From a virus: 64,000 nucleotides of DNA. The notes under the pieces were generated by a model. That model had not been told where the DNA came from, did not search any database, and saw nothing but the letters and a program-made list of their open reading frames with translations. How positions within the stretch are numbered: position 1 is the stretch's first letter; every line of letters begins with the position of its first letter. The translations under genes were made by a program, and so were the position numbers. Shown one piece after another: positions 1 through 64,000 of the stretch. The stretch covers positions 16,712-80,711 of the IMG/VR virus record IMGVR_UViG_3300025930_000141. One strand, written 5' to 3'.

Positions 1-129
1 GTCGTCTGCTTAGCATGTCTACCGGGCATCAGGATTGTTACGTTAGGATACGGTTCCATGGAAAGGCTTTTTACTTTGCCGCCCATGGCATACGGTATCA
101 GGTTATTAAGTTCTTCGAATCGCATAATG

Positions 130-396
130 TCAATTCCATGTACTGCTAAAGCAGTTTCCTTCACACCCGGCAATCATCACAAGCAGATTGGGTCTGCCAG
201 CATAAATCGCGTTACCGTCGCTCAGGGGTCGGATTACGTCTTCTATCGCAAGCCCGAGAGCGGGGTCGGCCAGGTGTCTGGCAATATTGTAGTATGTTAC
301 CGATGCGTCGGATATATGGTTTATAATCACATTACCGAATTCTGTTCCATCTGCCGAACGCATCCATACATGGTAATGTGCCAATTTGGTTTTCAT
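130..396 (-). CDS. hypothetical protein
   Basis: ORF in the minus-strand gene run; start taken at MKTKLAH, which overlaps the upstream stop. Confidence 0.55.
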   Translation of the reverse strand: MKTKLAHYHVWMRSADGTEFGNVIINHISDASVTYYNIARHLADPALGLAIEDVIRPLSDGNAIYAGRPNLLVMIAGCEGNCFSSTWN

Positions 397-569
397 GCCG
401 GGACCTTGGCACCAATTTTCTCTAGGCCAGCGGCGTCCCAATCGAATACCCATCCTTGCGCGGCTAGGGCATCCTTAACTTCTGTTGCATGATGCCCACA
501 GAAGTTAAGTTCAAGGTCACCCTTGAAAACGCGCAGATAGGCTCGCTTGCGGCATCTGTCACACAACAT
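393..569 (-). CDS. small zinc-finger-like protein
   Basis: MLCDRC...FCGHH Cys/His pattern; RBS-like GAGGGG upstream. Confidence 0.6.
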   Translation of the reverse strand: MLCDRCRKRAYLRVFKGDLELNFCGHHATEVKDALAAQGWVFDWDAAGLEKIGAKVPA

Positions 570-573
570 TCTA

Positions 574-945
574 TCACACCCCTCTAGGCGGGTCAATGTC
601 CGGCGCGGCCCTGCGGGCAGCCTCATCGGCCTCTGCCTTAATCTTCTCTAATGCGATTAGATATTCAGTATTAAGTGTAGCATATTTGTCTCTGAGGTCG
701 TAATAGTCTTTACGCCATTTATCAACTTCGCTTTCGAGAGCCTTTACTTCTTCTCTAAGAGCAACAATTTCGATGCGCAATTCGTTTCTGATATTGGCCG
801 CTTCATCAATTCTAACCTTGGAGCGGCCAAGCCATACCTCCAATAGTTTTAGTCCGGTACCACCCAGGATGGTACCGATGAGCGCTAACCATGCCGGGTC
901 CACATGGATTGCCAGGGCTACGGGTATGAATATTAATACGGTCAT
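574..945 (-). CDS. membrane-anchored coiled-coil protein
   Basis: N-terminal hydrophobic segment followed by heptad-rich helix. Confidence 0.65.
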   Translation of the reverse strand: MTVLIFIPVALAIHVDPAWLALIGTILGGTGLKLLEVWLGRSKVRIDEAANIRNELRIEIVALREEVKALESEVDKWRKDYYDLRDKYATLNTEYLIALEKIKAEADEAARRAAPDIDPPRGV

Positions 946-1352
946 GCTTGACCCCGCTTAACAGCAGACCGTAGCACCAGGCATATCAGGCCCAGCGTTA
1001 GCGGAGCGAGCCATTGCAGCGGTATAGGACCAGCCACAATGAAGATAGCAATTACCTGATATAGTCTCGCCAAGAACAGCAGAAAGAACCCTGCCGAGCG
1101 GAACTGAGTCAGATTTCTATACAACCCGTAAAGGATTAGTATGGCCCCCACAGCCAGTACCGCCGCCCATAGCCAGGACATGGCCGCGCTCGTCAAAACC
1201 ATTGTAAGCGGGGTAGGGTGAATCGCCCTACCAATAGCATATAGTGGGGTAAAAAAGTATGCAGCACTGATTAGACTAGTCACGGCTATGACTGTTTCAA
1301 GCAATCGTAGCGGTGTACTATGAAATGTTCTAAATACTCCTGTGCCCTTCAT
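942..1352 (-). CDS. 4-TM membrane protein
   Basis: four hydrophobic segments; ATGA overlap with the next gene. Confidence 0.7.
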   Translation of the reverse strand: MKGTGVFRTFHSTPLRLLETVIAVTSLISAAYFFTPLYAIGRAIHPTPLTMVLTSAAMSWLWAAVLAVGAILILYGLYRNLTQFRSAGFFLLFLARLYQVIAIFIVAGPIPLQWLAPLTLGLICLVLRSAVKRGQA

Positions 1353-1390
1353 ATCCCCAATTTTAAACTACTACGGGCTCTAATGCGAAG

Positions 1391-1690
1391 TTATGTTTTA
1401 ACTAAGTCGGCGGCTAGAATATCTGGTCCCCAATAAGCGTGCTTCAAAAGGTATTGGTCTACCGCTTGGATGCCGTCGCGGCGTCCAACCAGTATAACTA
1501 ACCAACGAGGTTCCTTTTTGCCAATCATACAGGCACCGCACACAAACATTTCTAAGTCCGGTTTAAGTGCTGACTTACGACGGTGTAATTGTGCTTTGTG
1601 CTTCTGACAAACTGTGCAGGTCATTGTTACCTGCCCCGTGGTTTCAGTCATCGTCGTGGTCATCGTCTCCAACAATTTCGTATTCGTCAT
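1391..1690 (-). CDS. hypothetical Zn-binding protein
   Basis: CTVC...CGAC. Confidence 0.6.
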   Translation of the reverse strand: MTNTKLLETMTTTMTETTGQVTMTCTVCQKHKAQLHRRKSALKPDLEMFVCGACMIGKKEPRWLVILVGRRDGIQAVDQYLLKHAYWGPDILAADLVKT

Positions 1691-1806
1691 TTTCCAATTC
1701 TAGTTCAAAGCGCTGTCCCTCTTCGTCCCAATAGACGACGGAGTAAAAAGCGTTACGTTGAGAAAGTATAGCATACCTATGGTATGCGGGCAACCACACA
1801 ACTGTT

Positions 1807-2076
1807 TTAGGCACTGTCTCTCCTAGAGGGTTTCACCACCGGCCTGATTGGAATACCGTTCTTATTCAATTCTGCCAGGCCCATGAGCAGAACTTTTAGT
1901 TGTTCCTTTGCGTCACCACTGAATGAATCAATGTTGTCCTGGAACATTACAAACGTCAACGTTTGGTCATTCTCGTACACATCATAGTCAAAACCTCTGG
2001 GCCAGGGGCGGGTACGAATGTAATCACCCACAAGGTCATATAACGAAGGTGGCCCACCACTATATAAACTAGCCAA
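1807..2076 (-). CDS. hypothetical protein
   Basis: ORF coupled to the whiB-like gene. Confidence 0.6.
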   Translation of the reverse strand: MASLYSGGPPSLYDLVGDYIRTRPWPRGFDYDVYENDQTLTFVMFQDNIDSFSGDAKEQLKVLLMGLAELNKNGIPIRPVVKPSRRDSA

Positions 2077-2356
2077 TGTCTGCCCTAATCTGCTTCCAGA
2101 TATCTGGTGTTTTATGCTCGTTCTTCTGTGGGTCTATCTTCCCATTATTCAAGAACACTCCACCCCATGTTCCATATTCCCCGCCCTCGACCCCGGCCTG
2201 ATAGCACAGGGCTCTCACAGGACAGGATAAACATATTGAATCGGCTACCTTAGCCGTGCGAGGGTCGGTCTCGTATTCCTCAAACCACATGCCGGGGGTG
2301 AAGTGCTGGCACAGGGAGTAATCTTGCCAACGTACCTCTGTTGGCTCATCTGACAT
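2069..2356 (-). CDS. whiB: WhiB-family transcription factor
   Basis: C...C-x2-C-x5-C and GTWGG turn motif. Confidence 0.9.
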   Translation of the reverse strand: MSDEPTEVRWQDYSLCQHFTPGMWFEEYETDPRTAKVADSICLSCPVRALCYQAGVEGGEYGTWGGVFLNNGKIDPQKNEHKTPDIWKQIRADIG

Positions 2357-2567
2357 TTCGCTTATCTACTTTCCAGGTTCCGTCGTCGCCCACCGGGAAC
2401 CGGTTGGCGTATCCCCACTTGCCATTACGGTAGATACCCTTCTTCGAATAAATAGCCTTGGCTTGAGGGTTAAAGAAAACAATGGTGTACCCGTCCCAAA
2501 AGGCGTCAACTCCACGAGCGCGCTGGGTACGAACGAGGCGGTGCGCCTCACTAATGTTCAACTGCAT
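2346..2567 (-). CDS. hypothetical protein
   Basis: ORF with AAAGG RBS, overlapping whiB start. Confidence 0.6.
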   Translation of the reverse strand: MQLNISEAHRLVRTQRARGVDAFWDGYTIVFFNPQAKAIYSKKGIYRNGKWGYANRFPVGDDGTWKVDKRNVR

Positions 2568-2610
2568 GACATAGCCTTTCCAGTTATAGTCATTCTAGGC
2601 GGGGATGCGG

Positions 2611-2641
2611 GAGGGACGGTAACAAGTTACCGTCCCTCCCT
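2611..2641 (-). terminator. stem-loop, possible intrinsic terminator
   Basis: inverted repeat gagggacggtaac/gttaccgtccctc downstream of ORF 2663-2965. Confidence 0.5.
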
Positions 2642-2662
2642 ATGTTTGGTGCTACGCGATTA

Positions 2663-2965
2663 TCAGGCGGATGAGCCTGAGCCAGCGGCTCCACTTACAG
2701 TACGCATAAATGATGCGTCCTTGAAGTCGTTAGGCTGGTCACGCGCATTCTTGCGAGCCAACGATTCAACATCGGAACGTGCTGCGTATGCGTCCAGAGC
2801 AACATCATAGTTAATGAAAGAAGCCCGTAGTACGCCAGCGGCAGCGGCGTGCGCGGCGTTTTCAACGTCGTTGGCCTCAGGACCGAGGCCCTGTAGGTTA
2901 TCGCTAGCAGTCTTGGCGGTACCACGACCACCAACGACCATTGCGTCCAAATCTGACTGTGCCAT
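2663..2965 (-). CDS. hypothetical protein
   Basis: GGAGG RBS; followed by hairpin. Confidence 0.6.
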   Translation of the reverse strand: MAQSDLDAMVVGGRGTAKTASDNLQGLGPEANDVENAAHAAAAGVLRASFINYDVALDAYAARSDVESLARKNARDQPNDFKDASFMRTVSGAAGSGSSA

Positions 2966-3040
2966 ATTGTTTACCTCCCAGTTGTACTAGAATATGCTCT
3001 GTCACGAACAATACCATAGTATCTTGAGAGACATTTAATG

Positions 3041-3853
3041 TCAAATCAGATTGTGCAATAAGATACTGGTCCATTCAACCTTACCGGTTTTCAGGTCCAG
3101 CACCATGGCCGACCACATGTCATCGTTGCACTCAAGTCCGTAGGTGTAAACCCAGTGCGGGTCACCGTCCCGAGGAACGAGGTTTCCCCACTCGTACTTT
3201 TCATGCATGTGACCGTGGAAGTGGAAGTCCGGCCTAATACCGTCAATAACCCGGTCGACACGCTGCCGGTGAATCTGGCTGTCGATATCGGGCTTAAGCC
3301 GGTGACCGAACGGAGTGCGATTGGAGCAGTCGTGGGTTAGCAGGTAATCCACGTGAACACCATTACCGAACCGGGTAGCCAGAAGGGCGTCTACCTCAGC
3401 GTCGGTTAGTTGCTCGTCAGGGCTCCAAATACGCTTACCCTTGGTGCGCCGGTACTCTTCCCTGTAGTCCCTGTCAATTGACACGGCACCACCGGCCACC
3501 ACGAATTGTTTGCCGCCCCACATGAAGTCGTGGACCCGTGGAGACAGCAGCACATTGGAGGCGACGTATGCCCAGCCGTGAGCCTTAACAGGCCCGTGCT
3601 CGACAACGGCGTTCCACCACTCGTAGTTTTCGTGGTTACCAGGAATGGCAAAGACCTGGACATTATTGGCCTTAGCGTAATCGTTAATCTCTTCGATAAA
3701 CTTTAGGCCCTCCATGCCCCACCACAGACCGAAGTCACCGAGCACAACAATGCGCTCGATGCCACCAATCCGCTTTGCCACGTCAATCTTACGCTTAACA
3801 GTTAGGGCGTCTCCATGAGTGTCACCCACGAGCATGACCTTAATTAGACTCAC
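3041..3853 (-). CDS. calcineurin-like metallophosphoesterase
   Basis: GDTH, GDFG, GNHE, THD, GHMH motifs. Confidence 0.9.
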   Translation of the reverse strand: MSLIKVMLVGDTHGDALTVKRKIDVAKRIGGIERIVVLGDFGLWWGMEGLKFIEEINDYAKANNVQVFAIPGNHENYEWWNAVVEHGPVKAHGWAYVASNVLLSPRVHDFMWGGKQFVVAGGAVSIDRDYREEYRRTKGKRIWSPDEQLTDAEVDALLATRFGNGVHVDYLLTHDCSNRTPFGHRLKPDIDSQIHRQRVDRVIDGIRPDFHFHGHMHEKYEWGNLVPRDGDPHWVYTYGLECNDDMWSAMVLDLKTGKVEWTSILLHNLI

Positions 3854-4275
3854 CCCCTAAGGTAATTGATTGCTTTGTCCAACAGGTCAACAGAGTCTCG
3901 GAATTGTCCGAGCCCCCAATTACACGATTTACACAGCAGTCCCCGAACCTTGCGCGTCTCATGGCAATGGTCTAGGTGTGCTGTCAGGTAGTCTAGCGGA
4001 GCGGAACAGATTGCGCAAGCATGAGATTGTGCGTCAAGCATTCTGTTTACATCTTCTCGCGCGACACCGTATTTGTATTTTCTATTCGCAGATACTCTAA
4101 TTTCGGCTAGACGTGAGGGATTACTTGCGTATCTTGATTTGAACTTTAATAAGACACACGACTTACAATCTCCCCGCCGTCTTCCGACACTCTTGTCCGC
4201 AAAATCAAATTCTGTCTCGGGCTTTTCTAAATGGCAATAAGTACACTTCTTCATATGAGAATTGTACCACAGCAA
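3850..4275 (-). CDS. endonuclease VII-like HNH homing endonuclease
   Basis: CAIC...DHCH...VRGLLCKSCN. Confidence 0.88.
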   Translation of the reverse strand: MLWYNSHMKKCTYCHLEKPETEFDFADKSVGRRRGDCKSCVLLKFKSRYASNPSRLAEIRVSANRKYKYGVAREDVNRMLDAQSHACAICSAPLDYLTAHLDHCHETRKVRGLLCKSCNWGLGQFRDSVDLLDKAINYLRG

Positions 4276-4287
4276 TCTTCACAAACC

Positions 4288-4629
4288 TTAGTGGTTGAGT
4301 TGGCGGTCCAGAATTCTGTTCTCTTGTTCAAGTATCTTGGCAACCTGTAGCCGGTGCTCGGCTTCGGCAATCTCCCGCTGTCTGCGCTTAAGGTCCTTGT
4401 CCTCACGCTTCGGCAACTTGAACTTTAATCCCAGGTCACCTCGACAAGTCATAACTGCTAAAACGATTGGAAGAATCACCGGCCAGGCCAGACAAGTAAG
4501 TCCGGCAGCAGGTTCGGGCTCAAACATGCCGCAGCGACGACCATATGAGGCCATTACTTGATATGAAACTCCGGTCATAGCCAGATACAGCATAGAAGAG
4601 AATATCCAGATGAATGCCACCAGCATCAT
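4288..4629 (-). CDS. 2-TM membrane protein
   Basis: two hydrophobic helices plus charged tail. Confidence 0.6.
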   Translation of the reverse strand: MMLVAFIWIFSSMLYLAMTGVSYQVMASYGRRCGMFEPEPAAGLTCLAWPVILPIVLAVMTCRGDLGLKFKLPKREDKDLKRRQREIAEAEHRLQVAKILEQENRILDRQLNH

Positions 4630-4635
4630 GTGCTC

Positions 4636-5178
4636 CTACAGTACGAATTTATCGGTGAACTTATCGGCCAGACTGTACTTGAGACAGTCCTTTGCTGGAA
4701 CGAACCAGCCGTCGTCCAGGATTTCCTGGTCAATGTTTGGAATATTAGCGTATTTCTTGTAGTGTGCGACCGTTGACTTAAAGTAACGGTCCTTCCACTT
4801 ACGATACCGCTCGACCTGTTGCGGTGTGGACTCAAACGAAGCAATCTGTCCATAGTGGATAAGATGCTCTGCATTACGTCCGATGTACCGCTCGCCAGGC
4901 GAGCCGGTAATAGCAAGAATAGAACCAGCACTGAACGCCATATTGGGAACAATAGTTCGCACTATAACTCCGTTGGCCTTTGCTAGTTCTACCAGTTCTA
5001 CCAAGTGTCCTACCAAGTGAGCATAACCACCCATGGAATTAATCCACAGGTCAATATACCCCTCGGCGTGCTCGGCTTGCTTATTGATTTCTCTTGTGAA
5101 GGGAACAACAATTGACGCCTCTAGTTCGTCGTCAAAGTCCCCGATGAAAAAGGTGTTACCCTTATGACTTCCAGGCAT
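4636..5178 (-). CDS. ClpP-like protease
   Basis: INSMGG, AFSAG (catalytic Ser), LIH (catalytic His). Confidence 0.85.
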   Translation of the reverse strand: MPGSHKGNTFFIGDFDDELEASIVVPFTREINKQAEHAEGYIDLWINSMGGYAHLVGHLVELVELAKANGVIVRTIVPNMAFSAGSILAITGSPGERYIGRNAEHLIHYGQIASFESTPQQVERYRKWKDRYFKSTVAHYKKYANIPNIDQEILDDGWFVPAKDCLKYSLADKFTDKFVL

Positions 5179-5181
5179 GTA

Positions 5182-5367
5182 TTACTTTTCTGTTTTGTCA
5201 GCGGGGTCTAGATTGTGGTCCTTCATGATGCGCTGTACATCTTCTAAATCCTTGGACCGCTGACCCTTAGCGTGGAGTAGGCAGGCTAAAATCACTGCCT
5301 CTCCATAGTGCATTAATTCTTCGTCTCGTATGTAGGCTATCTGGTTCATACGCCAACCATTGTTCAT
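5182..5367 (-). CDS. hypothetical protein
   Basis: ORF downstream of promoter-like sequence; start uncertain. Confidence 0.45.
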   Translation of the reverse strand: MNNGWRMNQIAYIRDEELMHYGEAVILACLLHAKGQRSKDLEDVQRIMKDHNLDPADKTEK

Positions 5368-5419
5368 GTCAACCATTGTAGCAGAGCCGGGGTGGGTCTG
5401 TCCACCCCGGCTTTGCCGG

Positions 5420-6292
5420 TCAGCCGAACGGAGTATAGCCAGCCGGGACCGCCGCAGCAGCCTTGGCCTTAGTCTTATCCATGCTGAATACAATTGGCCC
5501 GTCGTCAGGCTTGGTTACTACCGCTAAGACCTCAAGGCGGCAGCACCGCATCTTGCGGCTGTCGTCGTTAGGGATAGAAACCACGTCGCGTGGGTTAACA
5601 CGAACCTTGACCTTAACGTTACCGCTGAATCCCTGTGCGAAGGTCCAGTCGCCCACGTGCAGTCCGGTCGAACAACCCTTATTGTGGTTGTCGTCACATT
5701 CCTTACGAGGCATGGTGACCACCGAGCCGACCGGGTACCTAACGTAGTCGTTAACTACCTCTACGCCGTCCACAAAAGCGTGGCCTTGGTGAGTCGAGCG
5801 GTAGACAGGGTTTTGCGGGTCAGTGTTGTCTGAATAAACAGACTTATACCCGATGATATAGCCCTCGTCGTCAATGGCGAATTCGTGCTTAGCCAGCCAG
5901 CGGTGCAAAGCCTCGCGGCTGTGAGCGCTCGGGTTGGTTTCTACCAATTCCCAGAACTTGACAATTGGCGAATAGTCGTCGGTGCCAGTCTTGATTACTC
6001 GTACTAGGTGGTCCGCGAGCGGACCGGTACGAACCTCTCCGTCGAAACGGATAAGTCCGTGGTCATAGGTGAAGCGCTCTGAGAGCACCATCAACTTAGC
6101 GGCTGCCGCACCGATTGGGTCAAACAGGTCGAACACCGACTTATCGTTGTTCTTTAGCAATTCTACAATCCGGTCCCAGTTAGGGTGGTTTGAGTCTGCC
6201 TGGTGCAGCGGCGAATCTGAATCAGGGTCAAGGGCGACTACAGAGTCAACCTTGTCTCCCCGATTAAAGATAAAGGAAATCTTTTCAGACAT
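5420..6292 (-). CDS. rIIB: rIIB-like protein
   Basis: NPS..., GYK, CSTGLHVG, VNPRDVVSIP, KMRCC; follows rIIA. Confidence 0.85.
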   Translation of the reverse strand: MSEKISFIFNRGDKVDSVVALDPDSDSPLHQADSNHPNWDRIVELLKNNDKSVFDLFDPIGAAAAKLMVLSERFTYDHGLIRFDGEVRTGPLADHLVRVIKTGTDDYSPIVKFWELVETNPSAHSREALHRWLAKHEFAIDDEGYIIGYKSVYSDNTDPQNPVYRSTHQGHAFVDGVEVVNDYVRYPVGSVVTMPRKECDDNHNKGCSTGLHVGDWTFAQGFSGNVKVKVRVNPRDVVSIPNDDSRKMRCCRLEVLAVVTKPDDGPIVFSMDKTKAKAAAAVPAGYTPFG

Positions 6293-8264
6293 TTCCTTCC
6301 TTTCTTGCTGCAATGGCAGCGTATTTTGCATTAATATAAATGTAAAGGTCTTCGGTATGACGAGCCCATCGGCCATAATTAATGCCGCTGAGTCCGTATT
6401 CTATGATGGGATACCGCTTCTCAACCTCGGTATACTCGGTATGAGATTCCAGTACCTTGAACTTAAGCCCCAACATCGAGGCCCGCTGTAGGTTCTTATC
6501 ATACCCGTCAGGCTTGACGATATCCGTTCTCTTGGATATCCTAATTAGGCGCTTAAAGTCCGGGTCATCAATCTTGGTTTCGTCATACTTGGCAAGCACA
6601 CGACGTTGACTCACGTCTAGACCGAAGTATTCTTTCTGCTCCCCATTGTACATGGATTCGCCGTCCAAGTCAACCTGTGTCTTGAAGTGTTGTATGATAT
6701 GGGTGGCATTGGGAAATGCCTTGGTGAAGGTATTGATTCGGTTATACGGAACAATTACCACGGAGTTGTCAAGGCCGAATTCAGCGGTAATTCTGTGCCA
6801 GTCACCGCGTCGCTCCCATTGCTTGATTTCGTCAAGGTGAGCCCAATACTTAGCCTTCTTTAATGGCTTTCCATATACCCGGCTGCCGTCAGGCTTGAAC
6901 AGGTCCCAGGACCCCTTGATGCGTCCAGCAGCACGAGCCACACGGGCAGGGGGCGGCGTCTGAGCCTTTAGGTCGTCCCAGGAAATTACCAGCGAGGGGT
7001 CAACCCACTCTGAATTCCACGAGGCGTCAGAGGTCGCGTAGACGACGTTGGGGAGCCTGCCTGTGGCCGGTCCATACTTGGTCAGCGCCCATGACTTGAG
7101 GCGTTCCTTTTGGTAAGAGCCAATAGAGTTTACTCCGGTGACAACCATAAAGTCCGAGTCCAGGTCAATGTGGCTCTTATGACGATGCTTGCCAATTTGC
7201 TCTACAGGATACCGGCGATAGTGCGTCTTCCACTCGTAGCCCTCAAACTCCAATTCGCCAGGAATCTTTTCACCCTTATAGGGAATGCGAACGCGGAGCA
7301 GGTTATACCACTTGCGAGAGAACTTCAACGCCTCCCACTTTGTCTTTGCGTGACCGACTTCCTTCTCGGCCAGGTTGCGGCGCTCAGTAATGTAACCATC
7401 CACAATAGTCTGAATAGTCTTCGTGGTCAGGTCGGTGTACTTAAGCGCTTCACGGGCCGGAACGAACTCTACGTCGCCAATGTTGACATAGGCAACAAAT
7501 GGCACATATGAGTCGTGGCTCGGGAATAGGCTGGACGGGTTGTTGACCGGATAAGGAACATTACCCATAACCACATAAGAGTCGCGGTCCACGGTATTGC
7601 GATAAAGATTCTTGCCCAGTTTGTTATCCTTATTGATGAAAGGATTCTCGACGGGACCACCATTGATGGTTACCGTTCCTTCCTCCCAGAACTTGTAAAA
7701 CCGGTAGGCGATGCGGTTAAACTCATCAACGTTTGAAACCGGAACCTCAACGGATACCCCGTCGCGCTCGTCGGTGACCCGAGAGATTACTTCCTTCAAG
7801 ACCATGCGACCATCGTCCTTGCGGGTGATGACCGCGTAAACCTTTTGGCCGTCCTTGACCGAGGTAACCGTGAACGAGTTTGTGTAGGCCAGAGCCGACT
7901 TACAACCATAACCCAGCAGACCGTTGGTGTCCTTGCTGGCGCGCTTATTGGACTTACCGAAAGAGGTGTAAAGTTCCTTCAACTCAGTTGAGGTTAGCCC
8001 GACACCGTGGTCGGTGACCCTAAAGAATGGGTGCAGGTCATCGGGGCTGGGCAGCGTCACATCAATAGGGTCTGTAATGCCTGCCATGATGTGGGAGTCC
8101 ATAGCATTTGTGCTATATTCTCTGATTACCGCCAGTGAGCGGTTGGAGTAAAGGTCCGACAGTGAATCCATGATAAGATGGAACGCTGTCGGGTCAATCG
8201 TAAACTCTACCTCTTCGCCGGGTAGGGTATCAATAACTTCGCCCTGGTGCTTGACCGGAATCAA
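6285..8264 (-). CDS. rIIA: rIIA-like protein (N-terminal GHKL ATPase)
   Basis: LYSN..IREYSTNAMDSH, DHGVG, GLLGYGCKS. Confidence 0.88.
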   Translation of the reverse strand: MIPVKHQGEVIDTLPGEEVEFTIDPTAFHLIMDSLSDLYSNRSLAVIREYSTNAMDSHIMAGITDPIDVTLPSPDDLHPFFRVTDHGVGLTSTELKELYTSFGKSNKRASKDTNGLLGYGCKSALAYTNSFTVTSVKDGQKVYAVITRKDDGRMVLKEVISRVTDERDGVSVEVPVSNVDEFNRIAYRFYKFWEEGTVTINGGPVENPFINKDNKLGKNLYRNTVDRDSYVVMGNVPYPVNNPSSLFPSHDSYVPFVAYVNIGDVEFVPAREALKYTDLTTKTIQTIVDGYITERRNLAEKEVGHAKTKWEALKFSRKWYNLLRVRIPYKGEKIPGELEFEGYEWKTHYRRYPVEQIGKHRHKSHIDLDSDFMVVTGVNSIGSYQKERLKSWALTKYGPATGRLPNVVYATSDASWNSEWVDPSLVISWDDLKAQTPPPARVARAAGRIKGSWDLFKPDGSRVYGKPLKKAKYWAHLDEIKQWERRGDWHRITAEFGLDNSVVIVPYNRINTFTKAFPNATHIIQHFKTQVDLDGESMYNGEQKEYFGLDVSQRRVLAKYDETKIDDPDFKRLIRISKRTDIVKPDGYDKNLQRASMLGLKFKVLESHTEYTEVEKRYPIIEYGLSGINYGRWARHTEDLYIYINAKYAAIAARKEGNV

Positions 8265-8267
8265 AGT

Positions 8268-8720
8268 TTAATCCTTTCGTTTAAGTCGTTCTATGTCTCG
8301 TCTAAAGTGATTCGGATTGACGTATTCCGTCTTGAACTTCCATCGTAGCCATAAACCACCCACTACGATAAAGCCTATCGCATTGCCGACCCACATTGTG
8401 GGGTCACCGGCATAGGCTATGAAATTAAGGATTGCTGCGAACAGGTAGCATAGGTAAACTGAGAACAGACCTCGACCCACGAGTTTACGGTTGCGTCGTA
8501 TTTTACCCCAAAACAGGGTGGCCCCCGAGGCAAAGATAATAAGTCCAATTATTGCCAGGGACAGGTGACTGGTATAAAGAGAATGCAACGCGCTAACCGA
8601 CGGGTCTCCATGACTAAAGACAGTAACAACACCGGCTAGCATCAGGTAGACAGCAATGAGATATTTAAACGCGCCTATGGCGCGCTCTGCCCATGCTTCA
8701 TAGGTTCTCTTCATAACCAT
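8268..8720 (-). CDS. 4-TM membrane protein
   Basis: four hydrophobic segments. Confidence 0.7.
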   Translation of the reverse strand: MVMKRTYEAWAERAIGAFKYLIAVYLMLAGVVTVFSHGDPSVSALHSLYTSHLSLAIIGLIIFASGATLFWGKIRRNRKLVGRGLFSVYLCYLFAAILNFIAYAGDPTMWVGNAIGFIVVGGLWLRWKFKTEYVNPNHFRRDIERLKRKD

Positions 8721-8753
8721 ATTGTATGACTAATTGTTCAACAAAGCAATGTG

Positions 8754-8827
8754 TGTCCGCGAAGGGATTTGAACCCTTACTGGATAGGCCCTCAACCTAT
8801 TGCCTCTACCTATTGGGCTACGCGAAC
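8754..8827 (-). tRNA. tRNA-Leu(GAG), short variable arm
   Basis: cloverleaf GTTCGCG/CGCGGAC, loop TT-GAG-GG, T-loop TTCAAAT. Confidence 0.9.
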
Positions 8828-9099
8828 GAACGGTCTAACTCTTCCTGGCTAACAATATCAGGATTGGCAATCCGTCTGACTATTTTAGACTTTACGAAAT
8901 ACATGTCACTGGGGTCACCGCAATGCTTTGCGTCCAATACCTCGGCCTCGGCGTGACCATAGTTTGTTTTCCAAACTAAGGTGTCACCAACGGAAACACC
9001 ACCACTGACCCAACAAGGTCCATAATAAGTGCCGTCGTCCTTAGCCTCAAAATAGTGGTTGTGTCCCCACCTTGTGGAACGAAAGTCAATTGTTCTCAT
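8818..9099 (-). CDS. hypothetical protein
   Basis: GAGG RBS, 93 aa ORF. Confidence 0.6.
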   Translation of the reverse strand: MRTIDFRSTRWGHNHYFEAKDDGTYYGPCWVSGGVSVGDTLVWKTNYGHAEAEVLDAKHCGDPSDMYFVKSKIVRRIANPDIVSQEELDRSFA

Positions 9100-9384
9100 A
9101 TCTTACCTCATGCATCCAGGGAACAATGTTATTAGCGGAGTATGGATTAAAGTATTCCAGTACCGGCCCGCACCATACACCCGGCTCGGCGTGACAGCGT
9201 GGACACTCTTTGGCTAATGCCTGTTCATGGTCACTCATAGCATTTCCACCTTGTCTACTGGGAAGCCCAGACGGTCCAGGGCATCCATGAATTCCTTAAC
9301 GTCAGCCTCGGGCACGGTCCGGTGGACCTGAGCCTCAAAGGCCGGTATTGTCCAGTAAATTGCGTACATGATTATTCCTTCTTG

Positions 9385-9469
9385 CGGAGAGCAGAGTATT
9401 CGAAACCCAGACCTTTCGGTCCAACTCGGCTAGCAACCGGTTCCTGCGCGCCTGTCAGGTTTGCTCTCC
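9385..9469 (-). tRNA. tRNA-Ser(GCT)
   Basis: GGAGAGC acceptor, long V arm, loop TT-GCT-AG, G73. Confidence 0.88.
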
Positions 9470-9656
9470 TGGTATGATTTCAATATCCCCGTAGATGAGG
9501 ATATTGATTGTTCTGTCATTTACTCGTTCATAAGTATATCCGTGAACCTGTGGGTAATCGGTCATGAGTCTATCCATGACCTCTTCAACAAAGGCGTCGT
9601 CGTCAAGGTCACGGTTATTATGTGTTTTTACCCTTAGTAAACAATGCTGCATAACG

Positions 9657-9730
9657 TTGGCGGTACTGGATTTGAACCAGCGACCTCATCCGTGTCGAGG
9701 ATGCATTCTGCCAGACTGAACTAACCGCCA
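9657..9730 (-). tRNA. tRNA-Val(GAC)
   Basis: cloverleaf; loop TC-GAC-AC. Confidence 0.9.
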
Positions 9731-9870
9731 GGGTTGCGGTACGAAGACTGGTTAAGTTCTTTACCGCGCCGGTAACCTTTATACCGAAATTTAGTGGAGT
9801 CTCTAACCCCGTCTCCACAAGGGCCAGATGTTGGGAGGCTCTGAAACCTCTTAGGCCACCACAGCCCAAG
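9731..9870 (-). ncRNA. structured spacer RNA (multi-hairpin)
   Basis: four consecutive hairpins filling the Leu-Val spacer; no credible ORF. Confidence 0.5.
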
Positions 9871-9944
9871 TGCCCCTAGTGGGATTCGAACCCACGACAC
9901 CTTGATTTTAAGTCAAGTTCCTCTAGCCGCTGGGATATAGGGGC
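9871..9944 (-). tRNA. tRNA-Leu(TAA), short variable arm
   Basis: GCCCCTA/TAGGGGC; loop CT-TAA-AA. Confidence 0.9.
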
Positions 9945-10011
9945 ATTGAACCGTGTGAGCATTGAGGCCGGTATCCACGCCCCTCACTACGCCGCTAAGC
10001 GTATACACTTG

Positions 10012-10086
10012 TACCCTCGGTGGGAGTTGAACCCTACTGTCGTCACGTTATAAGCGTGCTGCATTTACCACTCATGCTACGAGGGC
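10012..10086 (-). tRNA. tRNA-Ile(TAT)
   Basis: GCCCTCG/CGAGGGT; loop CT-TAT-AA. Confidence 0.8.
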
Positions 10087-10196
10087 GTGACAGGACCGTT
10101 AACGTAAGCGGGGTTGGAATCCCACCCAAGACTCATTATCCGGCACGGTCCTACACCGGGTGTCTTGTGCGCCCGGTTTATGGTTACGGGCTGTTG

Positions 10197-10271
10197 TAGC
10201 CGTAGCGGGATTCGAACCCGCACTGTAGTGGTTTTGAATCACTCGCCTCCTGCCAGTTGGGCTATACGGCC
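10197..10271 (-). tRNA. tRNA-Leu(CAA), short variable arm
   Basis: cloverleaf; loop TT-CAA-AA. Confidence 0.9.
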
Positions 10272-10417
10272 ATGTGCCCTGCTGCCTAAGGGGCCGCGCG
10301 TCTCGGCATGTCTGGCAGTCCAGGGACTTGGTGTTTTAACGTCCTTCACCCGACGACACCCCACCGTGCGATTAGTGGTTAGTGGGATTGGTTACCCCAG
10401 CACCCTTAAGTGCCTCG

Positions 10418-10491
10418 TACCCGTAACAGGAGTCGAACCTGCAACCTCTTGGACCTAAACCAAGCGCCTCTACCAGTTGGGCTACACGGGC
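10418..10491 (-). tRNA. tRNA-Leu(TAG), short variable arm
   Basis: cloverleaf; loop TT-TAG-GT. Confidence 0.9.
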
Positions 10492-10532
10492 AAGGACGGT
10501 AAGGCCCGTGAGATTGCCCCACCGTCACCTAC

Positions 10533-10561
10533 ATTGTACAGGGTAGCCTAGGGTGTGTCAA
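10533..10561 (-). promoter_or_regulatory. sigma70/SigA-type promoter
   Basis: TTGACA-17-TACAAT upstream of tRNA cluster. Confidence 0.8.
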
Positions 10562-10871
10562 GTGGTGGAAAGCCACCCATTTCCTCGGCTACCCGGCGAC
10601 CCTCTTCGGTAAGCATGAAAACCTCTTCAAGCCCACCGTTCTCAGTCTGCTGAAAACTCATCTGCAAAAGACCCTTATCCATGAGCGAACGAATGCTTTC
10701 GTCAATGTCTCGCTGAATGTCTTCCCAGACAAGTTCATAAAGACCGGGGTGTAGGATTTCTAACTTTGCGAGGTCGAACTTAATCAACCCCTCTTCGTTA
10801 ATGTCGATAATGGACCCGTCATCCTTCATCGACTCTAGTTCACGCTCAAACTGCTCGTCAAAGTCATCCAT
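10548..10871 (-). CDS. acidic hypothetical protein (possible wHTH C-terminus)
   Basis: SLMDKGLL...LTEEGRR pattern. Confidence 0.6.
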   Translation of the reverse strand: MDDFDEQFERELESMKDDGSIIDINEEGLIKFDLAKLEILHPGLYELVWEDIQRDIDESIRSLMDKGLLQMSFQQTENGGLEEVFMLTEEGRRVAEEMGGFPPLDTP

Positions 10872-11446
10872 TACTTGTATCCAACCTCATTCCCAATTCT
10901 TGGTGCAGCGATAATGCTGCCCGGTCCTTCGATAACATTACTGTCGGGGCCTGGGTGCCTGGTACGTAGATAAACTATTTGATTCCGATAGTCAACGTCA
11001 ACCTTGATAATGTCCATGCCCATGAACTTTTTAGGCTCTCCGAACAAACCCTTTCTTGGCAGTTCCCGGTACATTTGCTCGGTAATCTTAAACTGCAAAA
11101 ACCCCGGCCCTGCCGCGTCAATGCGATAAGAGCCCTGCAATGTAACATCTGGCTTAGTCGCATTGTCAATTGCGTCCTGGACCACACCCCGGCTTTTACG
11201 CTTTACCGGTTCGTTGCGAAGCATGACCGGATTATAGTGATTGGTGCAGTCTGCACACTCACACTCGGTTAAGTCGAAACCCAGAGTACGTTCTGACTCA
11301 CGTGTTTTGTGAATTAGTTTAACGTACTCTGGGTCCGACCACCGCTTGTCGTAGTTAAGCATCGGAGTAAGCATGCTCTCCAAGGCCTTTAGACCAACGC
11401 TCATTACAACGGTCATCACCAGAACGATGACCAGTGCAATAATCAC
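10871..11446 (-). CDS. membrane-anchored hypothetical protein
   Basis: N-terminal TM; coupled ORF. Confidence 0.6.
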   Translation of the reverse strand: MIIALVIVLVMTVVMSVGLKALESMLTPMLNYDKRWSDPEYVKLIHKTRESERTLGFDLTECECADCTNHYNPVMLRNEPVKRKSRGVVQDAIDNATKPDVTLQGSYRIDAAGPGFLQFKITEQMYRELPRKGLFGEPKKFMGMDIIKVDVDYRNQIVYLRTRHPGPDSNVIEGPGSIIAAPRIGNEVGYK

Positions 11447-12045
11447 ACCTGGACTCCATTCTTGAACATTTCGATGTAACCGATAACTTGGTCTTCGGAT
11501 ACCGGCGTGAAGTCATGGGCATCGGCTCCAACGTGCACCTGGGGCGTTCCTAGGCGGCTCTGAGACAGTACAGAATTGGAGTGGGTGTGACCATGCACCA
11601 GAATTGTTCCGTCGTCAGACAGGCGCTCAGAGGCGAACCGGTCGTCGCCGTGGCTGTCGCCGTCGTACGGGAAGTGGCTCAGATTAACAACTGTACCGTC
11701 TGCCAACCTAATGCCACGCTGAGCGGGAGCAATGGCAACAAACCACTTGCCGTATTCGGCAATCCAGCGCTCGCGCTGGGCTTCCTTTACCTGAAACAGC
11801 CGGTCGTGGTTGCCGACGACCAGAATCTTATGGCCGTTCAGCCGCGACAGCGACTTATCCCAGTCCACCCATGCCCCTAGGGCAACGTCGCCCAGGTGGT
11901 AAACGGTGTCGTCCTCACCAACGACGTTATTCCAGTTATGGATAAGCGTCTCGTTCATGTGGGACACGTCCTTGAAGGGACGACCACACAATTCAATTAT
12001 CCGCGCGTGCCCAAAATGGGTATCGCTAGTGAAGAATCTACTCAT
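11443..12045 (-). CDS. metallophosphoesterase
   Basis: SDTHFGH, HLGD, GNHD, SHFP, HGHTH. Confidence 0.9.
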   Translation of the reverse strand: MSRFFTSDTHFGHARIIELCGRPFKDVSHMNETLIHNWNNVVGEDDTVYHLGDVALGAWVDWDKSLSRLNGHKILVVGNHDRLFQVKEAQRERWIAEYGKWFVAIAPAQRGIRLADGTVVNLSHFPYDGDSHGDDRFASERLSDDGTILVHGHTHSNSVLSQSRLGTPQVHVGADAHDFTPVSEDQVIGYIEMFKNGVQV

Positions 12046-12276
12046 TGTTTACTCCCAATTTGCATAGATGATGTAGGAGAGCATTCCTACCAGAGAAATA
12101 ACCGTGACGTACCACGGCACCAAAGGAATGGATAATCCGATGCCGAAGCCGAGAAGACCGAGCCCGCCGATTCTGAAAACCTGTTCCATGTTACTTACCA
12201 ATCTCTCTCATGGCGCGCTTCCACGCCTTTAGCAATTGTCTCTCTCTAGAGTATACCAGCCAGCACAGGGTCATGT

Positions 12277-12915
12277 CTACCACCGCTTAATGATATTATG
12301 CCAGTCGTCCACTACGAGGTCTCGCAGCGGGTGAAAATACTTGAATGCTCGGCCACGAACCTTCCATACATAGATGGGGTCGCGCTGCAATCTCAAAACA
12401 ACGTTGCCCCTGGCGTTGGTTTCGGGGCTTTCGCCCATCTTGTACCAGTGACGCTGCTTAATCGGAATTGTCCGAGACGTGCAGTTTTGTCTGTTGCCGT
12501 TGTCCGGGGTACGCAAAGACGTGGTATTCCTGTGTACGTCACCACGGTATTGAACAATAGCCTTGGCTCCATCGAACCACACGCTGTTGCCGGTAATGAT
12601 TGAATAACACAGTTCGGTCTTGAACGGCGTCATCTTATCGGCATGGCCTCGGTCCGGCCACCAGTAGTACAGGGTATCGAGGTTAAGGCTGACGGTCATA
12701 AACCGATGCTCAAACATGCCGTCCGGCAGCACGGCAAAGGTCTTCTCTGCGCGCCAGGTGGTCAACTTGGTTTGAACGGTAATGATTCGACACTTTGTAC
12801 CGCAGCCACCGGGACCGCTAGGCTTGCCGCCTCGGTCGTCGGCGTGCGCCGGTACGCCTAGCATAGCCAGCGCCATAGCCAGCGCTGCCACGAGAACAAT
12901 TAGGCGACGCATCAA
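12277..12915 (-). CDS. secreted hypothetical protein
   Basis: signal peptide ending AHA. Confidence 0.65.
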   Translation of the reverse strand: MMRRLIVLVAALAMALAMLGVPAHADDRGGKPSGPGGCGTKCRIITVQTKLTTWRAEKTFAVLPDGMFEHRFMTVSLNLDTLYYWWPDRGHADKMTPFKTELCYSIITGNSVWFDGAKAIVQYRGDVHRNTTSLRTPDNGNRQNCTSRTIPIKQRHWYKMGESPETNARGNVVLRLQRDPIYVWKVRGRAFKYFHPLRDLVVDDWHNIIKRW

Positions 12916-13098
12916 AGTACCGCCACAATTGCTGCGAGCGCCACAAAGGCTACCAGCAGGGCCAGGACGGGCAGTACCTCACGCTGGGCGAGCAGGTGCA
13001 CGTCCCAGCGTAGTTCGTCCTTAACACGCTCCCAGCGAGTCATGTTTGCTCGCTCTTCGGGAGTTGAATCTACGAAATCTGCACGATGGTCAGACATA
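12912..13098 (-). CDS. small membrane protein
   Basis: C-terminal TM; AAGGA RBS; start approximate. Confidence 0.5.
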
Positions 13099-13436
13099 TT
13101 AATCCTTTCAAAGTAATGTACCCCGGCCACCTGGCGGGCCGGGGTACTCCGGGTACGTTTCGTCCAGGTCCCGGTTCCTCATTATTGGCATGCAGAGGAA
13201 GTCTTTATATGGAGGGGTTTTGTAGCCGTCGCTTTTGTCCCCCTTACAACGATAGTATAAATACCGTCGATACCTGGCGGTTGCATCCTGTCCGCAATCT
13301 CCCATTATAGTTGGGCGCATTCGGTGGTCCTAATGCTATCAGGCCTTAATCAGCGTAGTTTAGCAGCCCGACATACGCCATGGTCGTACCCCTGAGTCAC
13401 GTAAGGGGTGGGGGCGGTGACAGTCCCCGCGTTTAG

Positions 13437-13487
13437 TTGCCGGGAGAGGTAGGAGGAAGGTGGAAGGAGGTTAACCCCTCCCGGCAA
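13437..13487 (-). ncRNA. hairpin with CU-rich anti-SD-like loop
   Basis: stem TTGCCGGGAGGGGT/ACCTCTCCCGGCAA; loop AACCTCCTTCCACCTTCCTCCT. Confidence 0.5.
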
Positions 13488-13550
13488 GTTTTGTTACCGG
13501 CCCATCCCATCGCCACGTACAAGCGTAGGTCAATGGGCCGGTAAGTTAAA

Positions 13551-13755
13551 TAAGGGTAGTGGCTTGCTTAAGACCACCGGAACACGGGCTAAGCGGCACC
13601 CTACCCTACTCCCACGGCACGATAGTTATTGTTTCAAACTACCAGGCATTCCACCCACGGCGGTGTTTTCGCGGATTATTCCATTCGACCGTTGCTTCAT
13701 ATCCCCGGCCCTTCGGCTTATCGGGGGTAACTCCACACTCTCGTCTTGACCCTTA
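13551..13755 (-). ncRNA. ~205-nt structured RNA
   Basis: closing stem TAAGGGT/ACCCTTA with internal hairpins; no credible ORF. Confidence 0.5.
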
Positions 13756-13776
13756 AATTCTATTTAGTTAAGTAGT

Positions 13777-13827
13777 AACCGCGCCGGGGATTCGAACCCT
13801 GGTCAACTAGTATTGCCAATTCGCGGC
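13777..13827 (-). ncRNA. mini tRNA-like element (acceptor + T-arm, no anticodon arm)
   Basis: GCCGCG/CGCGGT stem; CCAGGG-TTCGAAT-CCCCGG. Confidence 0.55.
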
Positions 13828-13970
13828 ATGTATGTGGTAGCAAGTTATCTCGTCTAAACCGAGGGAGCGGGTGCGCGTTGCGTTCGTGACCTCGGGGTAG
13901 GTTCTCTTATGCTTGCTAATAACGAGGCGGCTCCTACGTTGTCGGGACCTCGTGCTTCCCTGATAGGGAG

Positions 13971-13999
13971 AGTCTAGCACGGCCACAAAGCCGTGTCAA
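13971..13999 (-). promoter_or_regulatory. SigA-type promoter driving ncRNA cluster
   Basis: TTGACA-17-TAGACT; spacer has CACGGC/GCCGTG inverted repeat. Confidence 0.8.
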
Positions 14000-14006
14000 C
14001 CCCAAT

Positions 14007-14528
14007 TTAACTTCGTTCTGCCAGAGTCTTATTCTCTTCTGTGAATCGCTCTTCCAGGCTGTTAATCTCTTCAACCATCTTTTCCACGTGTGGACTGCGC
14101 AGCAACTTTTGCTGTCGCTCCCAGGCGTTATTAAGATTGTTAAGTGACCTATACAAGTCCATGGTCTGGTCTTCGCCCAGTGGCTCTAGGTCTTCCATGG
14201 TTACCGGCGTTACCTGAGACTTTAGTTCGTCTGGCATGTTTTGATACTGACCCAGGGCAAGGCGATGATAATATGGCATCGCTTTCAAACGCTCTTCGGC
14301 GGCTTTTTCAGAGGCCATTACCTTTCGTACCGGGTGGAACGTAATGGTAGCAAAAACAATGGCCCACAACAGCGGCACTCCAATCAGCGTCCAAAAACTA
14401 ATGGCAACGTACGGAGGAACCAATGAGACGAGCCACCCGATGCCGGTGATTACGGCCAGGGCAATTGTAGAAATGTTTGCCGCATTTGCGTCCCCGCCCA
14501 GCAAATCTCTGATATATCTTTCAATCAT
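14007..14528 (-). CDS. 2-TM membrane protein (paralog of 14525 gene)
   Basis: TM hairpin then YQNMPDELKSQV helical domain. Confidence 0.65.
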   Translation of the reverse strand: MIERYIRDLLGGDANAANISTIALAVITGIGWLVSLVPPYVAISFWTLIGVPLLWAIVFATITFHPVRKVMASEKAAEERLKAMPYYHRLALGQYQNMPDELKSQVTPVTMEDLEPLGEDQTMDLYRSLNNLNNAWERQQKLLRSPHVEKMVEEINSLEERFTEENKTLAERS

Positions 14529-15004
14529 GCTAGTTCCTTATTGCTCATTCGGTACTGCTGGATTAGTGTCTCGGCCTCGTCTAGATGCTGCTGGTGACGG
14601 GGCTGACGCAAAATGGCTTCCTGCTTTTGGTACTCGTCCCTGAGGTCCCGAATCTTATCGTGGTACACCCGGACCTCATCCCTAGTAAACTCACTAATAA
14701 CGTCCACGCTCATGGTCGGCAGTTGCCGACGTAGGTCGTCAGGCAGACTCAGGTATGTCTTATATGCTTCTGCCATAAGTATGTCCTCATGACGCAACTG
14801 CCTAAACGAGTTAGTGCAAAACAGATAGATGATTATTGCCCAGCCAAGTATGGGCAGCAGTGCTACGAACTGCCAAAGCGCCCAAGGAAAACACAGGATG
14901 ATGATTTCAACCATAACGGTAAGGATTGTACCCATCGCCATTAAAGGCCCGTCGGGTACGTCATCGAAGTCGTACTCGGCAATCCACTTAATGTTATTGC
15001 TCAT
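14525..15004 (-). CDS. 2-TM membrane protein
   Basis: TM hairpin then YLSLPDDLRRQL; start at ATGA overlap. Confidence 0.65.
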   Translation of the reverse strand: MSNNIKWIAEYDFDDVPDGPLMAMGTILTVMVEIIILCFPWALWQFVALLPILGWAIIIYLFCTNSFRQLRHEDILMAEAYKTYLSLPDDLRRQLPTMSVDVISEFTRDEVRVYHDKIRDLRDEYQKQEAILRQPRHQQHLDEAETLIQQYRMSNKELA

Positions 15005-15543
15005 GGTGTCCATAATCCAAACAGTGAGTCGGGCTCGCCATTGCTGAACGCGCCTCCATAAAAGGTTTCTTCTCGCACCCCGAATCCGTGATAAGTCAGC
15101 CACGTGGGCTGAATTGCCACGACGTGCGTCGGGTCCATGCCTAGCACGTCAGTAGTGCGAGGATTGGGGGTGGAGATAACCACCCCTTGGGTAGCCTTGT
15201 GCTTCATTTGCTGTAAAAGGAATTCCCAACGTGTTAGGTGCTCTAGCAGTTCAAGGGCAACAAACCAGTGGGCCTCACGGGGAGGCGTCCAGTAGTTAAG
15301 GTCCGTTCCGTCGATACCGCCGTCAACCGGAATATACCGGCCACGCCAGCCGTACTCGGCCCGCAGGGTATAGTCGAATTCCGTCATACCGGCACCCACG
15401 TCGAAAATGGTCATGGAGTCGTCCAGTCCATTTAGGTACATTGTGTCGATAGCGTGCCGGTAGCGAACGGCGCGGTATTCATACTTACCGCTGCGCTCGT
15501 CCATGTAGTTATCGCAATTCTGAATCGTCGGCGTCCAAGTCAT
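15001..15543 (-). CDS. class I SAM-dependent methyltransferase-like
   Basis: FDVGAG, ELLEHL, ISTPN. Confidence 0.75.
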   Translation of the reverse strand: MTWTPTIQNCDNYMDERSGKYEYRAVRYRHAIDTMYLNGLDDSMTIFDVGAGMTEFDYTLRAEYGWRGRYIPVDGGIDGTDLNYWTPPREAHWFVALELLEHLTRWEFLLQQMKHKATQGVVISTPNPRTTDVLGMDPTHVVAIQPTWLTYHGFGVREETFYGGAFSNGEPDSLFGLWTP

Positions 15544-15809
15544 CAGTAACCATATTCCGAAAGGTGATTACTGTAGCGACGCCACTCGGCCTCGTAAGCC
15601 CGAGTCTCGCGCTCGTACTCCCAGATTTCCCGCTCAATGTCTTCCCAGCGCATACCCTCAAAATCAGGGTCGGGCTCGGTATCGGGGTCGGGGGCATCTG
15701 CAAAGCGAGAATCCTCGCCGAACGCCGCCATGTGACCGGCCATGGTATATGCCTCAATAGCATGGCTGGCGTCGCCAGCGTCACTACCATCTACCTCGTA
15801 ATACATCAT
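15543..15809 (-). CDS. acidic hypothetical protein
   Basis: AGGAGG RBS. Confidence 0.6.
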   Translation of the reverse strand: MMYYEVDGSDAGDASHAIEAYTMAGHMAAFGEDSRFADAPDPDTEPDPDFEGMRWEDIEREIWEYERETRAYEAEWRRYSNHLSEYGY

Positions 15810-15814
15810 TCCTC

Positions 15815-15949
15815 CTAGTAACTGTGACAGTCAAAGCAGCCAGCGGACTTGCCGCAGGACTCGCACTTACCATAACTCATGGAAAACCAGCCAAGAATCT
15901 GACAAATCTTGCACTTGGTCTTCTCGTGGCAGGGTTCACAAACAAACAT
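15815..15949 (-). CDS. 44-aa Cys-rich protein (four CxxC)
   Basis: MFVCEPCHEKTKCKICQ...CESCGKSAGCFDCHSY; AGGAG RBS; below ORF-track cutoff. Confidence 0.6.
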   Translation of the reverse strand: MFVCEPCHEKTKCKICQILGWFSMSYGKCESCGKSAGCFDCHSY

Positions 15950-15985
15950 GACCGTCTCCTAACTTGTGCCTACAGCCTACACGAC

Positions 15986-16585
15986 TCAGGACTGCCTGTC
16001 AAGAGTGACTTTTGCCCTCTTGACCTCGCGCATCATGGCTGCCGTAGCCTCGTCTCCACCAACGCTTACCACGTATCCAGGCAGAACGTTAACGTCGTAT
16101 CCAAACCGTACCGCGTCGAGCGCGGTAGCCTTAACGCAGTGGTCACCGGCAATGCCCACAATGTCTACCCGGTCTACGCCATGGGCTAACAGGTATTCAT
16201 CTAAATCTGTCCCGTCCATGTTATAGCCCTGGAAGCCCGAATAGTCTGGCTTACCCTGGCCCTTGCGGAAAACGTGATGAGCGTCAAACGGCAGACTAGC
16301 ATTAAGCAGGGCTGGGTGCAATTGGGCACCCTCGGTACCGCCGACACAGTGCACCGGCCAGGTGCTTACAAAGTCTGGCTCGTTGGTTACCGCAAAGTGT
16401 CCACCGTTGGTGTCGGGCAGAGCATTGTGGTAATCCTTGGTGAACAGTACAAAGTCGTAGTCACGATGATTGCGGGTAACATAATCAGCAATTGCATTCG
16501 CAATCCGGTCACCGCCCTTGACTGCCAGGGCACCGCCCTCGGTAAAGTCGTTTTGTACGTCAACGATAATCAGTGCGTTAGTCAT
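15986..16585 (-). CDS. pncA: nicotinamidase (isochorismatase family)
   Basis: VDVQNDF, WPVHCV, KG..YSGF, GIAGDHCV. Confidence 0.9.
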   Translation of the reverse strand: MTNALIIVDVQNDFTEGGALAVKGGDRIANAIADYVTRNHRDYDFVLFTKDYHNALPDTNGGHFAVTNEPDFVSTWPVHCVGGTEGAQLHPALLNASLPFDAHHVFRKGQGKPDYSGFQGYNMDGTDLDEYLLAHGVDRVDIVGIAGDHCVKATALDAVRFGYDVNVLPGYVVSVGGDEATAAMMREVKRAKVTLDRQS

Positions 16586-16781
16586 ATGTTTCCCACCTAA
16601 TTACAATCATTGGTTCCTGATGCTCATTGGGGCCATAACCAACCCACTCTGAGCCTATCTCGATATTAACTGTTGAACCGGGCGGCACCGAGTTGACAGC
16701 CGCCTTTAAGTCTTCGAAGTCTGAGCCGGTACGGACCTCAATTTCATGCGTTGTCTTAATCATCAGAACACCTGTCTCCAC
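16578..16781 (-). CDS. hypothetical protein
   Basis: coupled small ORF. Confidence 0.5.
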   Translation of the reverse strand: METGVLMIKTTHEIEVRTGSDFEDLKAAVNSVPPGSTVNIEIGSEWVGYGPNEHQEPMIVIRWETYD

Positions 16782-16938
16782 CTAGGCGTCATCCCTGTCA
16801 CCGCGTCGGCTCTGATTTCTACAATCTCAAACAGGAGGCCGCACTGACACTCCCACACGCTGCCGAGACCTATTGCGTTGTTCAGGTTGCCTCTTGGATA
16901 ATCGTGTGCGTGCGGAGGCTTAACATCTTTCCAAGGCA

Positions 16939-17973
16939 TCAGAAACCATTCCTATCATACTCTAGTAACATAGTGTGCTTTCGTGCCGCTTGCCGACTGG
17001 CACCCAGGGCGACCTGTAGTCGCTCATTATGGTTGCTTGGGTCAATGAGACGGTACTTAAGTCCGTACCGCTCGGCTACGTCAACCCAGTATTCGTCCGG
17101 CGACTCCCGGTGGTCACCGCCATAACGCAGCGGGTCCCGCTCAAAGTCAATATTCGACTTGGTAATGACATAAAGGTCGCTCTTTAGTTCCTCGGCGTCC
17201 TTTAGCAGTCCTTGCGGGACCGGGCCTAAAGCCTCACGCCAGTGTGGCTGTTCCCAATAACCAATAGTCGAATACAGGTCGGTGTCTTGGACCAGGAACG
17301 GCTTACCAGTAAAGAACTCCATGTGCCGCTGCGCGGCAGCCTGACCTCGCCAGATAGCCGTCATTGACGCAACAGTAATCTCGGGACCAACTGTTTCCAG
17401 ATAAGGACGTGCCCACTCGTACAGCCAGTGGCCGGGTAGGAATTCAGCCATATCCTGAGACAGCGTTGTCTTACCCGTGGACTCTGCACCAAATACGGTA
17501 ACCTTCGTGCGCATGCGGCCTTGGAACTCTGGAATCATCATATCAAAGTTCGCTAGCGTGTGCTCGCGCACATCGGTCGCCTTGGTGTAAAGCAGTTCAC
17601 GGCCAGGGTCGTATGGAATGAATACCCCGCCCAGCAGTTCGGCCAACTTTTGTCCGTACGGCTCACTGGACACGAATGTGTCATTAGGCTGTGCGCCGTG
17701 CTCGCGGAGGATGGACTGCCAAATTGTCCAGAACCCCTCAGTGTCCGGGTCCTGTGGCAGTTCCTTGTGGTAGTTACGCAGTTCTACGTCGTAGAGGCGG
17801 TCGTGCTTGATAGCCTCAAACATCGAGAAGTACCGCTCGTAGCGCATCGGCTCAGACGGTTGTGTGCAAAGCAGGACCACCGTGTGCTGGCCGAGCGAAG
17901 CCGCAAACCTTACTAGGTTCAGGTGGCCTCGGGTCGGCGGCATAGCCGTCATTAATACGAATGTGGTGGTCAT
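16939..17973 (-). CDS. nadR: NadR-like NMN adenylyltransferase / ribosylnicotinamide kinase
   Basis: PPTRGH nucleotidyltransferase motif, SSEPYG, GAESTGKTT, EWAR, DTD, DPLRYG. Confidence 0.9.
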   Translation of the reverse strand: MTTTFVLMTAMPPTRGHLNLVRFAASLGQHTVVLLCTQPSEPMRYERYFSMFEAIKHDRLYDVELRNYHKELPQDPDTEGFWTIWQSILREHGAQPNDTFVSSEPYGQKLAELLGGVFIPYDPGRELLYTKATDVREHTLANFDMMIPEFQGRMRTKVTVFGAESTGKTTLSQDMAEFLPGHWLYEWARPYLETVGPEITVASMTAIWRGQAAAQRHMEFFTGKPFLVQDTDLYSTIGYWEQPHWREALGPVPQGLLKDAEELKSDLYVITKSNIDFERDPLRYGGDHRESPDEYWVDVAERYGLKYRLIDPSNHNERLQVALGASRQAARKHTMLLEYDRNGF

Positions 17974-18683
17974 GCTGCTAACACCGCTTCCTGTGCTGGT
18001 TGCTTAACTTCATTGTCCATACCGCGCTTCCATGCGTACCAACCCCAGGCTGTGTTAGCGAGGAAGAATACGTACTGGAATGCTACCAGGAACAAACCGG
18101 CAGTGAAGTACGTGTAAATTGCAAACACGTTTACCAGCCCCCAGATGCCCCAGTTTTCCAACTTCTTGTTATCGAGCATGAACTGTGCCAAAATGGTACC
18201 GGCGAAGATTACCGAGTCCGTCCACGCCAGATGACCTCCGAGGGCGGTGGAAATTGCGACGATGACGAGGTAGCCCGCGAGTGCGACCGCAATTGATGCG
18301 GCCCACGAGGGGGCCGACATGCGGGTGACAGGCCGTGTGTCGGCATCTGACTTCCATCGAATCCAACCGTACACGAGATACACGGTGAGGAATGCGTTAA
18401 TGCCTGTTGATGCAAACAGCCCGAACTGGTAAAACAGCAGGCAGTAGGCGGCTGTCGAGACAGCGCCAATCGGGTAATTGATTCTACGCTCCATAACACA
18501 CAGAAACGTGCAGGAGTAGGAGGTGAATACAGCAAAAGCCTCAAGCCACGACAGGGTGGTAATCCAACCGACTGCCAGGCCAAGGCCATAGGAGAGCGCC
18601 GTGAGCGCCAATCCAATAACTACAGATTGAGCAATGTTTGTCATTGCGCCATGCTCACGACGCGGAATTGTAATAAATGACAT
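17970..18683 (-). CDS. pnuC: PnuC nicotinamide riboside transporter
   Basis: multi-TM; YGWIRW, AQFMLDNKKLENWGIW. Confidence 0.9.
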   Translation of the reverse strand: MSFITIPRREHGAMTNIAQSVVIGLALTALSYGLGLAVGWITTLSWLEAFAVFTSYSCTFLCVMERRINYPIGAVSTAAYCLLFYQFGLFASTGINAFLTVYLVYGWIRWKSDADTRPVTRMSAPSWAASIAVALAGYLVIVAISTALGGHLAWTDSVIFAGTILAQFMLDNKKLENWGIWGLVNVFAIYTYFTAGLFLVAFQYVFFLANTAWGWYAWKRGMDNEVKQPAQEAVLAA

Positions 18684-18767
18684 TTGTTTTCATCCCTTTC
18701 AATTGTAGGGCCAAGCCGTCATGTCAACGCTTGAATAAGCCCTACGGGTCTTTTAACTTGTACCTAC

Positions 18768-18796
18768 ACTATAGCACGGCTATCGCCGTGTGTCAA
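18768..18796 (-). promoter_or_regulatory. SigA-type promoter upstream of NAD cluster
   Basis: TTGACA-17-TATAGT with CACGGC/GCCGTG palindromic spacer. Confidence 0.8.
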
Positions 18797-19161
18797 GGTA
18801 GACTTATTGGTACATTTATGGTGCCTGTGGTTATGCTTGTACCGGTCCCAATGGAGTACGGGCCGGTACTAATAACGTAGCCGCCGTTTTGACGCTTTGG
18901 CTTACGCTTTTTCTTCACACCAGACTTTGTACCCTTAGGCATGGTCCACTCAAAGTATACCGAGCCGTCCGGGTGGGTGTGCTGGGTACGGCGGTAATGT
19001 GCTCTCACCGTCTTGGGGGCAACGGTAGGATAAGTGCCGTCTGTATTCCAGTCATACATATGTAATTCGTCAGCCAGCGTCTCTGTTACCACCATTGTCT
19101 CGGTGGGGTCGAGGTCGAGAACCTTGCCGTCCTGCGGACCTCGATAAAGCCTAACCTTCAT
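18793..19161 (-). CDS. hypothetical protein
   Basis: MKVRLYRGPQDG; coupled to macro gene. Confidence 0.55.
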   Translation of the reverse strand: MKVRLYRGPQDGKVLDLDPTETMVVTETLADELHMYDWNTDGTYPTVAPKTVRAHYRRTQHTHPDGSVYFEWTMPKGTKSGVKKKRKPKRQNGGYVISTGPYSIGTGTSITTGTINVPISLP

Positions 19162-19612
19162 AATGCCAAACCTCAAACTCAAACTCGGGGTAAATAGCCT
19201 CAGCGGCTAGTAATAGTTGCTCTACCTTCGGCCATTCCAGGCCCCCGATGCCTGAGCCGATTTCAGGAATTGCAATGGTGGTTCCCCACGCTTTTTCGGT
19301 AGGAGAGTAGAACCTAAAAAAGTCCATGACTGACGCAAAAACCCATTCATACCGGGCATTTGCTCCGGGATTGTCCTGGGTATAAAGATTAAGGATTACT
19401 ACGCCACGGTCAGGCACCCCAGTAAACTCACCGGGCACCGCAAGACCAACGTCGCACACATGCTTATAAAACTTGAAGTTGGCGGGGAACTTTTCCTTGA
19501 TAGTCTTCGCTACCCCGGCCCCCATGACACCTTTGATGTTGGCTCCGTGAGCAATAATCTTTGCGTCTGTTGTAAACAGGTCACCATTACGGTGCTGCAT
19601 GTTAATTTCCAA
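19151..19612 (-). CDS. macro domain (ADP-ribose hydrolase) protein
   Basis: GDLF, AHGAN..GVMGAGVA, NLYTQ, PEIGSGIGGLEW. Confidence 0.88.
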   Translation of the reverse strand: MEINMQHRNGDLFTTDAKIIAHGANIKGVMGAGVAKTIKEKFPANFKFYKHVCDVGLAVPGEFTGVPDRGVVILNLYTQDNPGANARYEWVFASVMDFFRFYSPTEKAWGTTIAIPEIGSGIGGLEWPKVEQLLLAAEAIYPEFEFEVWHYEG

Positions 19613-19634
19613 TCTGTTGACGGAACTTATGTTG

Positions 19635-19708
19635 CTCCCCGACTAGGATTCGAACCTAGAACTCACTGGTTAACGGCCAGTCACTCTGCCTGATTGAGTT
19701 ACCGGGGA
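19635..19708 (-). tRNA. tRNA-Asn(GTT)
   Basis: TCCCCGG/TCGGGGA G73; loop CC-GTT-AA. Confidence 0.9.
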
Positions 19709-19717
19709 ATGCATTTG

Positions 19718-19790
19718 CCGAGCATGTTTGTGTTAATCGAAATGCGGACAGGTCTTGCACATGGTTGATAAACGACCAACGTCGGCTCGG
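19718..19790 (-). ncRNA. Y-RNA-like copy 1 (short)
   Basis: CCGAGCCGA...CGTTTATC...CGATT...CATGCTCGG shared scaffold. Confidence 0.7.
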
Positions 19791-19824
19791 ACTTGTTTTG
19801 TTGTATTTATACTGCCCATATCAG

Positions 19825-19897
19825 CAACCCCATTAGGATTCGAACCTAAACCATCTAGAACCAAAATCTAGCGTCCTGCCAATTAGACCATGGGGTT
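19825..19897 (-). tRNA. tRNA-Gln(TTG)
   Basis: cloverleaf; loop TT-TTG-GT. Confidence 0.9.
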
Positions 19898-20072
19898 GGG
19901 TTGCCGTCTTTCCGGCTGTCAGGCTTCCTGGGCCAGTGCCTTATATTTGTATACCGGTTATGACCGTGGCCGGTTGCAGCATCACCACTCGCATCCCACC
20001 CGTTTGTTGCAGGTTTTACTCTTAAGCGATACCCGCTCACCGGCCAAAGCCTTGTCCGTGTGCTGCGTGACC

Positions 20073-20102
20073 ATTGTACACCGGGTGTACCGGCCCTGTC
20101 AA
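20073..20102 (-). promoter_or_regulatory. SigA-type promoter
   Basis: TTGACA-18-TACAAT. Confidence 0.75.
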
Positions 20103-20104
20103 CC

Positions 20105-20431
20105 TCAGATGTTTCTGACCTCACATGGGTCAGAGTCACCCGGACACCATAACTTTAAACCGTCAGCGCGCCATACGCCGGACACGGGCTTATAGTCTAC
20201 CTCGGCATATCCGACCGGAGTCAGATAACGGTAAATCAGTGTGTTGTCGGCAGGGCGTAGGTCCAACCACAAGACACCAATACAGCCGCAAACGGTATTG
20301 ACCTTAGCACGGGTCATGCCACCCTTAACGCTTACCCACTCGGCGTGGGTCATCATCTGTGGGTCCTTGGCCTGAGCCGGTGCGGGTAACAGAACAAACA
20401 ATGCGGCCAAAGCCGCTACAATCTTTTTCAA
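20105..20431 (-). CDS. small secreted protein
   Basis: signal peptide ending AQA; GMTRAKV..CGC, WC. Confidence 0.65.
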   Translation of the reverse strand: MKKIVAALAALFVLLPAPAQAKDPQMMTHAEWVSVKGGMTRAKVNTVCGCIGVLWLDLRPADNTLIYRYLTPVGYAEVDYKPVSGVWRADGLKLWCPGDSDPCEVRNI

Positions 20432-20622
20432 CTTAATCCTTCTCGATAGTACGAAGCCACATCAAACTGCTGTGACCACGTTAGTGGGTAACCGGTCCAA
20501 TTGAATGAATCATATACCTGGCCGTCTACGAATACTCTGTAAAGGTACCGGCGCGGGTACAGTTTAATCTCGTCCAGGTATATATCCACCTTCGTCCTCC
20601 CAAGTGTCGGTGTACTTTTCAC
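20428..20622 (-). CDS. hypothetical protein
   Basis: coupled ORF. Confidence 0.5.
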   Translation of the reverse strand: MKSTPTLGRTKVDIYLDEIKLYPRRYLYRVFVDGQVYDSFNWTGYPLTWSQQFDVASYYREGLS

Positions 20623-20720
20623 ATTCTAAACAAACATTGTTAATCACGATGTTGACAATATTGTGTGCGTCTTTATAAACCACATTACATGAAGGACACC
20701 GCATTACTACACACATGACG

Positions 20721-20795
20721 AGCCACCTATGGGATTCGAACCCATGACCTCAAACTTACCAAGTTTGCGCGCTAACCTAACTGTGCCAAGGCGGC
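20721..20795 (-). tRNA. tRNA-Thr(GGT)
   Basis: cloverleaf; loop TT-GGT-AA. Confidence 0.92.
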
Positions 20796-20855
20796 GGGTA
20801 GGGAGCGGTACGCTCTGCAAAGTTAGTGCAGTCTAACCACGCCCGCTTACCCCAG

Positions 20856-20926
20856 AGCCCCTAGCCGGGATTGAGCCGACTTCTCCTGTTTACAAGGCAG
20901 GTGCATCACCTTAATGCTTTAGGGGC
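20856..20926 (-). tRNA. tRNA-Thr(TGT)
   Basis: cloverleaf; loop CT-TGT-AA; atypical T-loop. Confidence 0.82.
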
Positions 20927-21029
20927 GAGTGGTGTGTTTTATGTTTCAATACCGGGCTGCTCCGTCACCAGTCCCTAATGAAACAAATGTTCACCGTCCA
21001 TAGCGGCTGGGGGTTGCGCCGCCACCACG

Positions 21030-21103
21030 AGCCGATACGGGGAATCGAACCCCGGCTATTCTACATTACGAAAGTAGTACCATACCATTTAGGAGTTATC
21101 GGC
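21030..21103 (-). tRNA. tRNA-Thr(CGT)
   Basis: GCCGATA/TATCGGC; loop TT-CGT-AA. Confidence 0.82.
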
Positions 21104-21138
21104 AGAGGTACCAGGATAGCAGGCCCGGTACCAGATTG

Positions 21139-21882
21139 TCAAATGAACTTAAGCAGTTCAGACCATGGGCCGTGGTCAGAAGAATTATCGTCTATGTCCA
21201 CGTAGGCCGCTATTACTTTAAGTCCCTTTAATACTGCACCGTCGATAAGGCGACTACCATGTGTACCGCGCGACGGTAGCCGGTCAACAGCAGACCACAC
21301 CAGTTTCCACATTGGGAACTTAACCTTGATTGCCGCGCGAGCCCAGCGGTGCTTGAAGTTAATGTTCCAGTCACCGGCCAAGATAGAGGCGTCAGTCTTG
21401 AAATGTGTCTTTAGTTGATTACTGCGTCGGCGCAGGTTGTTTGTAGCCTGATGCCAGGCGACCACTCGGTCGGTATGACGGTGGTGGGCCAGGTCGCCCT
21501 CTACTCCCGAAGGGAAGTGACAAACCGAAACCACTACGCGCTTACCAGACTCAAGGTGTTCCAGTACCGCGTTTTGTGCATACAGCGGAGACGACAGGTG
21601 TCCACCCAACTTGAACAGGTGATGAGACACTAAGTACGACTCGTGGAAGATGACCTTAAATACTGACTTGTCATAAACAATGGCAGAGTCATCTTTGAGT
21701 CCCTTGTCGCCAACCACAACACCAAAGCCGGGTACGGCCAGGGCATCCTCGCGGCCCTCGGTAGCCACCTCTGTAAGTGTGATAACTTGTGCGGTTTGAG
21801 CGTACTTGAGTACGGCTCGATGCAATGCCTGAATACTACCCTTGTAGAACCCAGACGAATGCGTGTGCTTAAATCTAATCAT
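21139..21882 (-). CDS. endonuclease/exonuclease/phosphatase (EEP) family protein
   Basis: TLTE, AGDWN, IDG, SSDH. Confidence 0.8.
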   Translation of the reverse strand: MIRFKHTHSSGFYKGSIQALHRAVLKYAQTAQVITLTEVATEGREDALAVPGFGVVVGDKGLKDDSAIVYDKSVFKVIFHESYLVSHHLFKLGGHLSSPLYAQNAVLEHLESGKRVVVSVCHFPSGVEGDLAHHRHTDRVVAWHQATNNLRRRSNQLKTHFKTDASILAGDWNINFKHRWARAAIKVKFPMWKLVWSAVDRLPSRGTHGSRLIDGAVLKGLKVIAAYVDIDDNSSDHGPWSELLKFI

Positions 21883-21901
21883 GTGCTCAGTATATCACGC
21901 T

Positions 21902-22165
21902 TTAGGAGTCAGCGCCACTAACGTCGGTGCTCTTGGGCCTGCGAGCAAACTTCTCCTGGCGCTTGTCACGGCGCTTCTGGGCAGCCTTGTCCTTGCGGCG
22001 CTGGTACTTGCGATGCAGAGCAAAGATGGTAAGCACGTTACCCTTTAATTCGGTGTCCCAGTCGCCGTACTCGCGGTACTCTTTTTGGAGTTCTCGCAGG
22101 TAGTTAAGGTCGTCACTGATGATGTGCTTATTGCGTGGCCTAGACAATTTCCTCTGCCTTTGCAA
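21902..22165 (-). CDS. basic hypothetical protein
   Basis: Arg/Lys-rich ORF; start uncertain. Confidence 0.5.
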   Translation of the reverse strand: MQRQRKLSRPRNKHIISDDLNYLRELQKEYREYGDWDTELKGNVLTIFALHRKYQRRKDKAAQKRRDKRQEKFARRPKSTDVSGADS

Positions 22166-22487
22166 TAGCCTTATCCATGACCGCGACTACCTCGTCTTCG
22201 GTGCGACCTGGGGCATCGTTCCAGTATGGAATGTTTAGCAGTTCGTCGGCACGCTTAAACTCGGGGTACTGCTCCTGAACAATTTCCTGAATAAACTGTG
22301 CGTACGGCATGGCCTCTTCACGAACGTAATCAAACTCTCCGGTTTCCTCACCCAGAGCCAAAGCAATGTGGCCGAGAGTACAATAACCATTTGTGTCTTC
22401 ATCATAATAGGCATCCGTGGTCCAGCGACCCGGAATGTTTGTGCGCATCTTGCGCAGTACACTTACATCAATCTTGTTATCGGACAT
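22140..22487 (-). CDS. hypothetical protein (common in actinophages)
   Basis: CTLG...WNDAPGRT..EVV; GAAAGGA RBS. Confidence 0.65.
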   Translation of the reverse strand: MSDNKIDVSVLRKMRTNIPGRWTTDAYYDEDTNGYCTLGHIALALGEETGEFDYVREEAMPYAQFIQEIVQEQYPEFKRADELLNIPYWNDAPGRTEDEVVAVMDKAIAKAEEIV

Positions 22488-22506
22488 TAACTTTCCTTTC
22501 GTAGAG

Positions 22507-22578
22507 AGTCCCCAGCGGGACTTGAACCCGCGACCGGCAATTTAGGAAATTGCTGTTCTGCCACTGAACTATGGGGAC
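22507..22578 (-). tRNA. tRNA-Arg(CCT)
   Basis: cloverleaf; loop TT-CCT-AA. Confidence 0.92.
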
Positions 22579-22579
22579 G

Positions 22580-22655
22580 TGCGCCAGATGGGAGTCGAAC
22601 CCACATGTATCCATTATACTTTCAACTGCTTCGGGGGCAGGGGTAATACTAGCGC
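22580..22655 (-). tRNA. atypical D-armless tRNA-Arg(CCG)-like
   Basis: GCGCTAG/CTGGCGC acceptor, CTGC-CCCCGAA-GCAG, long region with AATGG, canonical T-arm. Confidence 0.65.
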
Positions 22656-22656
22656 A

Positions 22657-23103
22657 TTATGGTGGAGGTATTTCAATACCCCGGTCTACGTTATGTCTGT
22701 ACTCAAGAAGTCGCATGTGATGATATGCCCAAAAGACCAATTGAATAATCGCGGGTATAATTTGGAACCAATACCCGTGTGTTGAGTATACCACGACAGC
22801 ATAGAACCACACAAGGTAGCCGAGCAGCGGTCCAGCGCTAGAAATGGGCCTGTAGCGCATCAATAAATTCACGATGGACAGAACCACCGCTGCAATTGCT
22901 GCGACGCCCCAGAGGCTCACAGCGGGCACCAGGGCTATGTCTGTGGTCAACTGGTAGAGCACGCTGGCCTGCACCGACGCGGTGCTGGTGAAAAACACAA
23001 AGGCTATACCCATGTTCAGCGTATATGCCAACATAAGGTATAGCCAAAGAGGGAAGCGTTCACCCTCGCTTCGGTAGATTAATCTTGGCAAATACTTTCT
23101 CAT
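22657..23103 (-). CDS. 4-TM membrane protein
   Basis: four hydrophobic segments. Confidence 0.7.
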   Translation of the reverse strand: MRKYLPRLIYRSEGERFPLWLYLMLAYTLNMGIAFVFFTSTASVQASVLYQLTTDIALVPAVSLWGVAAIAAVVLSIVNLLMRYRPISSAGPLLGYLVWFYAVVVYSTHGYWFQIIPAIIQLVFWAYHHMRLLEYRHNVDRGIEIPPP

Positions 23104-23175
23104 GTACTGATTTTACCACACTGTCCACAAAAAGCATTGAGTCTGCTACTCTATCCCAAAAGAAGTTAATCATCG

Positions 23176-23247
23176 AGGCACTTACCGGATTCGAACCGGT
23201 ATAAAGTAGGGTTGCAATCTACTGGATAGCCATTCTCCCAAAGCGCC
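23176..23247 (-). tRNA. tRNA-Cys(GCA)
   Basis: GGCGCTT/AAGTGCC U73; loop TT-GCA-AC. Confidence 0.9.
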
Positions 23248-23525
23248 ATAGACCGGGCGGGCTGACTCACGAATGCAAGAAGTAGGGTTGTTGCTAGCAC
23301 AGAGCCCACGGTACTTTCGGATAACCAGCCGGTACGCCGCACTATCACGTAGCGCCCGGTAAAGCCTATTTAATTTTAACGCCCAGTCTTTCGACGTTCT
23401 TATCGTTCTCTACACCGTCCTTACCGCGCTGACAGCGCGGCGAACAGTAAACTCTGTCTTCGACAATCCAAAGGTGAGTTGCAATCCTGCACTTGCATTT
23501 AGTACATTTCACATTGGGTTCATTT

Positions 23526-23759
23526 TTACGTGCCCTGTGGGCCACGCTTGCGAGCGCGTTGCCGCGCCTCGTATGGAGTCGGCTCCCCACGGTCTCGGTA
23601 TTGCTCGTTTACGAGCCACGCCTTATGGTTTGCCTCGATGTTTGCCTTTTTCCTGCGCTGTGCTGCTTCCCAGCACGCCTTACGCTTTGCTCTGCGGTTT
23701 ACGTTCATCGCACGCTTCGGCAAGTTCTTGCGCAGTTTGGCGTCGTTTTGTCCAGCCAT
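23526..23759 (-). CDS. small basic protein
   Basis: Arg/Lys-rich; AGGGG RBS. Confidence 0.55.
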   Translation of the reverse strand: MAGQNDAKLRKNLPKRAMNVNRRAKRKACWEAAQRRKKANIEANHKAWLVNEQYRDRGEPTPYEARQRARKRGPQGT

Positions 23760-23934
23760 GACTTTTAGTCACCCCCTTAAGGTTTACCTAATCGTCATGG
23801 CTTGCTCCTATGTTGTTCAAACTTGTCTCCTGTTATGGATATACCGGCCCCTACGGGTCCAACGCCACCCACCCTCGGTAGGACGAGGTTAAGCGTGAAG
23901 CGTTCGGTAGTGATAGCACTCCCGACCGGTATTG

Positions 23935-24008
23935 TGGAGGTAAAGGGATTTGAACCCTTGACTTCTAGTATGCCATACTAGCGTTCTACCTGGCTGAACT
24001 ATACCCCC
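23935..24008 (-). tRNA. tRNA-Ala(GGC)
   Basis: G3:U70 pair; loop AT-GGC-AT. Confidence 0.92.
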
Positions 24009-24102
24009 AGGGCACCCTTTGTTAAAGCAGGTCTGGCGACTGCACCCCGCGCGCAGGGTCACGGCTTCTCGGCCCTTGTACTTTGGGTCTCATCCATCAT
24101 TG

Positions 24103-24175
24103 TGGAGGATACCGGAATCGAACCGGTGACTTCTACCTTGCAAAAGTAGCACTCTACCTGCTGAGTTAATCCCCC
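24103..24175 (-). tRNA. tRNA-Ala(TGC)
   Basis: G3:U70 pair; loop TT-TGC-AA. Confidence 0.92.
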
Positions 24176-24193
24176 AGGATTATTTAGTTAGCG

Positions 24194-24264
24194 TGGCGTA
24201 CGAGAGATTTGAACTCTCAGAGTAGGGATTTACAGTCCCGCTCCCTCAACCAACGGTGTACGCC
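24194..24264 (-). tRNA. tRNA-Tyr(GTA), atypical D arm and short V arm
   Basis: GGCGTAC/GTACGCC; loop CT-GTA-AA. Confidence 0.75.
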
Positions 24265-24274
24265 GTGTGGTCCC

Positions 24275-24303
24275 ATTGTACAGGTTGGGACCGTACCTGT
24301 CAA
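24275..24303 (-). promoter_or_regulatory. SigA-type promoter
   Basis: TTGACA-17-TACAAT. Confidence 0.8.
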
Positions 24304-24578
24304 GCCTGTGTTATTGTGATTTGTAGGAAGTCGTTGGCGCTTCCCTCGACCGGCTTGTGGTCCTCGTTAAAGTGACCATTGATGTTTACTACCCAATCAT
24401 GGTCGGGCCAGTTACGACCAAAGACCATGGTTCTATCAAATAGGTCGTAAACCACTTCACTTGCTGCGTCGATTGCTCGTACCGCTGCCTCGTTGTCCTC
24501 GACATTTACCATGTCTTGGACCTCACCCGTGTGGCTGTCGCCAGTATTCTTTAATACTACCTTTGCTGAAAAACTCAT
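24300..24578 (-). CDS. hypothetical protein
   Basis: coupled to upstream lysin-like gene. Confidence 0.55.
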   Translation of the reverse strand: MSFSAKVVLKNTGDSHTGEVQDMVNVEDNEAAVRAIDAASEVVYDLFDRTMVFGRNWPDHDWVVNINGHFNEDHKPVEGSANDFLQITITQA

Positions 24579-25339
24579 TAGCCCGCCAATACAGCGTCAA
24601 TATAAGACCATACGTTGCGCGGTGTAGTCGTGCCCGCTGGTGTATAAAACTGTGGACGACCCTGGCTAATCCAACGGTCTGCTCCACCTAGGCCTAGATT
24701 ATAAGACGCTACCGCGTCGCCTAGAACGCCATAACGCTGGAACGCTTGGTCATTACCCTTGCTGTTCTTGAAGTGTGTTAATGCGTTGTTCATGTAATTG
24801 GTTACAAAGTCGAATGCAATCTTTGGTCGGAACCGCTCGATTGCATCTAAGTCCGGGTGCGAAGGACCATTGATTTGTGCTAGTCCTAGGTCTTCCGGGT
24901 CCACGAAGCCTACCGCGCCAGCGTCCCATGAGGACTCGTGACGGATAATACCAGAAACAACAACCGGGGTAAGCGGTGGCTTACCGCTGGCCTCGACCTC
25001 TGAGATAAGGTCGGGGTACAGCAATAGGAAAGAACTGTCTTCCCCAATGCCGCCCCAAGGCGTTACGAAGTCCTTATGCTTGTTCTGGAATGTTGTAACT
25101 GCATCGCTCGTGGCCTGGTCGAACTTACCAGTAACCTTAACCGTTCCCTTGCCAAGTCTACGGTTGAGTGCTCGTTGATATGCCTTAACTGCATGATGAA
25201 CAGCAAAGTTATCTTGATTTGTAGTTGGGTCTAGTTCACCAGACCCGAGATAGTAATACGGTCCAGGCTTGGTTGACTTATAAGCCTTGGTACCGCCTGC
25301 GCCGGAATTATTCCAAGCGCCTCTTCCATGAGTTGCCAT
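24578..25339 (-). CDS. peptidoglycan-binding domain + lytic transglycosylase (endolysin-like)
   Basis: VKAYQRALN..TGKFDQAT..AVTTFQ; HESS, GLAQIN, ASYNLG. Confidence 0.8.
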   Translation of the reverse strand: MATHGRGAWNNSGAGGTKAYKSTKPGPYYYLGSGELDPTTNQDNFAVHHAVKAYQRALNRRLGKGTVKVTGKFDQATSDAVTTFQNKHKDFVTPWGGIGEDSSFLLLYPDLISEVEASGKPPLTPVVVSGIIRHESSWDAGAVGFVDPEDLGLAQINGPSHPDLDAIERFRPKIAFDFVTNYMNNALTHFKNSKGNDQAFQRYGVLGDAVASYNLGLGGADRWISQGRPQFYTPAGTTTPRNVWSYIDAVLAG

Positions 25340-25361
25340 AATATTATGTTCCCTTCGGGAG

Positions 25362-25431
25362 TGCTGATGCCGGGAATTGAACCCAGACCAAGTGGTTATG
25401 AGTCACTTCGGCTCGCCGTCGCCTCACCAGC
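25362..25431 (-). tRNA. tRNA-Met/Ile2(CAT), reduced D arm
   Basis: GCTGGTG/CATCAGC; loop CT-CAT-AA. Confidence 0.75.
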
Positions 25432-25523
25432 AATGCTACAGTTCTTACTAACGCACCGCTCCGCTCCGCTGTAGCACCGTGCGGAATCCCATGCGAATGG
25501 GCTTAAGGTACCCTATCCCATTG

Positions 25524-25596
25524 TGCGGTAGACGGGACTCGGACCCGCAACTTCCACGTTGGCAACGTGACACTCTACCAATTGAGTTACTACCAC
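25524..25596 (-). tRNA. tRNA-Gly(GCC)
   Basis: cloverleaf; loop TT-GCC-AA; A73, T-loop TCCGAGT. Confidence 0.82.
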
Positions 25597-25724
25597 TGGT
25601 GGGGCTTGGTTCTTTTATTTATGCAGGTTAAGAAACACCCCGGCAATAAGCCCTGCGTTATCCGTACTTCGTCTTAAGCCGTTTCTGGACCTTCACGAGT
25701 AAAGTTTCGAACCTTTACTGCTTG
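25597..25724 (-). ncRNA. pseudoknotted spacer RNA, copy A
   Basis: shares motifs and covarying helices with 25801-25927; ends ACCA. Confidence 0.7.
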
Positions 25725-25800
25725 TGACGTGGACGGGAATCGAACCCGCAATGGCAAGAGATTGAAAGTCTCCGCTGCAACCGCCAGTGGACACCACGCC
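25725..25800 (-). tRNA. tRNA-Glu(TTC), atypical D arm
   Basis: GGCGTGG/CCACGTC; loop CT-TTC-AA. Confidence 0.78.
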
Positions 25801-25927
25801 TGGTCCGAGGGTCAACACTTTGGATTAGACTGGAAAGTCCCTCGGGCGCTAAAACCAGTGTTACGGGGCCACGTCTTAAGCCGCTACTACCGTCTTCACG
25901 AACAAAGTTTCGAACCTTTGCTGCTTG
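25801..25927 (-). ncRNA. pseudoknotted spacer RNA, copy B
   Basis: see copy A. Confidence 0.7.
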
Positions 25928-26001
25928 TAGCCCCTACGGGATTCGAACCCGTCATCACACAGATTGAGAGTCTGGTATCCTTGCCACAAGACCCAGAGGC
26001 C
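25928..26001 (-). tRNA. tRNA-Glu(CTC)
   Basis: cloverleaf; loop CT-CTC-AA. Confidence 0.85.
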
Positions 26002-26012
26002 GTATGTCACCA

Positions 26013-26041
26013 ATTATACAGGCTGGTGACCCACCTGTCAA
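26013..26041 (-). promoter_or_regulatory. SigA-type promoter
   Basis: TTGACA-17-TATAAT. Confidence 0.85.
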
Positions 26042-26046
26042 GCCTG

Positions 26047-26451
26047 TCAGGGGACGCTGTTGCCGTAGCACTTATCAGGGTCACACCACAACTTATCAAA
26101 TACCCGCCACGGTGCCCCAGCACTAAACTGACGATACGTCAGGATAACGTTTACGTGAGGCGGCGCGCCGTTGTATTGGACATTCTTGAATGCGTGTCCG
26201 TTGTTATTCCAAGAAGCAATCTTTTCACCAGAGCAGTCACAAATGTTTTCTGCTTGAGTTTGGGTTGCTCCACTGGTGGAGTCGTCTCCCGGACACAACT
26301 GGCCTGCCTGAGCATCAATCTCAACAGTACACAAACCCGTGTACTCGCTCTTGGTCCAGGTACCCACAAAAGCGTGGGCCGGGGAGACGGTTGAAAGCAT
26401 TAGCGTCAGACCAGACAACAGCGTGGCGGTCAATAATAGCATTTTCTTCAT
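26047..26451 (-). CDS. secreted Cys-containing protein
   Basis: signal peptide ending AHA; ICDCSG, LWCD. Confidence 0.65.
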   Translation of the reverse strand: MKKMLLLTATLLSGLTLMLSTVSPAHAFVGTWTKSEYTGLCTVEIDAQAGQLCPGDDSTSGATQTQAENICDCSGEKIASWNNNGHAFKNVQYNGAPPHVNVILTYRQFSAGAPWRVFDKLWCDPDKCYGNSVP

Positions 26452-26461
26452 ATTATTCCTT

Positions 26462-27001
26462 TCAGGTCAACCTGGCACGAACTACGGTGCGATAGTCTGT
26501 GTGAACAAACCTCGACGCACATGTAATAAGTGTTAATGTTTCGTGCCTGTTGTTTAATACAGATACATTGGTGTAGTATACGTTGAACTTGTTTGTAACT
26601 TTAAACGTGTATTGGGTTCCACATTTTTCAATGACTACCCGGTCGCCGGGTGTCAATTCTGGGAGCCGCGCAAAGGGCTCTCCGTGCGTTACAACGTGTG
26701 CAGTGAGCGCATAGTTCCCCCTGCCCACCGGGCCGGTATGTGGGAAGTGCCCCACGACCCCTGAGTTTAGCACCTTTTCACTGACGCCATTCTCAATCGG
26801 CATTACGTAATGCCCCCAGGATGGAACCCGAATTAGTGCGCCGGGGCACTTGTGCAGGGCTACGCCCTGTCTAATCTTTGAAACCTCAGCCTTTTGATGT
26901 TGTTCAATGGCTACCGGGTCAGACCCGGTATGGGGCATTCCGAAGAATACAACCATACCGAGCCCGACCACAATCAGTGTCAGTGCGAATAACTTACGCA
27001 C
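26462..27001 (-). CDS. sortase (class E-like)
   Basis: N-terminal TM; GHFP, LTAHVVTHGEPF, TLITC, catalytic Arg; start approximate. Confidence 0.9.
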   Translation of the reverse strand: MRKLFALTLIVVGLGMVVFFGMPHTGSDPVAIEQHQKAEVSKIRQGVALHKCPGALIRVPSWGHYVMPIENGVSEKVLNSGVVGHFPHTGPVGRGNYALTAHVVTHGEPFARLPELTPGDRVVIEKCGTQYTFKVTNKFNVYYTNVSVLNNRHETLTLITCASRFVHTDYRTVVRARLT

Positions 27002-27944
27002 GCTTACGAGACAATAGCAGGAGACCGGAGCCAGCAATTAGCAGACCCAGACCAACAAACAAAGACGTGTTGGCGGTATCTGACAAACCAGCATTCGGTA
27101 GGGACCGTGCTACAGGTGGTGCAAGTGCAGCGGGCGGCTTATGCCCACTTGGGTTATGCGGGGTATTTACCGGAGGCTTGGGCGACGGGTTATCTACCGG
27201 TGGCGTAGGCGTCGGTGTAGGAGTCGGTGTGTCGGTCGTGCAGGTCACACCGTCCGTCCAAGCATAGAAGGTAACCTCGTCAGAGGCTTCCTGGTCAGTT
27301 ACAGTTTCATCAAATGCTTCCTGGTCAACGATAACTTCGTCATATGCCTCCTGGTCTACAACCGTTTCATCATATGCATCTTGGCCCGGAGTAATCAATT
27401 CTCCGTGCTCGCGGTGGAACCAAGAAGAGTTACCGCTATTTCCATTACTGGAATTAAACGTGCCGTAAGTATCTTGGTCAGGACCGCCGTTTTCGTGAGG
27501 CCCCTGCCATGTGCCACGCTCATCATTGGGGAATTCAGGGGTGTAATCTTGTGGTCCATGAGTATAATTCGGGGACCAATTCCACCACAGGTCGGGGCCA
27601 TAAACAGCCGGTACCGCGTCGTGATGGATAACATGTGTTACCGCGTCGTGATGTACTGTATGCGTCACAGCGTCGTGATGTACAACGTGGGTGACTGCTG
27701 GGTGATGAACTGTCAAAACCCACGAGCGTGTAGTATCACACTCGTTGTCGGTGACAAAGGTAGAAACCTCGTCCTCGATTGCACCTTGCGGAACGTCGTT
27801 AGGGCTTGCAACCACAATTGGGTTACTAGCAGACTCACCGGGGACACCGGTTGCGTTGGCGGTGCTGAGCATTGCGCCCGCACCCAAAACAATACCGGCT
27901 ACCATAAGTACGGTCGCCAGTATTGTCGATAAAATCTTTGTCAT
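26994..27944 (-). CDS. LPXTG-type cell-wall-anchored surface protein
   Basis: signal peptide; HHDAVTH and DQEAYDE repeats; PT linker; LPNAG + TM + RKRA. Confidence 0.85.
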   Translation of the reverse strand: MTKILSTILATVLMVAGIVLGAGAMLSTANATGVPGESASNPIVVASPNDVPQGAIEDEVSTFVTDNECDTTRSWVLTVHHPAVTHVVHHDAVTHTVHHDAVTHVIHHDAVPAVYGPDLWWNWSPNYTHGPQDYTPEFPNDERGTWQGPHENGGPDQDTYGTFNSSNGNSGNSSWFHREHGELITPGQDAYDETVVDQEAYDEVIVDQEAFDETVTDQEASDEVTFYAWTDGVTCTTDTPTPTPTPTPPVDNPSPKPPVNTPHNPSGHKPPAALAPPVARSLPNAGLSDTANTSLFVGLGLLIAGSGLLLLSRKRA

Positions 27945-27976
27945 TTATTTACTTTCTGTTGTGTGCCGTTAAAGCG

Positions 27977-28049
27977 TGACCCCTCTCGGACTTGAACCGA
28001 GGACTCTTGGTTTAAAAGACCAGCACTCTACCAACTGAGTTAAGGGGTC
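27977..28049 (-). tRNA. tRNA-Lys(TTT)
   Basis: cloverleaf; loop CT-TTT-AA. Confidence 0.92.
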
Positions 28050-28077
28050 CTAGCGAGCCGGTCGGCTCGCGTCTTTT

Positions 28078-28197
28078 CTAAATGATGCTCGTGACATAGC
28101 AACTGCCGCCCAGATTGGCAATCCAATCATTCCGGCGACGAGTGTAACGCTCTTTCATGTAGTTATTCATTTCTACATTATAATTTGCGTATCCCAT
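28078..28197 (-). pseudogene. truncated HNH-endonuclease-like remnant
   Basis: YMKERYTRRRNDWIANLGGSC resembles HNH N-terminus but stops at 39 aa. Confidence 0.45.
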
Positions 28198-28198
28198 G

Positions 28199-28271
28199 TA
28201 CCCCTACCGAGGCTTGAACTCGGAACTTTCAGTTTAAGAGACTGCTACTCTACCAATTGAGTTATAGGGGC
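28199..28271 (-). tRNA. tRNA-Lys(CTT)
   Basis: cloverleaf; loop CT-CTT-AA. Confidence 0.92.
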
Positions 28272-28375
28272 AAAGATTAAAGGCTTTGCAAGGTGACTTT
28301 CTGGTTTAACCGCCAGAGCACCTTGGCGGGGAACAGCCGCCTGGTCCTTGTTCAAGGGAACATATTTTGCCTAAG

Positions 28376-28458
28376 TGACCATGGTGGGGTTCGAACCCAC
28401 AGTACCCATTCGGGACAGGTTAAGGGCCTGTTAGACTAGCCAATTGTCAAACACGGTC
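28376..28458 (-). tRNA. class II-body tRNA with CTT anticodon
   Basis: GACCGTG/CATGGTC; ACAGG-CCCTTAA-CCTGT; V arm CCC-GAAT-GGG. Confidence 0.7.
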
Positions 28459-28459
28459 A

Positions 28460-28535
28460 TGGGGTGACTAACGGGAATCGAACCCGCATATACTTGCACC
28501 ACAAGCAAGCGCATTACCAGTCTGCCATAGCCACC
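28460..28535 (-). tRNA. tRNA-His(GTG)
   Basis: G-1:C73, encoded CCA; loop TT-GTG-GT. Confidence 0.93.
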
Positions 28536-28821
28536 ATGGCCCGCCGAAGCGGGCATTTAATTAGAACCTACTTGCAATAGCAAGAATGATTACCACAATA
28601 AGGATAATCAATAGGATACCCCAAATACTCACGTACCTCACCACCTACCCTCAAGGGTAACAGGTGAGCGTTCAGTTGTCAAGCCGATGTTTTGGGCTTT
28701 CACAACCACAAGCATATACCCCATAAGTGTCAGACCACATGAGGTCGGGACATTTATCGTGGTCGTCGTCTAGGCAAAATACACAATGGGGCATTTCACC
28801 TTCATATAATTCATACATACG

Positions 28822-28894
28822 CGCCCCCGGCAGGATTCGAACCCGCGACCACTAGAGTAGAAAACTAGCACTCTGTCCACTGAGTTACGAGGGC
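28822..28894 (-). tRNA. tRNA-Arg(TCT)
   Basis: cloverleaf; loop TT-TCT-AC. Confidence 0.9.
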
Positions 28895-28895
28895 A

Positions 28896-29081
28896 TTACC
28901 AGCCAGCCCACTCTGCGCCCCCCCATTTGACCCAATCAATGTTTCCAGCCATTATGTCATCAACACAAGGCTTACATGCATCATAGGGAACGCGCTCGTT
29001 TTGTTTGTCTACCATTTCCAGTACACCGTCCGCTGGACGGGAATTGCAAATGTTACACCACTTAATTGCTCCTGGCATCAT
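28896..29081 (-). CDS. small Zn-finger-like protein
   Basis: CNIC...CKPC. Confidence 0.55.
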   Translation of the reverse strand: MMPGAIKWCNICNSRPADGVLEMVDKQNERVPYDACKPCVDDIMAGNIDWVKWGGAEWAGW

Positions 29082-29256
29082 TTTCTTATTTGTCTGTATT
29101 CGACTTCTGTTACTTCTACCGCTCCCTCGGTGCCGGTGGCGAATACGTCTCGCAAGGCGTCCAGAGCGTCGTCGTCGTCAAATGCTTCAATCTCGCACCA
29201 AACGGAAACCTTAAACTTGTACTTTTCCATGCTTCAATTGTAGCATAGATTGGGTC

Positions 29257-29631
29257 TTAGAGAAGTTCTCGACGCAAATCGTGGAACTTGTCTGCGTCAC
29301 CGTTGGCAATGGCGGTAAGCATGTCAATGGCCTGCTCGTTATTTGTGTCGTAAAACAACGACGACCATTCGTACCGGTCCAGACCAAGATAATCTCCCGC
29401 AGCGTAGTCAACGGCACTGAGAACAATTTGACCTTCCTGCTGCCATTGAACCGTACCGGCTACGCACATGGTCGTGTCACACAGATTTACCTGACCAGTG
29501 AAGTGTCGCAAATCTTCTACAGATGCGTCTTCCCAACTAACGAAATTGTTCTGGTCGTGACGCTCTGGGTACATACGAAGGTAATCGAGAGCCTGCTGGG
29601 CAACGCGCTTGGTGTTTTCTGTTACGTCCAT
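29257..29631 (-). CDS. hypothetical protein
   Basis: HDQ...CDTTMCVAG motif typical of actinophage proteins. Confidence 0.65.
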   Translation of the reverse strand: MDVTENTKRVAQQALDYLRMYPERHDQNNFVSWEDASVEDLRHFTGQVNLCDTTMCVAGTVQWQQEGQIVLSAVDYAAGDYLGLDRYEWSSLFYDTNNEQAIDMLTAIANGDADKFHDLRRELL

Positions 29632-29718
29632 TACTTACTCCTAGATAGGCCGAACCAACGTGGTCCGTGTTTGTAACAATACTTTTCTGGATATGCGATA
29701 AAGATGTTAATGTTCATG

Positions 29719-29791
29719 TACCCTCGACAGGATTCGAACCTGCGACCTCTTCGTCCGTAGCGAAGCGTTCTATCCACTGAACTACGAGGGC
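29719..29791 (-). tRNA. tRNA-Arg(ACG)
   Basis: cloverleaf; loop CT-ACG-GA. Confidence 0.93.
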
Positions 29792-29795
29792 ATGT

Positions 29796-29901
29796 ATTCG
29801 GATATGGTACGAAGTCGATAGGACACCAGTCCCAAATAGGCAGGAATCGAACCTGGCCTCGCTAACTTTGGCAACGATAAACGACTATCATCGACCCGAA
29901 T
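29796..29901 (-). ncRNA. Y-RNA-like copy 2 (with T-arm)
   Basis: CGGGTCGA...CGTTTATC...CAGG-TTCGATT-CCTG...CATATCCG. Confidence 0.75.
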
Positions 29902-29912
29902 TAAGTATTAAA

Positions 29913-30029
29913 TTAGCAGGAATGGCAAGGCCAGTTTGTGTCTACCCTGGCCTCAGATGGAGCGGCGACAGCGCCGACCAGTCCAAGTGCCATTACAGCG
30001 GCGGCAAGCGCGCCAGCAATTCTCTTCAT
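29913..30029 (-). CDS. 38-aa secreted peptide precursor
   Basis: GGAGG RBS; signal peptide + RVDTNWPCHSC. Confidence 0.7.
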   Translation of the reverse strand: MKRIAGALAAAVMALGLVGAVAAPSEARVDTNWPCHSC

Positions 30030-30050
30030 TGCAACCTCCCGTGATAAGGT

Positions 30051-30156
30051 TGGGCATAATTGTAATCGGAATTTAAGTCTACTTTGCGCTTGGAGGCGCA
30101 CGTGCTATTTACACCAATAGGGAAGTCCCCATAGATAACCGATATACTTCGGCCCA
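30051..30156 (-). ncRNA. Y-RNA-like copy 3
   Basis: TGGGCCGA...CGGTTATC...CCGAT...TATGCCCA. Confidence 0.75.
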
Positions 30157-30157
30157 G

Positions 30158-30228
30158 AGCGGGTACGGAGAATCGAACTCCGGTAATCTGATTGGAAGTC
30201 AGGAGCACTACCATTGTGCTATACCCGC
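30158..30228 (-). tRNA. tRNA-Gly(TCC)
   Basis: GCGGGTA/TACCCGC U73; loop CT-TCC-AA. Confidence 0.93.
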
Positions 30229-30229
30229 G

Positions 30230-30301
30230 TAGCGCCACTGGGACTTGGACCCAGTTTTCTCGGGCTTCAACCGAGCGCATATCCATACATGCTCTGACGC
30301 C
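30230..30301 (-). tRNA. tRNA-Phe(GAA)
   Basis: loop TT-GAA-GC; T-loop TCCAAGT. Confidence 0.82.
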
Positions 30302-30350
30302 TTGGCTGTACCCGGCCCCACATTTGCTCGATGAGGCCGGGTACAATGCA

Positions 30351-30379
30351 ATTGTAACAGGTCAGACTGAGCGTGTCAA
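30351..30379 (-). promoter_or_regulatory. SigA-type promoter
   Basis: TTGACA-17-TACAAT. Confidence 0.8.
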
Positions 30380-30593
30380 GTCTACGACCCACTCTTCTAA
30401 CTTGCTGTCAATGTAATAAAGAACTTGGTCCTTTATCTCAAATTTACCGTCACGATGGTCGTACAGGTCGCCCTGTCTGACACCCCAATAAACCGGGACC
30501 CTCACAAAAGTGCTCCAATTACTAGTGCACACAAGAGCAATAGCACAAACAGGAATAATCCGAAGTCTGCTAGAAACTCAATTATGTTGTCTA

Positions 30594-31589
30594 TCATGCC
30601 TTGATAAGCAGTCTCGTGTTTGGCATCAGGTTACGGTTAATCGAGGTTGACTGAACGAAAATGTCGTAGTCCGGGTTGTAATCGGGCTTTACCCGTACCG
30701 TGTGGCTTGGTAGGCCAATAAGGTCACGAGCATTCTGACCACCATAAGCCTTACCGGTAGACTTCTCTACTACGATAATAGACTTCTGTGGCTGAATGTT
30801 TTCAGTCTTTGTCAACTGGTAGTAACCCATACCCTTGGAGTAGGCGTAACCCAGGCGACGAACAAAGTCGTCAATGCGGGTCTTGGAGTCTACGTTGTAG
30901 AACTCATAACCATCCAAAGGCTGTAGGTTCTTAACCGTTGCCTTGTTTACCGCATCTGCGCCTGTCGAGAAGACGGCGCGCGAGCCACGTACACCGCTGG
31001 CACGGTTTGTCATGAAGTTGTCTGTGGCCGTACGGATGGTGCTGACGGCCTCAACAATTCCAGTGGCACTAGTGGTGTCCCAAATTGCTACGGAGCCTGC
31101 ATCGGCCCCCAGACGGCTCACATAGGCCTGTCCTGACCTGTCAGGCACCAGCCAACCGATGGTCCAGTTGTCTGCTGCGCGGTTTAGCATGTTTGCCAGG
31201 TCGTGAGCGCTGTGACGCGAGCGGTTTTCCTGTCCGTCGGTTAGGACGAATGTCAGGAATGCGTGGTCACCATAAAGTTGGCTGGTCGTAGCCAAGTCCT
31301 GCTGGCTCTTGATGGTTGCGTCAATAAGGGCGGTAAGTCCTCGGACGTTGTAAAGGTCACTAATCGACGGTAGACGCATTACGTCCATATCGAAGATTAG
31401 GCACTCTACGTTATCGTGGAACAGATATACGCTGACTCGCGTCTCTTGTTGCAATTCTTCGCTTCTCAGAGCGAGGTAACGAATCTGTTCGTCGGCTACC
31501 TGGATTAACTTGCTTCTGTGGCTCGTCATGCTGGAACTACCGTCCAGCACGAGCGCCACGTGATTAATTAGTCGTTGTGCTTTGTGCAT
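30594..31589 (-). CDS. vWA (MIDAS) domain protein
   Basis: VLDGSSSM, TALIDA, LTDGQEN. Confidence 0.85.
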   Translation of the reverse strand: MHKAQRLINHVALVLDGSSSMTSHRSKLIQVADEQIRYLALRSEELQQETRVSVYLFHDNVECLIFDMDVMRLPSISDLYNVRGLTALIDATIKSQQDLATTSQLYGDHAFLTFVLTDGQENRSRHSAHDLANMLNRAADNWTIGWLVPDRSGQAYVSRLGADAGSVAIWDTTSATGIVEAVSTIRTATDNFMTNRASGVRGSRAVFSTGADAVNKATVKNLQPLDGYEFYNVDSKTRIDDFVRRLGYAYSKGMGYYQLTKTENIQPQKSIIVVEKSTGKAYGGQNARDLIGLPSHTVRVKPDYNPDYDIFVQSTSINRNLMPNTRLLIKA

Positions 31590-31681
31590 TAATTTCTCCT
31601 ATGGCCCCTTCGACAAGAGGAACATTACTAGAACGAGCGCCACTGTCAGCAGATATGCGACAACAGCAATTTCCGTGCCGC

Positions 31682-31903
31682 TCAAAACTTGAGCGCAACA
31701 CCAACAATTACTGCTAGTACACACAGAATGGGGAAGAACGGAATGAAACTGGCTAGAAACAGAAACAGTAACGAACCGCCACCCGCAACCATAAGGCCGG
31801 TGCCGACCCCTGACTTTGATGACTTCTCGACTTCATAAGAGTCTCGCTTGGTAATTGACATTGCTTTCCTAACTATCGAAGTTGCATTGTTTTGTACACT
31901 CAT
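31682..31903 (-). CDS. small membrane protein
   Basis: two TM segments; start uncertain. Confidence 0.5.
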   Translation of the reverse strand: MSVQNNATSIVRKAMSITKRDSYEVEKSSKSGVGTGLMVAGGGSLLFLFLASFIPFFPILCVLAVIVGVALKF

Positions 31904-31950
31904 TATACCAGAAGAGGGGCACTTTTTTCAAGTGCCCCTCTCTGGATTTG

Positions 31951-33549
31951 TCAGACTCGACCAGCGAAGAAGTTAGCCATTACGCTAGGCGTAGATGAGT
32001 CGAAACCTACTACGTCGAGCATACCGGCGTCCTTCGGGTCTGCCACGGTGAAGCCTGTTGAGACCATACCTACAGAAACTAGGCGGGCGTTGCGGCCACG
32101 AGAGTCGCGGTACTGCTTAAGTGCGACATTTGGCTTAACGCTACCGGCCCACGTCTCGTTGTCGGTGTAAACCGCGAAAGCATCAACATCAATACCCTTG
32201 CTCTTGGCGTAAACCATTGGCTGGGCAATGTCGGTGCCACCGAACGACAAACCGCTGACCTTACGGAGCACGGTTTCGAACGAATCGGCGTCACCGATGT
32301 TCAGGGTTACCAACGAAGTCGTGAAGGCGTTAACCACAACGTAAGGCTCGGTGCGCACGGTGACCATAGCCATGAGCGCAGCGGCCTCTCGACAGTTAAG
32401 ACCAACGAGGCCAGCAGGGGCGTACATGGTCATAGAACCTGAAACGTCAAGGCTTACCATGGTTGGAACACCGGCAGGCTCGACGGTCTTGAAGGACTCA
32501 TAGAATCCAGACTCAAGAGCGCCCAAAACCTTAGCGTTCATACCACGGTGCTGCTTACCGAGGATACCGCGAGCGTTGGCGTACTGGACTGGGTGTACCC
32601 GGCCCTTTACGATACGCTCGCCGTCAGCAAGAGCAATAGCCACGTCGCCTGCGAACTTAACGTCCTTGAAAGCACCAATCTCTTCGAACCGCTTGAGGTT
32701 ACGAATGAGAGCGGTCTGACCTAGAGCGCCGTTGTAGAAAAGCGTCTTCCATACGTCAGGGTCCTTAAGGAACTGGGTAGGAATGGTTTCCCAAGGAAGA
32801 GCCTTGTACGTGTTAAGAACGCGCACAACTTCCTTGGCGCTTGTGGTGCGCTGCATGGCCTTGAAACCGTCGATAATTTCCGGCGTGTTTTCAATCTCGG
32901 CACGGTCGGCCTTGATAGGCCCGCCAAGAACAAAGTCACCAATGCTAACGTTTACGCCCTTAGGGTGAGCAAGACGGAATACGTCGCGGTGCGTCCAACC
33001 GTCGCGCTGGCGGTACTTGACTACCTGATAAGCCAACTGGTTGTCGTCCTTAGACGTGTACCAGTCTGCAAGGCTACCGCGCTTTGCGCGACCAAGGCCA
33101 CCCAAGTCCTTAAGGTACTGTGCGTACTCGAAAAGGTGGGTACCGGTGCGGGCAACCTTAGGGACAAGCGCCCGAACGGCAGCCTTGTTCTCAGCGTTGT
33201 GCATGAGCAAGGCTAGCACGAAAAGGCTAGGGCTGTTCTTAGGTGCGCGGTTTTCGTCAGCGACAGCGCGGAGCGTGTCGATAACCAACTGCTCGTCAGA
33301 CTTGATAAGTGCGAGGACGAACTTAGCGTTGTCCTTGGTCAACTTACGCTCTGAGACGTAGTAGGTACCGCCGTCCGTACCAAGAATCAGGAATCGCTCA
33401 AGGCGAACCTGCGGCGTAACACCGAATACAAAACCTCCGGCGTTGTTACGTACCTCGTCGGTACGTCCAGGGGTACGCTTGTTCTGAGGCGTACCGTTGT
33501 AACGAGTGTTTGCGATTTCACCCGTTAAGTTCTTTAATGCGTTCTTCAT
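31951..33549 (-). CDS. rsr: Ro60/TROVE RNA-binding protein
   Basis: NNAGGFVF, RFLILGTDGGTYY, KYRQRDGWTHRD, LPWE, ALIRNL, RVHP, vWA DVSGSM, TDNETW, GFDS. Confidence 0.95.
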   Translation of the reverse strand: MKNALKNLTGEIANTRYNGTPQNKRTPGRTDEVRNNAGGFVFGVTPQVRLERFLILGTDGGTYYVSERKLTKDNAKFVLALIKSDEQLVIDTLRAVADENRAPKNSPSLFVLALLMHNAENKAAVRALVPKVARTGTHLFEYAQYLKDLGGLGRAKRGSLADWYTSKDDNQLAYQVVKYRQRDGWTHRDVFRLAHPKGVNVSIGDFVLGGPIKADRAEIENTPEIIDGFKAMQRTTSAKEVVRVLNTYKALPWETIPTQFLKDPDVWKTLFYNGALGQTALIRNLKRFEEIGAFKDVKFAGDVAIALADGERIVKGRVHPVQYANARGILGKQHRGMNAKVLGALESGFYESFKTVEPAGVPTMVSLDVSGSMTMYAPAGLVGLNCREAAALMAMVTVRTEPYVVVNAFTTSLVTLNIGDADSFETVLRKVSGLSFGGTDIAQPMVYAKSKGIDVDAFAVYTDNETWAGSVKPNVALKQYRDSRGRNARLVSVGMVSTGFTVADPKDAGMLDVVGFDSSTPSVMANFFAGRV

Positions 33550-33596
33550 TTTGTTTCCTTTCGTCCCGGTCGTTTCGGGAATGTTATATTAACGAC

Positions 33597-33686
33597 TGGC
33601 GGCTACTGTAGGATTCGAACCCACGGAAGGTTTTACCCTTCGCTTGTTTTCAAGACAAGTGCAATCGCCCACTCTGCCAAGTAGCC
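33597..33686 (-). tRNA. tRNA-Ser(TGA)
   Basis: long V arm, G73-CCA; loop CT-TGA-AA. Confidence 0.93.
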
Positions 33687-33690
33687 GAGT

Positions 33691-33833
33691 ATGCTGGATA
33701 TAAGTGCGAAATCGGGGTTTAACGGCGGCTTTACCATTTGCCTATACCCCACATGAATTGGGTGGGGCAACAGGATTCGAACCTGCATTCACCGGCTCCA
33801 AAGGCGATAACCGATATTCAATCGACCCAGCAT
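33691..33833 (-). ncRNA. yrlA: YrlA-type Y RNA (copy 4) with full tRNA-like domain
   Basis: closing stem ATGCTGG/CCAGCAT; T-arm, closed acceptor hairpin, D-arm TAGGCAAATGGTAAAGCC; adjacent to Ro60. Confidence 0.85.
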
Positions 33834-33842
33834 TAAGTTGTG

Positions 33843-33958
33843 TACCGAATATGTTATTGCAACGGAGTTTTTACTATATAGCATACAGCACACCGACAGG
33901 GCCGGTGTATTGGATTTGAACCAATGATTTCCGATAACCGTTAACATTCGACTCGGTA
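33843..33958 (-). ncRNA. Y-RNA-like copy 5 (T-arm + acceptor hairpin)
   Basis: TACCGAGTCGA...CGGTTATC...ATTGG-TTCAAAT-CCAAT...CATATTCGGTA. Confidence 0.8.
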
Positions 33959-33961
33959 TAG

Positions 33962-34035
33962 TAGCGGAGACGGGATTTGAACCCGCGTTGTCAGGATTAT
34001 GAGCCCTGTGTTTAACCGAACTAAACTACTCCGCG
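33962..34035 (-). tRNA. initiator tRNA-fMet(CAT)
   Basis: C1 unpaired, GGG in anticodon stem, loop CT-CAT-AA. Confidence 0.88.
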
Positions 34036-34037
34036 AG

Positions 34038-34110
34038 TGGGCCGTATAGGATTCGAACCTATGACTTCTTCGGTGTAAACGAAGCACTCTAACCACTGAG
34101 TTAACAGCCC
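34038..34110 (-). tRNA. tRNA-Val(TAC)
   Basis: cloverleaf; loop TT-TAC-AC. Confidence 0.93.
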
Positions 34111-34114
34111 ATGG

Positions 34115-34225
34115 TACCGGACATAAGGTTGAAATCGAGCGTTTTGACTGGGGACCGCCCCATGCACGAGTCGAACGTGCCCGACCTTATATTCAGTAAG
34201 ATAACCGATTTCATTCGGCCCGGTA
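34115..34225 (-). ncRNA. Y-RNA-like copy 6 (T-arm)
   Basis: TACCGGGCCGA...CGGTTATC...GCACG-TTCGACT-CGTGC...TATGTCCGGTA. Confidence 0.8.
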
Positions 34226-34235
34226 TTTAGTTTTG

Positions 34236-34309
34236 AGAGGATATGTGGTCGGCATCGTGTTTATGGTTAATTGCAATATAATTAGATAAACGATACCGTT
34301 CGACCCTCT
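34236..34309 (-). ncRNA. Y-RNA-like copy 7 (short, AU-rich apex)
   Basis: AGAGGGTCGA...CGTTTATC...CGATGCCG...CATATCCTCT. Confidence 0.75.
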
Positions 34310-34312
34310 TTG

Positions 34313-34387
34313 CGACCTTGAAGGGATTTGAACCCTCGGCTTCTAGCGTGACGGGCTAGCACTCTAACCAGACTGAGTTACAAGGCC
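34313..34387 (-). tRNA. tRNA-Asp(GTC)
   Basis: G73; loop CC-GTC-AC. Confidence 0.92.
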
Positions 34388-34399
34388 ATGTTAATTTAG

Positions 34400-34464
34400 A
34401 GCGAATATGTGGTTGACCAACGGGGGTTCATTGTTGTAAGATAACCGTCAATCTTCGACTCGCT
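34400..34464 (-). ncRNA. Y-RNA-like copy 8 (minimal)
   Basis: AGCGAGTCGA...CGGTTATC...CCGTTG...CATATTCGCT. Confidence 0.75.
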
Positions 34465-34544
34465 TGGTAGGGCAGACAGGAGTTGAACCTGCGTGTCACC
34501 AGTTACCCTTTCTACTCGTTATCAGCGAGAGGGGATACTGCCCT
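34465..34544 (-). tRNA. atypical D-armless tRNA-Ile(GAT)-like
   Basis: AGGGCAG/CTGCCCT-A-CCA; CTCG-CTGATAA-CGAG; AACTGG in variable region; canonical T-arm. Confidence 0.7.
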
Positions 34545-34686
34545 ATAAAGTCACTTTGGAGTGACTTCGGTGTGAGTGTCGCAACACTCCATATTCATAC
34601 CGCCGCCAGCAGATTCGCCGTCGCCGCTATGCGGCATTGGCTGTGGTGCTGGTCCTGGTATGCCATTACTATTGATTGCCATAACG

Positions 34687-34760
34687 TCGGCGTGACAGGA
34701 ATTGAACCTGCGACCCCTTGGACCCAAACCAAGTGCGCTCCCAAACTGCGCCACACGCCG
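34687..34760 (-). tRNA. tRNA-Pro(TGG)
   Basis: CGGCGTG/CACGCCG; loop TT-TGG-GT. Confidence 0.93.
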
Positions 34761-35102
34761 CTATGTAATTTCTATGACAGGAATCCCCATCGCCCTATAG
34801 TGTAGCACGACCTCAGGGTCGTTGTCAAGCGCCTCGACCACGCTGTAGACCTGTCGAATTTTCTCAACTAGTTCAACCTTGTAAAGTGGATTCTTTTTCC
34901 GGTCTGGTGAGAACGCCATACCTCGGAGTGGAATCACATCTTTAAGAGTGTTATAGATGAAATCTTCATTTGTCTCCTGCATACGGTAAGTTACTACATA
35001 TACCGGCAGCCCGCGTTCATTCAAGTAATCCACAGTGGGTTGAATAAGACCGTAGTATTTCTTGAATAATACACCGTCGAAATCGCTGACTATTATGTCC
35101 AT
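34761..35102 (-). CDS. HAD-family phosphatase (PNK 3'-phosphatase-like)
   Basis: VSDFDGVL, VVTYR, K, LDND. Confidence 0.7.
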   Translation of the reverse strand: MDIIVSDFDGVLFKKYYGLIQPTVDYLNERGLPVYVVTYRMQETNEDFIYNTLKDVIPLRGMAFSPDRKKNPLYKVELVEKIRQVYSVVEALDNDPEVVLHYRAMGIPVIEIT

Positions 35103-35176
35103 GGCACGGGTGGAGGGATTCGAACCCATCGCACTAGAGTTTTGGAGGCTCTGTGACTCAACCAACGCTCACCCGC
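35102..35176 (-). tRNA. tRNA-Trp(CCA)
   Basis: G73-CCA; loop CT-CCA-AA. Confidence 0.82.
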
Positions 35177-35177
35177 A

Positions 35178-35253
35178 TGGAGCCCCCGGCCTGAAACGAC
35201 CAGACCACCTAAGACTAAATCAGAGTCCTTGTGCTAACTTACACCACGGGGCC
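35178..35253 (-). tRNA. degenerate tRNA-like element with CCA
   Basis: GGCCCCG/CGGGGGC-T-CCA, D-like arm, GGACT-CTGATTT-AGTCT, non-canonical T-loop. Confidence 0.5.
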
Positions 35254-35267
35254 AGACAACCATTGTA

Positions 35268-35591
35268 TCAGGCTGTCGCCGGTTCGTCAACCTGCTCGTT
35301 ATCGGTCTTTTCCTGACTCGACAACTCATGCTCTTCGTTTGCAGCATTTGCGACCTCAAGTTGGTTCTTAAGGTCGTCAATCTCTTTTTGTGCTTCGTCT
35401 AGTTTGGCCTGGGAATCGGCCAAGGCCTTTTCCTCTTCGGTCGGCTCGGGCTCGACTGGCGGGTGGGCATCATTATATGCCTCTACCCAAGAAGCGAATA
35501 CTTCCTTGCCGCTCGATAGGGCGACCTCGTTATCTACAACTAGTTCAGCCTCTTCGGCCTCTGGGTTGTAGCGTAGTTTTAGTTCTGCCAT
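35268..35591 (-). CDS. acidic coiled-coil protein
   Basis: AAGGA RBS; heptads. Confidence 0.65.
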   Translation of the reverse strand: MAELKLRYNPEAEEAELVVDNEVALSSGKEVFASWVEAYNDAHPPVEPEPTEEEKALADSQAKLDEAQKEIDDLKNQLEVANAANEEHELSSQEKTDNEQVDEPATA

Positions 35592-35771
35592 TACTTCCTT
35601 ACGTAAGTGTAAATCTCACCAGGAGAGTTTTTGAATTCGGCTTCAACATACTTTACGCCGTCTCGCTGGTATTCTCTAACAATATGTGCACCCTTGGGAT
35701 TATCCCAAACCTCATAGTCATCTGGGTTTGGGTCATCATCTGGTAGGATGCTGTCTAACGAAAACTTCACG

Positions 35772-35844
35772 CTCCCCCATCAGGATTCGAACCTGAACTA
35801 AGTGGACCAGAACCACTCGTGCTGCCGGATTACACTAAGGGGGA
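35772..35844 (-). tRNA. tRNA-Gln(CTG)
   Basis: T1:A72; loop TT-CTG-GT. Confidence 0.9.
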
Positions 35845-35845
35845 A

Positions 35846-35922
35846 TAACGCGCCAGATAACCCGTTCCTGCATACCACCCGTCGATGGTGCGGAGTCGAA
35901 CCGCTCGTGCTGCGCGCCGTTA
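35846..35922 (-). ncRNA. small permuted tRNA-like RNA
   Basis: closing TAACG/CGTTA; GCGG-TTCGACT-CCGC followed by ACCATC/GGTGGT hairpin; GGGTTATC. Confidence 0.55.
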
Positions 35923-35927
35923 CAATC

Positions 35928-35957
35928 AGTGTAGCACGGCTATACCGCGCGTGTCAA
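35928..35957 (-). promoter_or_regulatory. SigA-type promoter heading the tRNA/Y RNA/Ro60 region
   Basis: TTGACA-18-TACACT. Confidence 0.8.
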
Positions 35958-36880
35958 ACGTCTTCCTGCTGGGATAGCCAGGTGATTAGCGCCGCTTCAA
36001 GAATAGGGTGGCGAGGAAGTCCACCATGCCGTTTAAACCACCCTCTTAGGAACGTAGCCAGCGTTTCATCCGGGCTAACAGTAACATCAGAAGGTATAAC
36101 AGGCGGCTCTTCTGGAAAGGGATTTGGGTCACCAGTTAGGCTGTGGAGCCCGTCCCCCAAGGCATGAAGGTTTAACCCGGTCGGGCTCAAGCCACCTTCA
36201 TTAAGCCACTCGGGTCCGATTACTACCCAAGCCTCTTCTACATATTTATCCCAGAATGCTTGTGACATTTCCTGTACCGCGCCCCAGGTGACCAACTTAT
36301 AAGTGTTGGTGTCATAGAAGCCAACGTTAATTGCGTGGCCTCCCTCGACGCGAGCGCCGGATACGACCTCCCATGGTTCCTCGTTATTAAACTGGTCCAT
36401 GGCCGAGTCTGGAAAGTCAATGCCGATATAGACGGTACCGAAGATATAGCAAGCCGCCTTAACTTCTGCGATGTTTGTTACGTCTACCTCAGCAAAGGCT
36501 AGAATCTTGTGCCCGCCAATACCGTTCTTTCGCCAGTGGCCTAGTACCTCTTGCATTACTGCGCCATTGTCTGTGGAAGGGTCGTTCGGGTCGAACCCAC
36601 TAACCGCCTCATACGCGGCTAGTACGTCCATGTTTGAAATTGTTGCTGTTGAGCCCTGTCCATAGGTGGACCAGGCTTGAATCATGTGGCCTGCTGCTGC
36701 GCAGGTACAGTCTCCGTACCGGTCGTTTAGGTACATCGGCCAGTTTACTACGTCCGAGAGCCAGTCGGTCGTAGCCGGGTAACTCATCGGGGTAGCGGTC
36801 AGATAGTTCTTGAGCAAAAGACGAGGCTTTTTACCGTCGTTCTTCTTGCGTCCGTGATGGAATTCAATGTTTCGGGACAT
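35954..36880 (-). CDS. papain-like (C1-type) cysteine peptidase
   Basis: NDRYGDCT, GGHA, VTWG. Confidence 0.7.
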   Translation of the reverse strand: MSRNIEFHHGRKKNDGKKPRLLLKNYLTATPMSYPATTDWLSDVVNWPMYLNDRYGDCTCAAAGHMIQAWSTYGQGSTATISNMDVLAAYEAVSGFDPNDPSTDNGAVMQEVLGHWRKNGIGGHKILAFAEVDVTNIAEVKAACYIFGTVYIGIDFPDSAMDQFNNEEPWEVVSGARVEGGHAINVGFYDTNTYKLVTWGAVQEMSQAFWDKYVEEAWVVIGPEWLNEGGLSPTGLNLHALGDGLHSLTGDPNPFPEEPPVIPSDVTVSPDETLATFLRGWFKRHGGLPRHPILEAALITWLSQQEDV

Positions 36881-36904
36881 ACTCCGATAATAGCATTATC
36901 GGAT

Positions 36905-37174
36905 TTAAGTGTCAAACAGATGTAATTGGTCTGGGTCGGTCGGCGGCAGAGGCTCACCCAACTTGAATTTGGTGCATACCACGCCCTGGGCATCGAGGTC
37001 TATTAGTTCCTCTACTGGGTCTTCGGTTATAATCTTACCTTCGATTTCGAAGCACATCGGATACTCTTCGCGGTCTGAGCGGTATATGCAGACCTGGCAC
37101 TGACGCTCTTCGATATCGGCCATAAGGTCCCAGATATAATCGTATCTGATTTCACGGTGTGGAGTATAGACCAT
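36905..37174 (-). CDS. hypothetical protein
   Basis: CQVC ... C; coupled ORF. Confidence 0.55.
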   Translation of the reverse strand: MVYTPHREIRYDYIWDLMADIEERQCQVCIYRSDREEYPMCFEIEGKIITEDPVEELIDLDAQGVVCTKFKLGEPLPPTDPDQLHLFDT

Positions 37175-37407
37175 TAGCCGTCGTAGTCCCAATTCTTGTA
37201 TCGCCACTCACTGTCGGGCGCGAGGTTCTTAGCCTCTTGTGCCTTTTCACGAGCATATTCGTCACGGTCGTCGTCCCATACCGGGTGAATGCCTAGGCCC
37301 ACAAGTTCGCAATCAAAGTTATCTTCGATAAGCGCAGCCAACTTCTCTAGAAAATCTTCGTGTCGGTCTTTAAATTCACCAGTAATGGTAATTTCTTGTA
37401 GTTTCAC
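37174..37407 (-). CDS. hypothetical protein
   Basis: coupled ORF. Confidence 0.55.
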   Translation of the reverse strand: MKLQEITITGEFKDRHEDFLEKLAALIEDNFDCELVGLGIHPVWDDDRDEYAREKAQEAKNLAPDSEWRYKNWDYDG

Positions 37408-37694
37408 TTCAAGTACCTTTCAATCATACCCTCTAGCCACTCGTAGCCTACGGGATTGGCGGTAAGGATAGTATACTTCTCAAACCGGAAGTTATTCTCA
37501 ATCATCCACAAGACTACCGGGCGGCTGGTGTCGTCACCGCCGAGGTCGTGGTCCAGGGCAATCTCAGTATGTGGGATAAGATACCACAACGGGTGGCTAG
37601 CCTTTTCAAGCAGTGCAATGGCACCCTTGGACGAATAGGCGCGCATCCAGCCAGCGTCAGGCTGAGGTCTTACGTCGTCTACCCAAATCTTCAT
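37404..37694 (-). CDS. cyclic-phosphate-processing receiver domain protein
   Basis: IWVDDVRP, LDHDLG, TANPVG. Confidence 0.8.
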   Translation of the reverse strand: MKIWVDDVRPQPDAGWMRAYSSKGAIALLEKASHPLWYLIPHTEIALDHDLGGDDTSRPVVLWMIENNFRFEKYTILTANPVGYEWLEGMIERYLK

Positions 37695-37867
37695 CTGTAA
37701 TACCCCGGCTTGTCTATAGGAGTTGGTGTTATGGCCTTGTTTCCACAGTTCGCACAATACATTTCAAGCGAGTACATGGCAATCTCATAGTCATCGAATG
37801 ACGCAAGTATCTTCCACAAGTTGGAGCCGCACACGCACTCGTGGGTGATGACCCCTAGGTCTATCAT
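37691..37867 (-). CDS. small Zn-ribbon protein
   Basis: HECVCGS...CANCG...PTP. Confidence 0.6.
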   Translation of the reverse strand: MIDLGVITHECVCGSNLWKILASFDDYEIAMYSLEMYCANCGNKAITPTPIDKPGYYR

Positions 37868-38097
37868 AGTATCCTTACCAACTGTTCGTCGCCGCACCGT
37901 TCGCAGCACATAACTCTATAGTTAATCTGTATTATTACGTCGAAGGTGCCGATGTTTTCGGTCCGGTCTTCCAACATGTATTTGTGGAATCCGAGCCAGC
38001 AAAAGAATGGTCTACGCATGAGCAATACTCCAACCACCAAGGTTTTGTATCACTTGAATAGTCGGGGTGCCAGCCCGAATCTGGCACCCCGTCATTA

Positions 38098-38751
38098 TCA
38101 GGACTTGACTGCGTTTTCTCGGTCTTCATCCGAAAAGGCTGCGGCTGCAACAGCGGCCTTATTGCCCTTGGCCTGTCGCACGGTACCTGCATAAGTGCTT
38201 AGGCTGCTCATGGTCTGACCGGTATTACTGGTGTTGTAGGTCAGAGACTTGTTCGGGTCGAAACCGAACGAGCGTCCTACGCTTACCGCGTCCATGTTGG
38301 CACCTAGGAACACAAAGTCCCAGTTCCACTTATCGGTTTGCTCACGAATGAGGTCTACTACGCCCTCGCGGGTCCAGTCATGGGAAGAGTTTTCGCCACC
38401 GTCTGTTACAACGGCAACCAAAACAGTACCCGGACGGTCGGCCTCTGCACGAGCGGCCAACTTCTCACCCAACTGGGTTACACCCTTACCGATAGCGTCT
38501 AGCAATGCGGTCATACCGCGCGGCTGCAAGACGGCCTTAGCCTCGCTAACGTCCTTATCTGTATAGACCAGTTCGTACGTGTCGTCAAACTGCACGTAAT
38601 CCACGACAGCGGTGCCGTCCAACTTGGCCTGTTCCTCAAAAAATGTGTCCAGTGCCCCGCGCATGTCCTGTTCACAGGAACGCATGGAGCCCGAACGGTC
38701 TACAATTACAAGCAATTGTGTTAAATCTTGGTTAGTCATATTTCCTTTCAT
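38098..38751 (-). CDS. vWA (MIDAS) domain protein
   Basis: VDRSGSM, TALLDAIG, TDGGENSS, FLGAN. Confidence 0.85.
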   Translation of the reverse strand: MKGNMTNQDLTQLLVIVDRSGSMRSCEQDMRGALDTFFEEQAKLDGTAVVDYVQFDDTYELVYTDKDVSEAKAVLQPRGMTALLDAIGKGVTQLGEKLAARAEADRPGTVLVAVVTDGGENSSHDWTREGVVDLIREQTDKWNWDFVFLGANMDAVSVGRSFGFDPNKSLTYNTSNTGQTMSSLSTYAGTVRQAKGNKAAVAAAAFSDEDRENAVKS

Positions 38752-39062
38752 CCACCCATATCGGGGGAGTGATTAGAACGGTATGTCATCCATCGAGAGC
38801 CCTTGCCTGGCTTTTTACGCAAGGCCCGATGCTGCCAAAGAGTGTCACCGCTCTTAATCCGCGCCCAGGCGCGGTTGTTGTTTTTCTTAGGGGCTCGCCA
38901 GTGCTTGCCCATATATTCCATCCGACCCTTGCAGGAAGGACAAATCCCGTAATACGTGCTAATGTACCCGTACCGTGGATGCGGCACAGATGCCATTAAC
39001 CAGGAATCACGTTTGATTACCTTCCTGCAAGGGACACAGACGTACGTACCGTTACTCGGCAT
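38748..39062 (-). CDS. Zn-ribbon basic protein
   Basis: CVPCR...CPSC...APKK. Confidence 0.6.
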   Translation of the reverse strand: MPSNGTYVCVPCRKVIKRDSWLMASVPHPRYGYISTYYGICPSCKGRMEYMGKHWRAPKKNNNRAWARIKSGDTLWQHRALRKKPGKGSRWMTYRSNHSPDMGG

Positions 39063-39618
39063 CCCACTCACCAGACTCGGACTGTAGTACAGCGGTGTCT
39101 ACGGCGGCAGGACGCATTTCAGGAGTAATCGAGCAGACCCAGCACCACAAAAGCGCGTGGTCACACTCATTGTACTTAACCTTGGCCCACTGAGGCATTT
39201 CCTTACCGGTCATACCACACGCAGCACAAACTTCGTCTGCGGCGAGATAGTTACCGTTGTAACACTCGGTACATGCCTCTGGACGGCTGGCTCGCTTCTC
39301 CCTACGGTACCTGAACTTTATCTTGTTAGGACGCTCCGGCAAGGTGCCGTCGTCATTAGGGATTCTTTCACCCTTCTTCGCGTTGTGGCGCTTACACATC
39401 AACTTAAGGTTGGGCAATGCGTTAATCTTGTCTTCTGACCAACCCAATTCCCGACCGTGCCACTTTGGCACCCAGTGGTCAATGGTGACCCTTGTAGGAC
39501 CATCATCAGCGGCAAAGTCCAATGTGTGCTCAGCGCCAGGGTATTGACAAGTATCGCCGTCACGCTTGCGCAGTGCGGCGATGGTCTCCACTCTTGGTCT
39601 GATGATAGTCGTAGTCAT
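39052..39618 (-). CDS. HNH endonuclease
   Basis: RDGDTCQY, TIDHWVP, NL..MCKRHNAKKG. Confidence 0.8.
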   Translation of the reverse strand: MTTTIIRPRVETIAALRKRDGDTCQYPGAEHTLDFAADDGPTRVTIDHWVPKWHGRELGWSEDKINALPNLKLMCKRHNAKKGERIPNDDGTLPERPNKIKFRYRREKRASRPEACTECYNGNYLAADEVCAACGMTGKEMPQWAKVKYNECDHALLWCWVCSITPEMRPAAVDTAVLQSESGEWDAE

Positions 39619-39624
39619 GGGTCC

Positions 39625-39653
39625 ATGGTAGCACGTCAGCGCGGAGGTGTCAA
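39625..39653 (-). promoter_or_regulatory. SigA-type promoter (leaderless transcript)
   Basis: TTGACA-17-TACCAT, ATG 7 nt downstream. Confidence 0.7.
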
Positions 39654-39655
39654 CG

Positions 39656-41476
39656 TCAGATTAACTTGATATTCTCGACTGATACCCGGTCAATTGCTCC
39701 CCGCAGTTCAGCAGGCATAGCATGTTTTGGCGGGCGAATAACTCCATCGCGCTTCCAGCGCTCTTCCTTTTCTTGGTCTATTTTGGTTTGTAGATTGCTA
39801 AGGGTAACAATCTCTACCGTTCTGTTTTGTGGCTTGGCGGTGTTCTTAACCGCATCGTATACCGCGCCGCAGACCGCATCGGACAAGTCCTTATAACCTG
39901 AGCGCGGGTGGTCAATCTTACCGTTCGGCATATACCGAAGTTCTTTTAGTTCCTTAATCAACTTTTCATCCTTAGGACCGAACAGGCGACCTAGGTCATA
40001 TAGAAGGTTAAGGAAGTCATCGTAGTGCTTATTGTCTACCGAGAGCGTGTCAGTCTCAATACCCTGCCGCTCTAGGAAGTTCATTGTGTCGTTAGAGTTC
40101 CATCGGTCGAAGGTAACCAGTTTAATGTTGAATCCTCTGCGCCGAAGTGCGAAGATATAATCGGTTACCTCTTTGTAGTCCATGGGGCGCTCTTTGCTCG
40201 GCTCCCAGTAACGCAAAGCGTCTACCTGTACTACCGGCTGTAGTTCACCCAGGATACCACTTTCATACATTACCCACTTCTCGACGTGAGCCAGGCCGAC
40301 CGCACAACGGTCGTGGACCTTGGACAAGTCTACGTGGACATAGTATTCTTTATCTAGTTTAGGTGTGAAGTGGATATTGAATACCCCGGACTGGTCAACT
40401 CCGTTAGGCCCAGAGAATACCTCGTCCAGCACCAGCGGGCTCTTGATAAAGGCGTCTTCTAGCGACGTGCCCGGTACACAGGCAAAACGCCCAAGGGCGT
40501 CAGCCTTGTTGGCAAAGAATGCTCGTCTAAACGATTCAATTGGTTGTGTTGGATTAACGTCCCAGGTAGGACGCTTTTGTGCGTAATACCCCGGCTGGTC
40601 GTAACGAATAATGTGGTCTTCGGGCCACTCGATACGTACTTCGTTTTCAGGTATACCGTCGGGCAGGTCTTCATTCATCTTGAACACGTGGCTGCGCATG
40701 ATAACTTCTTTTTCAGCCACAACTTTATCGTACTTAGCGCTGATGAAGTCACCATCGAAGCGCGGGAACGATAGTAGGATTACCTTACCCACTTCGCTGA
40801 AACGAGAGTCTACCGAACCACGGTGCATTTCATAGATGAACTTACCGGTTTTGGCTCGGCTGTTGCCGGTGTTGGACTCAAGCATGAAACCGCTAATCTC
40901 GTCCAGTACAACAACCATAACGTTATAACCCTCAAGAGACTCTGACTCAGAGTGACCAGAGATAACGTTGATGTTCTTGTCGAAGTTGATTTCTCCCTGG
41001 GTTACGCGATACTTACCACGGAACCACGGAGACCGCTCTACACGCAGCACGAGGTTCTTGAAGAATACTCGGTTAGCCTGCTGTGCGTTAACAGCGATGT
41101 TCATAATGTCGATGTTGTCGCCCTGAGGACGACCCCAGTAGTCAGCCGGGTCCTTGAGACACATCAATAGGTATACGATGTAACAACACATGATTACAGA
41201 ACATGCGTCTTTACCGCTACCCTTGCCCCATTGGAGCAATACTTCGTTACAGGTTTCGTTGTACCGAGCCCAGCCCTTCTCTTCGCCATAAAGGGCGATG
41301 AGCGTTTCTAGTTTGTAAACCTGGGTACCGTGCTTAATTGCCTTGTACTGGTTCTCACTGAGCGGCTTGAAGCCGAGGTAATCTGGACTGGTGACAAAGG
41401 TCTCCACGTCAACGGGAATCTCGTCCCAGTCTGTACCTGATACTGCGCTAAGTGCGTCAGTGATAAAATCTGTTAT
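39656..41476 (-). CDS. terL: terminase large subunit
   Basis: GKGSGKD Walker A, VVVLDEISGF Walker B, DLS..HD, FDRW, DHP..KDLSDA; start extended to ATA. Confidence 0.9.
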   Translation of the reverse strand: MTDFITDALSAVSGTDWDEIPVDVETFVTSPDYLGFKPLSENQYKAIKHGTQVYKLETLIALYGEEKGWARYNETCNEVLLQWGKGSGKDACSVIMCCYIVYLLMCLKDPADYWGRPQGDNIDIMNIAVNAQQANRVFFKNLVLRVERSPWFRGKYRVTQGEINFDKNINVISGHSESESLEGYNVMVVVLDEISGFMLESNTGNSRAKTGKFIYEMHRGSVDSRFSEVGKVILLSFPRFDGDFISAKYDKVVAEKEVIMRSHVFKMNEDLPDGIPENEVRIEWPEDHIIRYDQPGYYAQKRPTWDVNPTQPIESFRRAFFANKADALGRFACVPGTSLEDAFIKSPLVLDEVFSGPNGVDQSGVFNIHFTPKLDKEYYVHVDLSKVHDRCAVGLAHVEKWVMYESGILGELQPVVQVDALRYWEPSKERPMDYKEVTDYIFALRRRGFNIKLVTFDRWNSNDTMNFLERQGIETDTLSVDNKHYDDFLNLLYDLGRLFGPKDEKLIKELKELRYMPNGKIDHPRSGYKDLSDAVCGAVYDAVKNTAKPQNRTVEIVTLSNLQTKIDQEKEERWKRDGVIRPPKHAMPAELRGAIDRVSVENIKLI

Positions 41477-42015
41477 ACGTCAACAACCTCCGAAGAAATG
41501 ACCTCAGCCTTTCCAGAGATTTGCGACAACTTGTAGGCAACCTTTTGCTTACAGTCTGTGCATAGGTCATTTCTCAAAATGTCCATAACAATGTCTTGCT
41601 TTTCCTCCATCGCGGCCAACTCGTCTCCGAGGTCGCCGGATTCCAGCAGGCCAGCCTTTTGAATAAGGTCCAGTCGTCTGGCCTCTAGTTCGGCAATGGC
41701 CTTAAGCGCGGCATTGATTTGTCCTGCAACCTGATGGTTAAAGTTAATATCTTCTAGGTCACGGACCAGGCTATAGAATTTCCTGATTAGTTTATCGTAG
41801 TGCGTGATGAGTTTTGCCAGGTGGTCACGAGCCATGTCACGAGCCATGGGGTCGGTTGCCAGGGCAGCGCGGTAGTCACCCAATAATTCAAGAACTACCT
41901 TACGCTGTATACCGAGTTCCCTAGCGATTTGGAGTTCGGTCTTACTTTCAGACCATAGGTCTACAACCTTCTCCATTAGTTCGAAGCGGCCAGACTCTAC
42001 CGGAACAATTGTCAT
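41473..42015 (-). CDS. probable terminase small subunit (HTH)
   Basis: QIARELGI HTH + coiled coil, directly upstream of terL. Confidence 0.7.
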   Translation of the reverse strand: MTIVPVESGRFELMEKVVDLWSESKTELQIARELGIQRKVVLELLGDYRAALATDPMARDMARDHLAKLITHYDKLIRKFYSLVRDLEDINFNHQVAGQINAALKAIAELEARRLDLIQKAGLLESGDLGDELAAMEEKQDIVMDILRNDLCTDCKQKVAYKLSQISGKAEVISSEVVDV

Positions 42016-42191
42016 CTATATCCACCAGCGGTCGGAGCCCACGTCAGACCCTTGAAGGTGTACTTTCTGTCTAATTTGAGTCCACAGTTATGGCAACATT
42101 GTCGGTCGCGTTCCGAGATTGGGACGTTCCGCTCTTGTGGGTCATCGTCACAGTGCGGACATGTGTACTCATATATCATTAGTTAAGTATA

Positions 42192-42788
42192 TCATATCTG
42201 TTGAATTAATGTGGTAGCCTCTAAATGCTTGTCTATTTTCCAGTGTAGTTCGTCTACCGTACCGTCGTTTTGCAGCACATGGTCGAACGGCCAGTGGTCC
42301 AGAGAAATTTCACTGGGGTGGTCACCCGCAGGCCTAATTCCTGGGCGCTCTACGCGCCATGTGACGCCTCCTGGGCTACCTCCAATGGCGACCGCCTCAT
42401 TGGGGAATCGCATGTCGGTGATTACTATGTCGTCGCGGAGGTCGAGATTACTGAACAATGCGTCTACCCAGACGTTTTCACCCATTGTTTCTCTACCGGC
42501 TTCGGTGCCGAGGCGTTGCATCAGGCCCCGTATCTCGTCTTTGTAAGCCGTGACCTTTGCACCTTCCCAGCCGAACTTGTCGATAACGTCGCGCAGGCGC
42601 ACGGGGTACGAGTCGATGTGGTAATTGATATTGGTCCAACCATACTCATGTATTACTGGATTAACTTGATAGAGAAACTCTCGCATCTTGTCTGCAAAAG
42701 CCATTTTCTTGAATCCATACTCTTCTACTAGGTAATCACCAATGGTGTCTTTACCTGCGCGAGCGTAACCGCTTAGTCCAATTATCAT
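42192..42788 (-). CDS. deoxynucleoside monophosphate kinase
   Basis: GLSGYARAGKD, AFAD, MQRLGTE, TDMRFPNE, HPSE. Confidence 0.9.
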   Translation of the reverse strand: MIIGLSGYARAGKDTIGDYLVEEYGFKKMAFADKMREFLYQVNPVIHEYGWTNINYHIDSYPVRLRDVIDKFGWEGAKVTAYKDEIRGLMQRLGTEAGRETMGENVWVDALFSNLDLRDDIVITDMRFPNEAVAIGGSPGGVTWRVERPGIRPAGDHPSEISLDHWPFDHVLQNDGTVDELHWKIDKHLEATTLIQQI

Positions 42789-43060
42789 TAAGCCAATGTA
42801 CCGTCCGGGTTACGCCTGCCACTCTTGAAATACACAAGAATGTCTTCCCACCTGTCGCTTTTGTTAAAACTGGACTGCACCACGTCGCATGTAAAGGTCT
42901 TGCCCAAAAAGAACTGCTTGGGAAACGTGACCGGCTTTGAAACTACCCTTAGGTAGTCCCCATCTTCGTCGGGGCTGAATCCCTCTTCGGAAGTGCCCAA
43001 TAGGGCAACTATCTCTCTGGTTACCTCGCCGGGGCGTACGTCAAATACTAAATAAGTCAT
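42788..43060 (-). CDS. hypothetical protein
   Basis: coupled ORF. Confidence 0.55.
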   Translation of the reverse strand: MTYLVFDVRPGEVTREIVALLGTSEEGFSPDEDGDYLRVVSKPVTFPKQFFLGKTFTCDVVQSSFNKSDRWEDILVYFKSGRRNPDGTLA

Positions 43061-43245
43061 TCGCTATCCTCTCGCTTGTCGTAACTGTGATGTGTTACGA
43101 GCCAAAATACTACGTCTTCGTGCCGCGCGCCCTCTTCGCACACGGGAATACATTCGCACCCGGCGCTCAGCCGATGCTCTTTTAAGTCATCTTCGGGTAC
43201 GATATGTACCGCTGTCGGTGTGTCAATTACCGCCCACATTGTCAT
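43057..43245 (-). CDS. hypothetical protein
   Basis: HIVP..D..EH...CECIP...HHSYD.RE. Confidence 0.55.
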   Translation of the reverse strand: MTMWAVIDTPTAVHIVPEDDLKEHRLSAGCECIPVCEEGARHEDVVFWLVTHHSYDKREDSE

Positions 43246-43655
43246 TCCTCCAAGTAATCTATCATTGATTTAAGTACGCTAGCACTTTCTTCTACTTGAC
43301 CAATGATAGTATTACAGCGACGACAAAGCAAACCACGAATACACTTACCGCAAGATATCTCACCGGGACAGCAGGAGTGGTCATGGTCAACATCTAAAGT
43401 CTTTCCACTCCAATCAATGCGTTTGCATATCTTGCATACGCCGCCTTGAGCATCCAAAAGTTCTTGATATTTTTCTGGTGTCAGACCATAGCGATATCTA
43501 AGTTTATAGACCCGACGTACGCCGCGACTTCTCTCAGAACGATTATACTTTGCCTGACATGACCGACAACTACTTTGCAGTCCATCTTTTGTTCGTTTTT
43601 GCTTGTTGAATTCGGTGTAATACTTTAGTTCCTGACAACTTGAACAAGCCTTCAT
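43242..43655 (-). CDS. endonuclease VII-like HNH endonuclease
   Basis: QGGVCKIC, VDHDHSCC, IRGLLCRRCN. Confidence 0.88.
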   Translation of the reverse strand: MKACSSCQELKYYTEFNKQKRTKDGLQSSCRSCQAKYNRSERSRGVRRVYKLRYRYGLTPEKYQELLDAQGGVCKICKRIDWSGKTLDVDHDHSCCPGEISCGKCIRGLLCRRCNTIIGQVEESASVLKSMIDYLEE

Positions 43656-44326
43656 GGCTCTAAAACTCTTTGGCCCCTCTGGTTTGTTCTGTGGCCCCAC
43701 TCGTGAACCGCCACCGTTTCCTTTGGATAGTCGATATCAATTTCAGGATATTCTCCGTAGTTGAAATCGCTAAAGTGGATTGGATTGAATACCTGTCGTG
43801 GGTACAGTCTAACATACCCAGGCCATTCACTCAAACTTTGCATCAATAGTTGCACACCGGTCGTAGCGTTCATAAACGCACCCGGCATTCCGAAGTATCG
43901 CATCGGGAGGTTTCTAATTACTCGTTCAAAGAAGGTGCAATTCTTCGGTGCGTACATTGCCATGTTAACAGCGTGTACGTCGTCTTCCATGGCAAGGGCG
44001 GGAGTGTTGATTTGGTAATTAAGGGTGCTAAGAGGCTTGAGCGGCTTTAGGTCCGTATTGAAGTACCAGCCGCCAATTTGATAGATTATCTCATAGTCTA
44101 CCACGTCGGCTACATGGGTGTAATAGGCAATCATGTCAGCCCCCGGCTGCTTAGACTGCTTGTACATGTCGTGCAGCACGCGAGTGTTAATCCACTCGGT
44201 GTCCATGATTTCTTCCTCGGTCCAGTCCCACAGGGTCAGGTCGGGATTCAACTTCTCCCAGAGCAGGCCGTAGTCGCGGTATCGTTCGGGCATTTCACCG
44301 CCCATCCAAATTCTATGCATGTACAT
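43652..44326 (-). CDS. glycosyltransferase (GT32/OCH1-like)
   Basis: HRIWMG, ADVVDYE, GGWYFNTD, TGV, HEW; start approximate. Confidence 0.8.
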   Translation of the reverse strand: MYMHRIWMGGEMPERYRDYGLLWEKLNPDLTLWDWTEEEIMDTEWINTRVLHDMYKQSKQPGADMIAYYTHVADVVDYEIIYQIGGWYFNTDLKPLKPLSTLNYQINTPALAMEDDVHAVNMAMYAPKNCTFFERVIRNLPMRYFGMPGAFMNATTGVQLLMQSLSEWPGYVRLYPRQVFNPIHFSDFNYGEYPEIDIDYPKETVAVHEWGHRTNQRGQRVLEP

Positions 44327-44327
44327 T

Positions 44328-45005
44328 TTATTCGTATTTTCCTTGGTCTTCTCTGTGTGACCAGTGGTGGAGACCGAACGCTCCCACAGCCACAGCCTGG
44401 TCCCGCCAATCATCTGCATTTCCTCCTACTGGTATACTGCCATGATGCACATAGTTAAACGTTTCTCTTGGCAAGGCCAACAGGTCGTCTCGTTCGTGCC
44501 ACACTCGGGTAAGCAGGTGCGGCCCGGTTTGATGTTGCATGTATTCATTATACCTGGCGTAATAGTTTTCTGGAAGTACGTCGTTGAGACGCTTCCAGAA
44601 CGGATGCCCCTTTGGTCCACCATAAGCACAGTTAACCAAGTAGTAGTCGTCTTCAAATGTGGCCCAGGCATTCTCGCCCGTAATTTCCATTAGGTCATCT
44701 AGAGGTCGAAGAGGCTCAATGTCTACATTTAAACATACCCCGCCGAACCGCTCCATTAGTTCATAATAAATTACATCACTTGACTGCACCGCTACGGCCC
44801 TGTCAAAGTCCATCGGAATGCTCGACCTTGGCCGACGAGCAATGTCATCTAACACGGATTGATTACGCATGGGCGGCAGGTCTTTTCGAGTCCATTCGAT
44901 AACTTGCCAATTGGGATTTAGGTCTTGCCACTGTTGACCGAACTCTATATAGCGCTCTGGCATAGGTTTGGGACCGAGCCAAAGTCTATGAACCAGTCTT
45001 TCCAC
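44328..45005 (-). CDS. glycosyltransferase (GT32/OCH1-like)
   Basis: HRLWLGP, SDVIYYE, GGVCLNVD, TGP, HHW. Confidence 0.82.
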   Translation of the reverse strand: MERLVHRLWLGPKPMPERYIEFGQQWQDLNPNWQVIEWTRKDLPPMRNQSVLDDIARRPRSSIPMDFDRAVAVQSSDVIYYELMERFGGVCLNVDIEPLRPLDDLMEITGENAWATFEDDYYLVNCAYGGPKGHPFWKRLNDVLPENYYARYNEYMQHQTGPHLLTRVWHERDDLLALPRETFNYVHHGSIPVGGNADDWRDQAVAVGAFGLHHWSHREDQGKYE

Positions 45006-45930
45006 GCAGTTTCCTAAAGTAGTCTACGGTTTCGTGTACCCCGTCTTTCAGGGTCTTGAATGGTCGCAGGTCCAGGCCGTCGAGCGTGGACGGGTCGCCC
45101 AGCACAATACTGTGCTCCGGTTCGCCAGGACGCATTGGTTGGTAAGCCAGCCTTGCAAAAGACTTCTCCTGTTGCTCGCGGGCGCGCCAGTATGGGTCTA
45201 CCTCATTCCACACCGTTTTGGCAATCTCATTAACAGTGGTGTCAACTCCGCTGCCAGCCTCGTAGATGTGAGTAGACGGGAAACCGGACTCCACGTGACG
45301 CTCTAGGGCGGACACCAAAGTCTGTGCTACGTCACCTACGTAAATCATGTCCATAATCTGGCTGCCGTCTCCATAGATTTCAATAGGCTTACCGTCGAGA
45401 GCCAGGTTCACGAACGCAGGCATAATCTTCTTTACCTTGCTAGGGCCGTACGGTGGCGCTGCCACCTGGCGGGGGCCGTAGGCATTGAGCGCACGAACAA
45501 TGGTAATGTTGGTGTTCTGTTCGGCGTTGAACATGTGAGCAAACCGCTCCATCGTAGACTTGGTGATGGAGTAGGTGTTATTCATCCAGTGATTGCCCAC
45601 TGCAATGTTTACGCCTGGGACCTTATACTGAGCGGCTGCTTTGAAGAGATTGAGTCCACCCAGAATATTAGTGTGCGCTGCTGGAATGGGATTGACAATG
45701 GTTTCTTGAGTACCCAAGACACCAGCCAAATGAATCCATGCGTCAGCATGCGCCACCGCTTCGGTGACCGCTGTGGAATCTGTGATATCTCCCAGGAATA
45801 ACTCGCTTCCGTCAGGGAGAAATCCCTTGTTGTGACGGTCAAATGCAATCGGCGTGTGACCACGGCGAATCAACTCTTCTTGTACGTACCCGCCGATGAA
45901 ACCGGAGGCACCTGTTACTAAAACTTTCAT
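44986..45930 (-). CDS. NAD-dependent sugar epimerase/dehydratase
   Basis: TGASGFIG, YSITK, NAYGP, GDGSQ. Confidence 0.9.
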   Translation of the reverse strand: MKVLVTGASGFIGGYVQEELIRRGHTPIAFDRHNKGFLPDGSELFLGDITDSTAVTEAVAHADAWIHLAGVLGTQETIVNPIPAAHTNILGGLNLFKAAAQYKVPGVNIAVGNHWMNNTYSITKSTMERFAHMFNAEQNTNITIVRALNAYGPRQVAAPPYGPSKVKKIMPAFVNLALDGKPIEIYGDGSQIMDMIYVGDVAQTLVSALERHVESGFPSTHIYEAGSGVDTTVNEIAKTVWNEVDPYWRAREQQEKSFARLAYQPMRPGEPEHSIVLGDPSTLDGLDLRPFKTLKDGVHETVDYFRKLRGKTGS

Positions 45931-46670
45931 CAATATCTTTCGGTCTTCTGTACATGTGTTTCTGCCTGCCAATCATAGGTGACTATATCGGCAAAATGTG
46001 GGTGCGGTGCATATCCCGCAGCAAGTCCCATATGTGCTACTTCATAAATCCAACAGTCTACCGGCGTGGTGATGCCGTAGGTGCGGGCTCGGCGTACGAG
46101 CCGTCGTCCACCGGCAGGGCTATATACCAATGATACCATACCATAGCCCTGATAGACCTTGGCCGCGATGTTTCGCTCGTTGACCCGGTAGTTACTTAAC
46201 TCGTCTGGAAGGTGATTACCATGCTGATACTGTTTCCAGTTGTGCCAACGGACGTTATAGTGATAGTCGGCACGCTGGTTCTCCGGTACCCATAAAGCAG
46301 CAAAGTCCCAGTCGGGCGGTAGTTCGTCCAAGAACATGTCTAACTTGTCCTTGAACGTGTAGTCGATTACCGCGTCGTCCTCAAACACAATTAGTGGCTC
46401 ATCCAGTTCGCCCGCCAGTTCCCAGCGGTCAAAGTTGGAAAGCCACACTCCCAGTTCACCTCGCTTGGGATTGGTCCATATGTCTTTTCGCAAGTACAGG
46501 TCGCGCTTGCGGAAGTCGTCTTCGGTAATCTTGTTACCGTCCACTGCGGGCCAGCAGATTTCACCATCAGCCCCGACGTACTTGCGAATGTTTCGCTTAT
46601 ATGCCAGTCGTTCGTCGTTCAGGCTGATAATCGTAAACATCATCGCGTCAGGCCGTGTTTCTTTAACCAC
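45930..46670 (-). CDS. glycosyltransferase family 25
   Basis: IISL..R, AVDG, GELGVWLS, VFEDD, PVD. Confidence 0.82.
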   Translation of the reverse strand: MVKETRPDAMMFTIISLNDERLAYKRNIRKYVGADGEICWPAVDGNKITEDDFRKRDLYLRKDIWTNPKRGELGVWLSNFDRWELAGELDEPLIVFEDDAVIDYTFKDKLDMFLDELPPDWDFAALWVPENQRADYHYNVRWHNWKQYQHGNHLPDELSNYRVNERNIAAKVYQGYGMVSLVYSPAGGRRLVRRARTYGITTPVDCWIYEVAHMGLAAGYAPHPHFADIVTYDWQAETHVQKTERY

Positions 46671-46775
46671 CTGTTAATGGTTGCCTGGTCGCAACCTGCA
46701 ATACGAGCAATCTCTTGCTCGGTCATCCTGTCAATCACATACCGCCGATAGCACCAAGCGTATGACGTATAGAGT

Positions 46776-47018
46776 TTATCCGACAATTGGCTTAAACTCC
46801 GTACATACGTTCTTGCTGTGAGCGTCGGTGTCCCATACTAATGTGCCGCAACCTCGACGGCAACGATAAGCCTGCTGTTCTAGGCTCCAAACGTATCCTT
46901 GGGCTCGCTTGTCAGCACGATTCTTATAAGCCGAATAGTGCGGGTGGTTGTGGCAGTGTTCCTTGTGTCCGGGGAACCCGCCGCAGCAGGGTTGGTCCCA
47001 GTGGTCGTAGTCAGCCAT
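46776..47018 (-). CDS. small Cys/His-rich protein
   Basis: coupled ORF. Confidence 0.5.
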   Translation of the reverse strand: MADYDHWDQPCCGGFPGHKEHCHNHPHYSAYKNRADKRAQGYVWSLEQQAYRCRRGCGTLVWDTDAHSKNVCTEFKPIVG

Positions 47019-47182
47019 GTTCTATAAGTCCTCGTTTTTCCATTTCATGCTCGATTTCGTTCAGGAACATTTGTGTTTGTTGGACCTTACGCTCGTATAC
47101 GTTCATATTGATTTTGTGCTGCTCCCAGTAATGAGCCAGTGATGCGTCGTCGGCACCCCGAATCATGCTCACCCACGTAGGT

Positions 47183-47656
47183 TCAGAAGGGCGGGTCCCA
47201 CCAGATGTTTGCAATTGGCTTACCTACTTCCTTAGCATATTTGTAAGCATTATACGTGCCGCCGAATTCCTTGTTGGGATTCCAGTAGGCGAGCACTAGG
47301 TCACCACGGTCAATCATGTATTCGTTACGCTTTCCATATACCCAGGGGCCGGGGTAGTCGTCGTAGTCAGTGACGTAAACTACTTCCTGCGCCACAGATA
47401 GAATGTGTGCGTATAGTTCTTCGTCTGCTTTTCGGGGCCTGTGCCCACGCCAGGGTACGGCACAAATAAGTCCAATATCTTGCCGGTAAGCCTCGTCTGC
47501 CGCCCAAAGGTCAAAGCCAGCGGCCATGCCAGTAATGAACGCATCAATAGTCTTCGGAGTATATCTGAACTTGGTTGCGACCTTAATTCGTACCGCCGCT
47601 TCGTCTTCTGCATCTTCTGGCCTATGCCCGGTCCCCGCTACAATTAATCCGCTCAC
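47183..47656 (-). CDS. YspA/SLOG family protein
   Basis: GTGHRP, GMAAGFD, RNEYMID, GGT. Confidence 0.8.
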   Translation of the reverse strand: MSGLIVAGTGHRPEDAEDEAAVRIKVATKFRYTPKTIDAFITGMAAGFDLWAADEAYRQDIGLICAVPWRGHRPRKADEELYAHILSVAQEVVYVTDYDDYPGPWVYGKRNEYMIDRGDLVLAYWNPNKEFGGTYNAYKYAKEVGKPIANIWWDPPF

Positions 47657-47751
47657 GGTGCTCCCGTTCTACTCGTTTAACCATTGAGCAGGGATATCCC
47701 TGCATGCATCCTTCGTGGTCTGGACAGTCCGAGCAAAAGGATTCTCCCGGC

Positions 47752-48102
47752 TCACGCATGTCCATTATCTCGCTCGACCCATTCTCCATTTTCACGGACC
47801 TCGGTTCTAATGTTTACCGGCCACATGGCTCGGTCTACTTCGGCAATCGTACGAGCATCCGCACCGCATTGCTTTCTAACCCATGCTTCAAACTCTGGGG
47901 TGGCTACCATTCTTTTCCAAGCAGCACGCTTGTTCTGTAACTGGCTGCGCTGGTCTTGGGAATAGCCAACCGCGCCGGAGGCGCGGTGTGTAATTCTAAC
48001 AGCGGTATCTCGCTTATTGCGATTCTGACCTCCGTTGCCATGGCCGCGCGTAGTCTCTACGTCACAGTCGGCAAGGGTCACGCTGAACGCTAGTTCTCTC
48101 AC
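47752..48102 (-). CDS. peptide-chain release factor domain protein (GGQ; ArfB/PrfH-like)
   Basis: GNGGQNRNKRDTAVRITH..SG...RSQLQNK. Confidence 0.88.
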   Translation of the reverse strand: MRELAFSVTLADCDVETTRGHGNGGQNRNKRDTAVRITHRASGAVGYSQDQRSQLQNKRAAWKRMVATPEFEAWVRKQCGADARTIAEVDRAMWPVNIRTEVRENGEWVERDNGHA

Positions 48103-48121
48103 CCGACCAGTCTACCACGGC

Positions 48122-48685
48122 TCAGCAGTAGAGGTCAACACCCACTTGACTAATCGCTATTGCGTCAGCCTGGTTGTCGGTACCGACATTAAGTCCATAC
48201 TGTTCGATTACCCAATCCATGGTGCGCTGCTTGCGAATCTGTCTTTGCTTGTTTAGGTACCAGGCCTTGGACTTCGCCGGATACTGCTGTCGCAGTTCGG
48301 TCTTTTCTTGTGCCGTGAACGGTTTGTTTCCAATGGCTGGCTGCCACACGAGCGGAGTAATTTCTTCTACCCTCACGTGTGGCCGCATGAGCGGTGCTAT
48401 CACGGCACCGTATGCATAAGCCAGTTGGACGACGGTCTTTTTGTTCTGAATGTATACCGCCGATTCAAACAGAATCATGTCGTAGGTCATGTCTGGTAAC
48501 TCAGTGGCGAGCCGCTTCTGGGCGTCGGCAATTCTGTCGAATACCGTCGGCCCGATAAATGTAATCTCGCCCCATGTCTCAATACCGTTCTTGGTGTTCA
48601 GACAATAAGCAACCGAGTTAGTTGATATGTCGAGTCCTAGCAGACTTTGTGGCTTGTCATCTTGTAGCCAATCTTTCATTGCCAT
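48122..48685 (-). CDS. RuvC-like Holliday junction resolvase
   Basis: LGLDIST, FE, W, DNQADAI. Confidence 0.8.
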   Translation of the reverse strand: MAMKDWLQDDKPQSLLGLDISTNSVAYCLNTKNGIETWGEITFIGPTVFDRIADAQKRLATELPDMTYDMILFESAVYIQNKKTVVQLAYAYGAVIAPLMRPHVRVEEITPLVWQPAIGNKPFTAQEKTELRQQYPAKSKAWYLNKQRQIRKQRTMDWVIEQYGLNVGTDNQADAIAISQVGVDLYC

Positions 48686-48722
48686 ACCTACATTGTAAAC
48701 TAAATAGGTTCACAATGTAAAC

Positions 48723-49031
48723 TTAGCCTGCCAAAACGGACGAAAGCATCATCTTCGTATTCGTATTACGAATGGACTCATTTTCATTTAGACATGAATT
48801 ACACATGTTGGCATTATTGTATCTGGACAACTCGCTCTCGCATTTCATGCAAAAGCGCTTGTGGCCCAGGCGTTGCGCTCGGCGCGCGTAATACTTCTCC
48901 ATAATCTTGCGATTGGTCGCCAGTCGGCAGCACTCCGCGTCATGGTACTTCTGATTATGTGTCTTCGAAACAAACTCAATGTTGCAGCCGTCGTTTGCAC
49001 AATTCCTTACTTCTCCTATCAATACTGTCAC
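48723..49031 (-). CDS. Zn-binding hypothetical protein
   Basis: multiple Cys pairs; NQKYH..ECC. Confidence 0.65.
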   Translation of the reverse strand: MTVLIGEVRNCANDGCNIEFVSKTHNQKYHDAECCRLATNRKIMEKYYARRAQRLGHKRFCMKCESELSRYNNANMCNSCLNENESIRNTNTKMMLSSVLAG

Positions 49032-49034
49032 CTC

Positions 49035-49844
49035 CTATACCCTTGGTACCTCCAAGATTGGTAAGGTGACTGTACCCGGATTAGGGTCTGTGCCGTTCAC
49101 TGTGCCTCTGGTCCAGCCGTCCCAGCACTTATCTCGTACCGGGCAGCCCTTGCACTGGTAACTGGACTTATTGAACGGTCGTGTAGGCAGTTCACCGTTA
49201 TCGGCGTTTTCCTTGACCATTCGCATCCAGTCTAAAGTGTCTTCGACCAACTGCGTATTCTTTTCTGTCATCTTCACCGGGTACACGAACAACTGATTTG
49301 TGTCCTTGTTCTCGGTTAGCAGGAAACCTCTCTCGTGATTGGTTAGGTGCATGTAGATGAGCAACTGCAACAATTGATAACCGGGTACCGTATACTTCGC
49401 TACCCGGCTGTTCCATGTGTTTGTGTTTGTGGTCTTTACCTCGACCACGACCTCCTGGCCCTGCCAGTTGACAAGGGCGTCGATGAAACCACGAATCGGA
49501 GGGTCGTTCGTGGGGTTGGTAACCTCGACCTCACGGCCTGTCAGAATTCCAGCGGCCTCTAGGGTGTCTGCAATTCTTTCGCCCGCGCTGGTGCCGTTCT
49601 TCATGTTAGCCACGGCCAGCGGTTCGTTGTGATAAGCGAACTCCACGCCATTGAATGCGTAATACCAATAGCGTGGGCAGGTTCCCGAGTATCCTAGATT
49701 AGAGGGGGCGAACGATTCTTTAGTCCGCTCGCCACCCTCTCGCTCTAGAGTCTTTTCTAGTAATTCGTTGAATTCTCCGATACCGAATGCCCTGGCGATA
49801 GCCAGGTGGTCGTTGAGAACTACGAAAGTTTGCTTTTCTGTCAT
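49035..49844 (-). CDS. Cas4-like PD-(D/E)XK exonuclease
   Basis: CPR, GFIDA, EVKT, QLLIY, C..CP...C. Confidence 0.85.
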   Translation of the reverse strand: MTEKQTFVVLNDHLAIARAFGIGEFNELLEKTLEREGGERTKESFAPSNLGYSGTCPRYWYYAFNGVEFAYHNEPLAVANMKNGTSAGERIADTLEAAGILTGREVEVTNPTNDPPIRGFIDALVNWQGQEVVVEVKTTNTNTWNSRVAKYTVPGYQLLQLLIYMHLTNHERGFLLTENKDTNQLFVYPVKMTEKNTQLVEDTLDWMRMVKENADNGELPTRPFNKSSYQCKGCPVRDKCWDGWTRGTVNGTDPNPGTVTLPILEVPRV

Positions 49845-50221
49845 CTAGTTAGGTACTTGAGTCCGTCACAAAGTCTCTCAATACCGCTCACCATGGAGTA
49901 GTAGTGATTCTTCTTTGCGTTCGATTCAGTAGTTCCTTTCTTATATGACATGTATGCGTTATATTGCATTCTAAACTTGACGGCGTATGCCTCAAGCCTG
50001 ACGATAATTGGTCCGACCTTTGAGGTGTCCGGTATGGTGCCGTCGATTATGTCGGTGACCAGTTTGAGTACATGGGAGAAGTCTTCATCGTCAACAAAGT
50101 CTTCGCACTCTTCTACCCATTCCGCTTTCGCCTCAGCCATGTTGCCCCGCAACCGGCTCACGATAACCAATGGGTTGTCTTGTATCTCGTTCCATTTCGC
50201 GTCTATCTGTTTCTTGTTCAT
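49841..50221 (-). CDS. hypothetical protein
   Basis: coupled ORF. Confidence 0.6.
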   Translation of the reverse strand: MNKKQIDAKWNEIQDNPLVIVSRLRGNMAEAKAEWVEECEDFVDDEDFSHVLKLVTDIIDGTIPDTSKVGPIIVRLEAYAVKFRMQYNAYMSYKKGTTESNAKKNHYYSMVSGIERLCDGLKYLTR

Positions 50222-50520
50222 TCGCCATATTTCTCCACCCATGCATCATACATTTCGTGGAACATGTTATCGTCAATAACCCACAGGCGTAGTTTGTCAG
50301 TTCGGCCTAGCACCAACTTTAGTGCTGGTACCTTGCGCATGCTGAGGGCGTCTTTAGTGGTCTTTGCCCATACCGCGCGGCTGACGCTGAACGACTCGGA
50401 ATATTCCTTGTAGTCCACGCAAAACTCGCCAAGCGAGGCGTCGCCCTTTTGAATCCATCCACGCCCTGAGTTACGGTGCAGGCTCGCGCCGTCTCGGGCG
50501 GCTTCGTTCTTTTCAGTCAT
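50218..50520 (-). CDS. PD-(D/E)XK resolvase-like protein
   Basis: NSGRG..KGD...VDYKE. Confidence 0.65.
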   Translation of the reverse strand: MTEKNEAARDGASLHRNSGRGWIQKGDASLGEFCVDYKEYSESFSVSRAVWAKTTKDALSMRKVPALKLVLGRTDKLRLWVIDDNMFHEMYDAWVEKYGE

Positions 50521-50789
50521 TCTCTCTCCCACATATGGGTTTCATCCTCATGGTCGCCCTTGTGTCCTATAGGCAAATAACAGGTTTGCTGTGGAAAATA
50601 ACGCCGGGGCTTGCCGCACAGAGGGGTTGTCGTTTCATTCTTTTCGGTCACGTCGTGCCTCTGCCTCGCGTGCGCGCCTGTATGCGCCCGTGGGATTATC
50701 GGGCCACGGCTCGCCCAACGCCGCGTCCTGTCGCGCCTTAGTTTCACTTAATGCATCGAGAGCATCTTGTATTTGTCGTTCTTCTCTGT

Positions 50790-50981
50790 TCATCCGCCAA
50801 CCATGTCTTCCGCGTTGTATTTGGTGACGTGCCCATTAGAGCACTGCCACGCATAAATGTCTGACTGTGTAAAGTGCTTGGCTTCGTTTACCTCTTCGTC
50901 GCAATCATCACAATAGAATCGTCCCATGACCATGGTGTGCGCCAGGTCTTGTTTCTTTGGTAGGAAATACTTAGAGGCCAT
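50790..50981 (-). CDS. small Zn-ribbon protein
   Basis: CDDC...WQCSNGH. Confidence 0.6.
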   Translation of the reverse strand: MASKYFLPKKQDLAHTMVMGRFYCDDCDEEVNEAKHFTQSDIYAWQCSNGHVTKYNAEDMVGG

Positions 50982-51984
50982 TTAGTTCTGCCTCCAATTT
51001 CTCCTGTATTTGCGGATTGTCCTTGAGATATGTAACGGCACCCTTTCGGCCCTGAGCCTGTTGTCCGTAAACTTCATACCAAGCCCCTCGGCGGTGGACG
51101 AGGCCGTAGTCCACGCCCATGTCCAGCACTTCGCCGGTAAGGTCGAGGCCAGGGCCACGAGCAGCGTTGTTGCGGTAAAAGTCGAATGCTCCGGTTCCAT
51201 ATTCACCATTAATCTTGTTCTTGTCGATGTGCCAATTCACGGGTGCTCCGACAGCCTCTTCGACCAAGTTTTCGCCTCGCTGCACTTTTTCCTTAAGTTG
51301 CTTGTCGTCTGACTTGGTTGAAGAGAATCTAACTCGGAGCGCGTCGGTATGACGCACTTCCTTGCCGCCGATTGGCATGAATGGCTTTGTCATCGCGGGC
51401 GAGCCCACGTCGATACGGGCCTGTGAGATATGAACAATCGCGGTGGTCCAGTTAATTCCCTGAACCATCTTACACATCTGACCGAGGTCTTTAGCCATTT
51501 GGCCCAACTGTCTGGTGTTTTCGAAGTTCTTCAATACTCCGTCTTTGTCCACCAAGTTACTGGGCATCAGTGCGGCGGTGGAATCAATGAAAATCATGTC
51601 CACGCCGCTGTTAATCAATTTAACTTGTAGGTCTGTCAACTCTGATATGGTTGACACTTCTGTTACGAGCACTTTCTCAGGGTCGAGTCCTAGGGCTTCT
51701 GCCCACGCGGGGTCGAACGAATGTTCCGCGTCTACCCATGCAATGCTCTGGCCTTGTTTTTGATTGATACCGGCTGTCTGCAATGCGAATGCGGTCTTGA
51801 ACGAAATCTCCGCTCCCCAGAGAGTATGCTGCTTTCCTCTACGGAATCCACCACCGAGTAACTTGTTCATTTTGAACGAAGCGGTCGGCAGTTTCTCGCT
51901 GCTAATCTCTGACCCTATTTTGAGTTGTGCCCGTGTATCTTTATCTAAGGACGCTAAAATGTCGTCTAGTGTTACATCTGGCAT
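50971..51984 (-). CDS. recA: RecA/UvsX-like recombinase
   Basis: LLGGG, WVDAEHSFD, FIDS, ISQAR, GGK, KNK, GAWY. Confidence 0.9.
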   Translation of the reverse strand: MPDVTLDDILASLDKDTRAQLKIGSEISSEKLPTASFKMNKLLGGGFRRGKQHTLWGAEISFKTAFALQTAGINQKQGQSIAWVDAEHSFDPAWAEALGLDPEKVLVTEVSTISELTDLQVKLINSGVDMIFIDSTAALMPSNLVDKDGVLKNFENTRQLGQMAKDLGQMCKMVQGINWTTAIVHISQARIDVGSPAMTKPFMPIGGKEVRHTDALRVRFSSTKSDDKQLKEKVQRGENLVEEAVGAPVNWHIDKNKINGEYGTGAFDFYRNNAARGPGLDLTGEVLDMGVDYGLVHRRGAWYEVYGQQAQGRKGAVTYLKDNPQIQEKLEAELNGL

Positions 51985-52002
51985 ACGTCCATTATAGCAG
52001 GT

Positions 52003-52251
52003 TCAGGCGTCGTTGTCTACGTCCTCAATTGTTACTCCGATTGTGTGGTCGTGCGTAATCGGGTCTTCGTCAATGAACAATTGAGTACCCTCGGGCAGCC
52101 CCGCTGCGACGGTACCATGCAAAATGGTGACCGGCTCTCCTATCTCTAATAGGATGAATGCCAGGGTTTGTTGCAACATGAGAAATGACTTCTCTAGTTG
52201 GTCAACCTCATTTTCTAGTTTACGAATGTATACGTCTTCTGATACGGTCAT
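52003..52251 (-). CDS. hypothetical protein
   Basis: GGAG RBS. Confidence 0.55.
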   Translation of the reverse strand: MTVSEDVYIRKLENEVDQLEKSFLMLQQTLAFILLEIGEPVTILHGTVAAGLPEGTQLFIDEDPITHDHTIGVTIEDVDNDA

Positions 52252-52390
52252 TTATTATCTCCACATTCTGGACACACGGCTGTCACCCAGTCGCCGCCGA
52301 GACTAATTTCACGATACTCCATTCCGGGCGACAGTTCCTTGTTGCATTTATAGCAACGTAACCCGAAGGGATATTCAAGTTGTGTCACAA

Positions 52391-55300
52391 TCATAGTATT
52401 CTTTCCACGGACAACTTGCCGTCGTCCATTTCCTTTAGTTCAATGTCTACCACGTTACCCGGCTTGCACAGCGTGTGTACCTGCGGATAGGTGGACGGCC
52501 ACACAATGGCCCCAAATAGATTCTTCTCGTTGTCTACCAGCACAATGTCACCCATCCGCTTACCGGCCTTGGTGATGCGGGTATTAAGAGACAGCACCTT
52601 GTACATGGCATCGGGTACGTCGGACATATCGTTCTTGCCCAAGAACTTACCGATGATAGAGGAATCCAGTTCCTCTACCCGGCACTTCTCGATAACGGTG
52701 TTGTTCGACACCAGCAGTACATAGATTTGTCCTGTTTCGTATTCTTCCCCGAAGGAAGTGAATATGCCCTTTACGTCGGTCTCGTCCAGGAAGTCCACGC
52801 GCTGCCAGTTGTCCTTACGGGTAATCTGCTGACACATTGCCATGGTGACATAAGTGGCTGACTCGTCGTGCTCGTCCAGCGTAGCAAACTGCGCCTTAAT
52901 GTCTGGTGGCAGGTCGTAGGCCAGCGACGGCACGTTAAGGTACTTGTAGTAGTTGTCTGGCTCGTTGCCGGTACGAGGGTTGTCTTCGAATGCCGCTGCT
53001 CCCACGGCATTCAGGGCCGCTAGGACGCCGGAAGAAATACCGCTGTACTTCTGCTCCGCTGCAATTGTCAGAGCCTCATACGAGGCGTACGGAGCCCCGT
53101 CCAGGATGCGCTTGGCCGTCTTCGGACCGATGCCCTTGACGGACTCCAATCCGAATCGAATATAGTCGCCCTCTTCGTCGGTCTGAATGCTGATATGAAT
53201 ATCAGACTTGTTGACGTGAGGCATCCTTACCCGAATACCGAGTCGCTTGACTTCCAACAAATAAGTGAGCATCTTCATGCGGTCGTTCTTGTTGGACGAC
53301 TTGAGTCGGCTCAGCGCCGAGGTGATGTATTCGATTGGGTAATAGTATTTAAGGTATGCCGTAAGTAGCGTAAGCATAGAGTAGCCAACGGCGTGTGCCT
53401 TTGCGAATGCGTAGTCGGCTGAGGCTTCAAGGTCTTTCCAGACCGCTGCGGCCTTTGTTCGTCCAAGTTTGTCACTGGCACCATTAATAAATTCGTCCTT
53501 CCAGACGGCGAGGTCTTGTGGAATCTTCTTGGAAATTGCCTTACGAACCTTGTTAGCGTGTGCCGGGGACATTCCGGCAATCTCCTGGCAGAGCAACAAC
53601 TGCTGCTCCTGGTAGAGTATAGCACCATAGGTTTCGCGCGTGAACCACTCGGCGTCCTTGTGAATATACTTGATGTTACCGGTCTTCTTGCCGCGCATGT
53701 AAGTCGAACCTACAGTGGAGTTGGCGGCACCCGGACGGACCAGTGCGTTAGAGGCTACCAGTTCGTCAAAGTTGTGTACGCCACCCATGTTCAAAATGGT
53801 GCGCGTCGAGGCCGACTGCTCTGCCTGGAAAAGCAGGGAAGTGTGACCGGCAGAAATCATGTCGTAAATGTTCTTGTCGTCAAGCGGAATTTGCTCAATG
53901 TCAATGTCAATGCCGTGGCGCTGCTTAATCAACTTCAAGGCGTCGTCCACGATAGACAGCGTGCGCAAGCCCAGCAGGTCGTACTTAACGAATCCAATGT
54001 CGGCCAGTTCGCGCATGTCTGCACCGGCCACCGGTACGCGACCGGCACCCTCGTCGGATGGGTCGTTGGCGCTCTGAATTGGGACATACCGCTCGATAGG
54101 CTCAGCCGACAGGATGACGCCGCCAGGGTGCACGCCGGTAGACTGAATACGGCCAACCAGAGCCTTAGCCAACTTGGCTAAGTCCGGGTATTGCTTTCTG
54201 ACATTAGCCAGGTCAGGGTGGCGCTGGTAAGCGTCAATAGTTTCAACTGTCTTACCAATCTTTGCTGCCACGGCGAACGGTACGCCGACCACCTTGGCCG
54301 CAGCCTTGAGCGCAGACTTGTCCTTGTACTCGGTAATGGTCAAAATGTTGGAGACATTACCGTATACGTCTACCACGTGCTTCTTAACCTGATACCGACC
54401 ATCAATAGCAAAGTCGGTGTCAATGTCTGCCGGGTCGTCACGGTCCACGCTCAGGAAGCGCTCGGGCAACAGGTTATACGGCATAGGGTTAATCTTGGTT
54501 AGCCGTAGGGCGTAGTTGGTTAGATACGATACCGCCGAGCCTCGTCCGTAGCCAGTGAAAATGTCATTGTCGGTTGCCCATTGCACATATTCCTTGGCAA
54601 TGAGGAAATAGTTGCTGAGGCCCAGAGAGGTGATTGTATCGAGTTCGAAATTCACACGGGCCAGGTTCTCTTCTGTATTTATTCCGCGCTCCTGTAGGCC
54701 TCTATAGGTCTCCTGGCGCAGTTCCTCGTCCGCTTGCTCGCTGACAACCGGCAACAGGTCCAGCCGCTCGTGGTAGGTGTATTCTTCTACTGTGTTAGCG
54801 ATAACCATGGTGTTAGTTAGGGCCTCTTCACCTATACCGTGCTTTTCCAGATTGGCCTTATGCTCGTCGTAGGTGTGCAGCCACAGTTCAAAGTCCTTGA
54901 AACTCATCGTGCGGTCCGGGTACAGGTAATTCAACTTCTCGACAAACTCTGCCTGAGCCAACTTGGAACGGTCGATTTCCTTGACCAACTTCGGACTCGT
55001 GTTAATGATAAGCATGGATTCGGCCAGCCACAGGTCGTCCTTTGAGGCCATGTGGCAGTCGCTCGTGATGACGACCGGAATGCCGTGTTTCTTAGCCAGG
55101 GAGGCCAGGGCCTTGTTGAGTTTCTTGTCGTTAGACTCCATGACCTCCATGTAGAAGCGGTCACCGAAGATGCGCTTGAAATCTTTTGCCAATTGCTCCG
55201 CTTGTGGCTTGTCACCGGCCTCAATCGCCTTAGCAATCATACCGCTCATGCACCCCGAGAGCGCAACGATTCCCTCGTTATGCTCTTCTAGTACCTCTAG

Positions 55301-55672
55301 GTCGATTCGTGGCTTGAAGTAGTAACCCTCGGTCCAGCCGATGCGGCTCAGGGTATCGAGGTTTTCCAGCCCTTGCTGGTTCTGTGCAAGCAGAGTAATG
55401 TGGTTGTACACGCTGGTGCCGTCCTGACGGGCAGCCTTGCTGCGCCGGTCGAAACGGTCCAGGGTAATGTAGGCTTCCTGTCCCAGAATAGGGATGATAC
55501 CGGCCTCGCCAGCCTGACGTAAAAACTCACGGTGACCAATGTTGGTCCCGTGATTTGTCTGAGCCAGGTGTGTGATGCCAATTTCCTTGGCTCGCACCAT
55601 GTATTCTGCTGGGGTAGAGGCACCGTCCAGAACGGAGTAACCGTCGTGGACGTGTAGTTCTGCGTGCTGCAT
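52391..55672 (-). CDS. dnaE: DNA polymerase III alpha subunit (DnaE-like)
   Basis: PHP HVH.GYSVLDG, GRGSA, DIDTD, HPGG, KYDLLGL, YQEQ, FAKAH, OB fold. Confidence 0.95.
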   Translation of the reverse strand: MQHAELHVHDGYSVLDGASTPAEYMVRAKEIGITHLAQTNHGTNIGHREFLRQAGEAGIIPILGQEAYITLDRFDRRSKAARQDGTSVYNHITLLAQNQQGLENLDTLSRIGWTEGYYFKPRIDLEVLEEHNEGIVALSGCMSGMIAKAIEAGDKPQAEQLAKDFKRIFGDRFYMEVMESNDKKLNKALASLAKKHGIPVVITSDCHMASKDDLWLAESMLIINTSPKLVKEIDRSKLAQAEFVEKLNYLYPDRTMSFKDFELWLHTYDEHKANLEKHGIGEEALTNTMVIANTVEEYTYHERLDLLPVVSEQADEELRQETYRGLQERGINTEENLARVNFELDTITSLGLSNYFLIAKEYVQWATDNDIFTGYGRGSAVSYLTNYALRLTKINPMPYNLLPERFLSVDRDDPADIDTDFAIDGRYQVKKHVVDVYGNVSNILTITEYKDKSALKAAAKVVGVPFAVAAKIGKTVETIDAYQRHPDLANVRKQYPDLAKLAKALVGRIQSTGVHPGGVILSAEPIERYVPIQSANDPSDEGAGRVPVAGADMRELADIGFVKYDLLGLRTLSIVDDALKLIKQRHGIDIDIEQIPLDDKNIYDMISAGHTSLLFQAEQSASTRTILNMGGVHNFDELVASNALVRPGAANSTVGSTYMRGKKTGNIKYIHKDAEWFTRETYGAILYQEQQLLLCQEIAGMSPAHANKVRKAISKKIPQDLAVWKDEFINGASDKLGRTKAAAVWKDLEASADYAFAKAHAVGYSMLTLLTAYLKYYYPIEYITSALSRLKSSNKNDRMKMLTYLLEVKRLGIRVRMPHVNKSDIHISIQTDEEGDYIRFGLESVKGIGPKTAKRILDGAPYASYEALTIAAEQKYSGISSGVLAALNAVGAAAFEDNPRTGNEPDNYYKYLNVPSLAYDLPPDIKAQFATLDEHDESATYVTMAMCQQITRKDNWQRVDFLDETDVKGIFTSFGEEYETGQIYVLLVSNNTVIEKCRVEELDSSIIGKFLGKNDMSDVPDAMYKVLSLNTRITKAGKRMGDIVLVDNEKNLFGAIVWPSTYPQVHTLCKPGNVVDIELKEMDDGKLSVERIL

Positions 55673-56025
55673 TAGTCCTTCTTACGGATAACGTCGAAGT
55701 GAAGTTCTTCGTTTAACCCGAAGCCGTCGGGATGCGGGTCGTGTACCATTTTACCATTACGGTAAATCACGACATGAGCCAGATTCTTGTACCGGGGCGA
55801 TGGGCCGCTCACCAGATAATATTCGTCGGTATCCAGGTGACCCCAGACCGGCTCAATTTTGTAACCTCTCTCATCCAGCCAGGTTACGGTTTGCAACCAC
55901 CAGTGGGTGGGTCCGTCATTTACGAAGTCTGGTACCTCGTCCATCGGTAGGTCCATTACCGAAGCAATGGCCGTCTGCCAGCAGTTTCCCTGCTTGCCAA
56001 AAGCGTTCTGGTGGTGTGGTGTCAT
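55672..56025 (-). CDS. hypothetical protein (papain-like fold candidate)
   Basis: GNCWQTAIAS...HVV...HDPHP. Confidence 0.6.
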   Translation of the reverse strand: MTPHHQNAFGKQGNCWQTAIASVMDLPMDEVPDFVNDGPTHWWLQTVTWLDERGYKIEPVWGHLDTDEYYLVSGPSPRYKNLAHVVIYRNGKMVHDPHPDGFGLNEELHFDVIRKKD

Positions 56026-56306
56026 TTCCTGCTTTGTATGTATTCCATTGTGACTCGTCTGAGCCCTCGTCGCCTATTGCGACGGTAGATGCGAGTAACG
56101 TCTTTATGACAAGACACGCACAGTGGAATCAAGTCGTATCTAGCCGACTCTCTTCCTAGTCGAGTATAATCCATGTGGTGAACTTGAATCGGCCCACTGA
56201 CAGAGTTACACGCCTTGCATCGCTTTCCGTGGATTGCGAAACACTCATTGCGCTTGTTCTGCCAGTGGACCGACTTGAGGTATGCGCGGTACGCATTTGA
56301 AATCAT
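56022..56306 (-). CDS. HNH endonuclease
   Basis: CKAC...VHH..Y...LCVSCH. Confidence 0.85.
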   Translation of the reverse strand: MISNAYRAYLKSVHWQNKRNECFAIHGKRCKACNSVSGPIQVHHMDYTRLGRESARYDLIPLCVSCHKDVTRIYRRNRRRGLRRVTMEYIQSRK

Positions 56307-56322
56307 ACCGCCATTATACCAT

Positions 56323-57006
56323 TTACCAGTCTACGTCAACCTTTTCAGCGGTGACCGGTTCCTTTGCAGACTCCTGCTTTGGTGTGTCACCATCTGACTT
56401 GAGGTTACCAGTCGTGTAGTAGCGCTCCTGCTTCTCAGGCTCTACCTTGAATGGTGCTTGCTCAAGGTCCCAAAGGTCGTACTCTTCTACGTTTACCTTC
56501 TTGGCCTTAGGCAATTGCTGAATGCTGTAAGAGGTCTTCTTGTCCGAACCGGTACGAGTCAACTTGAACGTCTTGTCGGTAATCGAGTAATCGAAGTCTT
56601 CGTCAGCAGCAATGGCACGAAGGTCATTAGCAATCGAGCCCTTGGTTGAGAAACCGCGCGATAGCACGGCTACGTATGGCTCTTCGCCAGCCTTTTCTAC
56701 AAGCACATTGATGTAGAGTACGCGCTTTTGCCACCAGCCCTGCTCGCAGCCGTAGCACGAGCCCTCGTCAGCGGTGCACGATGCGTGATACTGAAAGTGG
56801 TCTGGGTTTGCGTGTTCTAGGTTCGTAACGGCCAAGCCGTTCTTCTCCGAGTAATTCGGGGAACCTGTGTCAAACTCTTGAAGTGGTGTAACCTTGACAG
56901 ACTCGCCGTCTGCCAACTTTACCCATACCGTCTTCTGACGGTCTGGAAAGTCGTTGCTTTCCGCCAAACTCTTATCGAGTTCAGCCAATCCTGTAATGAA
57001 TCCCAT
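56323..57006 (-). CDS. ssDNA-binding protein (T4 gp32-like)
   Basis: Zn Cys/His cluster, KLTRTG..KTSY, acidic C-terminus ending W; between primase and polymerase. Confidence 0.75.
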   Translation of the reverse strand: MGFITGLAELDKSLAESNDFPDRQKTVWVKLADGESVKVTPLQEFDTGSPNYSEKNGLAVTNLEHANPDHFQYHASCTADEGSCYGCEQGWWQKRVLYINVLVEKAGEEPYVAVLSRGFSTKGSIANDLRAIAADEDFDYSITDKTFKLTRTGSDKKTSYSIQQLPKAKKVNVEEYDLWDLEQAPFKVEPEKQERYYTTGNLKSDGDTPKQESAKEPVTAEKVDVDW

Positions 57007-57057
57007 TTAGTCTCATTTCTCCTAGTGTGTGGTGCTGGGCACATGCCCATCCACCTA

Positions 57058-58122
57058 TCATTGTACCACGGCGATGCGGTCGTAGTCAAGTTGTCTGTAC
57101 TCTAAACTGCCTATCGGGGCAACCAACATTTTGGATATTTCTGCATCGGTTAGGTCGGTTGCATCTTTCTTTCCGTTAGGAAATACTTCCTGGTCGGAAT
57201 ATACCGCCCACTTGACCCGTTTGTTGGGTAATGCGTCATGAATCTGCCAAGCCAAGTCCCTACCGGGCCGGTGGCCCTTGCAGGGACCGCCACACTTATG
57301 ACAGCGACCCTTCTGGAAATGCAGGTCAAAGTCAGTCATAAGGATGATGGTGGAAAAGGTTCTGTCCAGTTGTTGGATTTGTAGCGTGCTCAGTGAGCCA
57401 CCCAGCAGGGCCACCACGTTAGGGTAGCCCGCCTGATGAATTTTCATGGCGTCAAAGGATGACTCCACGATTATCACCGTGTCCCCGTGCCGCTTGGCCC
57501 GGTGGAAGTTCCATACTGTTTTAGACTTTGGTAGGTGGTCAGAGTTTTTGAAGTCTTTGCCCTCTATGCTCCGACCTATGAATCCTATCAGCATACCGCT
57601 CGGGTCGTGCATGGGCACGATAACCATGTCCTGCTTGACCGAGTAGCCGACACCAAAATGTTCTAGAGTATCTGTATCAAATCCTCTTTTACGCATATAC
57701 AGTAAGCCACGGGTATCAGTCCACAAAGCCTGTCGCATGCGCAATACCGGCTCTTCTGGAAACTGCACAAACTCGGCGGGTGCCGAGTCACGCATGCGCT
57801 TCATTAACTCCCAAGCGGGTCTGCGCCCGGATTGCACGAGCCGTGCAAATTCGAACACGTTAACGTCCTTGAGCCTGGCAGCCAAATTGCTCAGCGTACC
57901 GGCAGCAGCACACGATGGGTTGAAGCAACAATACAAACCACTCAACTTATCGACCACAAATGCCGGGTCGTTGGAGTTCGGGTGGAACGGACAAAACCCT
58001 ATGAAGTGCGTAGAGGTTTGCGACTCGATAGTTACTCCGCAGTGCTCAAGGACTGCTGCGACTTGCTCTTCGGAGTATACTTCGGTATTTCTTTGCCGCT
58101 CAGGATTCCACCTACGGTCCAT
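57058..58122 (-). CDS. dnaG: DNA primase (CHC2 zinc finger + TOPRIM)
   Basis: CPFH...CFNPSC, GR, VESSFDA, TDFD, KDATD. Confidence 0.9.
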   Translation of the reverse strand: MDRRWNPERQRNTEVYSEEQVAAVLEHCGVTIESQTSTHFIGFCPFHPNSNDPAFVVDKLSGLYCCFNPSCAAAGTLSNLAARLKDVNVFEFARLVQSGRRPAWELMKRMRDSAPAEFVQFPEEPVLRMRQALWTDTRGLLYMRKRGFDTDTLEHFGVGYSVKQDMVIVPMHDPSGMLIGFIGRSIEGKDFKNSDHLPKSKTVWNFHRAKRHGDTVIIVESSFDAMKIHQAGYPNVVALLGGSLSTLQIQQLDRTFSTIILMTDFDLHFQKGRCHKCGGPCKGHRPGRDLAWQIHDALPNKRVKWAVYSDQEVFPNGKKDATDLTDAEISKMLVAPIGSLEYRQLDYDRIAVVQ

Positions 58123-58349
58123 GTCTTTTCCTTGTCAATCTTTACACCATAAACAGACAGAGCGAATGTGTACCGCTCTTGTGCTGCGTCGTAGTCCACG
58201 GTAAACTGCGGCTCGATATCGAGCGCCGGGACATACCCCTGTTCGCGCATCATGTTCTCAACAAAGTCAACTAACCTTTCGCGCGTCTTGGTTACTTCTC
58301 TATCGGCAATCTCGCCATTGAGATTGAATCGCTGAATCTCGTCATGCAT
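58032..58349 (-). CDS. hypothetical protein
   Basis: ORF between helicase and primase. Confidence 0.6.
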   Translation of the reverse strand: MHDEIQRFNLNGEIADREVTKTRERLVDFVENMMREQGYVPALDIEPQFTVDYDAAQERYTFALSVYGVKIDKEKTWTVGGILSGKEIPKYTPKSKSQQSLSTAE

Positions 58350-59563
58350 TAGAATACTTCCTGATATGTGCCGTTGTTAATGTCCCAGTCTATGGAGCCC
58401 GAGAACAACGGTCCGTTTCGATTCTTTCTTCCTACCGCGTCCACGAGGTTGGATTCATCGTATCCGTGTACCGCGATTGCCAGGTCAGAGTCATAAGCCA
58501 ACTGCTTGGAATATGCTACCTGTTCAACCATCGGTGGTCCGTCTACGCTGGTACCACTCTCGGGAGTGGCCGAAGAAATTGCCACTACTCCCAACTCATC
58601 CTGCACAGCAATCGTCTTGAACTCATTAGACATGTTACGCATCTTCGAAGTCATGTCGTTCGACTGTGCGTTGTCTGAGCCCAATTGGCAGTAATCAAAG
58701 AAAACAATGTCCGGCTGGTATCTGTCAATCTTACCTCGCACGACGTTGGGCGTCATGGTACCGAGGGTATCGTTGGATACCACATGAAACTTATTGTTCA
58801 TGCCGTCCATTCTGGCTTCCAGTTCCTTCATACCCGCCTCCGGGTATTGTCCCAGTTCCAAGTCAGAATTCTTGAAAAGACCTGACCCCATAATCGTATA
58901 GGCTCGGTTCTGAACCTTGAGCACTGGCATTTCCAGGCTCACAATCATAGGGGTGTATCCCTGGGTGAAGGCATTAACTGCCATGAGCGTTGCTAGAAGC
59001 GACTTTTTGCGTCCTGTGAATCCCAGGATAACAACGAAGTCGCCAGGAGAGATACCGGCAGTGTACGACGCATCAATGAATGATACGCCTGTCGGAATAC
59101 CCGGCTGCCCACCACGGGCTTCGGCGCGGGCTCGTAATTCGTCTAGACTCTTACGTGCTGCCTCTACGTCCGAAATGTCTACGTCGTGGGAGACGGTTGC
59201 GATTCTGTTTAATCTTGAGAATTCCGCCTGTAGGTCGGCCAGGACTCGTGCTGAATTCATTCCATTACTCAGGGCTGCTGACTTCTGGAATAGCAACTGG
59301 TCCAGCCGGTTGCTTAATACCTCTTCTCGCAACTGGTCAATATAGAATTGTGTTGGTAGTTCTGTCTTAACATATTCTAGGGCATCGAATCGGCCCTTGA
59401 TAGTGTTAAAGTCTGGTACTGTGTGATACTTTGTGTAAAAGGCCTTAATGGACCTCCACACGTCGCCATAGGTTTGTAGTAGGTCGTCTACGCCGTTGGC
59501 GAACAGGGTGCCTATATCCTTGCTCTCTAATACTGCGTTGATAACAAGTAGTTCTTTATTCAA
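58349..59563 (-). CDS. dnaB: DnaB-like replicative helicase
   Basis: GIPTG, SLEM, FDYCQL, SKQLAYDSD, KNRNG. Confidence 0.9.
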   Translation of the reverse strand: MNKELLVINAVLESKDIGTLFANGVDDLLQTYGDVWRSIKAFYTKYHTVPDFNTIKGRFDALEYVKTELPTQFYIDQLREEVLSNRLDQLLFQKSAALSNGMNSARVLADLQAEFSRLNRIATVSHDVDISDVEAARKSLDELRARAEARGGQPGIPTGVSFIDASYTAGISPGDFVVILGFTGRKKSLLATLMAVNAFTQGYTPMIVSLEMPVLKVQNRAYTIMGSGLFKNSDLELGQYPEAGMKELEARMDGMNNKFHVVSNDTLGTMTPNVVRGKIDRYQPDIVFFDYCQLGSDNAQSNDMTSKMRNMSNEFKTIAVQDELGVVAISSATPESGTSVDGPPMVEQVAYSKQLAYDSDLAIAVHGYDESNLVDAVGRKNRNGPLFSGSIDWDINNGTYQEVF

Positions 59564-59910
59564 CCTATTCCTTTCTTACCGGATGCCAACCACTCTTCGG
59601 TGCGACGCTTGGTTTCCTCTCGGAGCCTCTGTTGTAGGGCTGCATCCTCGTTGTGCTGGCGCATCGCTTCCACCAGTCTATCATACCCGTAGAACAGGTC
59701 ATTGATTTTATGCTTATTACTTGACTGAGTTGTTAAGAAGAAGTCTATGACCTCTCTCAGTTCATCGGACGTAAAGTCCATCAGCATGTTTTGAAAGTAT
59801 CCCTTAGCAATGTTCCTGTTCACTACCGGCGCTTTGCCGTACTTCGCAGTATACTGCTTGATGAAGTAACTAGTCAGCGCATGGCACTGGGCGGCGGTAG
59901 GGGTAGCCAT
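59560..59910 (-). CDS. hypothetical protein (replication-associated)
   Basis: directly upstream of helicase. Confidence 0.6.
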   Translation of the reverse strand: MATPTAAQCHALTSYFIKQYTAKYGKAPVVNRNIAKGYFQNMLMDFTSDELREVIDFFLTTQSSNKHKINDLFYGYDRLVEAMRQHNEDAALQQRLREETKRRTEEWLASGKKGIG

Positions 59911-60107
59911 TACTTGGCCTTGTTGGCTGAGTCGATTTCGTCAAACTTAGCGTCGGTCCACTTCTGGACCGTGGCCTCTACGCGGGCCTTGGCATCGTCT
60001 TCGTTTTCTCCATCACGGACCTCAGAGGTCCAAGAGTAGAACGCCGTTGCGTTGTTGTATCCCATGTTGTACTTAAAACCTAGGGATACGGTTACCGTGT
60101 CTGTCAT
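59910..60107 (-). CDS. hypothetical protein
   Basis: coupled ORF. Confidence 0.55.
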   Translation of the reverse strand: MTDTVTVSLGFKYNMGYNNATAFYSWTSEVRDGENEDDAKARVEATVQKWTDAKFDEIDSANKAK

Positions 60108-60113
60108 TGTTTC

Positions 60114-60614
60114 CTATTCTCGGGCGCGCCAGGTCGGCACAAATTGCCCGTCTTTGTTCTTCACATATAGCACGTCTTCGTCGTGTATTAATGCCCGCAG
60201 TTCTCGCGGGGTGGGAAGATTCCACGCGGTGGACTCGCCGTCGCGGCGGGGTCGGCCTCGGTGGACGCTCGCAAAGTAGTCTAGCAGACCCAACAGTGCT
60301 TCCTCATTCCACCAGTGCTCTTTCTTGCGACCGGTATTAAGCGAATAAGAATGTGGTGGCTCGGGGATATCTCCCCGCTGTACTGCTAGTTGTACTGATT
60401 CTCGCGTACGGTTGACCATGGCTGCGGCCTCTTTTGTGGTAAAGGCCTTTTGCTTGTGTCGCTGTACGTACGTATAATTGAGAGAGACCTTCTTGTGTTG
60501 TGGAAAATTCCACGCGACAAGAAGGTCCTTCCCGCGATGTATCCTAAGTAGTTGGTGAAGTTCACCATCTAGGAACCAGTGAATATTAGTTCTCCACTGT
60601 CTGGTACCTCGCAC
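60114..60614 (-). CDS. HTH DNA-binding protein
   Basis: FTTKEAAAMVNRT HTH; GRPRRDG. Confidence 0.7.
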   Translation of the reverse strand: MRGTRQWRTNIHWFLDGELHQLLRIHRGKDLLVAWNFPQHKKVSLNYTYVQRHKQKAFTTKEAAAMVNRTRESVQLAVQRGDIPEPPHSYSLNTGRKKEHWWNEEALLGLLDYFASVHRGRPRRDGESTAWNLPTPRELRALIHDEDVLYVKNKDGQFVPTWRARE

Positions 60615-60848
60615 TTAGAAACCTCGCTTTACTAGTGATGCTGGGCTCACGGTGTTGCTTGAGCCTACACTGACAAAAGAGGTAAGCAGTGAGATTACCG
60701 CTGCTGTTGCTCCTGTCAACAGGATTGTAGGCCAGTCGAAGCCCGTTACGGGTGTCGTTGCTGCTACACCGATGACCGCCAAAACGGCCTGAGCGAATGT
60801 CTTTAGAGCACGCTCAAGGGCGTCTCTCCAAAATAACTTGTCGAACAT
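60615..60848 (-). CDS. holin (r1t-like)
   Basis: FWRDALERALKTFAQ...SLLTS. Confidence 0.85.
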   Translation of the reverse strand: MFDKLFWRDALERALKTFAQAVLAVIGVAATTPVTGFDWPTILLTGATAAVISLLTSFVSVGSSNTVSPASLVKRGF

Positions 60849-60910
60849 ATGTATCCTCCCTTGTAGTGAGATACATTCATTCTATCACCTTGGAAGTCTA
60901 AAATCAAAGT

Positions 60911-61777
60911 TTAGCCCTTGAATATGTGGCCGTCAACCACACAGACGTAATCCCTAATCGGAATGAACTGCAAGTGTGCTTTGTCATCTACTACGTGAGC
61001 AATGCCGAAGCCCTGCTCCCATCTAGGATTATCTGCATAGCGCATACCATAGGCATCTACGTCAGAAAGGTGCCCCGTTCCCATACCGGCCAAACTGCGG
61101 CCAGGCATCATGTAGGAACGATAAACAACGCCGCCACGGTGGTCGTGGCCGCGCACGAGGCTTACGCCGTACTCTTCGATATCGTTCTTAACTGCGAGGC
61201 CGGTAACCGTAGAGGTAATCCCGTGATGTACGTGGATACCTCCAAAGCGTTCAAATGGTCGCTCGTGATACCAGCGCCAGGACATGCCCTGGTCGTCCAG
61301 TCCCCATAACAGGTCTGGCGTCAGCAGGTCTATGACCTCTGGTGCCTTACGGTCAATGTACTTGAACACTCTAATGTCGTGGTTGCCCAGCGAAACGTGT
61401 ATGTCGGCTTTCTTGGCTATGCTCCGTACGTCGGCATAGAATCTCTTAGCCTCGTCTGCGTATTCCTTTATCATTGGCAGCGGGTCTATGTCTTCCAGTA
61501 CCGGCTTCTCGGCTTCATCGCCGTTGGCTAATTTCTTCTCATATTCTATTGTTAACTTCTCGTTGTTCTTGGACTTAGCCTTTAACTGATTAAAGAACTC
61601 ATCTGTTGTACCGTCGGAATACGTCGAGTATTCCAACTGGTCGTCAATGTCTCCAACTATGTCAATCGCGTCGGGCTTCCACGTTCTGATAACGTCCATA
61701 ACCAGTGATACCGCTCGTACATCGTGATAGGGTATCTGTAGGTCGCCCAAGAACAACCATTTAATGTCGGTTGTCAA
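60911..61777 (-). CDS. metallophosphoesterase
   Basis: GDLQIPYHD, GD, GNHD, HHG, GHDHR, WEQGF. Confidence 0.85.
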   Translation of the reverse strand: MTTDIKWLFLGDLQIPYHDVRAVSLVMDVIRTWKPDAIDIVGDIDDQLEYSTYSDGTTDEFFNQLKAKSKNNEKLTIEYEKKLANGDEAEKPVLEDIDPLPMIKEYADEAKRFYADVRSIAKKADIHVSLGNHDIRVFKYIDRKAPEVIDLLTPDLLWGLDDQGMSWRWYHERPFERFGGIHVHHGITSTVTGLAVKNDIEEYGVSLVRGHDHRGGVVYRSYMMPGRSLAGMGTGHLSDVDAYGMRYADNPRWEQGFGIAHVVDDKAHLQFIPIRDYVCVVDGHIFKG

Positions 61778-61786
61778 TATTACCTT

Positions 61787-62506
61787 TCAATCCTTACGTA
61801 GCAGAGCGCGGATGAACTTGGCTTCATTCTTGCCAGCGTCCTTATATCCGATGTAATAACCACTATACATACCGGCCAGCGCCACTGCCATTCCTGCCGC
61901 TAGAACACCAACTCCCAAAGCGGCCTTTCCTACCGTCGTCTCCGGGGTCAGGTCTGGCGCAGGAATGATGCTGTCGTCGTCAGAATCTCTCGGTCTAAGC
62001 GTACCACGATGGGGCTTGTTCTGTCCAACGGCCACAGTCTTTGTCACTGTTGCTGTGGGCCGTGGTGCTGCCGACTGGGTAATGGTGGTCGTCGGGCCGA
62101 TTGTACGGGACGTTCCAGGGCCGCTAGAAATTACTGTGCGGGTGGGTCCCGGTACAATTCTGGTAGGCCCAGGAACCTGCACTGTAGCCGTTGTACGGAT
62201 GACTCTAGGCGGCAGCGTGATAGGCGGCAGCGTAATGGTCGCCTCGACATGAGGTCGAGCAGTTATGGTAATAACGGGCAGCGGTATGGTCAGGTCCAAT
62301 ACGACGATGCCTGCGGCCTTGCATTCGACTCTTTCGTTGTTTCCGCTTCGTGAGCCTTTACAGGCTACTACACCACCGGGCGCAGTTGACTCGATACTTT
62401 CGCTTCCGCCGCTGTCACCGTGGTCGGCTGACGCATTGGACATAATGGCAATAGGTATTAGAAATATCGTAGCCAACAGCATAATTGCGGCAATGATTCT
62501 GCTCAT
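61787..62506 (-). CDS. secreted/membrane Pro-Thr-rich protein
   Basis: signal peptide, PGPT repeats, C-terminal TM. Confidence 0.65.
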   Translation of the reverse strand: MSRIIAAIMLLATIFLIPIAIMSNASADHGDSGGSESIESTAPGGVVACKGSRSGNNERVECKAAGIVVLDLTIPLPVITITARPHVEATITLPPITLPPRVIRTTATVQVPGPTRIVPGPTRTVISSGPGTSRTIGPTTTITQSAAPRPTATVTKTVAVGQNKPHRGTLRPRDSDDDSIIPAPDLTPETTVGKAALGVGVLAAGMAVALAGMYSGYYIGYKDAGKNEAKFIRALLRKD

Positions 62507-62513
62507 GCAAGCA

Positions 62514-62795
62514 TTATACCGCGTGCGGCATTCTGTTGCCCTTTTCCAAGTTGCAACGGAGGTGCGCCGGGGCTACGTTTTCCCATGTATGGGTGCCGCC
62601 CTCGGCCAGCGGAATCACGTGGTCAATGGTGGCTGCCCACCAATTTGGAACGCGCAGGTACTTATTAATTTGCTTCTGGCAAATATTACAAATCCAGCCG
62701 TGAGCCTCAAACACATCGAGCGCAACAATACTATCGCCCTTAGCATATAATGCTCTTCTCTTTGGGCTGTAGTATTTGATTTTGCGTCTAGCCAC
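62514..62795 (-). CDS. HNH endonuclease
   Basis: CNIC, TIDHVIPL..GGTH...N...AH..CN..KG. Confidence 0.88.
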   Translation of the reverse strand: MARRKIKYYSPKRRALYAKGDSIVALDVFEAHGWICNICQKQINKYLRVPNWWAATIDHVIPLAEGGTHTWENVAPAHLRCNLEKGNRMPHAV

Positions 62796-62885
62796 GTTAG
62801 CCTCTTAGGGCTAATTATATGGCTTATTAAATTATAAAACCAAATGTAGTCGTTCGACTACATTCACGAATGTCGTCGTACTACG

Positions 62886-63326
62886 TCACGTGCCCATTGC
62901 AATCCAGTTGATGCACAGGGTGTTCTTGATTTTGTCCTTCTTAGCGGAGTCGTAGTATAGGTTTACCTTGGCCTCAAAGCCTTGGTGGTTAGGGTGGAAT
63001 GCTCCAATACCATTGATGGTGTGGAATATCTTTACCTTGTTACCCGAGGTTACCGAGGTGGTGACCACCGGAGCGGTACCCGTGGTAAACATGCTGGCGA
63101 AGTGGATTCGCAGGGTGGCCGAGTCGGAGTTACGTGGCGTGATTAGTCCACGCCCACATAGCAACTTAATACCGGTATCGGTGACACCGGAGGTCAGATG
63201 CATGTATTTGCCGTCAACCATTTGGTTACGCAAGAATATTAGGTTGTTGCTAATCTGGTCCAGGGTGTCTTCGTCTAGAAGTTGATTGGGTTGCCAGGTT
63301 ACTGCAACGAACTCGGTGCTAGCCAT
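62886..63326 (-). CDS. probable tail-associated protein
   Basis: beta-rich, PVV, NWIAMG C-terminus typical of tail-fibre domains. Confidence 0.6.
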   Translation of the reverse strand: MASTEFVAVTWQPNQLLDEDTLDQISNNLIFLRNQMVDGKYMHLTSGVTDTGIKLLCGRGLITPRNSDSATLRIHFASMFTTGTAPVVTTSVTSGNKVKIFHTINGIGAFHPNHQGFEAKVNLYYDSAKKDKIKNTLCINWIAMGT

Positions 63327-63705
63327 TTAGCGGGTTTCCCTTCTCATGCAAGTTGATTTCGTCCAGGGAGACGGTTACCACGTCCCAGGTTTGGTATCCC
63401 AAAGCATTAAGGATATCAGGGTTGGTGACCTGTCTTAGTTCCCCTTGTACGATTAGGTATATTCTACCGCTGGCTTGGCTACAAAGCAAACTGCCGTTTC
63501 TGAACTTTAAAGGTACCCCGACCCTCAGCCGCTTGACGGCTGGGTGGTCTTCGGAGGTTTCAATGACTCGGTGAGGATGCCACGAATCGAGGATTCGCCT
63601 GGTATTAATCGGTAGCCTCTTTACATCATTAAAGACGTAGTACCAACCCTTTTCGGTGTGGATGAAACTACCGGGCGGGTATGCCGAGATTTGAAAGTCA
63701 GTCGT
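63319..63705 (-). CDS. hypothetical protein
   Basis: repeat-like GS(F/L)...Y...R..I; start approximate. Confidence 0.55.
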   Translation of the reverse strand, partial: TTDFQISAYPPGSFIHTEKGWYYVFNDVKRLPINTRRILDSWHPHRVIETSEDHPAVKRLRVGVPLKFRNGSLLCSQASGRIYLIVQGELRQVTNPDILNALGYQTWDVVTVSLDEINLHEKGNPLNG

Positions 63706-63961
63706 CGCTTGCTTCTGTATCTTCCTTAACACTCTCTAACTCTCTGATACTGTTTTCTAGTTCTCTAACTCTAGCACTAAGTTCTTCATTCTCTTTACCT
63801 AGTAAAGTAATCTGAACTCTTCTATCAGCATCTTGGTCTTCGTAATTAGTAACCACATTACTTAGTCTTTCTCTAAGGGCTTGTAGTTTAAGTTCTAGTT
63901 TGAAGAAGTTTTGTTGTAGTTCGTCCTGGTTTATAAAGGGATTGGTCTCTGTCTCTGTCAT
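63698..63961 (-). CDS. coiled-coil protein
   Basis: heptads; leaderless after promoter. Confidence 0.6.
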   Translation of the reverse strand: MTETETNPFINQDELQQNFFKLELKLQALRERLSNVVTNYEDQDADRRVQITLLGKENEELSARVRELENSIRELESVKEDTEASDD

Positions 63962-63967
63962 GATTCA

Positions 63968-63996
63968 AGTGTAACGGACCGAGCGCAATCTGTCAA
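63968..63996 (-). promoter_or_regulatory. SigA-type promoter
   Basis: TTGACA-17-TACACT. Confidence 0.75.
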
Positions 63997-64000
63997 CCGA

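What the first reader, a model, noticed from the sequence alone, without database searches (positions are those of the whole stretch)
19718..34464. One Ro60 protein with a library of eight Y-like RNAs carrying different payload domains
Seen: eight minus-strand elements (19718-19790, 29796-29901, 30051-30156, 33691-33833, 33843-33958, 34115-34225, 34236-34309, 34400-34464) share one scaffold. It has a terminal stem, 5' G(G/A)GYCGA pairing with 3' (C/T)ATRYYC to leave a bulged C, a second short helix, and an invariant CG(G/T)TTATC. Stems differ in sequence but keep pairing (T-A vs C-G next to the bulge; ATCGG/CCGAT vs AACGG/CCGTT vs GGTATCG/CGATGCC). The apical part varies: a full permuted tRNA mimic (T-arm, closed acceptor, D-arm; 33691), T-arm plus hairpin (33843, 34115, 29796), multi-hairpin (30051), or short loops (34236, 34400, 19718). 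Five copies sit just upstream of the Ro60 gene, interleaved with tRNAs. Known: Ro60 binds a bulged-C helix of Y RNAs, and bacterial YrlA RNAs carry a tRNA-like domain; bacteria usually have one to a few. Inference: a modular RNP system in which one phage Ro60 is programmed by many adaptor RNAs (tethering different nucleases/ligases, or acting as tRNA-shaped decoys), each excised by tRNA processing.
Basis: partly seen in the sequence, partly recalled or inferred. Interest (0 to 1): 0.9.

Follow-up and report, generated by a model that had tools for sequence, protein, structure and literature searches.

The report
Phage Ro60 with eight Y RNAs
An uncultured soil phage related to large Streptomyces phages carries one gene for the ring-shaped RNA-binding protein Ro60 and eight small Y RNA genes scattered through its tRNA cluster; this partnership is already known, but eight is more than any published count I could find.

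Summary
All eight minus-strand elements sit at the stated coordinates. Each has a 5-9 bp terminal stem, an unpaired C followed by GA(A), a 5-9 bp second helix, then (G/U)UUAUC exactly 10 nt (11 in one copy) after CGA. The apical part varies from 16 to 90 nt.

A covariance model built only from short RNAs beside Ro60 genes in other phage contigs ranks these eight as the top eight hits of the window. The same model finds 92 matches in 73 phage Ro60 loci, all on the Ro60 strand, and 74 in 80 bacterial Ro60 loci, 73 on that strand. All 12 modelled base pairs show compensatory changes.

They are therefore very probably Y RNAs. E4 is a YrlA-type tRNA mimic. E2, E5 and E6 carry a T-arm. The other four are hairpin forms.

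Phage Ro60 with Y RNA-like RNAs is published, with one or two RNAs described per locus. Arrays of four to seven occur in other uncultured phages, so eight is the top of a range. Different partners for different payloads, and release by tRNA-processing enzymes, are plausible but untested.

The module matches animal Y RNAs and nematode sbRNAs: bulged C, 9-bp upper stem, UUAUC. This scan noted similar arrays and the UUAUC link on other DNA.

The parts
31951..33549 (-). Ro60 (Rsr/TROVE) gene, 532 aa
   Evidence: Pfam vWA_Ro60 1.4e-57 and TROVE 1.1e-34. PDB matches: 2nvo Rsr 4e-102, human and Xenopus Ro60 about 1e-85. It is the only TROVE match in the record.
34400..34464 (-). E8, short hairpin Y RNA: 7-bp lower stem, CGAA, 9-bp upper stem, UUAUC, 16-nt apical part
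   Evidence: Model R1 gives 51.3 bits, E 3.7e-10. Anatomy. It lies 3 nt after a tRNA-like gene and 12 nt before tRNA-Asp.
34236..34309 (-). E7, short hairpin Y RNA: 7-bp lower stem, CGAA, 9-bp upper stem, UUAUC
   Evidence: R1 gives 31.8 bits, E 2e-5. Anatomy. It starts 2 nt after tRNA-Asp.
34115..34225 (-). E6, Y RNA with a T-arm (GCACG-UUCGACU-CGUGC) plus a GGGG/CCCC hairpin
   Evidence: R1 gives 34.4 bits, E 4.7e-6. Fold. It ends 4 nt before tRNA-Val.
33843..33958 (-). E5, Y RNA with a T-arm (AUUGG-UUCAAAU-CCAAU) plus two hairpins
   Evidence: R1 gives 35.9 bits, E 2e-6. Fold. It starts 2 nt after tRNA-Met.
33691..33833 (-). E4, YrlA-type Y RNA. After UUAUC come a short hairpin with a 7-nt loop, a T-arm, a 7-bp acceptor stem closed by a loop that begins C-CCA, and a D-arm.
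   Evidence: The Rfam YrlA model aligns the T-arm, acceptor and D-arm at 18 bits, below the gathering score of 69. R1 finds the 5' half at E 0.033. The descriptor finds the whole element. It ends 4 nt before tRNA-Ser and 142 nt before the Ro60 start.
30051..30156 (-). E3, Y RNA with a multi-hairpin apical part and no T-loop
   Evidence: R1 gives 20.4 bits, E 0.012. Both stems are 5 bp. It abuts tRNA-Gly with 0-1 nt between them.
29796..29901 (-). E2, Y RNA with a T-arm (CAGG-UUCGAUU-CCUG) plus a hairpin
   Evidence: R1 gives 26.8 bits, E 3e-4. It ends 4 nt before tRNA-Arg.
19718..19790 (-). E1, short Y RNA 12.2 kb downstream of Ro60: CGAC, 8-bp upper stem, UUUAUC
   Evidence: R1 gives 24.6 bits, E 0.001. 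It lies between tRNA-Gln and tRNA-Asn, 9 nt before the latter.
33597..34760 (-). Dense array of tRNA-Pro, a tRNA-like gene, and tRNA-Asp, Val, Met and Ser, in which E8 to E4 are embedded. It is probably one transcription unit running into Ro60.
   Evidence: tRNA calls are. A promoter-like site lies at 34828-34799, and no terminator-like site on the minus strand lies between it and Ro60. These are weak consensus matches only.

Best explanation
The eight elements are Y RNAs, the small RNA partners of Ro60, encoded by a phage that also encodes Ro60.

Shown by sequence and comparison:
- Each copy carries the conserved Ro60-type module. This is a lower stem whose last pair covaries, a single unpaired C, G.U, the CGA(A) internal loop, a second stem of up to 9 bp, and UUAUC at a fixed distance of 10 nt from CGA.
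- This module is the one that sits beside Ro60 genes, on the same strand, in many phages and bacteria.

Inferred from published work on relatives:
- The module docks on the outer face of the Ro60 ring through the CGAA region.
- The RNAs are made as part of the tRNA transcripts. RNase P cutting at the 5' end of the next tRNA, and tRNA 3' end processing of the preceding one, would set them free.
- E4 has a 7-bp acceptor stem and an encoded CCA. It may also be cut by RNase P inside its loop, as M. smegmatis YrlA is.

Inferred with less support:
- The variable apical modules (a full tRNA mimic, a T-arm plus hairpins, plain hairpins) give the single Ro60 several different particles, each with its own partner or gating behaviour. 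One candidate partner is host PNPase, as in Deinococcus, Salmonella and Thermus phage phiLo.
- The purpose would be control of structured-RNA decay or repair during infection.
For: - Exactly eight descriptor hits at the stated places, against 0.23 in shuffles.
- Model R1, trained without any window sequence, ranks the eight as hits 1-8 of the window with filters off, at E 3.7e-10 to 0.03. The next hit has E 0.68.
- R1 gives 92 of 92 matches on the Ro60 strand in 73 phage loci, mostly within 1.5 kb upstream. It gives 73 of 74 on the Ro60 strand in 80 bacterial loci.
- Covariation: 12 of 12 pairs have double changes. 91.9% of cells are paired, against 66.5% when shuffled and at most 48% when the partner is slid.
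- Across the family the unpaired C is 97% conserved. The following G faces U in 61 sequences and C in 18.
- The CGA-UUAUC spacing is 10-11 nt in 61 of 69 viral and 76 of 86 bacterial anchors, and in 8 of 8 copies here.
- The published motif GNCGAAN0-1G is exact in 5 of 8 copies and reduced to GNCGA in 3 (PMC4201824).
- In Thermus phage phiLo, Ro60 binds stem-bulge-stem RNAs upstream of its gene. Each CGAA base contributes to binding, and a complex with host PNPase forms (PMC12135203).
- M. smegmatis YrlA and YrlB are processed from one precursor upstream of Rsr, and YrlA is cut by RNase P.
- Tight tRNA interleaving recurs in related contigs L002, L005 and L030 and in Streptomyces phage Blueeyedbeauty.
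Against: - There is no expression or binding evidence for this phage. No RNA run was available.
- Rfam's YrlA model scores E4 at only 18 bits against a cut-off of 69. No Rfam Y RNA, YrlA or sbRNA model reported a match to the other copies at E up to 10.
- Three copies have CGA(C/U) in place of CGAA. All eight have A opposite A where most relatives have A-U.
- E1 lies 12 kb from Ro60.
- Nothing shows that the different apical parts bind different partners. They could be drifting under weak constraint.
- The covariation alignment was fitted to the model, which inflates pairing somewhat.
Confidence: 0.78

Rival explanations
1. Redundant copies. All eight are Ro60-binding Y RNAs, but the number serves dosage, timing or robustness. 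The apical differences would be mostly neutral, so there is no 'programming' of Ro60.
For: The conserved signal lies in the shared module only. Three copies have almost no apical part. Copy number varies widely between related phages, from 1-3 in cultured relatives to 7 in L030.
Against: The copies are old and diverged, with 45% mean column identity, yet all keep perfect stems. The apical types (YrlA-type, T-arm type, hairpin type) match classes that recur in other species. That recurrence argues for selection on the payload.
Confidence: 0.17
2. Processing or spacer elements of the tRNA operon. The hairpins would only guide or punctuate tRNA maturation and would have nothing to do with Ro60.
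For: Seven of the eight lie 0-12 nt from a tRNA gene on at least one side, and all eight lie inside the tRNA cluster.
Against: The same module sits beside Ro60 genes in bacteria and phages that have no tRNA array there, for example L052 with four copies and no tRNA. The strand bias follows Ro60 (92 of 92 and 73 of 74). The module contains the published Ro60-binding motif.
Confidence: 0.03
3. tRNA-shaped decoys acting without Ro60. The T-arm and tRNA-like copies would soak up host tRNA-directed nucleases or modification enzymes on their own.
For: Four copies have T-arms and E4 is a near-complete tRNA mimic. Phage tRNA clusters are often linked to defence against tRNA-cleaving systems (general knowledge).
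Against: Four copies have no tRNA-like part, yet they keep the Ro60-type module as strictly as the rest. The module would be pointless without Ro60.
Confidence: 0.02

Closest known systems
Bacterial and mycobacteriophage YrlA / YrlB Y RNAs with Rsr (Chen et al. 2014, PMC4201824; Rfam RF02553)
   Same: They are encoded beside Ro60 on the same strand and carry a GNCGAA motif near the 5' end. One RNA has a T-arm, closed acceptor and D-arm domain, as E4 does. Another has only a T-arm, like M. smegmatis YrlB, as E2, E5 and E6 do. Others are simple hairpins. They are processed from a common precursor.
   Different: There are eight RNAs here, against the one or two described per locus. They are embedded in a tRNA array and spread over 15 kb. 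The upper stem and UUAUC are not part of the published description or of the Rfam model, which scores E4 far below its threshold.
Thermus phage phiLo Ro60 with Yrl1 and Yrl2 (NAR 2025, PMC12135203)
   Same: A phage-encoded Ro60 has stem-bulge-stem RNAs carrying CGAA just upstream of its gene. Binding to Ro60 and to host PNPase was shown in vitro.
   Different: There are two RNAs there and eight here. No tRNA-like payloads or tRNA interleaving are described there. The Ro60 proteins are distant relatives.
Vertebrate Y RNAs and nematode stem-bulge RNAs (PMC4450293, PMC4726728)
   Same: The lower stem is interrupted by one bulged C and the upper stem has nine pairs. UUA(U/C)C lies at the 5' end of a variable loop. 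Several paralogues with different loops serve one Ro60.
   Different: There is no conserved GUG-CAC in the upper stem, no oligo-U tail and no polymerase III signals. No match to the Rfam models was reported at E up to 10. After the bulge there are two possible pairs where animals have three.

Membership tests
Bacterial/phage Y RNA (Ro60 partner RNA) | Encoded near a Ro60/Rsr gene on the same strand | tested here: met
   All eight are on the Ro60 strand. Five lie 142-915 nt upstream, two lie 1.8-2.2 kb downstream and one lies 12.2 kb downstream.
Bacterial/phage Y RNA (Ro60 partner RNA) | GNCGAAN0-1G / CGAA motif near the 5' end, in a loop between two stems | tested here: met
   The motif is exact in E3, E5, E6, E7 and E8. 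E1, E2 and E4 have GNCGA followed by C or U.
Bacterial/phage Y RNA (Ro60 partner RNA) | Recognised by a model built from Ro60-adjacent RNAs of other genomes, with covarying stems | tested here: met
   R1 ranks the eight as the top eight hits. All 12 pairs covary across 92 relatives.
Bacterial/phage Y RNA (Ro60 partner RNA) | Bound and stabilised by Ro60 | not testable with these tools
   This needs EMSA or immunoprecipitation. No RNA data exist for this phage.
YrlA (Rfam RF02553), for E4 only | tRNA-like domain in the order T-arm, closed acceptor stem, D-arm | tested here: met
   The cmscan alignment places all three arms. Direct reading shows a 7-bp acceptor stem, C-CCA and a D-loop with GG.
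YrlA (Rfam RF02553), for E4 only | Score at or above Rfam's gathering threshold | tested here: not met
   The score is 18.0 bits against 69. The 5' module is misaligned because the Rfam consensus lacks the upper stem and UUAUC.
Animal Y RNA / nematode sbRNA | Bulged C in the lower stem, 9-bp upper stem, UUA(U/C)C at the loop's 5' end | tested here: met
   The unpaired C is 97% conserved in the family and the UUAUC positions are 90-100% conserved. The spacing is 10 nt, which is A plus 9 bp. The animal features are taken from PMC4450293.
Animal Y RNA / nematode sbRNA | Conserved GUG-CAC in the upper stem, 3' oligo-U tail, match to Rfam Y_RNA or sbRNA models | tested here: not met
   The upper stems have unrelated sequences. 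The flanks are tRNAs, not U tracts. No such Rfam hit was reported at E up to 10.

The most novel reading that the evidence does not exclude
The Ro60-docking module of Y RNAs may be a single ancient unit shared by phages, bacteria and animals. It consists of a lower stem with one bulged C, CGA, a nine-pair upper stem and UUAUC exactly one helical turn further on. If so, UUAUC would belong to the Ro60 particle itself, either as a contact with Ro60 or with a universal partner. So far it is known only for its role in animal DNA replication assays. Phages would then have expanded this unit into sets of up to eight adaptors that give one Ro60 different partners.
Probability: 0.3. Interest if true: 0.7.

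Novelty: new variant of a known kind. Interest (0 to 1): 0.5.

Why it matters
Ro60 and Y RNAs are studied mainly as human autoantigens and in a few bacteria. What the variable part of a Y RNA does is still largely open. A phage that supplies one Ro60 with eight Y RNAs of graded complexity offers a compact natural test set for that question. The set runs from a bare hairpin, through a T-arm, to a full tRNA mimic.

The comparative data gathered here also give a usable model for the short, hairpin-type Y RNAs. The Rfam models I searched did not detect them. They show a fixed CGA-to-UUAUC spacing that links prokaryotic Y RNAs to animal ones more closely than the published GNCGAA motif does.

Tried and rejected
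- **Expression evidence.** No RNA holder was listed for this stretch. Laying contigs of four rhizosphere DNA runs showed only identical or unrelated sequence and no informative variants in the Y RNAs.
- **Rfam at gathering thresholds.** Only tRNAs were found. At E up to 10, the YrlA matches at 22527-22638 and 30185-30274 span two neighbouring tRNA genes. This is the artefact that Chen et al. warn about.
- **Ninth CGGTTATC at 49376.** It has no GNCGA or stems around it.
- **Ninth model hit at 16763-16815 (E 0.68).** It has GCCGACG and a lower stem but no UUAUC, and it overlaps small ORFs. I do not count it.
- **Relaxed descriptors.** They add only scattered hits inside coding regions on both strands.
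- **Search for partner enzymes in the record.** There was no RNA ligase (PF09414) or Band-7 (PF01145) match, but the record is only 63% complete.
- **The conserved 331-aa gene after Ro60.** Folding shows a vWA domain plus a beta domain, which gives no clue to a catalytic partner.
- **Reviews by Sim and Wolin.** They could not be read here, so I cannot exclude that UUAUC in bacterial Y RNAs is already noted in them.
Full report
**What the window is**

The window is part of an 80.7-kb IMG/VR virus record, estimated 63% complete. It is 51% G+C and carries about 33 tRNA genes, all on the minus strand. Its nearest cultured relatives are the roughly 130-kb Streptomyces phages of the Stanwilliamsviridae. 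The Ro60 protein is 59.5% identical to that of phage Blueeyedbeauty. The same DNA occurs in several rhizosphere metagenomes.

The ORF at 31951-33549 (minus strand) is a full-length Ro60:
- Pfam gives vWA_Ro60 at 1.4e-57 and TROVE at 1.1e-34.
- It matches D. radiodurans Rsr at 4e-102 and human and Xenopus Ro60 at about 1e-85.
- It is the only TROVE gene in the record.

**Check of the observation**

A descriptor scan returns exactly the eight elements at the stated coordinates, all on the minus strand. Shuffled sequence gives 0.23 hits on average. The descriptor required a lower stem, CGA, an upper stem, KTTATC, and AT before the 3' strand.

CGKTTATC occurs nine times in the window and eight of these are the elements. 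The longer pattern GNCGA-N4-16-CGKTTATC occurs eight times on the minus strand and never on the plus strand in the whole record.

Within the eight copies:
- The lower stem is 5-9 bp and the upper stem is 5-9 bp.
- The pair next to the unpaired C is U-A in five and C-G in three. Further pairs also change on both sides.
- CGA and UUAUC are 10 nt apart in seven copies and 11 nt in E4.
- The apical part ranges from 16 to 90 nt.

The copies are otherwise dissimilar, with 45% mean column identity. They are therefore not recent duplicates or a repeat family.

**Independent test against other genomes**

I fetched 72 IMG/VR loci and 80 bacterial loci that encode a relative of this Ro60. From 30 short hairpins next to Ro60 in the other phage contigs I built covariance model R1, using no window sequence.

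- With filters off, R1's top eight hits in the 64-kb window on both strands are the eight elements, at E 3.7e-10 to 0.03. The ninth hit has E 0.68 and lacks UUAUC.
- R1 gives 92 matches in the phage loci, all on the Ro60 strand and mostly within 1.5 kb upstream.
- R1 gives 74 matches in the bacterial loci, 73 of them on the Ro60 strand. The hosts include Myxococcota, Chloroflexota, Actinomycetota and Gemmatimonadota.
- On the 92 phage matches, every one of the 12 modelled pairs shows changes on both sides. 91.9% of cells are paired, against 66.5% after shuffling and at most 48% when the partner is slid by one to three columns. This alignment was fitted to the model, so the figures lean towards the structure, but the margin is large.

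**The module**

Across the family:
- The unpaired C is 97% conserved.
- The G after it faces U in 61 sequences and C in 18.
- The A after that faces U in 46 sequences.
- UUAUC is 90-100% conserved at each position.
- The upper stem ends in G-C pairs.

The distance from CGA to UUAUC is 10-11 nt in 61 of 69 viral and 76 of 86 bacterial occurrences. That distance equals one A plus nine base pairs, about one helical turn.

In this phage and its nearest relatives (L001, L002, L003, L005), the 3' side reads YAU where the family consensus reads CUU. As a result, A faces A in all eight copies. This looks like a lineage-specific change shared by the whole set.

**What is known**

- Chen et al. 2014 (PMC4201824) found YrlA RNAs beside Ro60 in 254 bacteria and 22 phages and defined the motif GNCGAAN0-1G. 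They showed that M. smegmatis YrlA and the T-arm-bearing YrlB are bound by Rsr and processed from one precursor. YrlA, with its 7-bp acceptor stem, is cut by RNase P. They also proposed that extra Y RNAs let Ro60 form particles with more partners.
- Work on Thermus phage phiLo (PMC12135203) showed that a phage Ro60 binds two stem-bulge-stem RNAs encoded upstream of its gene. Each base of CGAA contributes to binding, and a complex with host PNPase forms.

The kind of system is therefore published. The present set contains all the described classes:
- E4 is YrlA-type. Rfam's YrlA model aligns its T-arm, acceptor and D-arm but reaches only 18 of 69 bits, because the Rfam consensus lacks the upper stem and UUAUC.
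- E2, E5 and E6 are T-arm types.
- E1, E3, E7 and E8 are hairpin types.

E4 has a 7-bp acceptor stem followed by C-CCA and a 7-nt loop. By analogy with M. smegmatis YrlA it may be split by RNase P. This is an inference.

**How unusual is eight?**

- With the same genome-search pipeline, which recovers five of the eight here, cultured relatives show one to three matches: Blueeyedbeauty 3, TunaTartare 2, Bxz1 2, Belfort 1, Jay2Jay 1.
- Among uncultured phages, L030 has seven within 1.7 kb upstream of Ro60. L023 has six anchor motifs, of which R1 confirms four. L068 has five anchor motifs, of which R1 confirms three. L052 has four.
- A Chloroflexota locus, L112, has five anchors.

Eight is the largest number I saw and exceeds what I could find in print. 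It is the top of a continuous range and not a separate class. Tight interleaving with tRNAs, at 2-9 nt spacing, also recurs in L002, L005, L030 and Blueeyedbeauty. This supports release by tRNA-processing enzymes, but nothing has been shown.

**Link to animal Y RNAs**

Nematode sbRNAs and vertebrate Y RNAs have a lower stem with one bulged C and a nine-pair upper stem. [quoted passage not shown] The prokaryotic and phage module found here has the same three features at the same spacing. The 2015 review calls bacterial Y RNAs not homologous to the vertebrate ones.

Formal membership fails. No Rfam Y_RNA or sbRNA match was reported at E up to 10. There is no conserved GUG-CAC and no U tail. I could not read the Wolin-lab reviews, so I cannot say whether this link is already in print. 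Earlier notes of this scan reached the same reading on other DNA.

**Verdict**

The Y RNA reading is well supported by comparative evidence. The adaptor-library mechanism and the processing route are reasonable inferences without direct evidence. This is a rich variant of a known phage Ro60-Y RNA system and is of moderate interest.

Noticed in passing
window 29913-30029 (-): A 38-codon ORF lies between E3 and E2, with GGGAGG 7 nt before the ATG. It encodes a signal-peptide-like leader (MKRIAGALAAAVMALGLVGAVAAPSEA) followed by an 11-residue tail with two Cys (RVDTNWPCHSC). It may be a small secreted peptide.
   Followed up: partly
window 30594-31589 (-): A 331-aa protein is encoded shortly downstream of Ro60, after a 73-codon ORF. 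It has a vWA domain with an intact MIDAS motif (DGSSS) plus a C-terminal beta domain. It belongs to phrog_26613 and has 2,663 metagenomic homologues. A gene of the same size follows Ro60 in Blueeyedbeauty, Belfort and TunaTartare. It could be a partner of the Ro60 particle.
   Followed up: partly
window 34761-35165 (-): A 134-aa ORF directly upstream of the tRNA/Y RNA array matches polynucleotide kinase-phosphatase families (phrog_415 at 1e-10, weak Pfam HAD_PNKP). This hints at an RNA-repair setting.
   Followed up: no
window 34468-34544, 22580-22655, 24194-24264, 25725-25800 (-): These are low-scoring tRNA-like genes (25-32 bits) that ARAGORN did not call. One of them sits 3 nt before E8.
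   Followed up: no
L004:8340-8455 (+): A wcaG RNA motif (Rfam RF01761, 56 bits, above threshold) lies among the Y-like RNAs upstream of Ro60 in a 296-kb phage contig.
   Followed up: no
L001:17719-17790 and 17874-18005 (Streptomyces phage Blueeyedbeauty, NC_048720.1 65768-65839 and about 65923-66054); also record 95932-96024: These are unannotated Y-like RNAs in a cultured phage. Two of them flank tRNA-Ile, and the second is a YrlA-type tRNA mimic with AUUAUC in place of GUUAUC.
   Followed up: partly
L030:8331-9820 (+): Seven Y-like RNAs lie in tandem within 1.7 kb upstream of Ro60 in a 74-kb IMG/VR contig. Outside this window, this is the largest array I found.
   Followed up: partly
window, all eight elements; L001, L002, L003, L005: In this clade the 3' side of the Ro60-site helix reads YAU, where the family consensus reads CUU. 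This puts A opposite A after the G.U pair in every copy. It may be co-adaptation with this clade's Ro60.
   Followed up: partly

What the first reader, a model, noticed from the sequence alone, without database searches (positions are those of the whole stretch)
22580..22655. tRNA-Arg(CCG)-like gene with the D-arm missing and a D-loop motif after the anticodon arm
Seen: the acceptor stem and T-arm are perfect, but only TATTACCC separates acceptor from anticodon stem. A 21-nt segment TTGAAAGTATAATGGATACAT containing a D-loop-like AATGG follows the anticodon arm. The same architecture recurs at 34465-34544. Inference: a rearranged tRNA class in which the D-loop GG still contacts the T-loop to form the elbow. 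Standard tRNA finders would probably miss or mis-call it.
Basis: partly seen in the sequence, partly recalled or inferred. Interest (0 to 1): 0.78.

Follow-up and report, generated by a model that had tools for sequence, protein, structure and literature searches.

The report
Rewired D-arm phage tRNAs (Arg, Ile)
Two genes in this soil phage's tRNA cluster very probably encode arginine and isoleucine tRNAs whose D-arm is joined in a different order from the universal cloverleaf; over a hundred phage sequences share the design, gene finders miss it, and I found it in no paper.

Summary
Both elements are real: A at 22580-22655 (minus strand, anticodon CCG) and B at 34468-34544 (minus strand, anticodon GAU, plus an encoded CCA). 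ARAGORN calls neither. Rfam's tRNA model gives 24.8 and 31.1 bits against a threshold of 29.

The D-arm is not missing. A 3-bp helix (UAC/GUA in A, CCC/GGG in B) pairs the strand before the anticodon arm with the strand after it, and a D-loop-like UAAYGG segment follows. In standard numbering the order is [1-9][22-45][AAA][10-21][46-76].

The helix is paired in all 35 diverse sequences aligned without the model, and all three pairs covary. The R15:Y48 pair also covaries (A-U 62, G-C 16).

All 117 unique relatives carry Ile or Arg anticodons. The base after GG is U in Ile genes and A in Arg genes, as in this phage's ordinary tRNAs.

In the 80.7-kb contig (63% complete), B is the only reader of AUU/AUC and A the only CCG anticodon, the exact match for CGG. 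The family occurs in Streptomyces, Microbacterium and crAss-like phages, mostly unannotated.

Expression and charging are untested. A has an unusual C33.

This scan has met the family before on other DNA. I found no publication.

The parts
22580..22655 (-). Gene A: rewired tRNA-Arg, anticodon CCG, 76 nt with discriminator A; no CCA encoded
   Evidence: Sequence. Model R1 scores it 89.9 bits, against 28 bits or less for ordinary tRNAs. Rfam tRNA gives 24.8 bits. ARAGORN is silent. One base separates its 3' end from the ordinary tRNA-Arg(CCU) at 22506-22578.
22643..22645 (-). A: 5' strand of the long-range D-stem (UAC, standard positions 23-25)
   Evidence: Pairs with GUA at 22617-22619. These columns are paired in 35 of 35 diverse sequences, and all three pairs covary.
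22632..22634 (-). A: anticodon CCG in the loop CCCCGAA (C33 is unusual)
   Evidence: Only 3 of 117 unique family members lack U33.
22617..22619 (-). A: 3' strand of the long-range D-stem (GUA, standard positions 10-12), preceded by the GAAA linker at 22620-22623
22605..22616 (-). A: D-loop-like junction UAAUGGAUACAU (U13, A14, A15, U, G18, G19, A20, U, A21, C, A, U48)
   Evidence: A20 after GG matches the Arg members of the family. A15 with U48 fits the covarying R15:Y48 pair.
34465..34544 (-). Gene B: rewired tRNA-Ile, anticodon GAU, 77 nt to discriminator A (34468), plus an encoded CCA (34465-34467)
   Evidence: Sequence. Model R1 scores it 94.6 bits. Rfam tRNA gives 31.1 bits. ARAGORN is silent.
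34532..34534 (-). B: 5' strand of the long-range D-stem (CCC)
   Evidence: Pairs with GGG at 34506-34508.
34521..34523 (-). B: anticodon GAU in the standard loop CUGAUAA (C32, U33, A37, A38)
34506..34508 (-). B: 3' strand of the long-range D-stem (GGG), preceded by the GAAA linker at 34509-34512
34493..34505 (-). B: D-loop-like junction UAACUGGUGACAC (A14, A15, G18, G19, U20, A21, C48)
   Evidence: U after GG matches the Ile members. A15 with C48 is one of the few exceptions to the R15:Y48 rule.

Best explanation
A and B are genes for working elongator tRNAs: Arg with anticodon CCG and Ile with anticodon GAU. They belong to a widespread, mostly phage-borne family with a non-cloverleaf chain layout.

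Layout. In standard tRNA numbering the chain runs [1-9][22-45][AAA][10-21][46-76]. The block that normally forms the 5' half of the D-stem plus the D-loop has been moved into the variable loop. The D-stem therefore forms as a long-range helix that encloses the anticodon arm. The secondary structure becomes a three-way junction instead of a four-way one. The D-loop-like strand (A14, R15, G18, G19, N20, A21) becomes the junction that leads into the T-arm.

Inferred fold. The RNA still folds into the L shape, using U8-A14, R15-Y48 and G18/G19 with the T-loop. It is processed from the polycistronic tRNA array, charged by the host's IleRS or ArgRS, and used on the ribosome.

Likely role here. B reads AUU and AUC. 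A is the cognate reader of CGG. The phage's ordinary tRNAs on this contig do not supply either anticodon.

Shown versus inferred. The secondary structure, its conservation and the class-specific bases are shown. Folding in three dimensions, processing, charging and decoding are inferred.
For: Structure
- Six first homologs from the window and from phages Mildred21, Yaboi and Magritte show the 3-bp helix with five different base combinations: UAC/GUA, CCC/GGG, CCG/CGG, CUC/GAG and ACC/GGU. It is 100% paired and all three pairs covary.
- A covariance model built from these six separates the family (65-95 bits) from ordinary tRNAs (28 bits or less).
- RNAalifold, run on a MAFFT alignment of 35 diverse members that was not fitted to the model, predicts the same structure. 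The long-range helix has 0 broken pairs and 6-13 double changes per pair.
- A scan of all column pairs for mutual information, on 89 unique 77-nt members, ranks the 16 variable pairs of the four model helices first (the three invariant or G-U-only T-stem pairs cannot score). Pair 12:38 of the long-range helix comes third.
- The R15:Y48 pair, which is not in the model, reads A-U 62, G-C 16, A-C 3, A-A 1. It is 97% paired on alignment A3.

Identity
- The 117 unique members carry only Ile anticodons (UAU 65, GAU 20, CAU 3) or Arg anticodons (UCU 12, ACG 7, UCG 5, CCU 2, CCG 2, GCG 1). C32 is present in 115, U33 in 114 and A37 in all 117.
- The base after GG is U in 61 of 64 Ile genes and A in 15 of 16 Arg genes. 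This coupling to anticodon position 35 is the strongest non-helix signal.
- The window's ordinary tRNAs follow the same rule: Arg(UCU) and Arg(ACG) have A there, and Ile(UAU) has U.
- From general knowledge: A20 is a major ArgRS identity element in E. coli.

Role
- The contig holds no ordinary Ile(GAU) or Arg(CCG) gene.
- AUU plus AUC make up 86% of 709 Ile codons, and CGG makes up 15% of 738 Arg codons.
- Phage Magritte has 26 ordinary tRNAs, none for Ile, and a rewired Ile(GAU).
- The complete crAss-like phage tikkala has an ordinary Ile(UAU) plus a rewired Ile(GAU).
- In Mildred21, the only ordinary Arg tRNA is CCU. Rewired genes supply UCG and ACG.
- A ends one base before the next tRNA, and B encodes CCA.
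Against: - There are no expression, processing or charging data for any member.
- A has C33, which only 3 of 117 members lack U33 to show, so A itself may work poorly.
- B has A15 with C48, an exception to the R15:Y48 rule.
- The window's ordinary Arg(CCU) has C rather than A after GG, so that base may not be essential for the host's ArgRS.
- The pattern used to collect relatives fixed GAAA, TA, GG, ACAYG and GGTTC. Conservation of those letters in alignments A3 and A4 is partly by construction.
- Alignments A3 and A4 are fitted to the model.
- Mildred21 also has an ordinary Ile(GAU), so the rewired gene is not always the sole reader.
- The contig is only 63% complete.
Confidence: 0.72

Rival explanations
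1. The RNAs have the rewired fold but are not adaptors in translation. They could be tRNA mimics that act as decoys for host tRNA-cutting defence enzymes, as partners of the phage's Ro60 protein, or in some other regulatory role.
For: The window encodes Ro60 (TROVE plus vWA domains) at 31951-33549 inside the tRNA array. A weak YrlA match overlaps A (23.3 bits). No charging data exist. A has C33.
Against: - The complete crAss-like genomes tikkala and cr130_1 carry the family but have no TROVE gene.
- The YrlA score is far below its threshold of 69 bits.
- A mimic would not need a base after GG that tracks the anticodon class, a discriminator that does the same, A37 in all 117 members, or an encoded CCA in 24 of them.
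- The genes fill anticodon gaps in otherwise near-complete tRNA sets.
Confidence: 0.15
2. The family is functional, but gene A in particular is a weakened or decaying copy, because its anticodon loop CCCCGAA lacks U33.
For: U33 is present in 114 of 117 unique members. The Mildred21 homolog of A has the normal loop CUUCGAA. Rfam scores A below threshold.
Against: - All four helices of A are intact.
- Its D-stem combination UAC/GUA is unique in the set, which means both strands changed and pairing was kept.
- A is the only CCG anticodon on the contig.
- From general knowledge: C33 is tolerated in some eukaryotic initiator tRNAs.
Confidence: 0.15
3. These are D-armless tRNAs with a long variable-arm hairpin (GUAU-AAUGG-AUAC in A), like class II or mitochondrial tRNAs, and there is no long-range D-stem.
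For: The single-sequence minimum-energy fold of A draws this hairpin. Many Ile members can form GUAA-YUGG-UUAC.
Against: Across 35 diverse members the hairpin is only 63.6% paired with essentially no compensating changes (one both-sided change among 140 cells). Its first column instead covaries with column 11 of the long-range helix, which is 100% paired.
Confidence: 0.04
4. These are degenerate tRNA pseudogenes or chance look-alikes, or transcripts that are cut and re-joined into the ordinary order after transcription.
For: Low scores with standard tools. The phage encodes a polynucleotide-kinase-like ORF at 34761-35165, and its relatives encode an RNA ligase.
Against: - Conservation with compensating changes holds across at least 117 unique sequences from unrelated phage groups.
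- The motif gives 0 chance matches in shuffles.
- The linkers (GAAA, CAY) and the lengths are conserved in the order as encoded.
- The order is a swap of two adjacent blocks, which circularisation cannot undo. From general knowledge, no such RNA re-ordering pathway is known.
Confidence: 0.03

Closest known systems
Ordinary class I elongator tRNA-Arg and tRNA-Ile (Rfam RF00005), for example the window's own Arg(ACG) at 29718-29791 and Ile(UAU) at 10011-10086
   Same: 7-bp acceptor stem, 5-bp T-stem with a UUCRANY loop, and a 7-nt anticodon loop with C32, U33 and A37. U8, A14, R15:Y48 and G18 G19 are present. The base after GG is A in Arg and U in Ile. Length is 76-77 nt, and the genes lie in a tRNA array.
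   Different: There is no D hairpin. Standard positions 10-21 lie after position 45 instead of after position 9, so the D-stem encloses the anticodon arm and the fold is a three-way junction. The anticodon stem has 4 Watson-Crick pairs plus a conserved U27.U43 mismatch. An invariant GAAA linker is present.
D-armless mitochondrial tRNAs (for example mammalian and nematode mt-tRNA-Ser; review PMC7609411)
   Same: No D hairpin between the acceptor and anticodon stems, and a three-way junction.
   Different: The mitochondrial tRNAs are shortened, lose the D-loop to T-loop contact, and work with adapted mitochondrial factors. Here the length is full, the D-stem and a GG-bearing D-loop equivalent are kept, and the setting is phages of bacteria.
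Permuted tRNA genes of red algae, and the tRNA-like domain of bacterial Y RNA (YrlA, RF02553)
   Same: The parts of a tRNA are encoded in a non-standard order.
   Different: Those are circular permutations. For the algal genes the mature tRNA is an ordinary cloverleaf. Here two internal blocks are swapped, which is not a circular permutation. The YrlA match is 23.3 bits against a threshold of 69.
Allo-tRNAs with 8/4 or 9/3 acceptor/T-stems (PMC5389517)
   Same: Natural bacterial or phage tRNAs that depart from the standard cloverleaf and were found by sequence mining.
   Different: Allo-tRNAs keep the four-arm order and change stem lengths. Here the stem lengths are standard (7/5) and the chain order changes.

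Membership tests
Ordinary tRNA (Rfam RF00005 cloverleaf) | Score at or above Rfam's gathering score (29 bits) | tested here: inconclusive
   A scores 24.8 bits (below), B scores 31.1 bits (just above). Ordinary tRNAs in the window score 31-71 bits.
Ordinary tRNA (Rfam RF00005 cloverleaf) | D hairpin (stem 10-13/22-25 closed by the D-loop) between position 9 and the anticodon arm | tested here: not met
   Only 8 nt separate the acceptor stem from the anticodon stem. ARAGORN calls neither gene.
Ordinary tRNA (Rfam RF00005 cloverleaf) | 7-bp acceptor stem, 5-bp T-stem with a UUCRANY loop, and a 7-nt anticodon loop with U33 and a purine at 37 | tested here: met
   Met in B. Met in A except for C33.
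Ordinary tRNA (functional definition) | Processed, aminoacylated and used on the ribosome | not testable with these tools
   It needs tRNA sequencing, acid-urea gels and in vitro charging.
   A has UAC/GUA and B has CCC/GGG, both with the flanking U.U. R1 scores are 89.9 and 94.6 bits.
   Both match the motif exactly.
   A has A with U (met). B has A with C, one of 3 such exceptions among 82.
   A has GG-A with CCG. B has GG-U with GAU.
D-armless mitochondrial tRNA | Organellar gene, shortened RNA, no D-stem and no D-loop to T-loop contact | tested here: not met
   This is a phage contig. The RNAs are 76-77 nt, the D-stem equivalent covaries, and GG is kept.
Y RNA / YrlA (RF02553) | Score at or above the gathering score (69 bits); co-occurrence with Ro60 | tested here: not met
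   The score is 23.3 bits. The family occurs in complete phage genomes that lack a TROVE gene.
Class II tRNA (long variable arm) | Conserved variable-arm hairpin | tested here: not met
   The candidate hairpin is 63.6% paired with essentially no compensating changes (one both-sided change among 140 cells).

The most novel reading that the evidence does not exclude
The rewired core is an adaptation, not a neutral oddity. It keeps recognition by IleRS, ArgRS, EF-Tu and the ribosome, but removes the D-arm surface that host tRNA-directed defence enzymes, toxins or turnover factors use. Phages would then keep decoding Ile and Arg codons when host tRNAs are attacked. If true, it would also give a ready-made, naturally orthogonal tRNA scaffold.
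Probability: 0.2. Interest if true: 0.9.

Novelty: new variant of a known kind. Interest (0 to 1): 0.8.

Why it matters
[quoted passage not shown] Its authors had to evolve E. coli to use a non-canonical tRNA.

If these phage genes are charged and used, bacterial translation already uses a natural tRNA with a different chain topology. That bears on several questions:
- which parts of the tRNA core the synthetases, RNase P, EF-Tu and the ribosome really need;
- how new tRNA folds arise;
- how to design orthogonal tRNAs.

It also matters for annotation. Phage tRNA sets are under-counted, and Ile and Arg look missing when they are not. In GenBank these genes are mostly unannotated or mis-called as Phe, Leu or OTHER.

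Culturable carriers exist (Streptomyces, Microbacterium and Bacteroides phages), so the question can be tested directly.

Tried and rejected
- Sequencing runs: no RNA holder is listed. 22 rhizosphere metagenome DNA runs hold the stretch or a part of it.
- Laying contigs of four of those runs on 20000-35999 showed no differing letters inside either gene. It says nothing on expression or selection.
- Variable-arm hairpin reading: rejected by pair counts.
- Y RNA reading: rejected by the score and by Ro60-free carriers.
- Conserved protein partner next to the gene: the ORF abutting A (22657-23103) has no Pfam or PHROG match and no similarity to the HNH endonuclease that abuts the Mildred21 homolog.
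- Literature: eight full-text searches, a term search of the 2020 review of non-canonical tRNAs and a term search of the 2026 paper on 4-bp anticodon stems gave no description of this layout. Subscription journals are not covered.
- Genome scan: of the 80 stretches fetched from the 113 pattern matches, only 32 carried a real family member (36 model matches at 42.5 bits or more, four loci with two; one further match scored 34.3). The rest are chance matches to the pattern.
- No RNA 3D modelling tool was available, so the claim that the three new chain joints link neighbours in the L-shaped structure rests on my knowledge of tRNA tertiary contacts.

Full report
**What is there**

The window is part of an 80.7-kb IMG/VR viral contig that CheckV rates 63% complete. 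It carries Ro60, DnaE, RecA, DnaB, primase and Cas4-like genes. It also carries a minus-strand array of 30 tRNAs called by ARAGORN, plus six further Rfam tRNA matches.

The two elements in the finding are as described.
- A runs 22655..22580 (76 nt).
- B runs 34544..34468 (77 nt) and is followed by an encoded CCA.

Each has, in order:
- a 7-bp acceptor stem;
- eight bases;
- a 4-bp stem with a 7-nt loop (CCCCGAA in A, CUGAUAA in B);
- about 21 bases that contain GAAA and UAAYGG;
- a standard T-arm;
- the 3' acceptor strand and discriminator A.

ARAGORN calls neither. Rfam's tRNA model gives 24.8 bits for A and 31.1 for B, against a threshold of 29. Their shared motif occurs twice in the window and never in 100 shuffles.

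**The D-arm is rewired, not missing**

BLAST against GenBank phages found homologs of A in Streptomyces phages of the Mildred21/Yaboi group. It found homologs of B in about 40 of those phages and in Microbacterium phage Magritte.

Reading them side by side shows a consistent pairing. The three bases after U8-A9-U always pair with the three bases after GAAA: UAC/GUA, CCC/GGG, CCG/CGG, CUC/GAG and ACC/GGU. On six sequences this helix is 100% paired, and all three pairs change on both sides.

I built a covariance model (R1) from these six.
- In the window it scores A at 89.9 and B at 94.6 bits, and every ordinary tRNA at 28 bits or less.
All 80 loci fetched hold a full-length R1 match of 65-95 bits.

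Three checks that do not depend on the model agree.
- RNAalifold on a plain MAFFT alignment of 35 diverse members predicts exactly this structure. The long-range helix has no broken pair.
- Sliding the pairing partners by one to three columns drops pairing from 98% to 36-45%.
- A scan of all column pairs for mutual information, on 89 unique 77-nt members, ranks the 16 variable pairs of the four model helices first (the three invariant or G-U-only T-stem pairs cannot score). Pair 12:38 of the long-range helix comes third.

The competing hairpin that a single-sequence fold draws in A is only 63.6% paired across the family and shows essentially no compensation (one both-sided change).

**Reading in standard tRNA numbers**

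The strand after GAAA, plus what follows it, reads as N10 N11 N12 U13 A14 R15 (N) Y G18 G19 N20 N A21. Then come C, A, Y48 and the T-stem. The strand after U8 A9 reads as U22 N23 N24 N25 C26 Y27.

So the chain order is [1-9][22-45][AAA][10-21][46-76]. Two adjacent blocks of the cloverleaf have swapped places. The fold becomes a three-way junction in which the D-stem and anticodon stem form one long arm.

The tertiary signals of an ordinary tRNA core are kept.
- U8 and A14 are invariant in the first six sequences.
- U22.U13 is present in 79 of 82 sequences.
- R15:Y48 covaries: A-U 62, G-C 16. It is 97% paired on A3, although it is not part of the model.
- GG and the UUCRANY T-loop are conserved.

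From what is known of tRNA tertiary contacts (8-14-21, 9-12-23, 45-10-25, 46-13-22, 15-48), the three new chain joints (9 to 22, 45 to 10, 21 to 46) link residues that are neighbours in the L shape. This last point is inference. I had no RNA 3D tool.

**They look like adaptors**

Among 117 unique family members, C32 occurs in 115, U33 in 114 and A37 in all 117. The anticodons are only Ile (UAU 65, GAU 20, CAU 3) or Arg (UCU 12, ACG 7, UCG 5, CCU 2, CCG 2, GCG 1).

The base after GG is U in 61 of 64 Ile genes and A in 15 of 16 Arg genes. Its coupling to anticodon position 35 is the strongest signal outside the helices, followed by R15:Y48 and by position 35 with the discriminator.

The window's ordinary tRNAs show the same rule. 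Arg(UCU) and Arg(ACG) have GG-A, and Ile(UAU) has GG-U. Arg(CCU) has GG-C. A20 is a known ArgRS identity element in E. coli (my knowledge). A simple mimic would have no need for such class-specific bases.

**They fill gaps**

- The contig has no ordinary Ile(GAU) or Arg(CCG) gene.
- Its genes use AUU and AUC for 86% of 709 Ile codons, and CGG for 15% of 738 Arg codons. The DNA is 51% G+C.
- Magritte has 26 ordinary tRNAs, none for Ile, and a rewired Ile(GAU) in an unannotated gap.
- The complete crAss-like phage tikkala has 23 ordinary tRNAs, including Ile(UAU), plus a rewired Ile(GAU) in a 90-nt unannotated gap.
- Mildred21's only ordinary Arg tRNA is CCU. Rewired genes supply UCG and ACG, and a more divergent copy supplies UCU.
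- A ends one base before the next tRNA gene, as expected for processing from a polycistronic array.

**Spread and annotation**

The family is in:
- about 77 Streptomyces phage records;
- Microbacterium phage Magritte;
- crAss-like phages tikkala, cr130_1 and bajarodcaudo virus 1;
- many uncultured viral contigs.

In a scan of one genome for each of 185,579 species, 32 of 80 fetched loci held true members. Most are MAG contigs, and the isolate genomes examined carry it in tRNA arrays (for example Chryseolinea sp. H1M3-3 and Achromobacter anxifer).

GenBank records leave the gene unannotated almost everywhere. Otherwise they call it tRNA-Phe (Mildred21) or tRNA-Leu (EGole), and a more divergent copy in Mildred21 is labelled tRNA-OTHER.

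The family is not tied to Ro60. The complete genomes of tikkala and cr130_1 carry it but have no TROVE gene.

**Caveats**

- Nothing here shows expression, processing or charging.
- A has C33, which is rare in the family, so A may be a weak or specialised copy.
- B has A15 with C48.
- The collecting pattern fixed several motif letters, so their conservation in A3 and A4 is partly by construction. The restriction to Ile and Arg may partly reflect common descent of what the pattern can reach.
- Another non-cloverleaf design, a tRNA-Tyr, sits in this same window (see the items noticed in passing).

**Known or new**

Eight full-text searches, plus term searches of one review and one recent paper, gave no description of this layout. 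A 2024 paper states that all known bacterial tRNAs are cloverleaves (PMC11551756).

This scan has met the same family at least a dozen times in other genomes, with the same reading. I reached the structure before reading those notes.

**Verdict**

My confidence in the rewired secondary structure is about 0.95. My confidence that these genes are working Arg and Ile tRNAs is about 0.72, and lower for A alone.

Noticed in passing
window 24194-24264 (-): A 71-nt tRNA-Tyr(GUA) that ARAGORN misses (Rfam 31.2 bits) appears to use a second non-cloverleaf design. A 13-nt single strand bearing GG follows the acceptor stem. A helix GGAG/CUCU then encloses the anticodon arm and leads straight into the T-arm, with no variable loop. 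Rhodococcus phages Dorin and Trina have a copy about 90% identical, annotated tRNA-Tyr. Aligned with the window's copy, Dorin's shows compensating changes in the acceptor and anticodon stems. The enclosing helix does not vary between the two, so it is untested.
   Followed up: partly
window 31951-33549 (-): A Ro60 homolog (TROVE plus Ro60 vWA domains) lies inside the tRNA array, as in Mildred21 and Magritte. Another first-stage finding on this window lists eight Y-like RNAs around it. I confirmed only the protein.
   Followed up: partly
window 20856-20926, 21030-21103, 25725-25800 (-): Three more tRNAs are found by Rfam but not by ARAGORN. By my reading of the loops they are Thr(UGU), Thr(CGU) and Glu(UUC). 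They have weak or odd D-stems, or A8/C54.
   Followed up: no
window 34761-35165 (-): A 134-aa ORF next to tRNA-Pro matches a phage polynucleotide-kinase family (phrog_415, E 1e-10). Relatives encode an RNA ligase and a polynucleotide kinase, which suggests a tRNA repair set.
   Followed up: no
L004 18447-18523 (Magritte); L003 26380-26454 (Mildred21, annotated tRNA-OTHER): More divergent rewired Arg(UCU) genes (36 and 44 bits with R1) have shifted or wobble-containing long-range helices. This hints at a wider superfamily than the pattern reaches.
   Followed up: partly
L244 2494-2571 and 3575-3648 (crAss-like phage cr130_1): In the 5-kb stretch examined, the rewired Ile(UAU) lies about 1 kb from a CUA-anticodon (amber-reading) tRNA, the only tRNA ARAGORN calls there. 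The record annotates that tRNA as tRNA-Gln.
   Followed up: no
window 28375-28458 (-): ARAGORN calls an 84-nt tRNA-Lys(CUU) that abuts tRNA-His. Rfam gives it only 41 bits, so it may carry an insertion.
   Followed up: no

Follow-up and report, generated by a model that had tools for sequence, protein, structure and literature searches.

An array of tRNA genes in an uncultured phage contains two spacers filled by similar sequences, and the question raised by this locus is what kind of RNA these spacers encode and what such an RNA would do. The window, i.e. the whole stretch of DNA analysed here (64,000 nucleotides), belongs to the record of an uncultured virus, 80.7 kb in length; an identical sequence was found in contigs of four DNA sequencing runs from rhizosphere and soil, which show no differences and thus add no covariation. 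The nearest cultured relatives of the virus are Streptomyces phages belonging to the Stanwilliamsviridae (DNA polymerase III alpha 45% identical), and a Gram-positive host is also suggested by a phage-encoded sortase together with an LPXTG protein. Thirty tRNAs were predicted in the window by ARAGORN, all on the minus strand, and four more on the same strand were added by Rfam.

The order of features along the minus strand is a promoter, tRNA-Glu(CUC), copy A of the element, tRNA-Glu(UUC), copy B, tRNA-Gly(GCC), a 91-nt spacer, tRNA-Met and a lytic transglycosylase gene. The sigma-70-type promoter (26013..26041) agrees with the consensus at 12 of 12 positions (TTGACA, 17 nt, TATAAT), lies about 12 nt upstream of tRNA-Glu(CUC) and is likely, as judged from its sequence, to be the start of the transcription unit containing both elements. 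tRNA-Glu(CUC) (25928..26001, minus strand) has A at its discriminator position (25928) and encodes C74 (25927) but not the following CA; copy A (25801..25927, minus strand) comprises 127 nt if this C74 is included. It is followed, on the same strand, by tRNA-Glu(UUC) (25725..25800; C74 at 25724), which has an atypical D arm, scores 31.9 bits with Rfam and was missed by ARAGORN, by the 128-nt copy B (25597..25724) and by tRNA-Gly(GCC) (25524..25596). These two are the only copies of the element in the 80.7-kb record, and an open reading frame on the strand opposite to the element has neither coding potential nor a Pfam match.

The first-pass annotation of this DNA had described the two spacers as paralogs that share conserved blocks and four helices with compensatory changes, and all of these are present on the minus strand where they had been reported. 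In copy A, a first hairpin (25898..25924) is formed by helices H0 and H1 (GCAG-CAAAG/CUUUG-UU(C)GU) around the loop G-UUCGAA-A and is followed by an invariant GAAG (25897-25894). A second arm (25863..25893) consists of H2 (ACGG/CCGU), an internal loop and an inner hairpin, H2' (CGGC-UUAA-GACG), and leads through an invariant AAC (25862-25860) into an H-type pseudoknot (25805..25859). Within the latter, the H3 strand ACUGG (25859-25855) finds its partner, CCAGU, in the H4 loop, and H4 itself is made up of 7 bp (CCGAGGG/CCCUCGG) and 5 bp (ACUUU/AAAGU) with a 5-nt bulge in its 3' strand. The element ends in a single-stranded ACCA (25801..25804) that is flush with G+1 of tRNA-Glu(UUC). Copy B, also on the minus strand, repeats this plan, with the hairpin at 25721-25695, GAAG at 25694-25691, the second arm at 25690-25660, AAC at 25659-25657, the pseudoknot at 25656-25601 (H3 GCAGG/CCUGC; H4 GGGG/CCCC and UUCUU/AAGAA) and ACCA at 25600-25597, flush with tRNA-Gly.

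The element had not been recognised as a member of a described family, in agreement with Rfam searches of the locus, which gave no match at the gathering thresholds and, at E-values up to 10, returned only the flanking tRNAs and noise. A covariance-model search of phage genomes yielded one further copy (L106:2641-2767; 60.2 bits, E 3e-13 with model R1) on a contig of a related phage (G006, 97.5 kb), which was reached by using the lysin gene just downstream of the elements as an anchor and was then scanned with R1. This third copy is also located directly behind a tRNA-Glu(CUC), in an array that is syntenic (Lys, Lys, Glu, Glu, Met, lysin, Cys, Arg). The other searches were unproductive. Exact-pattern scans with the conserved blocks of the paralogs, performed three times on viral contigs (IMG/VR) and once on metagenome contigs, returned nothing beyond chance matches to coding DNA; a later viral pattern scan returned the G006 contig and two chance matches in coding DNA, and a scan of genome contigs gave 82 matches, all of them weak by R1 and none convincing. 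No copy was detected by R1 in five Streptomyces phages of the Stanwilliamsviridae, by the three-sequence covariance model R2 (copies A, B and L106) in 1.49 Mb of phage loci, by R1 or R2 in 77 other loci of phages encoding Ro60, or by R2 in nine more whole related records, two of which are complete genomes of Ro60 phages. Weak R2 matches at L040, L041 and L046 were rejected because the first hairpin is broken, and two suspected decayed copies, one behind the tRNA-Glu(UUC) of L106 (133 of 500 shuffles) and one in the 91-nt Gly-Met spacer, show a similarity no better than that of shuffled sequences. About 100 contigs with closer lysin homologues (60-75% identity) lie outside these copy searches. 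The element is thus a real and, by these sequence comparisons, uncatalogued RNA family of three copies in two related phage contigs, the tiny size of which restricts its generality.

Comparison of the three copies strongly supports a common fold of seven helices. The first hairpin is one long stem with the consensus GCWG-CAARR/YYUUG-YW(Y)GU, in which an A-U pair of H0 is replaced by U-A at the sole variable position of the CAAGCAG block, and its UUCGAA loop is closed by G.A or U.G; the earlier description of this hairpin as a T-loop therefore does not hold, as it is not a canonical 7-nt T-loop with a G53-C61 pair. The CAAGCAG block noted earlier is present, although its GCWG part is paired with YW(Y)GU just before GAAG. 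In the 4-bp helix H2, three positions are changed on both sides among the three copies. The inner hairpin H2' is CGGC-UUAA-GACG in the window phage and AGAU-GCAU-AUCU in G006, and CGGCTTAAGACG, formerly listed as a conserved block, corresponds to this small hairpin and is not kept in the third copy. A kissing-loop interaction through its CUUAAG palindrome was considered and rejected, as the third copy favours a local hairpin. The five nucleotides after AAC form the 5-bp H3 with the H4 loop and so cross H4, which comprises 4-7 bp in its outer and 4-5 bp in its inner part, with a 5' strand of 11-12 nt and a bulge of 2-7 nt in the 3' strand; the crossing of the last two helices, as originally proposed, is thus a real pseudoknot that the third copy preserves with different letters.

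To assess the significance of this fold, a model was derived from copy A and tested out of sample on copy B and on the L106 copy. Across the three copies (six helices, 30 pairs), 91.9% of the cells pair as compared with 77% in shuffles, and 13 of the 30 pairs are changed on both sides as compared with 4.8, with none of 500 shuffles reaching either value; these covariation statistics refer to three sequences from two related phages, with few independent events and an alignment to which the structure itself contributed in part. When, as a control, the partners were slid by 1-3 columns, the pairing fell to 28-45% and the double-sided changes to 0-2. When the variable segments of copy B were shuffled 20,000 times, an anchored 4-bp H2 appeared in 0.4% and an anchored pseudoknot with an ACCA-flush stem in 0.17% of the shuffles. 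The nested fold has a minimum free energy no better than that of shuffles (z of about 0), in a calculation that is blind to the pseudoknot.

At the 3' end of the element, ACCA is invariant in all three copies, and the stem adjoining it differs wholly between them (CCCUCGG, CCCC and CGCCCC). Both copies in the window end in ACCA directly before nucleotide +1 of the next tRNA, as the annotation had observed, whereas the L106 copy ends 54 nt before an odd tRNA-like gene; the flush junction is therefore not a conserved property, and the tail itself is. The L106 tail is probably 5 nt long (C-ACCA), which requires a 6-bp stem to form. Among the tRNA leaders in the window, two of 35 end in ACCA, and these are copies A and B. 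C74 is encoded by all 34 tRNAs of the window, CCA by three and a CAA trailer by nine, and the tRNAs of G006 have the same C74/CCA pattern. Since so few of the phage tRNAs encode CCA, the full ACCA sets the element apart; the initial C of CAAGCAG, on the other hand, belongs to the tRNA as its C74, and CAA, a common trailer, is to be read as a signature of processing in general. The minus strand of the window shows no excess of compact (36-41 nt) H-type pseudoknots with an NCCA end (3, as compared with 0-5 in shuffles). As a separate observation, a 39-nt pseudoknot with an NCCA-type end is present in a related Ro60 phage (L005:6491-6529), with weak statistics.

The sequence and its setting suggest a tRNA-mimicking small RNA excised from a phage tRNA operon. 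The explanation that we consider best, and put forward tentatively, is that the element would give rise to a structured RNA of about 123-125 nt, released by tRNA-processing enzymes, which would stably mimic the acceptor end of a tRNA and act in trans. In both phages the element is embedded in a tRNA operon, and it would be co-transcribed with the tRNA-Glu genes from the consensus promoter. Its 5' end would be generated by 3'-end processing of the upstream tRNA after C74, and its 3' end in the window by RNase P cutting at +1 of the next tRNA (tRNA-Gly in the case of copy B). The geometry of both window copies fits the earlier proposal that such a cleavage would leave a 3' ACCA; in G006, trimming back to the structured end would be expected instead. 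H4 (7 and 5 bp in copy A) may be likened to the acceptor/T limb of a tRNA that continues into a single-stranded ACCA, and H3 stacked on H4 would make a limb of 14-17 bp as compared with 12 bp in tRNA. The CCA tail on its knotted helix would then be a ligand for readers of tRNA 3' ends, candidates for which are the RCCA-binding loop of RNase P, the CCA-adding enzyme and possibly a synthetase, and may also protect the RNA from 3' exonucleases; a 4-nt overhang on a stable helix is a poor substrate for such enzymes. RNase P cleaves H-type pseudoknots that carry a 3' RCCA and depends on that tail to do so (PMC12710915), and one Y RNA of mycobacteria undergoes RNase P cleavage and receives CCA (PMC4201824). 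We infer that the RNA, if stable and recognised by tRNA enzymes, would act as a decoy or a cofactor within the large tRNA and tRNA-mimic programme of the phage. Points against this explanation are that such a stacked limb would be longer than that of a tRNA, that ACCA in G006 does not adjoin a tRNA, that the UUCGAA loop is no canonical T-loop and no D-loop partner has been identified for it, that the nested-fold energy does not stand out from shuffles, that the family numbers three copies in two related phages, and that the Rfam tRNA and tRNA-like structure models score nothing. If tRNA enzymes do handle the element, it would provide a compact substrate for studies of RNase P, CCA addition and possibly charging.

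The element might alternatively act in cis on the processing of tRNA-Glu, either as a new self-cleaving ribozyme, an alternative already raised in the annotation, or as a folded spacer that directs host nucleases, with the excised RNA as a by-product. This appears rather unlikely, although all three copies begin directly after C74 of a tRNA-Glu and phages are known to place ribozymes, the theta ribozymes, exactly behind tRNAs that have no encoded CCA (PMC10879173). Small ribozymes typically combine conserved junction nucleotides with a pseudoknot, and the phage encodes a cyclic-phosphate-processing receiver domain (64 bits), along with a weak match to a PNKP-type phosphatase, which could handle 2',3'-cyclic phosphate ends. 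However, the junction C and CAA are common to many phage tRNAs that have no element behind them, and the argument from junction conservation is weakened, as it is largely explained by the trailer signature described above. No HDV-like, hatchet, pistol, twister or hammerhead match was obtained with Rfam at E-values up to 10, the first nucleotide after C74 is A and not G, and the 5' nucleotides of the element pair in a local hairpin and not in an HDV-type P1; inspection by eye found no complement of the 5' strand downstream. A pure processing signal, in turn, has no need for a conserved ACCA 120 nt downstream, and the other 32 tRNAs mature without the element.

The vicinity of a Ro60 gene raises another possibility, i.e. 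that the element is a non-canonical partner or substrate of the phage Ro60 (Rsr), alongside Y-like RNAs. The gene (31951..33549, minus strand), which encodes TROVE and Ro60 vWA domains, is relevant as context only; in the two carrier phages, Ro60 is found 6-7 kb upstream of the element (6 kb in the window) on the same strand, and Y-like RNAs occur among the tRNAs. Ro60 threads the single-stranded 3' ends of structured RNAs. Nevertheless, such a partnership seems unlikely. The eight Y-like RNAs of the array share a Ro60-binding scaffold, a terminal stem with G(G/A)GYCGA (the published Ro60 motif being GNCGAA) and AUCGKUUAUC, which the element does not have. The Rfam YrlA model (RF02553) scores 14.2 bits as compared with a cut-off of 69, in a match that overlaps tRNA-Glu(UUC), and the other YrlA matches in the genome are sub-threshold tRNA-dimer artefacts, of a type against which the original Y RNA paper warns (PMC4201824). 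The absence of the element from the 77 other Ro60 loci and from the whole related records, including the two complete Ro60 genomes, implies that it is not a general Ro60 partner, and since the carrier phages are relatives, their co-occurrence with Ro60 counts as one event. A canonical Y RNA, suspected from the presence of the Ro60 gene, was rejected for the same reasons, namely the missing scaffold and the absence from other Ro60 phages.

A bolder form of tRNA mimicry would be a true tRNA-like structure of a DNA phage, with a pseudoknotted acceptor limb and an ACCA encoded in the genome, specifically coupled to tRNA-Glu and either charged or bound by an elongation factor, or else used as a decoy for host defence toxins that modify the CCA ends of tRNAs, and thus a counterpart of the plant-virus tRNA-like structures. 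We regard it as doubtful. If the element were to act against CCA-targeting defence toxins, or with the Ro60 and RNA-repair genes of the phage, it would link tRNA mimicry to the phage-host conflict.

Regulation by base pairing, in which nucleotides that are both invariant and unpaired would bind a transcript of the host or the phage, is quite improbable, even though RNase P-processed immunity RNAs are known from phages P1 (C4) and P4 (CI). The invariant short strands (GAAG, AAC, the UUCGAA loop and UAA in loop 3) among varying stems do resemble a seed and its scaffold, and the consensus promoter makes high expression likely. With the third copy and RNAalifold, however, most of the blocks that had seemed single-stranded turn out to be paired, leaving invariant stretches of only 3-6 nt, and a bipartite complementary site was found nowhere in the 80.7-kb record except on the antisense strand of the element itself.

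Little credence is given to the element being functionless, whether as a decaying duplicated spacer, a tRNA relic or a palindromic DNA site: against the very small family, the unremarkable nested-fold energy and the DNA palindromes in several conserved blocks (TTCGAA, CTTAAG) stand the 13 pairs in which both sides differ and the pairing is nonetheless retained, the crossing helix included, the retention of the invariant blocks and all helices while the tRNA-Glu(CUC) stems of the two phages have diverged (as judged by eye), the lack of any tRNA model match in the spacers and the replacement of CTTAAG in the third copy by another hairpin in the same columns, which fits RNA pairing and not a site in DNA. 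Some identities were also rejected outright. The tRNA model (RF00005) matches only the four flanking tRNAs, with nothing in the spacers at E-values up to 10 and nothing from ARAGORN; a tmRNA-like tag frame across GCU-UAA is, on inspection, not conserved between the copies; and no Rfam match supports a tmRNA or a known ribozyme.

Four known systems invite comparison with the element. The theta ribozymes are minimal HDV-like ribozymes located behind phage tRNAs (PMC10879173). The element similarly abuts the 3' ends of phage tRNAs that do not encode CCA, and both are pseudoknotted, but the element is more than twice as long, is not matched by the model and has neither the nested double pseudoknot (P1/P1.1/P2/P3) nor G1. 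The YrlA Y RNAs (RF02553) are tRNA-mimicking non-coding RNAs encoded near Ro60, in phages as well as in bacteria, some of which are cut by RNase P and carry CCA (PMC4201824); the element differs from them in having no terminal GNCGAA stem and no D arm, its 5' end being a hairpin and its 3' end a pseudoknot.

A likeness to the tRNA-like structures of plant viruses had been proposed from the outset, and it stands as far as the topology is concerned: as in the tymoviruses (RF00233), hairpins are followed by an H-type pseudoknot acceptor arm with its second stem and then by ACCA, with one extra C in L106. It does not extend further, as the Rfam tymovirus model gives no match in 25300-26100 at E-values up to 10, the hairpins of the element are not D, anticodon and T arms, and its stems are much longer. 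Moreover, the tymovirus structure ends an RNA genome, whereas the element would be an RNA of a DNA phage, located within a tRNA operon and predicted to be excised from it. Should tRNA enzymes handle the element, DNA phages would, like plant RNA viruses, be using pseudoknotted mimics of the acceptor end.

By analogy of position and ends, the nearest analogues of the element are the stable RNAs species 1 and 2 of the phage T4 tRNA cluster, rnaC (139 nt) and rnaD (119 nt), the function of which, to our knowledge, is still not known after fifty years. There is no homology, as the best R1 score in the tRNA region of T4 is 7.1 bits with the filters off, and the T4 RNAs are placed behind tRNA-Arg at the end of the cluster, whereas the element is behind tRNA-Glu. 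Nonetheless, they too are small non-tRNA RNAs, the genes of which lie head to tail with those of the phage tRNAs and on the same strand: rnaD, which starts a single base past the annotated tRNA-Arg, has GCGCACCA, and hence ACCA, at its 3' end, and rnaC carries a T arm. The element shares with them the trait of a non-tRNA RNA gene in a phage tRNA cluster that abuts a tRNA and has tRNA-like end features, and it thus adds a well-defined fold to the many unexplained small RNAs found among the tRNA genes of large phages.

Eight Y-RNA-like elements were identified on the minus strand of the window (19718-19790, 29796-29901, 30051-30156, 33691-33833, 33843-33958, 34115-34225, 34236-34309 and 34400-34464), where they are interspersed with the tRNAs around the Ro60 gene. 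They carry the Ro60-binding motif G(G/A)GYCGA together with AUCGKUUAUC, and T arms are present in several of them. The same kind of Y-like RNA fills the tRNA spacers upstream of Ro60 in the Ro60 phage loci L005, L008 and L198. In copy B of the pseudoknotted element (25657-25662) and in the copy at L106, a locus of the related phage contig G006, the end of H2, the 4-bp helix of the second arm, and the invariant AAC following it form GAUAAC, an exact 6-bp complement of the invariant GUUAUC in the Y-like RNAs of the window phage; copy A is complementary to it over only 4 bp. This complementarity between the elements and the Y-like RNAs may be fortuitous.

The 3' ends of the tRNAs follow a common pattern in the two phages. 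A C at position 74, directly 3' of the discriminator, is encoded by all 34 window tRNAs (8754-35844, minus strand), only three of which encode the full CCA, and C74 without full CCA was likewise observed in at least nine of the ten tRNAs at L106. The prevalence of this arrangement in both phages suggests, as judged from the encoded sequences, a 3' maturation in which C74 is retained and only CA is added. The tRNA-Glu(CUC) genes of the window (25928-26001) and of the related phage (L106:2570-2641) share a wobble pair, G1.U72, and A as the discriminator, and comparison by eye revealed little stem sequence common to them. The window tRNA-Glu(UUC) (25725-25800) has an atypical D arm and was not called by ARAGORN.

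In the operon of copies A and B, tRNA-Gly and tRNA-Met are separated by a 91-nt spacer (25432-25522, minus strand) with no similarity to these elements; it contains a hairpin, AAUGGG...CCCAUU, whose loop includes CUUAAG, and also a GCGGAGCGGAGCGG repeat. In the closest Ro60 relative, the 71 nt separating two tRNA-Pro(UGG) genes (L005:6459-6529) contain a hairpin of 9 bp as well as a compact H-type pseudoknot (helices CCUGC/GCAGG and CUCAG/CUGAG), the latter ending in G-CCA flush with the second tRNA-Pro(UGG). The evidence for such a pseudoknot-CCA leader is weak, because the single instance in 172 tRNAs falls short of the 2.7 CCA endings that chance would produce.

Among the neighbouring protein genes, two ORFs close to Ro60 and to the tRNA array suggest a setting of RNA end healing: one (37404-37757, minus strand) has a cyclic-phosphate-processing receiver domain (PF20274, 64 bits), and the other (34761-35165, minus strand) weakly matches PNKP-type HAD phosphatases (21 bits, below cut-off). 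Immediately upstream of the tRNA-Glu unit (26462-27944, minus strand) lie the genes for a sortase (PF04203, E 8e-25) and, next to it, a protein bearing an LPXTG cell-wall anchor. The Ro60 gene of G006 (L111:832-2652, minus strand) consists of two ORFs of 190 and 362 aa separated by about 160 nt with stop codons, and a tblastn alignment with 49% identity spans the gap; the interruption may reflect an insertion or intervening sequence, a pseudogene with a frameshift, or a misassembly.

Rfam detected no tmRNA in the window at the gathering threshold, and one is encoded by the related phage (L106:7012-7387, ARAGORN; tag ADNYNIVAEAEAILRSASLATV). The same locus carries, 54 nt 3' of the third copy of the element, an odd tRNA-like gene (L106:2814-2896) with anticodon loop CUCAUAA and 'T loop' UGCAUCA, which received no ARAGORN call and whose top Rfam match, at a sub-threshold 22 bits (E 0.067), is the tymovirus tRNA-like element.
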